Assembly (NCBI RefSeq): GCF_964213995.1
Contig: NW_027590138.1
Span: forward strand, 806,001 to 870,000
Source of the DNA: Mustelus asterias
Taxonomy: Eukaryota
DNA: 64,000 bases
Reading direction: 5' to 3'
Of the stretch, positions 1 through 64,000 are shown in pieces. The notes beneath the pieces are model-generated. The model worked only from the letters and a program-made list of their open reading frames with translations, did no database searches and was not told where the DNA came from. Position 1 is the first letter of the stretch, and every line of letters begins with the position of its first letter. A program made the translations under genes and the position numbers.

Positions 1-559
1 GGCACCCAGTTCCAGATCATGATCACTCGCTGCACCCACCATATCTCCAACCAAGTAATGAGTGCTGCATATTACACACATTTGAACAGGAAGTGATGAG
101 CATGGATTCATTAACCAACATGAATTGGCACCTTTAGGAGAATTGGGAGGGTGTATAGTGCGATACAGCAGGGTAAGAATAGTGGGGAAAAGTAAAGAAT
201 TTTCTATAAAAACTGGAATTGTCTTTTCTGAATTTCTAAGTTGCACTGACAGTGATGAATTTTGGAAATTCGTGTTACAGGATATCAGAAGAGGATTTCC
301 AGACAGAAATCTCAAAACAAACACTCATGGTGATCTGACAGATTAACTCCATTCATCGGGACCTGGACAACATCAGCCTTTGGAATCTACAAAGAGAAAT
401 ATTTGTCTGTTCTTCTGCTTCAAGAGATTTCAACCATAAATGTGATTGGAAAAGCAAGAACACATCTTGAAAAGACAGCACCAGTCACATTGGGGTGAGA
501 CCATTCGGGTGTTTTGTTGTGGATGAGGCTTCAGCTGACTGTCAAACTGGGAGAGACAC

Positions 560-1477
560 ATGGACACCAGCACCATGGAGAAGCCGTGGAAATGTGGAGA
601 CTGTGGTAAAGGATTCAATTTCTCACACCAACTGGAAACTCATCGATGTAATCACACTGGGGAGAGGCCGTTCATTTGTTTGGAGTGTGGGAAGGGATTT
701 GCTCATTCATCCTCCCTGCAGACACACAAACGAGTTCACACAGGGGAGTGGCCATTCACCTGCCCCGAGTGCGGGAAAGGATTCACAAGTTCATCCCACC
801 TGGAGACACACAAGCGAGTTCACAGCGGGGAGAAGCCATTCACCTGCTCCGATTGTGGGAAGAGATTCAGTGAATCATCCAACTTGCTGATGCACCAGCG
901 AGGTCACACCGGGGAGAAATGGTTCACGTGTTCAGAGTGTGGGAAGGGATTCACTCAGTTATCCCACCTGCAGACACACGAGCGAGTTCACACTGGGGAG
1001 AGGCCATTCATCTGCCCTGAGTGTGGGAAAGGATTCAGTAATTCATCCAACCTGCAGAGACACCAGCGAATTCACACCAGGGAGAGACTGTTCAGCTGCT
1101 CCGAGTGTGGGAAGGGATTCACTGATTCATCCTATCTGCTGATACATCAGCGAGTTCACACTGGGGAGAGGCCGTTCATCTGCTCTGAGTGTGGGAAGCA
1201 TTTTCCTTATGCATCAAATCTGCAGAGACACCGACGATTGCACACTGGGGAGAGACCATTCACCTGCTCCTATTGTGGGAAAACATTCACTCAGTCATCC
1301 CACCTGCAGATACATCAGCGGGTTCACACTGGAGAGAGACCATTCACCTGCTCTCAGTGTGGGAAAGGATTCAGTAATTCATCCAACCTGCGGACACACC
1401 AGCGAGTTCACACTGGGGAGAGACCAGACTCCTGTTCCACATGTGAGAAGGATACAATCGATCATCTAATTGGCTGA
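560..1477 (+). CDS. Tandem C2H2 zinc-finger protein, 10 intact fingers, 11th frameshifted; no KRAB seen
   Basis: Repeated CxxC-x12-H-x3-H motifs with TGERPF linkers. ATG at 560 and Kozak ACCATGG at 575 (MEKPWKC). Family splice acceptor TTACAG|GATAT near 275-285. AATAAA at 1674. Confidence 0.9.
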
Positions 1478-1734
1478 CACACCGGCGAGTTCAGCAGTGA
1501 TTATTGGGATTGGATTCTGCTGCTGTTGCTGCTGTTAATGACATCCAAGCCTGAACTCTGTTCATTCTGATAGTTTGGGTTTGTTTCTGTTGATGTTTAC
1601 AATCTCTGTAACTGGACTGGATGTTTAATATTCTGGAACTTGGCTTGTTTTACCTTGTGACCCTTACTCTTCTAATAAAGTATCTTTCTTTGGTCTATAG
1701 CAAATAGTGATTTACTTGTAATTTTTTTCAACTG

Positions 1735-2390
1735 AGTCAGAGCAGAGGAATAACCTCTCCCCAGTGTGAATCTGCTGGTGCACTGTGAGGTGAGATAATC
1801 GCCTGAACTCAGTCCTAAAGTGAGAGCACCTGAACGGTCTCTCGTCAGTGTGGACAAGTTGATAGGATATCACTTCCCTGGAACTTTTACAGCTCTTCTC
1901 GTAATCTGGGCAATTAACAAAATCACTCAAGTGTGAACACGTTTGTGTGTCATATGGTGGGATGACTGAATGAATCCCTTTCCATCTCTGCAGCGTTTGA
2001 ACAATCTCCCCCCAGTGTGAATATGTCAGTGAGACAACAGGTTGGCTGATGGAGTGAAATCAGTCCAATACACAGAGCCGGTGAACGGCCTCTCCCCGGT
2101 GCACGATGAGCTTCCAGCTCAGACAGGTAACTGAATCCCTCATCACTGTCCTCACTCTTCCATGGTTCCTCCCCAGGATGTTTATATTTGTAGCTCCTGA
2201 GGCCAGATGATCAACTGAAGCTGCGTCCACACAGAGAACAGTTTCATCTACTGTGAACAATGCTTTTTCCTTCAATGTTTAAATGATAATCAAGTTACCG
2301 TTAACTGGGCAGCTCCGTCAACTCCTGATGTGATGTTTGTTCAAAGATTCCTGACTGCAAATCCTCCTCTTCTAAAACTCTGTGACACTG
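1735..2390 (-). pseudogene. Degenerate C2H2 ZNF pseudogene
   Basis: Fragments such as [35 protein letters not shown] with stops and frameshifts. Polypyrimidine acceptor near 2380-2410 on the minus strand. Confidence 0.8.
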
Positions 2391-2574
2391 AATTTAAAAG
2401 AAAAAAAATGTGAGAGAGAACCCACAAAAACACAAAGGCAGGTTGTGAAATTGAGCGGAATGAATCTGGTCATTTCTGGGGCCGGCACTAGGTAAAAGTG
2501 ACCATGAAAATTCTGGAGTGTCATTAAAAACCCAATTGATTCACTGATGTCCTGCAGGGAAGGGATTGAATGTC

Positions 2575-3600
2575 ACCCATTCAATAGGATCATGGCTGAT
2601 CTGACATTCCTCATGTCCACTTTCTTGCCCTTTTCCCGTAACCCTTGATTTCCTTATTGATCAAAAATATACACAAGGGCTTTGCCCCCACAGCTCTCTG
2701 TGGCAAGGACTTGCAAAGACTCTCAACCCTCTGGGAGAAGAAATTGCTCCTGATCTCAGTCTTAAATTGGCACCTTTTATTCTGAGACTGTGCCCTCTGG
2801 TCCCAGACTCTCCCATGAGAGGAAACATCCGCTCAGCATTTACCCTCTCAAGTCCCTTAAGAATCCAATATGCTTCAATGAGATCACCTCTCATTCTTCT
2901 AAATTCCAATGAGGAGAGGCCCAACCTGTTTAAACTTTCCTCATAAAACAATCCCTCCATAACGGGGATAATCCAAGTGAATCTACTGTGAACTGCCTCC
3001 AATGAAATAATATTTTTCCTGAAATAAGGAGACCAAAACTGCTCACAGTCCTCCAGATATGGTCTCGCCAGTACCTTGTACAGTTGTAGCAAGACTTCCC
3101 TACTCATATACTCCAACCACAGTGGCACTGCAGTTAGCACTGCTGCTTCACAGCGCCAGAGACTCGGGTTCAATTCCTGGCTTGGGTCACTGTCTGTGTG
3201 GAGTTTGCACATTCTCCCCGGTTCTGCGTGGGTTTCCTCCGGGTGCTCCGGTTTCCTCCCACAGTCCAAAGATGTGCAGGTTAGGTGAACTGGTCATGCT
3301 AAATTCTCCCTCAGTGTACCTGAACAGGCGCCGGAGTGTGGCGACTAGTGGATTTTCACAGTAACATCATTGCATTGTTAATGTAAGCCTACTTGTGACA
3401 AATAAATAAACTTTACTTTACTTGAAATAAGGGCCAACATTCTATTAGGCTTCCTGATTACCAACTGCACCTGTGTGCTGGGTTTCTGTGTTTTGTGCAG
3501 AAGTCCCCCAAGTCCTGTTGTGTTGCAGCTTTACAGTCTTTTCCCCATTTAAATAATACTCCCCTGCTCTCCCTTCCAAAATGAACTGTTTCACATTTTC
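2575..3600 (-). mobile_element. CR1-clade (HER1-like) LINE 3' fragment interrupted by a V-SINE
   Basis: LLQLYKVLARPYLEDCEQFWSPY..LEFRRMRGDLIE motif of CR1 ORF2. SINE inserted at about 3117-3424. Confidence 0.85.
3117..3424 (+). mobile_element. tRNA-derived V-SINE (HE1-like head), tail type B
   Basis: A/B-box head, core GCGTGGGTTTCCTCCGGGTGCTCCGGTTTCCTCCCACAGTCCAAAGA, tail ending TGTGACAAATAAATAAACTTTACTTTA. Confidence 0.85.
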
Positions 3601-4465
3601 CAACATTATCATAGAGTCCCTACAGTGCAGAAGGAGGACATTCAACCCATGGGTCGCACCAATTCTCTCACATAGTATCTTACCCAGAGCCTCTCCCCCA
3701 CCCTATCCCCATACCCTCACACATTTACCATGGCTAATCCATCTAACCTACATGTCTTGGGACACTAAGGGAAATGGCTAACCCACTTAATCTGCACATC
3801 TCTGGACTGTGGGAGAAAACCAGAGCATCTGGAGGAAACCCACACAGAGGAAAGCTGCTGGATTATCATAAAAACCCAAGTGTTATGCTGATGTCTGTCA
3901 AGAAAGGAAATCTGGCACCTGGTCTCGAGTGGAGACAGAGAGAAGTAGAAGGGGCCGGGGTGAAGGAGAGGGATTTTATACATCTAGAACTCAATGAGAA
4001 CTTTGACAGAATCTCCCAAATCCTCAACCTCCACCACCTAGAAGGACCAAGGTAGCAGGTAGATGTGAACGCCATCACCTCCGAGTTTCTCCCCCCACAA
4101 CTCGCACACAATCCTGACTTGTCTGAAATCCAGTACTAAAAGAACTGAAACTTCTTTCATACAAACACTGGGAAGACTGAACCCATTGTCTTCAGTCCCC
4201 ACTACAAACTCCACTCCCTCACCAGCAACTCTATCTTCCTGGTAACTGTCTGAGGCTGAACCAAACTGTTCACAACCATGGTGAAATATTTCACCCCAAG
4301 ATGAGCTTCCAACCACATATCCACATCATCATCAAAACCGCCTATTCCCATCTCAGTGACATCGCCCGACTCCACCCCAGTCTCACTTCATCTGGAACTC
4401 TCATCCATTCCAATGTGACGTGGAGCTCAAGGGAATGGAACTGACCAAATTGCTCCACAGAGAGT

Positions 4466-4640
4466 ACAGTAAGTCTCACAACACTAGGTTAAAGTCCAAC
4501 AGGTTTATTTGGAATCACGAGCTTTTGGAGCACTGCTCCTTCCTCAGGTCACTCACCTGATGGACTTTAACCTGGTGTTGTGAGACTTCTTACTATGCCC
4601 AACCCAGTCCAATGCCGGCATCTCCACATCATGGCTACCA
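4466..4640. mobile_element. Penelope-like terminal repeat fragments in inverted arrangement
   Basis: 4468-4497 is the reverse complement of about 4561-4593. The sequence matches the 3' end of the Penelope relic at 26085-26175. Confidence 0.7.
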
Positions 4641-5109
4641 CGGAGAGTCAGCATGGATTTAAGTTGCCAAATGCATTTCCTTCTATGTTGTAATCTCTGC
4701 ATCACTGGAAATTGATAAAGCAGCCACACTGCTGTATATTTCAAGTCAAAAAATATGGGATCATAAATAACATATCTCTCTCCCATACAAATTTACAGTT
4801 CATTTAAATGTTAGCCCTCTTCTGGGAAAACTGAATTGTGAACATTGGGTAAGAGGCTACCCTATTAGCCAGATAAACTGAGGGAACTAAAAGATGTCAA
4901 TGTCTTTGAGAGAGAAACAAAAATATACCTGGGCCTAGTCCTGTTCCTGAATCCGGTCTTCATCTGTAACCTTTCCAGAGTCTGCAGCCTCCCTGGATTC
5001 ACTTCCTTTCCCTTCAGTTGCTGCAAGTCCCCAATTTCCCCCAGAATGAGAAAAGAAATGGAAAGGGGGAAACATTGATTTCCTCCCAGATGTTGCCCAG
5101 AAGAGGGAG

Positions 5110-5520
5110 TTTGGACAACTTCCGCATTGTGACGTCCATAAGAGAGCTCTGCCTAAATCAGCCAATAGGAATCATTCTGCTCCGCGATGACGTCTCCGGG
5201 TTCCAGTGCTCAGGCCCGGGCGTGCGGACCCGGGAGCCCCGCCCCCACCCATTGTTCCCCCTCCACCTCTTCCAGCCACGGTTTCCAATCAACCGGCTGA
5301 CGGCTCCGGCCAGAGCGAGAAGCCGCGTCATGATCGCCCCCTCCCTCGGCCCGGGACTGCGCATGTCCAAGGGAGAGGGGAAGATGCGCATGTGCGGGGC
5401 GAGCCAACCTTTTGACCTGCTGCTGAGGTGTTGGCCAATGGAAAGTTGGAGGAACGGATGTTCTGGTCCTCCAGCCAATCAGAGCTCGCCCATTGTCTGA
5501 ATGCGGAAGTGGACAATGAG
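5110..5520. promoter_or_regulatory. CpG-rich bidirectional promoter cassette, copy 1
   Basis: TGACGT (CRE-like) x2, CCAAT boxes, GC box CCCCGCCCC, NRF1-like TGCGCATG x2, ETS CGGAAGTG. Flanked by inverted leader-exon copies at about 4893-5110 (-) and 5549-5650 (+). Confidence 0.75.
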
Positions 5521-6099
5521 CTTGTTCAGCTGCTCATTCCTGCCTTGACTTGCAGCAACTGAAGGGAAACGGAGTGACTCCAGGGAGGGTGCAGACTCTG
5601 GAAAGGTTGGCCCAGGTTTCTCTTTCTCTTAAAGACATTGACATCCTTTGCTCCCTCAGCTTGACACATTGATTTGTCTGGCTAAAAGGTCCCTTTCCTA
5701 ATGTTCACAATTAAAGGGCTGGTTTCCCCTGGTGATGGCTGACATTTAAAAGGACAATAAATTAATATAGGACAGAGATATGCCTTGTGTTGTTATATAG
5801 TAGATTTGGTATAATATTTATGGTTCTGTAACAAAGTACGTTTATTATTATTTCTTGTTTTGTAATGTAGCACTGAAGCTATGTTATATATTTTCACTCA
5901 TTGAGTCATTACAGCGCAGAAGGAGTCCATTCAGTAACTCGAATCCATGCCGACTCTCTGTAGAACAATCCAGTCAGTCCCATTCCCTTTCTATATTCCC
6001 TTTCCCCTGCAAGTTTATTTCCTTCATGTGCCCATCTAATTTCTGAAATATATTAAAGGGGACAGTAAACTAATATCGGACAGAGACGTGTCTGATGTT

Positions 6100-6452
6100 G
6101 TTTTTTATTCATCCTTGGGACACGGGCATTGCCGGCTGGGCCAGCATTTATTGCCCATCCCCAATTGCCCTTGAACTGAATGGCTCGCTCGGCCATTTCA
6201 GAAGCTGGGTGAGAGTCAACCACATTGCTGTGGCTCTGGAGTCACATGTAGGCCAGACTGGGTAAGGACGGCAGATTTCCTTCCCTAAAGCACATTAATG
6301 AACCAGACGGGTTTTTTGGTCAATCGACAATGGTTTCATGGTCATCAGTAGATTCTTAATTCTAGATTTTGTTTTCAAATTCAAATTCCACCATCTGCCG
6401 TGGCAGGATTCAAACCCGGGTCCCCAGAACATCAGCTAAGTTTCTGGATTAA
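6100..6452 (-). mobile_element. tRNA-derived SINE family 2 (L2-type tail), split by the CR1 at 6453-8000; head remnant at about 8001-8033
   Basis: GCCAGCATTTATTGCCCATCCC...GGCAGATTTCCTTCCCTAAAG...GATTCAAACCCGGG. Other copies at about 12775-13090, 17225-17578, 38975-41177 and their mirrors. Confidence 0.7.
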
Positions 6453-8000
6453 TAGAACATAGAACAGTACAGCACAGAACAGGCCCTTCGACCCACGATG
6501 TTGTGCCGAGCTTTATCTGAAACCAAGATCAAGCTATCCCACTCCCTATCATCCTGGTGTGCTCCATGTGCCTATCCAATAACCGCTTAAATGTTCCTAA
6601 AGTGTCTGACTCCACTATCACTGCAGGCAGTCCATTCCACACCCCAACCACTCTCTGCGTGAAGAACCTACCTCTGATATCCGTCCTGTATCTCCCACCA
6701 CGAACCCTATAGTTATGCCCCCTTGTAATAGCTCCATCCACCCGAGGAAATAGTCTTTGAACGTTCACTCTATCTATCCCCTTCATCATTTTATACACCT
6801 CTATTAAGTCTCCCCTCCGCCTCCTCCGCTCCAGAGAGAACAGCCCTAGCTCCCTCAACCTTTCCTCATATGACCTACCCTCCAAACCAGGCAGCATCCT
6901 GGTAAATCTCCTCTGCACTCTTTCCAGCGCTTCCACATCCTTCTTATAGTGAGGTGACCAGAACTGCACACAATATTCCAAATGTGGTCTCACCAAGGTC
7001 CTGTGCAGTTGCAGCATAACCCCACGGCTCTTAAACTCCAACCCCCTGTTAATAAAAGCTAACACACTATAGGCCTTCTTCACAGCTCTATCCACTTGAG
7101 TGGCAACCTTTAGAGATCTGTGGATATGGACCCCAAGATCTCTCTGTTCCTCCACAGTCTTCAGAACCCTACCTTTGACCCTGTAATCCACATTTAAATT
7201 TGTCCTACCAAAATGAATCACCTCACATTTAACAGGGTTAAACTCCATTTGCCATTTTTCAGCCCAGCTTTGCATCCTATCTATGTCTCTTTGCAGCCTA
7301 CAACAGCTGTCCACCTCATCCACTACTCCACCAATCTTGGTGTCATCAGCAAATTTACTGATCCACCCTTCAGCCCCCTCCTCTAAGTCATTAATAAAAA
7401 TCACAAAGAGCAGAGGACCAAGCACTGATCCCTGCGGCACACCGCTAGCAACCTGCCTCCAATCCGAAAATTTTCCATCCACCACCACCCTCTGTCTTCG
7501 GTCAGACAGCCAGTTACCTATCCAATCGGCCAACTTTCCCTCTATCCCACACCTCCTTACTTTCATCATAAGCCGACCATGGGGGACCTTATCAAACGCC
7601 TTACTAAAATCCATGTATATGACATCAACTGCCCTACCTTCATCAACACACTTAGTTACCTCCTCAAAAAATTCTATCAAATTTGTGAGGCACGACTTGC
7701 CCTTCACGAATCCGTGCTGACTATCTCGGATTAATCCGCATCTTTCTAAATGGTCGTAAATCCCATCCCTAAGGACCCTTTCCATCAATTTACCAACCAC
7801 CGAAGTAAGACTAACCGGTCTATAATTACCAGGGTCATTTCTATTCCCTTTCTTAAACAGAGGAACAACATTCGCCATTCTCCAGTCCTCTGGCACCATC
7901 CCCGTGGACAGCGAGGACCCAAAGATCAACGCCAAAGGCTCTGCAATCTCATCCCTTGCCTCCCACAGAATCCTAGGATACATTTCATCAGGCCCAGGGG
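6453..8000 (-). mobile_element. Young 5'-truncated CR1/HER1-like LINE with an uninterrupted 484-aa reverse transcriptase ORF (6529-7983)
   Basis: NYRPVSLTS, DFSKAFDKVPH, GVPQGSVLGP and KFADD motifs; (TTCTATG)-type tail at about 6453-6470. Confidence 0.95.
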
Positions 8001-9336
8001 ACTGGTGATTAATACTACAAGGCTATCCGCTCCCCTGTTGTTATATGGTACAGATTAGATATATTATTTATAGCTCTGTAATAAAATACACTTATTATAT
8101 CTGGCTGTGTAATTTTGGACTGCAGCTATATTATATATTTCCAACAATCTCTTCTCTCAGAGAATTGTTAGTGTCTAGATTTCTCTTCCATAGGGACCAG
8201 TGGAGGGATTGAATATATTCAAGGATGAGTTAGACAGTGTTTGAATGACAAGGGAGTCAATAATTATTGGGAACAGGCTGGAAAATGGAGAGAAAGCTCA
8301 GATGAGGAAGGATTTCTTCACTCAAGGATGTGGTGATGTTTTGGATTCTCTACCCCAGAGGACTACAGAGCCTCAGTCATCAAGAATTTTCAAGAGAGGG
8401 GTTGATAGGTTTCTAGATATTGAAGATATCGATGGATATGGGGGACAGTGTGGGGAAAATAATGCAGAGGTAGATCAACCAATAATCTCAATGAATGGTT
8501 GAGCAGACTCGATGGGCCGAATGCTGACTGCAGCTCCTATTTGTTCTGATTTCTGTGCTGGACAGGAAGCAGTGAGCATGGATCTGTCAATCAGCCTCAA
8601 TCAGCACCTTCAGGAGAATTGGGAGGGTGAATATTAGATACAGCAGAGTGAGAATGGAGGGAGAGTGTGTGGGATGGAGATTCACGGCTTTTGGGGAATG
8701 GGAGAGGAAAGAATGTTCATTAGAATCACAGAATTGCTCCATCTTATCAACCGTCCCTGAGCTTTCACAATGAATCCCACTTCTGAGGACACCCTTATCT
8801 CTGACTTGTCTGTACTGCTGGCAGTCTCACAAAGCAGCTGCCTGTGTGCTGATACGGGAGGCCCTGCTGGGCAAGTTTAATGCTCCATGACTGTGTCTTT
8901 AAAGAATGCTCCATAAACTAGAAATGTAGATTTGAATTTCGATCATATTCTGAATTGCAATGTTTTTTTTCTAAATTGACTTACAGGATATTAGACAAGG
9001 AGAAATCAGACAGAAATCTCCAACATCACATCGAGATCTGACAGAGTGACTCGACTTCTTGGGACCTGAATATCATCGGCCTTTGAATCTAGCAGGAGAA
9101 ATGCTTGTTTGGCCTCTTGGCTTCAAAAGATTGTAAACATCGCTGTGACTAGAAATGCATTGAGATACACACACCCGAGTGAGAGTGTTCCAGTGCACTG
9201 AGTGTGGAAAGAGCTTTAACCAGTTACACAGCCTGAAAATACATCGCAGCTTTCACAGCGGGGAGAGATTGTACCCGTGACCTGTGTGAGATTTAACTGA
9301 TTGTTTAACCTGGAGAGTCACAAGGACACCCGCACC

Positions 9337-10263
9337 ATGGAGAAACCGTGGAAATGTGGAGACTGTGGGAAGGGATTCATATCCCCATCTCGGCTGGAAA
9401 TTCATCAACGCAGTCACACTGGGGAGAGACCATTCACCTGCTCTGTGTGTGGGAAGGGATTCACTCAGTTATCCAGCCTGCAGAAACACAATCTCACTCA
9501 CACCAATGAGAGACCATTTAAATGCTGTGACTGTGGGAGTGGTTTTAAAAGCTCTCAGGATCTGGTGTCCCACCAGCGCATTCACACTGAGGAGAGACCG
9601 TTCAGCTGCTCTCACTGCACAAAGAAATTTAGAACTTCATCCAACCTGCAGATACACCAGCGAGTTCACACTGGGGAGAGATCGTTCACCTGCTCTGTGT
9701 GTGGGAAGGGATTCACTCAGTCATCCAGCCTGAAGACACACCGAGTCATTCATACCAATGAGAGACCCTTTAAATGCTGTGACTGTGGGAATGGCTTCAA
9801 AAGCTCTCAGAAACTGATCGTCCACCAGCGCATTCACACTGAGGAGAGGCCGTTCAGCTGCCCTCACTGCTCAAAGAGATTTAGAATATCTGCAGCATTG
9901 CTGAACCATCAGCGAGTTCACACCAGGGAGAGACCATTCACCTGCTCGGTGTGTGCGAAAGGATTCACTCAGTTATCCAGCCTCCGCAGACACAACATCA
10001 CTCACACCCAGGAGAGACCCTTTAAATGTTCTGACTGTGGGAGTGGCTTCAAAAGCTCTCATGAACTGATTACCCACCAGCGCATTCACACTGGGGAGAG
10101 ACCGTTCAGCTGCTCTGACTGTGGGAAGGGATTCGCTCAGTCATGCAACCTACGGGTACATCAGCGAGTTCACACTGGGCAGAGGCTGGTCACCTGCTCT
10201 GTGTGTGGGAAGGGATTCACTCGGTCAGCAAACTTGGTGAAACACCAGCGAGTTCACAAGTGA
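9337..10263 (+). CDS. Tandem C2H2 zinc-finger protein, 11 fingers
   Basis: ACCATGG at 9337 (MEKPWKC), 11 intact fingers, acceptor TTACAG|GATAT near 8986. Mirror copy at 60659-61585. Confidence 0.9.
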   Translation: MEKPWKCGDCGKGFISPSRLEIHQRSHTGERPFTCSVCGKGFTQLSSLQKHNLTHTNERPFKCCDCGSGFKSSQDLVSHQRIHTEERPFSCSHCTKKFRTSSNLQIHQRVHTGERSFTCSVCGKGFTQSSSLKTHRVIHTNERPFKCCDCGNGFKSSQKLIVHQRIHTEERPFSCPHCSKRFRISAALLNHQRVHTRERPFTCSVCAKGFTQLSSLRRHNITHTQERPFKCSDCGSGFKSSHELITHQRIHTGERPFSCSDCGKGFAQSCNLRVHQRVHTGQRLVTCSVCGKGFTRSANLVKHQRVHK

Positions 10264-10344
10264 TTACAGTTCTGGGATTATTCTTGTGAATCTTTCTTGC
10301 CCCTTCTCCAGTGCCTTTATTTCCTTTTTCTAAATGGAGATCAC

Positions 10345-11560
10345 TAATAGAACGTAGAACAGTACAGCACAGGAACAGACCCTTCAGCCCACGATATTGG
10401 GTCGAACATGATGCCAAATTAAACTTATCCGTTCTGCCTGCCCTTGGTCCATATTCCTTGCATATTTATGTGTTTATCTAAACGCCCCTATCGTATCTGC
10501 CTCCACCACCTGTGCTGCAGCGTGTTCCAGACACGACCACTCTCTGTGCAAAGGAAAAACTTGCCCCTCACATCTCCTTTGAACTTTCCCCCTCTCTCCT
10601 GAAGTGCATGCCCCCTAGTATTAGAAATTTTAACTCTGGGGAAAAAGATTCTGACTGTCAACCCTATCTCTGTCTCTCATAATTTTATAGACTTCAATCA
10701 GCTCTCCCCTCAATTTCTGCAGTTTCAGAGAAAACAACCCTAGTTTGTCCAGCCTCTCATTATAGCTCATCCCCTCCAATCCAGGCAGCATCCTGGTAAA
10801 CATCTTCTGCACCCTCTCCAAATCCTCTGCATCCTTCCTGTAATGTAGCGAACAGAATTGAATGCACTATTCTAAGTGCGGTCTAACCAAGGTTTTATAA
10901 AGCTGCAACATGACATCCTGAATAAAGGATGTCAGACTCAATAAAGGCAAGCATGCTATCTGCCTTCTTTACCACCTATCTACTGGTGTGGCCAATTTCA
11001 GGGAGCTCTGGACTTGAACCCCAAGATCATTGCTGTTCAGGGGTCTGCCATTAACTGGATACTTACCCTTAATATTTGATCTCCCAAAGTGCAGCACCTC
11101 ACACTTGCCTGGATTAAAATCCATCTGCCATTTCTCCGCTCATATCTGCAGCTGATCTACATCCCACTGTATCCTTTGACAACCTTCTACATTATCTACA
11201 ACTCCATCTAGCTTTGTGTTGTCTGCAAACTTACTAACCCACCCATCCACGTTTTCATCCAAGTCATTTATATGTATCCCAAAGAGCAAAGGTCCCAGTA
11301 CGGATCCCTGCAGAACACCACTCGTCACAGACCTCCAGTCAGAAAAACACCCTTCCACCACTATTTTCTGACTTCTATGGGCAAATCAATTCTGAATCCA
11401 AGTGGCCAAGTCACCGTGAATCCCATGCATCTTAATCTTCTGGATGAGGCGACCATGAGGGACCTTGTTGAAAGCCTCACTAAAATCTATGTACACAACA
11501 TCCACTGCTCTACCCTCAATGGTCACCCTTGTCAGCTCCTCAATAGAATCAATCAAGTTA
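10345..11560 (-). mobile_element. Degenerate CR1 LINE 3' portion
   Basis: RT fragments DFSEAFNKVPH, GVLQGSVLGP, ERVQKMFTRMLPG; CR1 tail near 10345-10400. Confidence 0.9.
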
Positions 11561-11664
11561 GAAAGATGTTGACATTGCTGCCAGTGTAGTCTGGTGATGA
11601 AAATATAGACTGGTTCAGTGAAATGTCGGTAACGGGTAGAATTGATATCTAATGAGGACTTTAG

Positions 11665-12770
11665 CAAGGGAGGTGTTGCATAAGGTTAAATCTCATGGGA
11701 TCCAGGGTGAAGTAGCTAAATGGATACAAAATTGGCTGGATGATAGAAGACAGGGGGTGGTTATAGAGGGTTGTTTTTCAAACTGGAGGCCTGTGACCAG
11801 TGGTGCACCACAGGGATCAATGCTGAGTCTACTCTTATTTGTCATTTATAATAATGATTTGGATGAAAATTTAGGAGGCATGGTTAGTAAGTTTGCAGAT
11901 GACACCAAGATTGGTGGCACAGTGGACAGTGAAGAAGGTTATCTCAGATTGCAACGGGATCTTGATCAATTGGGCTAGTGGGCTGATGAATGGCAAATGC
12001 AGTTTAATTTAGATAAATGCGAGGTGATGCATTTTGGTAGACTGAATCAGGGCAGGACTTACTCAGTTAATGGTAGGGCGTTGGGGAGAGTTACAGAACA
12101 AAGAGATCTAGGGGTACATGTTCACAGCTCCTTGAAAGTGGAGTCACAGGTGGACAGCGTGGTGAAGAAGGCATTCAGCATGCTTGGTTTCATTGGTCAG
12201 AACATTGAATACAGGAGTTGGGACGTCTTGTTGAAGTTGTACAAGACATTGGTAAGGCCACACTTGAAATACTGTGTACAGTTCTGGTCACCCGATTATA
12301 GAAAGGATATTATTAAACTAGAAAGAGTGCAGAAAAGATTTACTAGCATGCTACCAGGCCTTGATGGTTTAAGGTATAAGGAGAGGCTGGATAGACTGGG
12401 TGTTTTTTCCCTGGAGCGTAAGAGACTTGGGGGTGATCTTATAAAGGTCTAAGTAAAGTAACGTTTATTTATTAGTCACAAGTGGGCTTACATTAACACT
12501 GCAATTAAGTTATTGTGAAAATCCCCTAATCGCTGCACCGTGGCACCTGTTCGGGTACACTGAATGAGAATTTAGCATGACCAATGCATCAAACCTGCAC
12601 ATCTTTGGATTGTGGGAGGAAACTGGAGAACCCGGAGGAAACCTACGCAGACACGGGGAGAATGTGCAAACTCCACACAGACAGAGGGCATAGGTTTAAG
12701 GTGAGAGGGGAGAGATACAAAAGGGTCCAGAGGGGCAATTTTTTCACAGAGGGTGGTGGGTGTCTAGAAT
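11665..12770 (+). mobile_element. CR1 LINE fragment with a nested V-SINE (about 12452-12683, minus strand, tail B)
   Basis: KFADDTKIGG and RPHLKYCVQFWSP motifs; CR1 resumes at RGHRFKVRGE after the SINE. Confidence 0.9.
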
Positions 12771-24569: not shown

Positions 24570-25583
24570 CAGTTAATTGAGTATTTATTCTGGGGATGAA
24601 GGGGATGACAAATGAGGAGAGATTAAGCAGTTTGGACTATACTCGCTGGAGTTTAGAAGGATGAGCGAGATCTAATCGAAGGACATAAAATGTTAAAAGC
24701 GATTGATAAAGTAAATGTAGAGCAAATGTTTCCTCTTATGGGACAATCTAGAACAAGAGGTCACAGGTATAGGTTGCGAGGCTATAGATTTAAAACTGAG
24801 ATGAGGAGCTTCTCAGAGGATGGTGAATTTGTGGAACTCGCTGCCACATAGCGAGGTGGTGTCTGAATCATTGAATTGTTTCAAGAGGAAGATAGACATA
24901 TTTCTGATAAAAAGAAAGGGAAAGATGGATATGGGGAACAGGTGGGGAAGTGGATTTGAGACCAGGGAGAGATCAGCCATGACCTGATTGAAAGGCGGAG
25001 CAGGCTCGAAGGGCTGAACTTGCCTCCTTCTGCTCCTAATTTTGGTCCCCTTACTTGCGAAAGGATTGGCCTTGGAGGGAGTGCAGAGAAGGTTCACCAG
25101 GTTGATACCGGAGTTGAGGGGTGTAAATTATGAGGAGAGATTGAGCAGATTGGGTTTGTACTCGTTGGAGTTTAGAAGGTTGAGGGGTGATCGTACAGAG
25201 GCATATAAAATAATGAAGGGGCTGGATAGGGTAGAAGTGGAGAGATTCTTTCCACTTAGAAAGGAAGCTGGAACTAGAGGGCACAGCCTCAAAATAAAGG
25301 GGGGTCAGTTTAGGACAGAGTTGAGGAGGAACTTCTTCTCTCAGAGGTGGTGAATCTCTGGAATTCTCTGCCCACTGAAGTGGTGGAGGCTATCTCGTTG
25401 AATATGTTTAAATCACGGAGAGATGGATTCCTGATCGGTAAGGGAATTAGGGGTTATAGGGACCAGGCGGGTAAGTGGAACTGATCCACTTCAGATCAGC
25501 CATGATCGTATTGAATGGCGGGGCAGGCTCGAGGGGCTAGATGCCTCCTCCTGCTCCTATTTCTTATGTTCTTATGTTCTTAT
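24570..25583 (+). mobile_element. Two tandem CR1 3' fragments
   Basis: LEGVQRRFTRLIP..LYSLEFRRLRGD; (TTCTTATG)n tail at 25560-25583; first fragment's tail near 25000-25040. Confidence 0.85.
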
Positions 25584-26175
25584 AAGCTGCAGGAAAGGAT
25601 GTCCCGAGGCATGGTACATTGGGGAGACAATGCAGATGTTACGACAACGGATGAATGAACACCGCTCGACAATCACCAGGCAGGAGTGTTCTCTTCCTGT
25701 CGGGAAACACTTCAGCAGTCATGGGCACTCAGCCTCTGATCTTCGGGTAAGCGTTCTCCAAGGCAGCCTTCACAATACACGATAACGCAGAGTCGCTGAG
25801 CAGAAACTGATAGCCAAGTTCCGCACACGAGGACGGCCTAAACCGGGATCTTGGGTTCATGTCACACTATCTGTAACCCCCACGACTTGCCTGGACTTGC
25901 AAAATCTCAGTAACTGTCCTGGCTGGAGACAATACACATCTCTTTAACCTGTGCTTAACCCTCTCTCCACTCACATTGTCTATACCTGTAAAGACTTGAT
26001 TACCTGTAAAGACTCGCATTCCAACCATCATCTTGTAAATTGAGTCTGTCTCGATGTATGCCTTGTTTGTGAACAGAACTCTTCACTCACCTGAAGAAGA
26101 AGGAACACTCCGAAATCTTGTGCTACCAAATAAACCTGTTGGACTTTAACCTGGTGTTGTCAGACTTCTTACTGG
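25584..26175 (+). mobile_element. Penelope-like element 3' end (GIY-YIG endonuclease C-terminus plus terminal repeat)
   Basis: Manual translation from 25588: CRKGCPEAWYIGETMQMLRQRMNEHRSTI..PVGKHF..GLNRDLGF. CTGAAGA..CGAAA motif near 26090-26115. Confidence 0.85.
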
Positions 26176-26689
26176 GTTCAATCGCACAGTCACTGGTTCC
26201 TCTCTCTGTCCCTGATGCTGATTATTCACTCTTTTACAGAATGATACAGCACAAATAGAAACCATTTGGCTCATTATGTCTGTACTGGCTCTCTGGAAGA
26301 TCTATCCAATTAATTCCACAGCCAGAACAATGTATATCTGCTGTAGTATTCTGAGGCCTGAATGGAAAAAGTTTTCCAGTCGGATAGTTCTCAGACACAA
26401 TCAGCCCTGTGGAAAGATTGATTGCCTAATTCATTGAGAAGATATAAAGTGCCCATTGAGCAGATAAAGTGCCTGGCAGAGTTTAATTGTATATTTCTGC
26501 AGACCCCAAATACTGCAGTGACATTATCCTAAAGGGCCAATGGTTGAATTATGGAATTACAAAGAAAAAGCATTCACGTCCTGAATCTTCATAATTATTA
26601 CTTGGCTGGGATGTTTCAGTATGAAAGAATCCTACGTCTCAGTCAGGCAAAAGCGGTCATGTCCAATGGACCTGTTAAAGACAAATAAC

Positions 26690-27800
26690 TATTACATTGC
26701 ACTGGGGTTTATGCGATCAGGTGTTGGTTTTATGAACAAGGTTTGTATCAGAGTGGAGCTGTGTGTTTGATTCTCCACAACAATTGTAGTATCCTTACTA
26801 AATATCCACCACAATCGCAACAGTTAGCCCAGAACTCTGAGGTTATTGCGGTCACAGCCCTTCAAACTGTTACCGATATAATCACCAAATATTCTGAAAG
26901 CTACGTTGGTTGTAATTCCCTCAGAAAACCTACCCCTCTGGGGGAGGAAACACAGCTTCTCCACAGCAGAAAGGAAACCACTGCTCACCACTCCAAACTC
27001 TGAATGATTGGGAATGTTACTGGATGTCCAGGACAAATTGCTATTTGCCAGGTGAAGGTAGATCAGCAGCAGGAGTTAGTGAAGAGAGTGATGGTAATAA
27101 CCAGGCAGACTGACTCACCAGGAAAGCTGCTCGAGAGGAGATTCCATGGGATCCACCCAAAACACAATCATTGGGACCGGTACGACAGACTCCAGTTATA
27201 TGTCATTTAAAAACTTGTCAGGACACTGACCTAAGATGACTGTGGGTAAAAAGGGTTGGCACCATAGAGAAAACTTTCCCTCATCATTCACAGCAAGTAA
27301 GGACTCTCATCTGACACAATGAAGTTTTCTTTCACAAATATGGTTTAACTTTGACTTCAGTCACAACTCGATGGCTTAGAAAGGAATTAGTATATTTGAT
27401 GGATCAAAGCAAGGCGTATTTCTTGTTTTTTGACTCCTCAATATTATACAACATGATCATACTATCAGTGGCTGAGGATGTATCAGAATGTCCATCAGCA
27501 CCTGAAGCTGTGCCTCATGTGTTCAAACTAATCAGATTCTGCAAAATGCATTGTCCCAATTAACATGTTCCACATTATTGATGTTCCCTGGGAAACACTG
27601 CAGCTTGATTATACAGGCCCACTCTCCACACTAAGAGGAGACTGGTATATCCTGCTAATTACAGCTATGTTTACCTGGTGGATTGAAACCTTTCCTGTTT
27701 GTAAAAATGATGCAGACACAATAGCTAAAATCCTGGATGAGGCTTCCTGAAATGGATAGAGAATGACAATAGTTCTCATTTCACAGCAGAAATAGTGTAA
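26690..27800 (+). mobile_element. Degraded LTR retroelement / endogenous retrovirus pol (RNase H plus integrase)
   Basis: PWETLQLDYTGPL..YILLITAMFTWWIETFP..ADTIAKIL matches an integrase core. Upstream AQNSEVIAVTAL, YSESYVGCNSL and IAICQVK are RNase H-like. Confidence 0.7.
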
Positions 27801-29259
27801 TAGCTCTCCAAAAGAAAAAATCCAGAAGAATAATTTTGAAAAAAGTTGATTAATTTCATATTTATCCAGTTGAGTTCGGATGGTTATTACTGTCAGAAAC
27901 AAAACCTGACTCTCAGAATGAACATTGTTCAGTCCAACTGGGTGGCATGGTGGCACTGTGGCTCGCACTGCTGCCTCACAGCATCAGGGACTGGGTGTGA
28001 TTCCCGGCTTGGGTCACTGTCTTGTGGAGTCAGCACGTTCTCCCCGTGTCTGCGTAGGTTTCCTCCGGGCGCTCTGGTTTCCTCCCACATTCCAAAAGAT
28101 GTGCTGGTTCGGTGCATTGCCCATGCTAAATTCTCCCAAATTCAGTGTACCTGAACAGGCAAATTTAGCAACCATACCTTCAATTCCTTCATCTGAGTCA
28201 TTTATATAAATGGTAAAAAGGTTGAGGTCCCAGCATTGACCCGTGGCCCACCACTCATCACATCCAGTCAACTAGAAAAAGACCCATTTATGCCAATCCT
28301 GTTTCCTGTTAACTACCCAATCTCCTTTCCGTGCCAATATGTTACCATTCCCCCCGCCCCACTAGGAGCTTTTATTTTCCACAATATCCTTTGATGTGAT
28401 AGCTTATAAATGCATTCTGGAAATCTCAGTACATTCACCTTTCTGCACCTTTGGTTCCCGTTTATCCACAGCACATGTGACTCATTCAAAGAACTGAGAA
28501 AATAGGTTGAATATGATTTCCCTTTCTCAAAACCATGTTGACTCTTCTTCATGGCCTGATTTTATCTCACTGCCATGCTGTAACGTATTTAATAATAGCT
28601 TCTAACATTTTTCCTCTGGCATGTTAAGTTAACTGTCCTGTAGTTTCCTGCTTTTTGTCTCTCTCCTTCTTTGAATAAAGGAGCTGCATTTGCTACTTTC
28701 TAATCTAATGGAACTTCCACCAAAACCGGGGAATTTTGGAAAATTAAAACAATGCATCAACTATCTCACCAGTCATTTCTACCCCTCTTCAGCTAAAGAA
28801 CAGCCATGTGGCCTCGAAATGTCAACTCTGTTTCTCCCTCCACAGGTACTGCCAGACCTGCTGAGTCTTTCCAGCATTTTCTGTTTTTATTTCAGATTTT
28901 CAGTATCTGCAATACTTTGCTTTTACCTGACGAGCTGCTTCTTTTCAGAGCCGAGAATGAAGTCCATCAGGGTCCGGGATTTGTCAGCCGACAGCTCCAA
29001 CTATTTGCTCAGTACCACTTCATAAGTGACAGTAGTTTTCCTGAGTTCCTCTCTCCCTTCCACACCCTGATGAGATATTACTTCTATCCTCGATACTATC
29101 GGGTAGAGTACTAAACTATAGTGAAGACTGATACAAAGTACCTGTTGAATTCATCTGCCATCTCCTCACTTTCCATTATTAATTCCCCAGAGTCACTTTC
29201 TCTTGGACCAACATTCACTTGGATAACTCTTTTTATTTAAATATCCAGAGAAATGTTTA

Positions 29260-30505
29260 CAGAACAAAGAGAATTACAGCACAGGAACAGGCCCTTCTGC
29301 CCTCCATGGTCCTGCACCGACCATGCTGCCTGACTGAACTAAAACCTCCTACCCTTCCAGGGACCATATCCCTCTATTCCCATCCTATTCATGTAAAGTC
29401 AAGACGCCCCTTAAAACTCACTACCGTATCCACTTCCACTACCTCCCCCGGCAACGAGTTCCAGGCACCCACTACTCTCTGTGTAAAAAATCTGCCTCGT
29501 ACATCTCCTTTAAATCTTGCCCCGCACACCTTAAACCTGTGCCCCCTAGTAATTGACTCTTCCACCTTAGGAAAAAGCTTCTGACTATCCACTCTGTCCA
29601 TGACTCTCATAATCTTGTAGACTTCTATCAGGTCGCCCCTCAACCTCCGTCATTCCAGTGAGAACAAACCAAGTTTCTCCAACCTCTCCTCATAGCTAAT
29701 GCCCTCCATACCAGGCAACATCCTGGTAAATCTTTTCTGTACCCCCTCCAAAGCCTCCACATCCTTCTGGTAGTGTGGCGACCAGAATTGAACACTATAT
29801 TCCAAGTGCGGCCTAACTAAGGTTCTATAAAGCTGCAACATGACTTGCCAATTTTTAAACTCAATACCCCGGCCGATGAAGGCAAGCATGCCGTATGCCT
29901 TCTTGACTACCTTCTCCACCTGCATTGCCACTTTCAATGACCTGTGTACCTGTACACCCAGATCCCTTTGCCCATCAATACTCTTAAGGGTTCTGCCATT
30001 TACTGTATATTTCCTATCTGTATTAGACCTTCCAAAATGCATTACCTCACATTTGTCCGGATTAAACTTCATCTGCCATTTCTCCGCCCAAGTCTCCAAC
30101 TGATCTATATCCTGCTGTATCCTCTGATGGTCCTCATCGCTATCTGCAAATCCACCAACCTTTGTGTCGTCCGCAAACTTACTAATCAATCCAGTTACAT
30201 TTTCCTCCAAATCATTTATATATATATTACAAACAGCAAAGGTCCCAGCACTGATCCCTGAGGAACACCACTTGTCACAGCCCTCTATTCAGAAACACTT
30301 CCACTGCTACCCTCTGTCTTCTTTGACCGAGCCAGTTTTGTATTCACCTCGCTAGCTCACCTCTGATCCCATGCGACTTCACTTTCTGCACCAGTCTGCC
30401 ATGAGGGACCTTGTCAAAGGCCTTACTGAAGTCCATGTAGACACCATCCACTGCCCTACCCTCATCAATCATCTTCATCACTTCCTCGAAAAACTCGATC
30501 AAGTT
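29260..30505 (-). mobile_element. CR1/HER1-like LINE 3' portion nested in an older CR1 (about 28155-29230)
   Basis: ISKFADDTKVGG, RPHLEYSVQFWSP, MRGDLIEVYK motifs; CR1 tail at about 29260-29300. Confidence 0.9.
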
Positions 30506-30779
30506 CGAAAAATATTCACATCGTGAATATTTTTAATAACTCTAATACACGTCAGTTCCTTTTGAAGGGCTCTCCCCTGTTTCCTCTATCCTCACCTCCA
30601 ACAACAAGTGTGAGGAGCTCATGGAAGTACTTTGTCACTAAGATTGAGATAATCCAATCAGCTGTCTCTGTTGCTTTGCTCCATTCCATTAGCCCAATGG
30701 GCCAAACTGTCTCTAAACATCCCTCTTGTCTGAGCCCCGAACTCCCACTTTTCTCCATCCAGTCTCCACACACACCAGT

Positions 30780-31450
30780 GGGTTCATACTGAAGAGAGAG
30801 GATTTAAATGCTGAGACTGTGACAGGAGCTTTAAAAACCCACATTCACTGATGGTTCACCAGTGTATTCAGTCCGTTCCACTCCACTCATCTGCTCTCAG
30901 TGCAGGGAGAGGTTCAAGCGATTGTCCATCCTGCAGCAACAGTAGAGAGTTCACACCAGGGAGAGGTCATTCACCTGCTCCATGTGTGGGAAGCAATTCA
31001 CTGATTCATTCGTTTTGTTAACACACCAGTGAGTTCACACTGATGGAATGTGTTTCAAATGTCTGGATTGTGGGAAATGTTTTAAAATTTCTATGAATCT
31101 GATGTGCTATCAGCAGGTTCACACTGACAGCAGACCATCCAGAGTCTCTCACTATGGGACTGGGTTCAGCTGGACATGTGAACTCAGTGTCCACCAGTGC
31201 ACTCACTCTGGGAGAGGCTGTTCACTTGCTCCATGTTTAGCAAGAGATTTACTCAGTCATCCCACTTCACTGCACATCAACTTGTTCACACTGATAAGGA
31301 ACTTTTTCAAACTTCTGACTGTGAGCAGAGATTTAAATGCAAAATGTATCTGCTGATACACAAACACATTCACAGGCTGTTCACCTGCTCCATGTGAGAA
31401 GAGATTCATTCGGTTACCTCACATTCTGACACACCAGCAAGTTCATAAGT
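30780..31450 (+). pseudogene. Degenerate C2H2 ZNF pseudogene
   Basis: Broken fingers ([38 protein letters not shown]) with stops and frameshifts, followed by the family 3' element. Confidence 0.85.
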
Positions 31451-32379
31451 TACTACAGGGGCTGGATTCTGCTGTTATTGCTGCTGCTGTGAATCACATT
31501 CAGGACTGGACTATGTTCATTCTGATATTTGGAGTTTGTTTCTGATTATGTTAATAATCCCTGTAACTGGACTGGAGTTTAATATTCTAAATAAATGTGA
31601 AATAAAACAGTGATATTTGAATACATAGTTGCAGATGTTCGTCTTTCCCAGCTGAATGTTTAACATTGCCGGCTGGAGCTCAGAAGGGGCAATCTGGGGG
31701 AGGTTCACACAGCAGGAACAGAACTGCAGTCTGTTCCTGCCATAGGGTCACACTGAGAGGGACAAACAGCACTTTGGACTTTCTCATCTCTCTTCACTGA
31801 CAGCAAAGTGGGTTAATCCTGAGGTGTGTAAGAAATGTGTCCCAACTGCTCTTTTCTATAGTCCAGAGCTCCTAAACATGGAACAGAAGACTCTTTTATA
31901 ACTATGTTTCGAGTCAGGTGAACAATTGTGAAAGAAAATCAAAATATTACAGATGCTGGAAATCGGAAATAAAAACAAAGCAGGTTTGGTAGCATCTCTG
32001 CAGAAACAGAGCTAATGTTTTGGAACTGAAGAGTCATATTGGACTGGAAACATTGACTCTGTCTTTACAAATACCGTCACAGCTGCCGAGAGTTTGCAAC
32101 AATTTTGAACAACGGTGAAGGCTGGAAACATGCTGTCAAATCAAAGTTTAGTGTGAAACTGGGACGTGTTCCTGACTGAAAGTGAAAGAGCAAGTTTAAA
32201 TTCCCAGACTGACAAATGATTGTGCACACTATTTCAAGGAAGGTGTTAATTAATTTAAAATAAGCCTGTTTAAATATATTTTCATAGAAAATAGGAACAG
32301 GAGTAAGCCATTCTCGGCCAGGCCAGTCATTATGATCATGGACCACAAAAGATGTATTTGTATTTGACAATATCAAGTG

Positions 32380-32850
32380 GCAATGGCGGTGCCATTACCC
32401 AGCGTGCACCGAGAGGGTGACGATACCCTATCTTCAATACTGGAGATCATTGCGCAGACTCAGTGCCTCTCTGACTGGAGCATGCGCAGTGCGGTGTAGG
32501 CAGTGGTCGGATGGGGTGGTGTCGGAGCAGCAGGGAGACCAGAAACTGATTGTAGACACCGGGTGAGTGAGGTTAAATGGAGCCTGAGAGTCAAAAGGGA
32601 GGACTCATAAGCACCCGGTATAGGAAGCGGAGCTTTCATAAACATCGGATATTAGCTTCAAACCACAAATAAGACGCCCGAGGCCCTGCCTGACCGATTT
32701 TGCAGCCTCCATCTTTCGAGAACAATGGGCAGCGTGACCGCCATATTTATTGGGGGCAATGGACAGCAGGGCGGTGGCCATCTTTATAGGGGGCAATGGG
32801 CAACAGGGCGCATGTGCAGCCGCCACCTCGATTGGAGGCAGTGGGCATTG
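32380..32850 (+). promoter_or_regulatory. Putative promoter and first exon of ZNF 37788, with YY1-like repeats in intron 1
   Basis: GCATGCGCA (NRF1-like) at about 32480, consensus donor CGG|GTGAGT at 32563, repeated CCAT(C/A)TTT motifs at 32708-32830. Confidence 0.55.
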
Positions 32851-33042
32851 ATTCCAGAAGTTAGTTCCTGGCCTCCAGAATTGGTCTCTTTTTCATTAAG
32901 CCACAGAAACATTGAATTATTACACTACAGAAAATGACTAACCCATCATGCATTTGCTGGTTCTCTACAAGGGAATCAGCTCATCCCACTACCCTGTCTT
33001 TTCACTAACAAGACCAACAGAAAATATTTCCCATCCCCAAAA

Positions 33043-33385
33043 CGGGCGGCACGGTAGCACAGTGGTTAGCACTGCTTCTTCACAGCTCCAGGGACCTGGG
33101 TTCGATTCCTGGCTTAGGTCACTGTCTGTGCGGAGTTTGCACATTCTCCTCGTGTCTGTGTGGGTTTCCTCTGGGTGTTCTGGTTTCCTTCCACAGTCCA
33201 AAGATGTGCCGGTTAGGTTGATTGGCTATGCTAAAATAAAATTGCCCCTGAGTGTCCTGGGATGCGTAGATTAGAGGGATTAGCGGGTAAAATATGTAGG
33301 GATATGGAGGTAGGGCCTGGGTGGGATTGTGGTTGGTGCAGACTCGATGGGCCGAATGGCCTCTTTCTGCACTGTAGGGTTTCTC
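33043..33385 (+). mobile_element. Full-length V-SINE (HE1-like, CR1-type tail)
   Basis: GGGCGGCACGGTAGCACAGTGG head; GGGCCGAATGGCCTCTTTCTGCACTGTAG tail. Confidence 0.9.
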
Positions 33386-33519
33386 TGAAATTACCTGTGG
33401 AGAAGATTATGTTTTATCTTCTTGAACAGCTGCAGTCCATGTGGTGAAGGTGCTCCCCTTTAGGTCAAGAGTTACAGGCTATTCACCCAGTGATGATGAA
33501 GGGACAGTGATACATCTCC

Positions 33520-34080
33520 AAATCAATAATTACAATGTGTATTTATACAGCATCTTTCATGTACTGGAGCATTCTGAGGCGTTTCTCAGGTGTGTTATAA
33601 AGCAACATTTGACATAGAGTCATGTGAGCAGACATGAGGGTGGATGGGTAAAGGCTTGGTTAAAGAGGTAGTTTTAATGAGTATCTTAAAGGAAGGATGA
33701 CACAGAGGGGGAGCAGTTTAGGGGGAAATTCCGAAGATTATGGCCTTGGTAACTGGGAGTGCGGACACGTATGATGGAGTGATTAAAACTGTGAATGCTG
33801 AGGAAGCCGGAATGAAAGGAATGCAGAGATATTGGAGGGTTGTGAGGCGAGAGGAGATTACAGAGATGGGGAGGGGTGAAACCATGGAGGGACTTGAGAA
33901 CAAGGATGAGAAATTTAAAATGTTGATTCATAAACAGGAGCCTTTGTAGCACAGGGGTGGTGGGTGAACAAGATTTGGAATGAGTAAACACGTGGGCAGC
34001 AGGATTGTGATGACCTCAAGTTAATAGACAGGTTGAGTGAGGGAGACCGGCCAGGGGTGTGTTAGAATCATTAAGTCTAA
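33520..34080 (-). mobile_element. L2-like LINE 3' fragment (continues at about 37290-37550)
   Basis: FKFLILVLKSLHGFTPPHLCNLL motif typical of the L2 ORF2 C-terminus; tail GCTGTATAAATACA. Confidence 0.7.
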
Positions 34081-34628
34081 TGGTAACAAGCACTCAGAAC
34101 CTGCATGGATCAGCTGGCCGGGGTATTCGCAGACATCATCAACCTCTCTTTACAACAATCTGAGGTCCTATCTGCTTCAAGAAGATGACCATCATCTCAG
34201 TACGAAAGAAAAGCCAAGCAGCGTGCCTTAATGGCTCTCGTCCGGTGGGTCTAACATCCATCATTATGAAGTGCTTCAAAAGGTTAGCCTCTCGGACTGC
34301 CTGGATCCGATACAGTTCGCCTACCGCCCAACAAGTCCACAGCAGACGCCAATTCCCTGGCCTTGCACTCAACCCTGGAACATCTAGATTACAAAGATAG
34401 CAATGTCAGACTCCTATTTATTGACTACAGTTCAGCCTTCAACATCATTATTCCCACGAAACTCATCTCCAAACTCCGTGGCCTGGGTCTCGGCACCTTC
34501 CTCTGTGACTGGATGCTGAACTTCCTAACCCACAGACCACAATCAGTAAGGATAGACAACAACACCTCTTCCACGATCATCCTCAACACCGATGCCCCAC
34601 AAGGCTGTGTTCTCAGCCCCGACTATAC

Positions 34629-35306
34629 ATAGATCCCTGAAAGTTGGGAATCAAGTAGATAAGGTTGTTAAGAAGGCATATGGTGTCTTGGCGTTTATTG
34701 GTAGGGGGATTGAATTTAGGAGTCGTAGCGTTATGTTGCAACTGTACACAACTCTGGTGCGGCCGCACTTGGAGTACTGTGTGCAGTTCTGGTCCCCACA
34801 TTACAGGAAGGATGTGGAGGCTTTGGAGAGGGTGCAGAGGAGGTTTACCAGGATGTTGCCTGGTATGGAGGGGAGATCCTATGAGGAGAGGCTGAGGGAT
34901 TTGGGATTGTTTTCGCTGGAAAGGCGGCGGCTAAGAGGGGATCTTATTGAAACATATAAGATGATTAGAGGTTTAGATAGGGTGGATAGTGATAGCCTTT
35001 TTCCTCTGATGGAGAAATCCAGCACGAGGGGGCATGGCTTTAAATTGAGGGGGGGTAGTTATAGAACCGATGTCAGGGGTAGGTTCTTTACCCAGAGGGT
35101 GGTGAGGGATTGGAATGCCCTGCCAGCATCAGTAGTAAATGCGCCTAGTTTGGGGGCGTTTAAGAGATCCGTAGATAGGTTCATGGACGAAAAGAAATTG
35201 GTTTAGGTTGGAGGGTCACAGTTTTTTTTTTTAACTGGTCGGTGCAACATCGTGGGCCGAAGGGCCTGTTCTGCGCTGTAATGTTCTATGTTCTATGTTC
35301 TATGTT
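34629..35306 (+). mobile_element. Young 5'-truncated CR1 nested in Rex1
   Basis: Open CR1 C-terminal ORF, (TTCTATG)n tail, CTATAC duplicated at 34623 and 35307. Confidence 0.92.
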
Positions 35307-35690
35307 CTATACTCCTTATACACCTATGACTGTGCGGCTAAATTTCTCTCCAACTCGATTTTCAAGTTTGCTGGTGACACCACCGTAGTGGGTCGGATCT
35401 CCAACAATGACAAGACAGAATACAGGAATGAGATAGAGAATCTGGTGAACTGGTGCAGTAACAATAATCTCCCCCTCATTGTAAACAGAAATGAAGGAGA
35501 TTGCCATCGACATAAGGAAACATAGTGGAGAACGTGTCCTGTCTACATCAACGGGGATGAAGTAGAAATGGTCGAAAGCTTCATGTTTTTAGGTGCCCAG
35601 ATCATTAACAACCTGTCCTGGTCCCCCCAAGCCAACACTATAGTTAAGAAAGCCCACCAACACCTCTACTTTCTCAGAAGACGAAGGAAA

Positions 35691-36776
35691 ATCTCGCGGG
35701 ATCCAGGGTGAGGTAGCTAAATGGATACAAAATTGGCTTGATGACAGAAGCCAGAGGGTAGTTGTAGAGGGTTGTTTTTCAAACTGGAGACCTGTGACCA
35801 GCGGAGTGCCTCAGGGATCGGTGCTGGGTCCACTGTTATTTGTCATTTATATGAATGATTTGGATGAGAATATAGGAGGCATGGTTAGTAAGTTTGCAGA
35901 TGACACCAAGATTGGTGGCATAGTGGACAGTGAAGAAGGTTATCCAGGATTGCAACGGGATCTTGATCAATTGGGTCAGTGGGCTGACGAATGGCAGATG
36001 GAGTTTAATTTAGATAAATGCGACGTATTGCATTTTGGTAGATTGAACCAGGGCAGGACTTACTCAGTTAATGATAGGCCACTGGGGAGAGTTACAGGAC
36101 AAAGAGATCTAGGGGTACATGTTCATAGCTCCTTGAACCTGGAGTCACAGGTGGACAGAATGGTGAAGAAGGCATTCAGCATTCTTGGTTTCATTGGTCA
36201 GAACATTGAATACAGGAGTTGTTGAAGTTGTACAAGACATTGGTAAGGCCACACTTGGAATACTGTGTTCAGTTCTGGTCACCCTATTATAGAAAGGATA
36301 TTATTAAACTAGAAGAGTGCAGAAGAGATTTACTGGGATGCTACCGGGACTTGATGGATTGAGTTATAAGGAGAGGCTGGGACTTTTTTTCGCTGGAGCA
36401 TAGAAAGCTGAGGGGTGATCTTATAGAGCTCTATAAAATAATGAGGGGCATAGATCAGCTAGATAGTCAATATATTTTCCCAAAGGTAGGGGAGTCTAAA
36501 ACTAGAGGGCATGGGTTTAAGGTGAGAGGGGAGAGATACAAAAGGATCCAGAGGGGCAACGTGTCTGGAACAAGCTGCCAGAGGTAGTAGTAGAGGTGGG
36601 TACAATTTTGTCTTTTAAAAAACGTTGCAGACAGTTACATGGGTAAGATGGGTATAGAGGGATAAGGGCCAAATGTGAGCAATTGGGACTAGCTTAGGGG
36701 TTTTTTAAAAAAGCGCAGCATGGACAAGTTGGGCCGAAGGGCCTGTTTCCATGCTGTAAACCTCTATGACTCTATG
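35691..36776 (+). mobile_element. CR1 3' portion nested in Rex1
   Basis: GVPQGSVLGP and KFADDTKIGG motifs; CTCTATGA tail; Rex1 resumes at AAATTTGGCATG. Confidence 0.9.
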
Positions 36777-37787
36777 AAATTTGGCATGTTAGCTATGACT
36801 CGCACCAACTTTTACAGATGCACCATAGAAAGCATTAGCATCAGCTTGGTATGGCTCCTGCTCTGCCCAAAGACCGCAAGGAACTACAGAATGTCGTGAA
36901 TGTAGCCCAATCCATCACTCAAACCAGCCTCCCATCCATTGACTCTGTCTACACTTCCCGCAGCCTTGCTAAAGCAGCCAGTATAATTAAGGACTCCACG
37001 CACCCCGGACATTCTCTCTTCCACCTTCTTACGTCAGGAAAAAGATACAAAAGTCTGAGGTCACGTACCAACCGACTCGAGGACAGCTTCTTCCCTGCTG
37101 CCATCAGACTTTTGAATGGACCTACGTTGCATTAAGTTGATCTTTCTCTACACCCTAGCTATGACTGTAGCACTACAGTCTCATTTCCTTCTCTATAAAT
37201 GGTATGCTTTGTCTGTATAGTATGCAGGAAACAATACTTTTCACTGTATACTAATGCATGTGACAATAATAAATCAAATCAACTCAAAACAAAGGAATGG
37301 GTGACGGTTTCAGCAGCAGATGAACTGAGAGGAGACTGGAGTTGGGTGATGTTACTGAGGTGGAACTGGTCTTGGTAATGATGTGGATTTGTGGTCAGAT
37401 TCTCAGGTTGGGTGAAATATTTTGCTATGTGAACAGTCTGGCTCAGTCTCAGACAGTTTCCGAGGAGAGGGATGGAGTCAATGGGTGGAATTTGTAGCAG
37501 AGAGCGGTGACAATAACTGCAGTTTTCCCAGGATTAAAATGGAGGAAAATTCTAGCCCAGAGCTGGAGAGATCTTTCAGGGAATCAAAGGATTCGGGAAG
37601 GGGGTGGGAAATTGGCGCTAAAACTAGCTCAATTTCACAACCTGCATTTCTGTTTTTGTGAGTTCTCTCTCACTCCCTTTTTTCTGTTTTAAATCAATTT
37701 CACAGGGCATTAGAAGGGGAAGATTTGCAGTCAGGGAAACTGAAACCAAACATCACATCAGGATCTGAATATCATCGGGTTTTTAAC

Positions 37788-38825
37788 ATGCAAGAAAACA
37801 GCAATGTTCACAGTGTAGATAAACCGTGGAAATCTGGGGACTGTGAGCAGGGATTCAGATCCCCGTCTGAGCTGGAAACTCATCAGCCCTGTCACACTGG
37901 GGAGAGGCCATTCACCTGCCCTGAGTGTGGGAAGGGATTCACTTGGTCATCCAACCTGTTGAGGCACCAGCGTGTTCATAATGGGCAGAAGCCATTCACC
38001 TGTCCCGAGTGTGGGAAGGGATTCACTCGATCATCTGAGCTGCAACAACACCACCGAGTTCACACTGGGGAGAGGCCATTCACCTGCTCCAAGTGTGGGA
38101 AGGGATTTACTGATTCATCCACTCTGCTGAAACATCAGCAAGTTCACACTGATGAGAGACCATTTAAATGCCTGGACTGTGGGAAGTGCTATAAAAGTTC
38201 TCAGAATCTAATGCGACATCAGCTTGTTCACACTGACGAGAGACCCTTCAGATGCTCTCACTGTGAGACTGGGTTCAGACAATCATCTGAACTCACTGCA
38301 CATCAGCGAATTCACACTGGGGAGAAGCCGTTCATCTGTTTCAAATGTGGGAAGAGATTCACTCGATCATCAGGGCTTCGACAACACCATCGAGTTCACA
38401 CAGGGGAGAGAACATTCACCTGCTCCAAATGTGGGAAGGGATTCAGCGATTCGTCCACTCTGCTGAAACACCAGCGAGTTCACACTGACGAGAGACCTTT
38501 TAAATGTGCTGACTGTGAGAAATGCTATAAAGGTTCTGTGGACCTGATGCGCCATCAGCTTGTTCACACTGACGAGAGACCGTTCAGGTGCTCTCACTGC
38601 GGGACTGGGTTCAGACAATTATGTCAACTGACTGCACACCAGCGGGTTCACACTGGGGAGAAGCCGTTCATCTGTTTGCAGTGTGAGAAAGGATTCATTC
38701 AATCAGCCACCCTGCAGAGACACCAGCGAATTCACACTGGGGAGAGACCATTCACCTGCTTCGTGTGTGGGAAGAGATTCACTCGCTCATCCACCCTGAT
38801 GAGTCACCAGCGAGTTCACAAATAA
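37788..38825 (+). CDS. C2H2 ZNF, 12 finger units (first degenerate), with an internal 4-finger duplication
   Basis: Frame open from 37725, first ATG at 37788, acceptor TTTCACAG near 37706. Confidence 0.88.
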
Positions 38826-39154
38826 TCAGTGACTGGATTTTACTGTAAATCACATCCAGGAATGAATTATGTTCATTGACGTCCATTTATTTAAACTGGT
38901 GAAGTGAGTGGTAATTACAAAAGGAGACAGAATGGCTGTGTGAATTTAAACTGTGAGGATTTTTTATGCATTTGTGGGACATGGGCGTCACTGCATGGCC
39001 AGCATTTATTGCCCATCCCTAGTTACCATCGAACTGAGTGGCTCACTGGGCCATTTCAGAGGGCAGTTGACAGTCAACCACATTGCTATGGCTCTGGAGT
39101 CACATGTAGGCCAGACAGGTAAGGACAGCAGATTTCCTTCCCCAAACGGACATT

Positions 39155-40430
39155 CAGGTCGTGCCTTACAAATTTGGTGGAGTTTTTTGAGGAAGTGACA
39201 AAAACAGTTGATGAAGGAAGGGCCGTGGATGTTGTCTATATGGATTTCAGTAAGGCATTTGACAAAGTCCCACATGGCAGGTTGGTTAAGAAGGTTAAGG
39301 CTCATGGGATACAAGGAGAAGTGGCTAGATGGGTGGAGAACTGGCTTGGCCATAGGAGACAGAGGGTAGTGGTCGAAGAGTCTTTTTCCGGCTGGAGGTC
39401 TGTGACCAGTGGTGTTCCGCAGGGCTCTGTACTGGGACCTCTGCTATTTGTGATATATATAAATGATTTGGAAGAAGGTGTAACTGGTGTAATCAGCAAG
39501 TTTGCGGATGACACGAAGATGGCTGGAATTGCGGATAGTGAAGAGCATTGTCGGGCAATACAGCAGGATATAGATAGGCTGGAAAATTGGGCGGAGAGGT
39601 GGCAGATGGAGTTTAATCCGGATAAATGCGAAGTGATGCATTTTGGAATAAATAATGTAGGGAGGAGTTATACAATAAATGGCAGAGTCATCAGGAGTAT
39701 AGAAACACAGAGGGACCTAGGTGTGCAAGTCCACAAATCCTTGAAGGTGGCAACACAGGTGGAGAAGGTGGTGAAGAAGGCATATGGTATGCTTGCCTTT
39801 ATAGGACGGGGTATAGAGTATAAAAGCTGGAGTCTGATGATGCAGCTGTATAGAACGCTGGTTAGGCCACATTTGGAGTACTGCATCCAGTTCTGGTCGC
39901 CGCACTACCAGAAGGACGTGGAGGCATTGAAGAGAGTGCAGAGAAGGTTTACCAGGATGTTGCCTGGTATGGAGGGTCTTAGCTATGAGGAGAGATTGGG
40001 TAGACTGGGGTTGTTCTCCTTGGAAAGACGGAGAATGAGGGGAGATCTAATAGAGGTATACAAGATTATGAAGGGTATAGATAGGGTGAACAGTGGGAAG
40101 CTTTTTCCCAGATCAGAAGCTTTTTCCCAGGTCGGAGGTGACGATCACGAGGGGTCACGGGCTCAAGCTGAGAGAGGCGAAGTATAACTCAGACATCAGA
40201 GGACGTTTTTTACACAGAGGGTGGTGGGGGCCTGGAATGCGCTGCCAAGTAGGGTGGTGGAGGCAGGCACGCTGACATCGTTTAAGACTTACTTGGATAG
40301 TCACATGAGCAGCCTGGGAATGGAGGGATACAAACGATTGGTCTAGTTGGACCAAGGAGCGGCACAGGCTTGGAGGGCCAAAGGGCCGGTTTCCTGTGCT
40401 GTACTGTTCTTTGTTCTTGTTCTTTGTTCA
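39155..40430 (+). mobile_element. CR1/HER1-like LINE, 5'-truncated, nested in a family-2 SINE
   Basis: 337-aa RT ORF 39174-40187. A short tandem duplication at about 40097-40135 shifts the frame. (TTCTTTG)n tail. Confidence 0.93.
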
Positions 40431-40716
40431 TGGGGTGGCACAGTGGTTAACACTGTTGCCTCACAGCGCCAGGGACCCGGGTTCAATTCCCAGCTTGGGT
40501 CACTGTCTGTGTTGAGTTTGCATGTTCTCTGCATGTCTGCGTGGGTTTCCTCCGGGTGCTCCGGTTTCCTCCCACAGTCTGAAAGACATGCTGGTCCGGT
40601 GCATTGACTCGAACAAATGCCGGAGTGTGGCAACCTGGGGAATTTCACAGTAACTTCACTGCACTGTTAATGTAAGCCTACTTGTGACTAATAAATAAAC
40701 TTTACTTTTTGCTTTA
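40431..40716 (+). mobile_element. V-SINE, tail type B
   Basis: Head, V core and TGTGACTAATAAATAAACTTTAC tail. Confidence 0.85.
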
Positions 40717-42587
40717 CTGAACCAAATGGTTTTTTTCTGACAATTGACAATGGTTTCATGGTCAGCAGTAGATTCTTAATTCTGATTTTTTTAATTGAAT
40801 TCAATTATTTTTATTGAATTAAATGTACGAGGCAAGTTTTTTTTTTACAAAGAGTGGCAGGTGCCTGGAACTCGCTGCTGGGGGAGGTAGTGGAAGCAGA
40901 TATGATAGTGACCTTTAAGGGACACCTGGACAAATGCATGAATAAAATGGGAATAGAGGGATATGGTCCCCGGAGGCCTTTTTAGTTCAGACGGGCAGCA
41001 TAATCAGTGCAGGCTTGGAGGGCCAAAGAGCCTGTTCCTGTGCTATAATTTTCTTTTTTCTTGTTCTTTGTTCAAATTACACCACTTGCTGTGGTGGGAT
41101 TTGAACCCGGTCCCCAGAACATTAGCTGAGTTTATGGATTAAGTCTAGGGATAATACCATTGGGCCATCACCTCCCATCTGGAACAAAACTGTTTTCACC
41201 ACTAAGGCTCTGCTGTGATGTAATAGTCTCTATGACATCATCGCAGCAGGACTGGATGACATAATCAGAGTCCATTGTTTCTGAATGATCCACATCAATA
41301 ACAACAGGAAATACTCATCAAGCTGAGCACATTATCTAGGCTGACACTGCAGTCTGACATTGAGGGACTGCTGCACTCTGACACACACTGTCCTTCACAT
41401 GGAGCTTGTGGCGCTCTGGCCACAACCTTCCAATCCTTATAGAGTCGTAGTGACAAAGGACAGAGAATGTAAATGTTACATCCCTGTTCAAAAACACAGC
41501 AATTACAGAACAATCAGCTTAACATCAGCGGTGGGGAAAAGCCAATAATTTGAGACACAATCAACTGACACTTGGAAAAGTATGGATTATAATTTCCAGT
41601 ATTTTCTATTTTTAATACTGAAAACTTCCCTAGATCTCAAGGCTGGGAGAGACACTCGGAAAGGTATAGGGAGCTGGGACTTGTCCATGATAAGAAACAA
41701 TACTTTTCACTTTATGCGAATACATGTGACAATAATAAATCAAATTTTAAAAAATCAGTGTAACTCAAGGTCTGAGACTGAAATAATCAAGAGTTAGAAA
41801 GGAGAAAAGAACCAAAAAACAGAACAGTCAGTAACAGGACATCAATTAATCTCTTATCCTGGAGAAAATCAAGGATTTAACACACCGTATGTTTGAAACA
41901 AAGCTGATTTATTTAACAGATGTCAGAATATTAAATTCCACGTCAGTTAGAGATTATCTGAAGAAATAAATGTTAATTGTCTGATTGAAGATGGTCGAGA
42001 GGAGATTGATAGAGGTACTCAAAATCCTGAGGAGTTGGGCAGGTGAAATAGTGAGGAAATGTTCCCACCAAGAGAACATCAAGAACTAGAGGGCACAGAC
42101 CTACGTTAATGGGGAAAACAGAGTCAAAGTGATGTGAGGAAAATTATTTTCACCGAGTGGGTGGTTGGAGTCTGGAATAAACGTCCTGTGAGAGCAGTGG
42201 AGGCAGGTTTGATCAAGGTACTCAAAAGAATTGGATTGTTATCTGAAAAGAAAGAGTGTGCAAGGTTACAGGGGTATGGCAGGGGAATGGGATTAAGCTC
42301 TTTCAGTGAGCCAGTGCAGACTTGATGGGCTGAATGGCCTCTTTCTGTACTGTAAAGAATATGTGATGAGAGTTCCTGAATGATGGGGAAAGATCACAGA
42401 CAGTGGTTCTTAAAGGGAAACTGCAACCCCAAAAACACACACAGCTCTAGATCGAGAATATTAACCTGCAGCCCACTTACAGGGATTATTAACATAAGCA
42501 GAAACAAACCTCAAATGTCAGAATGAATGTGGCTCACTCCTGGATGTGATTAACAGCAGCAAGTACAGCAGAATCCACTCCCTGCAC

Positions 42588-43121
42588 TCACTCGTGAAGT
42601 CGCTGGTGTGTCACCAGGTGGGAGGAGGTAGTGAATCCCTTCCCACACTCTGAGCAGGTGAATGGTCTCTCCCCAGTGTGAAGTCGCTGATGTGCTTTGA
42701 GGCTGGATGAATGTCTGAAGCTCTTTCCACAGTCAGTGCAGCTGAATGGCCTCTCCTCAGTGTGAACTCTCTGGTGTGTCACAAGGTTGGATGAATTAAT
42801 GAATCGCTTTCCACACACGGAGCAGGTGAACGGCCTCTCCCCGGTATGAATTCTCCGGTGTAATTGTAGGTTATACATCTGGACGAATCCCTTCCCACAC
42901 ACAGAGCAAGTGTATGGTCTCTCTCCAGTGTGAACTCGCTGGTGTAATGTTAGGCAGGATGATTGAGTAAATTCCTTCCAACACACGGGGCAGGTGAAGG
43001 GTCTCTCCCCAGTGTGGGTGCGTCGATGAGTTTCCAGTTTGGATGGGCAAGTGAATGCTTTCCCACAGTCCCCACATATCCACGGTTTCTCTATGGTGTC
43101 AATATCATCATGTCTCTCCAT
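42588..43121 (-). CDS. C2H2 ZNF, 6 fingers
   Basis: Six intact fingers. The family Met codon is ATA here (IEKPW) and an ATG lies 9 codons upstream. Acceptor TTTTGCAG near 43431. Confidence 0.85.
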
Positions 43122-43575
43122 ATTGGGTGATTAGTTGAAGCCTCGTCCACACAAAGAACACATGCACAGATTCACATTGCTGTGAATGGTGTTATGTTTT
43201 TTCAGGCTGTGTAACTGGTTAAAGCTCTTTCCACAGTCAGTTCACTGGAAAAGTCTCACTCGGGTGTGTCTCTCGGTGCTTTTCCAGTCACACTGAAGTT
43301 TGAAATCTTTTCCCGCACTCCACATTCAAAGGCTGATAGTGTTCAGGTGCTGGTGAATTGAGCAACTGTTAAATCTTGGTGTGAAACTTGAGTCCATTTT
43401 GCTGACTGTAAATTTCCCCCTTCAAACATCCTGCAAAAGGAGTTTACAAAACTACTGTCAGTCCAGGATAGAATTCTGATCAGACAAGTCTAATTTCTAA
43501 GGAACAACTTTTCTGCTCTGGTTTCCCAAAACAGTAAATCTATGTCCCACACACTCTCCCTCCTCCCTGAGCTGA

Positions 43576-43912
43576 GGGCGGCACGGTGGGACAGTGGTTA
43601 GCACTGCTGCCTCACAGCACTAGGAACCCAAGTTTGATTCCCAGCTTGGTTCACTGTCTGTGTGAAGTTTGCATGTTCTCCCTGTGTCTGCATGAGTTTC
43701 CTCCAGGTGCTCCAGTTTCCTCCCACTGTCCAAACAGGTGCGGATTAAGTAGATTGGAAATGCTAAATTAACCCTGAGTGTTTGTGTGGGTGGGGTGGGG
43801 GGTCTAGCTCGGGTAAATGCATGGGGTAACGGTGATAGGGCCTGGGTGGGATTGTGGTCAATGCAGATTCGATGGGCCCAACGGCCTCCTTCTGCACTGT
43901 GGGATTCTATGA
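43576..43912 (+). mobile_element. V-SINE (CR1-type tail)
   Basis: GGGCGGCACGGTGG head; GGCCTCCTTCTGCACTGTGGGATTCTATG tail. Confidence 0.88.
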
Positions 43913-44499
43913 GATCTAAATGAAATGTTGCATATTTTTCATGCATCCTTACAACTAATTTATACAAATCACTCCAAGGCCTGTTCCTCCCCATCTCTGG
44001 AATCACCTCTAGTACTGCTTTGATTCTGGCTTCCTTCACATTCCATTTTTTAATCACTCCACCATTAGTGACTAGACCTTCACTGCACAAGGATTCCTAC
44101 CATGCAGAAGGAAACCATTTGGCCCATCAAGTCTGGACCAACTCTGAATATTTTACCCCAGATCTATACCTCTAACCCACCTTACCTGCACATCTTTGTA
44201 CACGAAGGGGCAATATAGCATGGCCAATTCCCCTGAGCATCACATCTTTGGACGGTGGGAGAAAACCAGAGCATCCAGAGGAAACCCACAGTCAGAGGGA
44301 TAACGTGCAAACTCTGCACAGACAGTGACCCAAGGCTGGAATTGAACCCGAGTCCCTGGAGCTGTGAGGCAGCAGTGCTAACCACCCTGATATTAATGGT
44401 GTTATATAAATAGAAGTTGTTGTTGGCTGTAACCCTAATTTCCGGTTTTACAACAACACATTGATTTTATAACAAACTGTCTGATTTTTTTTGTCTCCA

Positions 44500-45200
44500 G
44501 TGGGTTATTCATTTGGTTTCACCCTCCAGATGTATGGTGGCTGCGCATGCGTTATTCCAATTTACCTCAACAAAGATGGCGGATGCGCATGCGCTTTGCA
44601 ATACGTGGTTCCCTATAAAGATGGCGGATGTGAACTCGGGTCTGAACCTTCGGAAGGCCCGAGGAATTTGCTTCGCAAATTGAGGGTTTGTGGCCGACAC
44701 CGGGTTTTTATAAAGCCTCACCACCCACCCGCCAACTCCATTTCTGTTTCCGGTTTTATTTCGGGCTCTGGATCCGCATTGGATCTTTGTAAAAATCTCC
44801 ATTTAAAACCCGCTCGCTCGAGCGCCTTACCGTCTGCCGCAGGCACTGCGCATGCTCCAGCTCCCAAACCAGGATGGGGCCGTTAACCTGAGCCTGTTCC
44901 CAGGAGGGAGGGAGAAGCCCCGCAGCTGCAAACCAGGGAGCTGACAATGATTCTGAAGGGTTTGCGGATCCACAAAGTGTTTCCAAATCCTCCCAGCCAC
45001 CGCCTAACGCTGACTCCGCTTCTCCGGGACAAACAAGCACCAAGGACAGCAATGACACTGCGCATGCTCCACATCACAATACCCGGGGAATGACTGACGG
45101 CAGCTCCGGACCAATCGGAAGAGGGGGCGGGACTGGAGGACCGAGCGGGAGCGGCTGGTCCTCCAACCAATCAGAGTGAATGAGGGGCGGGACTGGAGGA
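44500..45200 (-). promoter_or_regulatory. Putative promoter and first exon of ZNF 42588-43121
   Basis: Duplicated CCAAT plus GGGGCGGG unit (45110-45200), TGCGCATGC(G) x4, AAGATGGCGG (YY1) x2, minus-strand donor CAG|GTTAAC near 44887. Confidence 0.65.
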
Positions 45201-45204
45201 CCTA

Positions 45205-45480
45205 ATCTGTTGATTAGTAGGGTCAGTGTGTCTGGGACAGGGCCTGGGGAAAGGTGCTCTGTTGGTTAGTGGGATCAGTATGTCGGGAGAGGGATAGGGC
45301 CTGGGTAAAGGTGCTCTGTTGGTCAGTATGTCAGGGATAGGGCCTGGGGAAAGGTGCTCTGTTTATTAGTGGGGTCAGTATGTCAGGATACAGGGATAGG
45401 GCCAGGGTCAAGGTGCTCTGTTGATTAGTGGGGTCAGTGTGTCAGGGTACAGGGATTGGACCCGGGTAAAGGTGCATTAT
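45205..45480 (+). repeat. Minisatellite, about 5 degenerate units of about 40-62 bp
   Basis: Unit approximately CTGTTGATTAGTGGGGTCAGTATGTCAGGATACAGGGATAGGGCCTGGGTAAAGGTGCT. Confidence 0.85.
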
Positions 45481-46549
45481 GCTTTATGGCAGTCTGCAGT
45501 TTGGCCAAGGTCTACATTTTAGTCCAAAAAGTACATGTTTAAATTCTCTACCAGTGATTATTTGTACCTCTATGCAGACAGTATCTTTGTATAATATAAA
45601 TAAGGCACGTTGTGGTCCTTATTCTACGTTCGTCTAAGTCAGTCCACCCTGTTTCAATAGCCTTTATTAGTTTTTAATCTCAAGGTATTCTGAACCCCTC
45701 TAACAAAATAACTTTAAAAAACTTAAAGTTTATAATTAGTCTCAAGTAGGCTTACATTAACACTGCAATGAGGTTACTGTGAAAAATCCCCTCTCTAACA
45801 ACAAAAGAAACTTGATTTTAAACTTCACCTATTAATTTTTTTGTTATATTCCTCAACCTATTTTAATTTGATCAGTTTTTTGTGAGGGATGGGAATTTCT
45901 GTTCTTTATAAACTGGTTCACTCGTTTTGTTAAATCTACATGGGCTCGGGAATCAGAACCCAGACTCTATCATCCATATCCTTTTTCTCCTTTTGTCACC
46001 ACTTTCTCTGTTTTGTGGGAGGGTCGTGGGGATTCCAATCAGACCTAATCATTTATTATAAAAGTAAAACAAAAACAGAAAATGCTGGAAAATCCCAGCA
46101 GATCTGACAGCATCTGTAGGGAGAGAATAGCGCCAACGTTTCAAGTCTGGATGACCCTTCATGAGAGCTCCTATGAAGTGTCATCCAGGCTCAAAATGTT
46201 GGCCCTATTCTCAAATCATTTTATCGATAAGTTTCTTGTTCTTAGTTTCCAAAAGACAGGTAAGAAATCTGTCTGGTGCCCACTCGAGCTCTGAATTTTT
46301 CACTGGCCATGCTTGGGTTGGATTATAACCATTAGAATCCACTCTTAGACGTCCACTTTTCAGTCCAGTGCTACTTGGAGTGTACCGTCACTTCACCGAC
46401 TACCGGGTCACAAGACCTTCACAGTTCTTATCACAAATCTATGATAAAATAATTTAAGCAATGCCTGAGAACACTTCTTAATCAACGACCTACCACCGTT
46501 TGTTGATTGTGAGATTTGGATATCTCAGCCGCTGAATACCAGCTGGTTA

Positions 46550-46871
46550 TTCATAGATTCATAGAATCCTATAGTGCAGAAGGAGGCCATTTGGCCTATC
46601 GAGTCTCCACTGACCACAATCACACCCAGGCCCTGTCCCCCATGCATTTACCCTAGCTCGCCCCCCTGACACTAAGGAGCAATTTAGCATGGCCAATCCA
46701 CCTAAACCGCATATCTTTGGACTTTGGGAGGCAACCGGAGCACCCGGAGGAAACACGGACACGGGGAGAATGTGCAGACTCCACACAGCCAGTGACCCAA
46801 GCCAGGAATCGAACCCAGGTCCCTGGCGCTGTGAGGCAGCAGTGCTAACCACTGTGCCACCATGCCGCCCA
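46550..46871 (-). mobile_element. V-SINE (CR1-type tail)
   Basis: Reverse complement of head, V core and ATTCTATGA tail. Confidence 0.88.
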
Positions 46872-47686
46872 AACTTATGGAATAAGTTTAATTCTAACTC
46901 ATTCTGTGTAAATATTCTCACAAGGTCCTCTTTTGGAGCTTTGCTAAGCAGCTTTAATGGTTTGTGATTGCAGAAACTGAGCCGTCACAGAAACATGGTC
47001 AAGATAGTCCAGTCCCATAATGCCTCACATTCAATCTGCAGTCCTTTAATTATAGCAGGATATGTGGCTGTATGTAGCTGCCTCGGCCATGGTCAACCCC
47101 AACACTGCCTTCTTGAACTGCTACAATGCCCGAGATGTAAGTACGCCCACAGTGCTGTTAGGGAGGGATTTCCAGGTACACCTTCCTGACAAGATTCTGA
47201 CAGGTTTAGACAAGGTGGACAAAGAAAAACTGTTCCCATTAGCTGATGGGACAAGGACGAGGGGGGGCACAGATTTAAGGTTTTGGGTCAGAGATGCAGG
47301 GGGGGGATGTGAGGAAGAATATTTTGATGCAGCGAATGGTAATGACCTGGAACTCGCTGCCTACGAGGGTGGAGGAAGTGGAGACAATAAACAATTACAA
47401 AAGAAATTGGATGGGCATTTGGGGGGTTCCAAACAGAAATCCTTACTAATTATCTCTAAACTTCCTAACATCCTGTCACTCTGTGATCCGTGTGAAATTT
47501 GAAATCAGGTATTTGCAACAAGACTCAAAGAGCATCAGCTCACTGGAGGCAAAGTTGTGAGACCGGCCACTCCAGCAGAAAGAAACCCTCCGACCCTCCC
47601 CATTGACCAACTGTGAGAATGAACAAAATGCAGTCCTGGATGTAATTGAGAGCAGAAACAATAACAGCAGAATCCAACCCCTGGAA

Positions 47687-48361
47687 TCACTCGTGAACTT
47701 GTTGGTGTCTCAAAAGGTGGGATGAAAGACTGAATTTCTTCTCACACACAGAGCAGGTGAATGGCCTCTCCCCAGTGTGAACTCGCTGGTGTTTCTGCAG
47801 GTGGGATGACTGAGTGAATCCTTTCCCACACTGAGAGCAGATGAACGGCTTCTCCCCAGTGTGAACTCGCTGGTGTATCTGCAGGTGGGATGTCCGAGTA
47901 AATCCCTCCCCACATTGACAGCAGGTGAATGGCCTCTCCCCTGTGTGAACTTGGTAGTGTGTCTGCATGTGGGATGACTGAGTGAATCCCTTCCCACACT
48001 GAGGGCAGGTGAATGGCCTCTCCCCAGTATGAATGTGCTCATGTGCCCGCAGGTTGGATGAACAAGCGAATCCTTTCCCACACTGAGAGCAGATGAATGG
48101 CCTCTCCCCAGTGTGAGCTTGCTGGTGCCTCCGCAGGCTGGATAAATGACTGAATCCCTCCCCACACTGAGAACACGTGAACGGCCTCTCCCCAGTGTGA
48201 ACTCGTTGGTGTGTCCGCAGGTTGAATGACTGAGTGAATCCCTTCCCACACTGAGAGCACGTGAATGGTCTCTCCCCAGTGTGGCTGCGCTGATGAGCTT
48301 CCAGCTCATTTGGGTATCTGTATCTCTTCCCACAGTCTGCACATTTCCATGGTTTCTCCAT
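47687..48361 (-). CDS. C2H2 ZNF, 8 fingers
   Basis: ACCATGG at 48361 (MEKPWKC), eight intact fingers, acceptor TTTTACAG|GATAT near 48696. Confidence 0.9.
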
Positions 48362-50079
48362 GGTACAGGTGTCCTTGCCTCTGTCTTGGGTGGACAATCA
48401 GTTGAAGCCTCGTCCGCACACAGAACACGGGTACAGTCTCTCCCCGCTGTGAATGGTGTGATATTTATTCAGGCTGTGTAACTGGTTAAAGCTCTTTAGT
48501 CAGTGCGCTGGAAGATTCTCACTCGCGTGTGGCAGTGTGTTGGTGCTTTTCCAGTCACACTGATGTTTGAAATCTTTTCAAATCGACAGACCGGACAACA
48601 ATTTCTCCTTCTAGATTCAGCTCCCAAGGAATATGACTCTGTCAGATCCAGACGTGACGTTTGAGATTTCGGCCTGTGATTCCTCTTTCAATATCCTGTA
48701 AAATGAGTTTACAAAAGTCATCAGTGTCAGTACAGGATAGAAATTCAGAACAGGATTCTATTTAAAAATGAAATTGGATGGGCACTTGATGGAAATAAAC
48801 TTTCAGGAGAATGGGGATATCGAGTGGGAATGGGACTGGAATGTTATACAGAGAGTCAGCATAGACTCGAGTTACCGAATGGATTCCTTCTGTGCTGTAA
48901 TTACTTTATGACTGGAAATGTATAACATCGCTACAGCCTTATATTACAATGCAAGAAATAATAATAAATGTATTTTATTACAGAAGCATAAAGAATGTAT
49001 CTAATCTGGGTACCATATAATAACACTAGACATATCTCTGTCCTATATTAATTTACTGTACGCTTAAATGTCAGCCATCTCCTGGGGAAAGCTGCCCTTT
49101 AATTGTGAACATTAGGAAAAAGACCATCTTTTAGACAGACAAATAAATGTGTCAAGCTGAGGGAGCAAAGGATGTTTACCAGGCTGATTCAGGGAATCAC
49201 AGGACTGATGTAGGAGGAGAGACTGACTAGGTTAGGATTGTTTTCGTTGGAGTTCAGATGAATGATGGGGGAATCTCAAAGAGACTGATAAAATTCCAAC
49301 AGGTCGAGACAGGATAGATGCAGGGAGGATGTTCCTGATGGAGTCCAGAACTGGGGGTCACAGTCTGAGGATTCAGGGCAGACCATTTAGGACGGAGGTG
49401 AGGAGACATTTCTTCACCCAAAGAGTGGTGAGCCTGTCGAATTTATTACCACAGGAAGTAGTTGGTGCCAAAACATTGAATGTATTCAAGAGGCGGCTGG
49501 ATAAAGCACTCGGGGCGAATGGGATCACAGGTTATGGGGAAAAAGCAGGATTAGGCCATGATTGTAATGAATGGCGGAGCAGGCTCGAAGGGCCAAATGG
49601 CTTCCTCCTGCTCCTACCTTCTATGTTTCTATGTCAATGTCTTTAAGAGAGAGAGAGAGACCTGGGCCAACCTTTCCAGAGTCTGCAGCCTCCCTGGATT
49701 CACTTCGTTTCCCTTCAGTTGCTGCAAGTCCCCAATTTCCCCCAGAACGAGAAAAGAAATGGAAAGGGGAGAAAAGAAAGTGTTTTACTCACAGATATTG
49801 GCCTCTTTTAGGTCAAAACAAATGAACAAACTCAAGTTAAATCATGACAAAGTAAAAGGGGCAGCTCCCCAAAAGGAGGGGGAACAGCCCGAACAAAAAT
49901 CAAAGTACAAAGGAAAGAGCTAGATGTTGGCCTCTTTTAAGGAAATAAGTGATAAATTAGTTATCCGCCAGGGTTCGATGTCATCTGATCGCTTGTTTGG
50001 AGAATAAAACATACTTAGGTACCTCGCTTCCTCTGGGATATGAAGCTGTAATCCATATAATCTCAAATAACTCCCTTCC

Positions 50080-61585: not shown

Positions 61586-62921
61586 GGTGCGGGTGTCCTT
61601 GTGACTCTCCAGGTTAAACAATCAGTTAAATCTCACACAGGTCACGGGTACAATCTCTCCCCGCTGTGAATGCTGCGATGTATTTTCAGGCTGTGTAACT
61701 GGTTAAAGCTCTTTCCACACTCACTGCACTGGAACGCTCTCACTCGGGTGTGTGTATCTCAATGCATTTCTAGTCACAGCGATGTTTACAATCTTTTGAA
61801 GCCAAGAGGCCAAACAAGCATTTCTCCTGCTAGATTCAAAGGCCGATGATATTCAGGTCCCAAGAAGTCAAGTCACTCTGTCAGATCTCGATGTGATGTT
61901 GGAGATTTCTGTCTGATTTCTCCTTGTCTAATATCCTGTAAGTCAATTTAGAAAAAAAACATTGCAATTCAGAATACGATCGAAATTCAAATCTACATTT
62001 CTAGTTTATGGAGCATTCTTTAAAGACACAGTCATGGAGCATTAAACTTGCCCAGCAGGGCCTCCCGTATCAGCACACAGGCAGCTGCTTTGTGAGACTG
62101 CAGCAGTACAGACAAGTCAGAGATAAGGGTGTCCTCAGAAGTGGGATTCATTGTGAAAGCTCAGGGACGGTTGATAAGATGGAGCAATTCTATGATTCTA
62201 ATGAACATTCTTTCCTCTCCCATTCCCCAAAAGCCGTGAATCTCCATCCCACACACTCTCCCTCCATTCTCACTCTGCTGTATCTAATATTCACCCTCCC
62301 AATTCTCCTGAAGGTGCTGATTGAGGCTGATTGACAGATCCATGCTCACTGCTTCCTGTCCAGCACAGAAATCAGAACAAATAGGAACTGCAGTCAGCAT
62401 TCGGCCCATCGAGTCTGCTCAACCATTCATTGAGATTATTGGTTGATCTACCTCTGCATTATTTTCCCCACACTGTCCCCCATATCCATCGATATCTTCA
62501 ATATCTAGAAACCTATCAACCCCTCTCTTGAAAATTTTTGATGACTGAGGCTCTATAGTCCTCTGGGGTAGAGAATCCAAAACATCACCACATCCTTGAG
62601 TGAAGAAATCCTTCCTCATCTGAGCTTTCTCTCCATTTTCCAGCCTGTTCCCAATAATTATTGACTCCCTTGTCATTCAAACACTGTCTAACTCATCCTT
62701 GAATATATTCAATCCCTCCACTGGTCCCTATGGAAGAGAAATCTAGACACTAACAATTCTCTGAGAGAAGAGATTGTTGGAAATATATAATATAGCTGCA
62801 GTCCAAAATTACACAGCCAGATATAATAAGTGTATTTTATTACAGAGCTATAAATAATATATCTAATCTGTACCATATAACAACAGGGGAGCGGATAGCC
62901 TTGTGGTATTAATCACCAGTC

Positions 62922-64000
62922 CCCTGGGCCTGATGAAATGTATCCTAGGATTCTGTGGGAGGCAAGGGATGAGATTGCAGAGCCTTTGGCGTTGATCTTT
63001 GGGTCCTCGCTGTCCACGGGGATGGTGCCAGAGGACTGGAGAATGGCGAATGTTGTTCCTCTGTTTAAGAAAGGGAATAGAAATGACCCTGGTAATTATA
63101 GACCGGTTAGTCTTACTTCGGTGGTTGGTAAATTGATGGAAAGGGTCCTTAGGGATGGGATTTACGACCATTTAGAAAGATGCGGATTAATCCGGGATAG
63201 TCAGCACGGATTCGTGAAGGGCAAGTCGTGCCTCACAAATTTGATAGAATTTTTTGAGGAGGTAACTAAGTGTGTTGATGAAGGTAGGGCAGTTGATGTC
63301 ATATACATGGATTTTAGTAAGGCGTTTGATAAGGTCCCCCATGGTCGGCTTATGATGAAAGTGAGGAGGTGTGGGATAGAGGGAAAGTTGGCCGATTGGA
63401 TAGGTAACTGGCTGTCTGACCGAAGACAGAGGGTGGTGGTCGATGGAAAATTTTCGGATTGGAGGCAGGTTGCTAGCGGTGTGCCGCAGGGATCAGTGCT
63501 TGGTCCTCTGCTCTTTGTGATTTTTATTAATGACTTAGAGGAGGGGGCTGAAGGGTGGATCAGTAAATTTGCTGATGACACCAAGATTGGTGGAGTAGTG
63601 GATGAGGTGGAGGGCTGTTGTAGGCTGCAAAGAGACATAGATAGGATGCAAAGCTGGGCTGAAAAATGGCAAATGGAGTTTAACCCTGTTAAATGTGAGG
63701 TGATTCATTTTGGTAGGACTAATTTAAATGTGGATTACAGGGTCAAAGGTAGGGTTCTGAAGACTGTGGAGGAACAGAGAGATCTTGGGGTCCATATCCA
63801 CAGATCTCTAAAGGTTGCCACTCAAGTGGATAGAGCTGTGAAGAAGGCCTATAGTGTGTTAGCTTTTATTAACAGGGGGTTGGAGTTTAAGAGCCGTGGG
63901 GTTATGCTGCAACTGTACAGGACCTTGGTGAGACCACATTTGGAATATTGTGTGCAGTTCTGGTCACCTCACTATAAGAAGGATGTGGAAGCGCTGGAAA
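62922..64000 (+). mobile_element. Mirror copy of the young CR1 LINE (cut by the window end)
   Basis: Reverse complement of 6921-8000. Confidence 0.95.

Follow-up and report, generated by a model that had tools for sequence, protein, structure and literature searches.

An inverted repeat with two levels of divergence in a shark zinc-finger gene cluster, possibly extended by homology-guided copying

Background

Mirror duplication of zinc-finger (ZNF) genes is a known kind of rearrangement, and several described systems resemble the inverted repeat found in the 64,000-nucleotide stretch of Mustelus asterias DNA analysed here (the window).

In DUP-TRP/INV-DUP rearrangements, a switch between inverted low-copy repeats, such as K1/K2 at MECP2 and A1a/A1b at PLP1, yields a chimeric repeat and a backward copy of the flank, a mechanism documented in PMC11293582. 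The features shared with our locus are the pre-existing inverted pair, the switch within homology, the chimeric repeat, and the flank inverted around the inter-repeat segment. However, the repeats named there share about 99% identity (Alu pairs as low as 85% are also cited), compared with about 96% at the time of the event here, and those events are new and pathogenic, whereas the product here is old and its junction 2 and triplication would lie outside the window (PMC11293582). Mammalian X/Y palindromes share inverted gene-bearing arms of more than 8 kb, identity above 99% (here in the outer part) and a spacer of tens of kilobases, although their arm divergence is under 0.2%, against 0.7-0.9% plus a 4 kb inner layer at 95% identity in our case (PMC8327919, PMC3723533). 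This likeness is geometric only, with no evidence here of sex linkage or ongoing conversion.

Young mouse KRAB-ZNF clusters are also rich in transposable elements and grow by duplication of multi-gene blocks with embedded repeats, and an inversion via recombination between two clusters is reported (PMC11952569). In contrast to them, the repeats here are mostly LINE/SINE and the ORFs scanned gave no KRAB or SCAN Pfam hits; the available text of PMC11952569 does not mention gene conversion or inverted arms. Finally, false heterotype duplication likewise places two copies that differ at the level of heterozygosity in one primary assembly, whereas the copies here are inverted, gap-free, and entered via a real older repeat (10.1101/2020.05.22.110833).

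Results

Layout of the inverted repeat

Positions 6921-~22150 are mirrored by 64000-~50080, with a 28 kb spacer between them. In a minus-strand BLAST self-comparison, 6921-17705 matches 64000-53227 at 98.4% identity and 19060-22150 matches 53130-50080 at 91.9%. A global arm-versus-arm alignment up to 22150 comprises 13887 aligned columns with 288 substitutions (97.9% identity overall). Both methods agree with the sequence-only reading of this locus, which had proposed arms of at least 14 kb around a spacer of about 28 kb, the right arm leaving the window. The spacer (22151-50079, 27.9 kb) contains LINE/SINE fragments and ZNF ORFs at 23357-23983 (+), 37662-38825 (+), 42588-43130 (-) and 47687-48397 (-).

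We distinguish outer arms (left, 6921-17100, + strand; right, 53805-64000, - strand) from inner arms (left, 17121-22150, +; right, 50080-53790, -, delimited by BLAST and global alignment). The inverted outer arms extend over 10.2 kb inside the window, exceeding 8 kb. Note that 6921 merely mirrors the edge of the window and lies inside an element that we take to be CR1, within a copy of which the right arm leaves the window; the outer arm length is hence a lower bound (at least 10 kb). Two intact ZNF genes, with 11 fingers each, and one tRNA-Lys gene are found in each arm. No N gap was found across the window, whose only letters are A, C, G and T.

Two levels of divergence

Maximum likelihood places a single change point in arm divergence at 17120, with a 2-lnL interval of 17025-17121 (mirror about 53885-53790), and the alignment runs in register across this switch without a gap. 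Outside the switch, divergence is 0.86% (88/10180; 99.14% identity), falling to 0.66% over 6921-13541; inside, it is 4.67% up to 21750 (155/3320), and 11.6% over 21751-22150. These three levels are also the best segmentation by BIC (2590, against 2812 for one segment). The expected clear drop in identity inward of about 17050 is thus located, and two ages within the inverted repeat are upheld, as BIC rejects uniform identity, which had been named beforehand as the refuting outcome.

The same reading had described patchwork arm identity, but for many conversion patches segmentation, permutation and a hidden Markov model (HMM) give no support in the substitutions. Instead, divergence changes in one sharp step that involves no gap, and outside this step it is near-Poisson, which favours homology-guided events of different age. 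Of the two readings proposed from the sequence, an older inversion-duplication partly re-homogenised by arm-to-arm conversion and nested duplications of different ages, the second is thus favoured, in a homology-guided form. A suggested dip at 14600-15500 survives in part: indels do cluster, but the substitutions are weak evidence, a patch at 14582-15706 (2.23%) appearing only in models with a worse BIC. The tRNA gene, considered as a possible cause of the step, lies ~600 bp outside it.

Substitutions and indels in the outer arms

The raw substitutions over 6921-16900 are overdispersed (p 0.005-0.011), but this vanishes once changes within 10 bp are merged (p 0.28-0.74), after which the 1-kb scan alone, one of three window sizes, is still nominal (p 0.026). 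A two-state HMM finds no islands of inner-type divergence in the outer arm (gain -0.34, p 0.35, 184 permutations), and long identical runs are not in excess there (longest 584 bp, p 0.38); both tests are weak in power against many short old tracts, and the clustering of indels points the opposite way. In the distal 6.7 kb the ratio of variance to mean is 0.5-0.85 and identical runs reach 508 bp at most (p 0.80), a Poisson-like pattern as after a single copy.

Four of the eight outer-arm indels fall inside 290 bp (p 0.005), seven of the eight lie in the ~1.9-2 kb adjoining the step (p about 1e-4), and the density of events is raised near it (35 in 3510 bp versus 41 in 6620 bp, p 0.026). This crowding argues against one clean copy and needs either later short conversions or locally faster mutation. 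Sequencing error is unlikely to lie behind the arm differences, since substitutions (87) outnumber indels (8) and none of the four ZNF frames is interrupted. With regard to GC-biased conversion, the strong/weak differences of the outer arm, counted without polarisation (35 left, 29 right), are uninformative.

Zinc-finger genes

ZNF C (9301-10263, +) is an open frame of 320 codons with 11 C2H2 fingers. Its outer-arm partner C' (60659-61621, -) differs at 6/320 residues, two of them at inferred base-contact positions; with six non-synonymous changes and one synonymous change, a purifying signal is absent, a result that is not significant. In the inner arms, ZNF D (20227-21240, -; 337 codons, 11 fingers) differs from D' (50990-51991, +) by 22 residue changes and a 4-residue indel. 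The six outer differences and the approximately 21 inner ones plus an indel that had been read by eye are thus essentially exact. None of 44 inferred base-contact residues changed between D and D' (p 0.04), and pN/pS is 0.44 (p 0.02). These two results mark D/D' as a genuine old duplication kept under purifying selection.

All seven ZNF ORFs scanned exceed the cut-offs of PF00096 and PF13465, the eighth protein scanned being the LINE reverse transcriptase, and several poly-C2H2 genes lie together as in a tandem C2H2 zinc-finger cluster. Among the Pfam hits listed for these seven ORFs, which are last exons only, there is no KRAB or SCAN family. Queried with the whole D protein, a search retrieved 118 generic ZNFs (34-62% identity) and no orthologue; a region search with C gave 63 matches, the best a sawshark protein (64%) and the fourth a smoothhound protein (59%), again with no orthologue, and none of eight exact look-ups for orthologues found one. 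In a search of sequencing runs, part of 12950-20150 is present in 18 of the 24 listed runs, with best shares of 0.47-0.54 (one organism, three samples, one study) and 0.20-0.33 in the rest, three of which are labelled shark metagenome; these matches, which we do not count as evidence, may reflect repeats only.

The tRNA-Lys genes and the LINE

The tRNA-Lys(TTT) gene at 16381-16455 (-) has G at tRNA position 8 and scores 61.9 bits, and its mirror at 54459-54533 (+) has U at that position, a cloverleaf fold and 66.6 bits. One such gene per arm, like the left-only segments of 341 and 921 bp described below, is additional to the sequence-only reading. A 5'-truncated LINE, presumably of CR1 type, occupies 6454-8005 (-); it has an RVT_1 domain and a run of 491 codons free of stops, and it is present at the same site with identical truncation in the right arm (from about 62916). 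At the per-lineage rates of the inner arms, the probability that this frame would stay open is about 0.03, a modest test whose frameshift rate is taken from seven hand-counted indels. Since so long a frame is unlikely to survive at those rates, the LINE was probably inserted after D and D' had separated and was carried across with the outer block.

Inner heterologies and the inner limit

The left inner arm has a SINE of its own at 17698-18038 (341 bp) and a further left-only segment at 18332-19252 (921 bp). Where the left arm has two SINEs, the right has a single chimeric one, so that the 921-bp difference corresponds to a SINE-SINE deletion on the right. Counted from the step, the three largest heterologies (25, 341 and 921 bp) are 0.5-1.2 kb further in.

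The CpG-rich segment P2 (21720-22150) separates ZNF D (-) from ZNF E (+) and is a putative bidirectional promoter module, judged by its CpG content and the head-to-head layout of the genes, and its mirror P2' (50080-50510) lies between ZNF I (-) and D' (+). A third paralogue, P1 (4968-6043), upstream of ZNF C, serves as outgroup for the inner boundary. Arm-specific similarity ends at P2, and inward of it homology fades into cluster-wide promoter-module paralogy: the spacer edges 22157-22688 and 49796-48780 align at 76-90%, the level of that paralogy, and inward of about 22300 P2' fits P1 at least as well as P2. A third, older layer represented by the E/I pair (76%) was rejected on the same grounds, as I is about as close (75%) to A, C and D' and the tree does not resolve A, E, I and H.

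Discussion

Origin of the two levels

The explanation that we tentatively favour, at a probability of roughly 45%, is that the inverted repeat arose long ago and, at a later time, primed a single homology-guided copy of its outer flank, as at junction 1 of DUP-TRP/INV-DUP. The alignment shows an old first step, in which a unit with the promoter module and ZNF D was duplicated in inverted orientation to give D and D', its inner bound lying within the promoter module, where arm-specific likeness gives way to cluster paralogy. Both copies then stayed functional while drifting about 5% apart, with the SINE gained on the left and the SINE-SINE deletion on the right. In a second step, about seven times more recent, this repeat would have provided the homology for one recombination at 17025-17121, by which one arm's outer flank of at least 10 kb, with its tRNA-Lys gene, ZNF C and young LINE, came to flank the other arm too. 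The route may have been a template switch in break-induced replication, of the junction-1 type, or one very long conversion tract, and the outer arms would since have drifted about 0.7% apart. We infer that the outer step was a single real germ-line event. The 341- and 921-bp heterologies of the inner arms were never evened out, whereas the LINE is common to both outer arms. Of the features of a template switch, the pre-existing inverted pair is found in the D/D' inner arms (4.67% apart, under purifying selection) and the scarless junction 1 within homology in the gap-free step. Against this model, the junction 2 and third copy that DUP-TRP/INV-DUP requires are not seen and would lie beyond 64000, outside the window.

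A gap-free junction is, however, also predicted by rival readings. The main one proposed from the sequence alone is one old palindrome with arms of at least 15 kb, in which repeated arm-to-arm gene conversion preserved the likeness of the outer part, and the inner 4-5 kb were spared once the large one-sided indels had blocked pairing; we consider it possible but rather unlikely. Taken alone, the outer arm fits the working palindrome definition of PMC8327919 (longer than 8 kb, more than 99% identical), but it has diverged by 0.66-0.86%, far more than the under 0.2% given in the same source for primate X palindromes, and there is no sign of a sex chromosome. All three of the largest heterologies lie close to the step, and spacers and inner arms are the least stable parts of palindromes (PMC8327919), yet the position of the step coincides with no heterology. 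Indels and events are denser near the step, as expected at tract ends; against this, long identical runs are not in excess and no islands of high divergence are left over. Conversion tracts over 9 kb are reported (PMC3723533), although the probably young 1.55-kb LINE would need to have been co-converted.

The outer duplication may instead be an assembly error on a real inversion polymorphism, an account that is likewise doubtful. Here D/D' would be a true inverted pair, between which the spacer inverted by a crossover at about 17.1 kb, so that a single flank is attached to D in one haplotype and to D' in the other; the assembler, running out through D' and then backwards into the flank of the other haplotype, would have joined the two haplotypes of a heterozygote end to end through the spacer. 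The outer arms would then be alleles, and C' and the second tRNA false copies. From such an error one would expect a step without a gap, an outer divergence that is low and uniform, a young LINE in both arms and an arm that leaves the window, and the lack of a purifying signal in C/C' is in line with it, as would be a higher allelic divergence beside an inversion breakpoint. It nevertheless requires an inversion heterozygote plus a graph error. Heterozygosity spans 0.1-1.1% in the VGP vertebrate set (10.1101/2020.05.22.110833), a range that includes the 0.66% seen here, but the outer divergence is 2.5-3 times the 0.27% of the basking shark (PMC13044535), one shark figure only. False duplications are among the commonest errors in the VGP set, although those described there are tandem or on separate contigs and usually gapped (10.1101/2020.05.22.110833), and the window is gap-free; a scaffold gap between false copies is common, not required. 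Two independent duplications whose non-homologous breakpoints abut by chance would yield two clear divergence levels, but there is no junction scar, and the collinear gap-free alignment across the step needs homology-guided exchange, which makes this account very improbable.

Implications

If the outer duplication is an artefact, it flags an inversion polymorphism of the spacer, false ZNF and tRNA copies, and a kind of error that shark assemblies should be screened for. Whether the duplication is real or not, the mechanisms are already known from mammals, and specialists should find the locus interesting rather than surprising. More speculatively, and in our opinion improbably, the structure is real and shows how such clusters grow: opposed paralogous bidirectional promoter modules would seed inverted repeats, each priming homology-guided copying that lengthens the palindrome outward layer by layer and brings in further ZNF and tRNA genes, a process of tens of millions of years on a non-mammalian, probably autosomal chromosome. 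If this layer-by-layer growth is true, D/D', with its contact residues frozen, and C/C', with two of six changes at contact residues, would represent two time points of ZNF paralogue divergence at one locus. Our literature search found no description of ZNF clusters in a slowly evolving vertebrate lineage such as the shark, where they are little described. If real, the locus would provide a dated two-step record of ZNF-cluster growth in such a lineage.

Repeat and Gene Content

The window, from a vertebrate, has a GC content of 45%. Nine long C2H2 reading frames lie in it amid SINEs and numerous reverse-transcriptase fragments. Its repeat types and ZNF style suggest a shark, and so, weakly, do two shark proteins within the best four matches of a search with the region of ZNF C (9301..10263), with identities of 64% and 59%. 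The ZNF genes are laid out head to head, and between them lie CpG-rich modules, which are putative bidirectional promoters: P1 (near 5100-5500; CpG o/e 0.73, compared with 0.35 for the whole window), P2 (21720-22150; 0.61), and P2' (50080-50510). On both sides of each module there are inverted copies of a 100-150 bp element (4968-5070, 5547-5651, 21521-21650, 22183-22319, 49631-49803, and 50605-50709) that is 90-97% identical between modules, with the other module flanks at 75-85%; it may be a conserved regulatory or splicing element or reflect local conversion. By eye, the spacer contains more CpG-rich, promoter-like stretches (32400-32830 and 44500-45200, the latter followed by a 59-bp tandem repeat at 45332-45475) and a decayed retroelement-like stretch (26400-27900). 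At 22686-22707 there is a run of about 22 C, compared with three or four at this place in P1 and P2'; it is either an expansion or a consensus error.

Two further ZNF copies are decayed, with broken frames (1743-2456, minus strand; 30883-31588, plus strand). ZNF E (23357-23983), which lies inward of P2, is possibly decaying, judging from its sequence: two fingers miss a zinc-binding cysteine, and near 23030 its probable splice acceptor has AA in place of the AG of its paralogues.

Arm Pair

Self-BLAST on the minus strand gives two blocks, 6921-17705/64000-53227 (98.4% identity) and 19060-22150/53130-50080 (91.9%), which a global alignment unites in one collinear arm pair (288 substitutions in 13887 columns) interrupted by stretches of 25, 341, and 921 bp that only the left arm has. 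The inverted arms proposed in the sequence-only reading are thus present, although position 6921 is merely the mirror of the window edge rather than their outer start. Each arm carries a LINE, ZNF C, tRNA-Lys(TTT), ZNF D, and a promoter module. An LTR-like element is visible by eye in both arms at 13100-14050, and a cluster of 8 substitutions (13743-13913) lies within it. The tRNA copies differ only at position 8: the left copy (16381-16455) has G and a predicted misfolded T arm, and the right copy (54459-54533) has U and a predicted cloverleaf. The body resembles what we take to be the vertebrate Lys-CTT type, so that an anticodon shift is possible.

Divergence Profile

Of the segmentations into one to five parts (BIC 2812, 2597, 2590, 2601, and 2607, in that order), the one with three is best: 6921-17107 at 0.86% (88/10180), 17108-21750 at 4.67% (155/3320), and 21751-22150 at 11.6% (45/387). 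Identity had been read as a patchwork, clearly lower inward of about 17050. The non-uniformity and the drop are borne out, the latter as a step at 17025-17121 through which the alignment is gap-free, but multiple patches are not: a two-state HMM detects no island of inner-arm-rate divergence in the outer arm (p 0.35, 184 permutations). When substitutions are counted singly, 6921-16900 shows overdispersion (p 0.005-0.011), those in 6921-13600 alone being Poisson-like; the overdispersion disappears when changes within 10 bp are merged into 76 events (p 0.68, 0.28, and 0.74), and all that stays nominally significant is one peak of the 1-kb scan, at 14481 (p 0.026). Event density is higher in the proximal 3.5 kb (35, versus 41 in the distal 6.6 kb; p 0.026), and 7/8 outer indels fall within the 1.9 kb adjoining the step (p about 1e-4), both of which count against a perfectly clean step. 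Because of this crowding and the lone scan peak, the identity dip noted at 14600-15500 holds up in the indels but is only weakly visible in the substitutions.

Inner Pair and Relative Timing

The inner genes ZNF D (20227..21240) and D' (50990..51991) are a true old duplication. They differ at 22 residues plus a 4-residue indel, and the outer pair C/C' (C' at 60659..61621) at 6/320, close to the counts made by eye (about 21 plus an indel, and 6). For D/D', pS is 0.065 and pN 0.029 over 315 codons, a ratio of 0.44 (p 0.02). In none of the 11 fingers do the four putative contact residues (positions -1, 2, 3, and 6 in standard numbering) differ between the two (p 0.04); the 6 non-synonymous and 1 synonymous changes of C/C' give no signal in either direction. 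The right arm lacks a 341-bp SINE of the left arm, and it has cleanly lost 921 bp through recombination between two SINEs (left 18130-19350, right 52840-53140), its lone SINE being a chimera whose 5' two-thirds follow the first left SINE and the remainder the second.

The Jukes-Cantor distance is about 7 times larger in the inner arm (0.048) than in the distal outer arm (0.0067). At three shark rates taken from PMC9826928, these distances imply 22-151 and 3-21 million years, respectively, which holds only for a shark and for outer arms that are paralogous. In both arms the LINE (6454-8005) is truncated identically, and it has 491 open codons. Since the probability that its frame stays open at inner-arm rates is 0.028, with the frameshift rate taken from 7 hand-counted indels, the LINE probably postdates the split of D and D' and arrived in both arms after it. 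Between its copies (6921-7983 and 62938-63999) 3 changes are non-synonymous and 4 synonymous (ratio 0.2, p 0.04), which would not be expected of a dead insertion and may be due either to chance or to exchange with other LINE copies.

Origin of the Outer Arms

Since the switch is gap-free and in register, it requires homologous exchange or an assembly haplotype switch. We tentatively favor, at a probability of roughly 0.45, a single event: a template switch from D' to D would have copied the flank backwards, resembling junction 1 of DUP-TRP/INV-DUP, a precedent in PMC11293582, which describes inverted-repeat template switches in mammals; alternatively, one very long conversion would have acted. 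The uniform distal divergence, the young LINE common to both arms, and the absence of islands fit such an event, but it leaves the indel-rich zone unexplained without later local exchange. That zone and the nearby heterologies fit an old palindrome that was repeatedly converted except in its inner part; PMC8327919 defines palindromes by 8 kb and 99%, a length that the outer arms exceed and an identity that they pass over their 10180 columns (99.14%) but that the full 13887 columns (97.9%) fall short of, and PMC3723533 records tracts over 9 kb, both in mammals. The absent tracts and the 0.7-0.9% divergence fit less well, and we regard repeated conversion as rather unlikely.

If the animal were heterozygous for an inversion and the assembly had joined its two haplotypes end to end, the whole sequence pattern would result, and the distal outer divergence of 0.66% lies within the 0.1-1.1% range of heterozygosity in the VGP set (10.1101/2020.05.22.110833); however, it exceeds the 0.27% given for the basking shark in PMC13044535, and the window has no gap, which makes this artefact similarly doubtful. 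One sequence does not suffice to tell the three histories apart, and in the animal the outer duplication is a putative one. Neither exact look-ups nor protein searches with ZNF D and ZNF C found an orthologue of the locus.

In mammals, inverted segmental duplications are described from ZNF clusters rich in TEs (PMC11952569). Among the mostly open-access papers listed in our literature searches, none was on palindromes in shark ZNF clusters. The strings shark, chondrichth, cartilaginous, and skate are all absent from the main text of PMC10547256, and "palindrom" is absent from the shark sex-chromosome preprint 10.1101/2025.03.13.642935. This is a weak sign of novelty.

Inner Boundary of the Arms

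Homology persists inward of the arms, at 90% between 22157-22319 and 49796-49631 and at 76% between 22316-22688 and 49175-48780. In a three-way alignment with P1, sites specific to P2 and P2' predominate only to about 22200; past 22300, P2' is at least as close to P1 (0.96, 0.85, 0.82, and 0.84) as to P2 (0.88, 0.88, 0.74, and 0.75). Genes E and I, which face inward, show 76% likeness, as does any pair of the cluster. The old repeat therefore ends inside an already-repeated module, and for this reason the old inverted repeat itself may also have started through homology.
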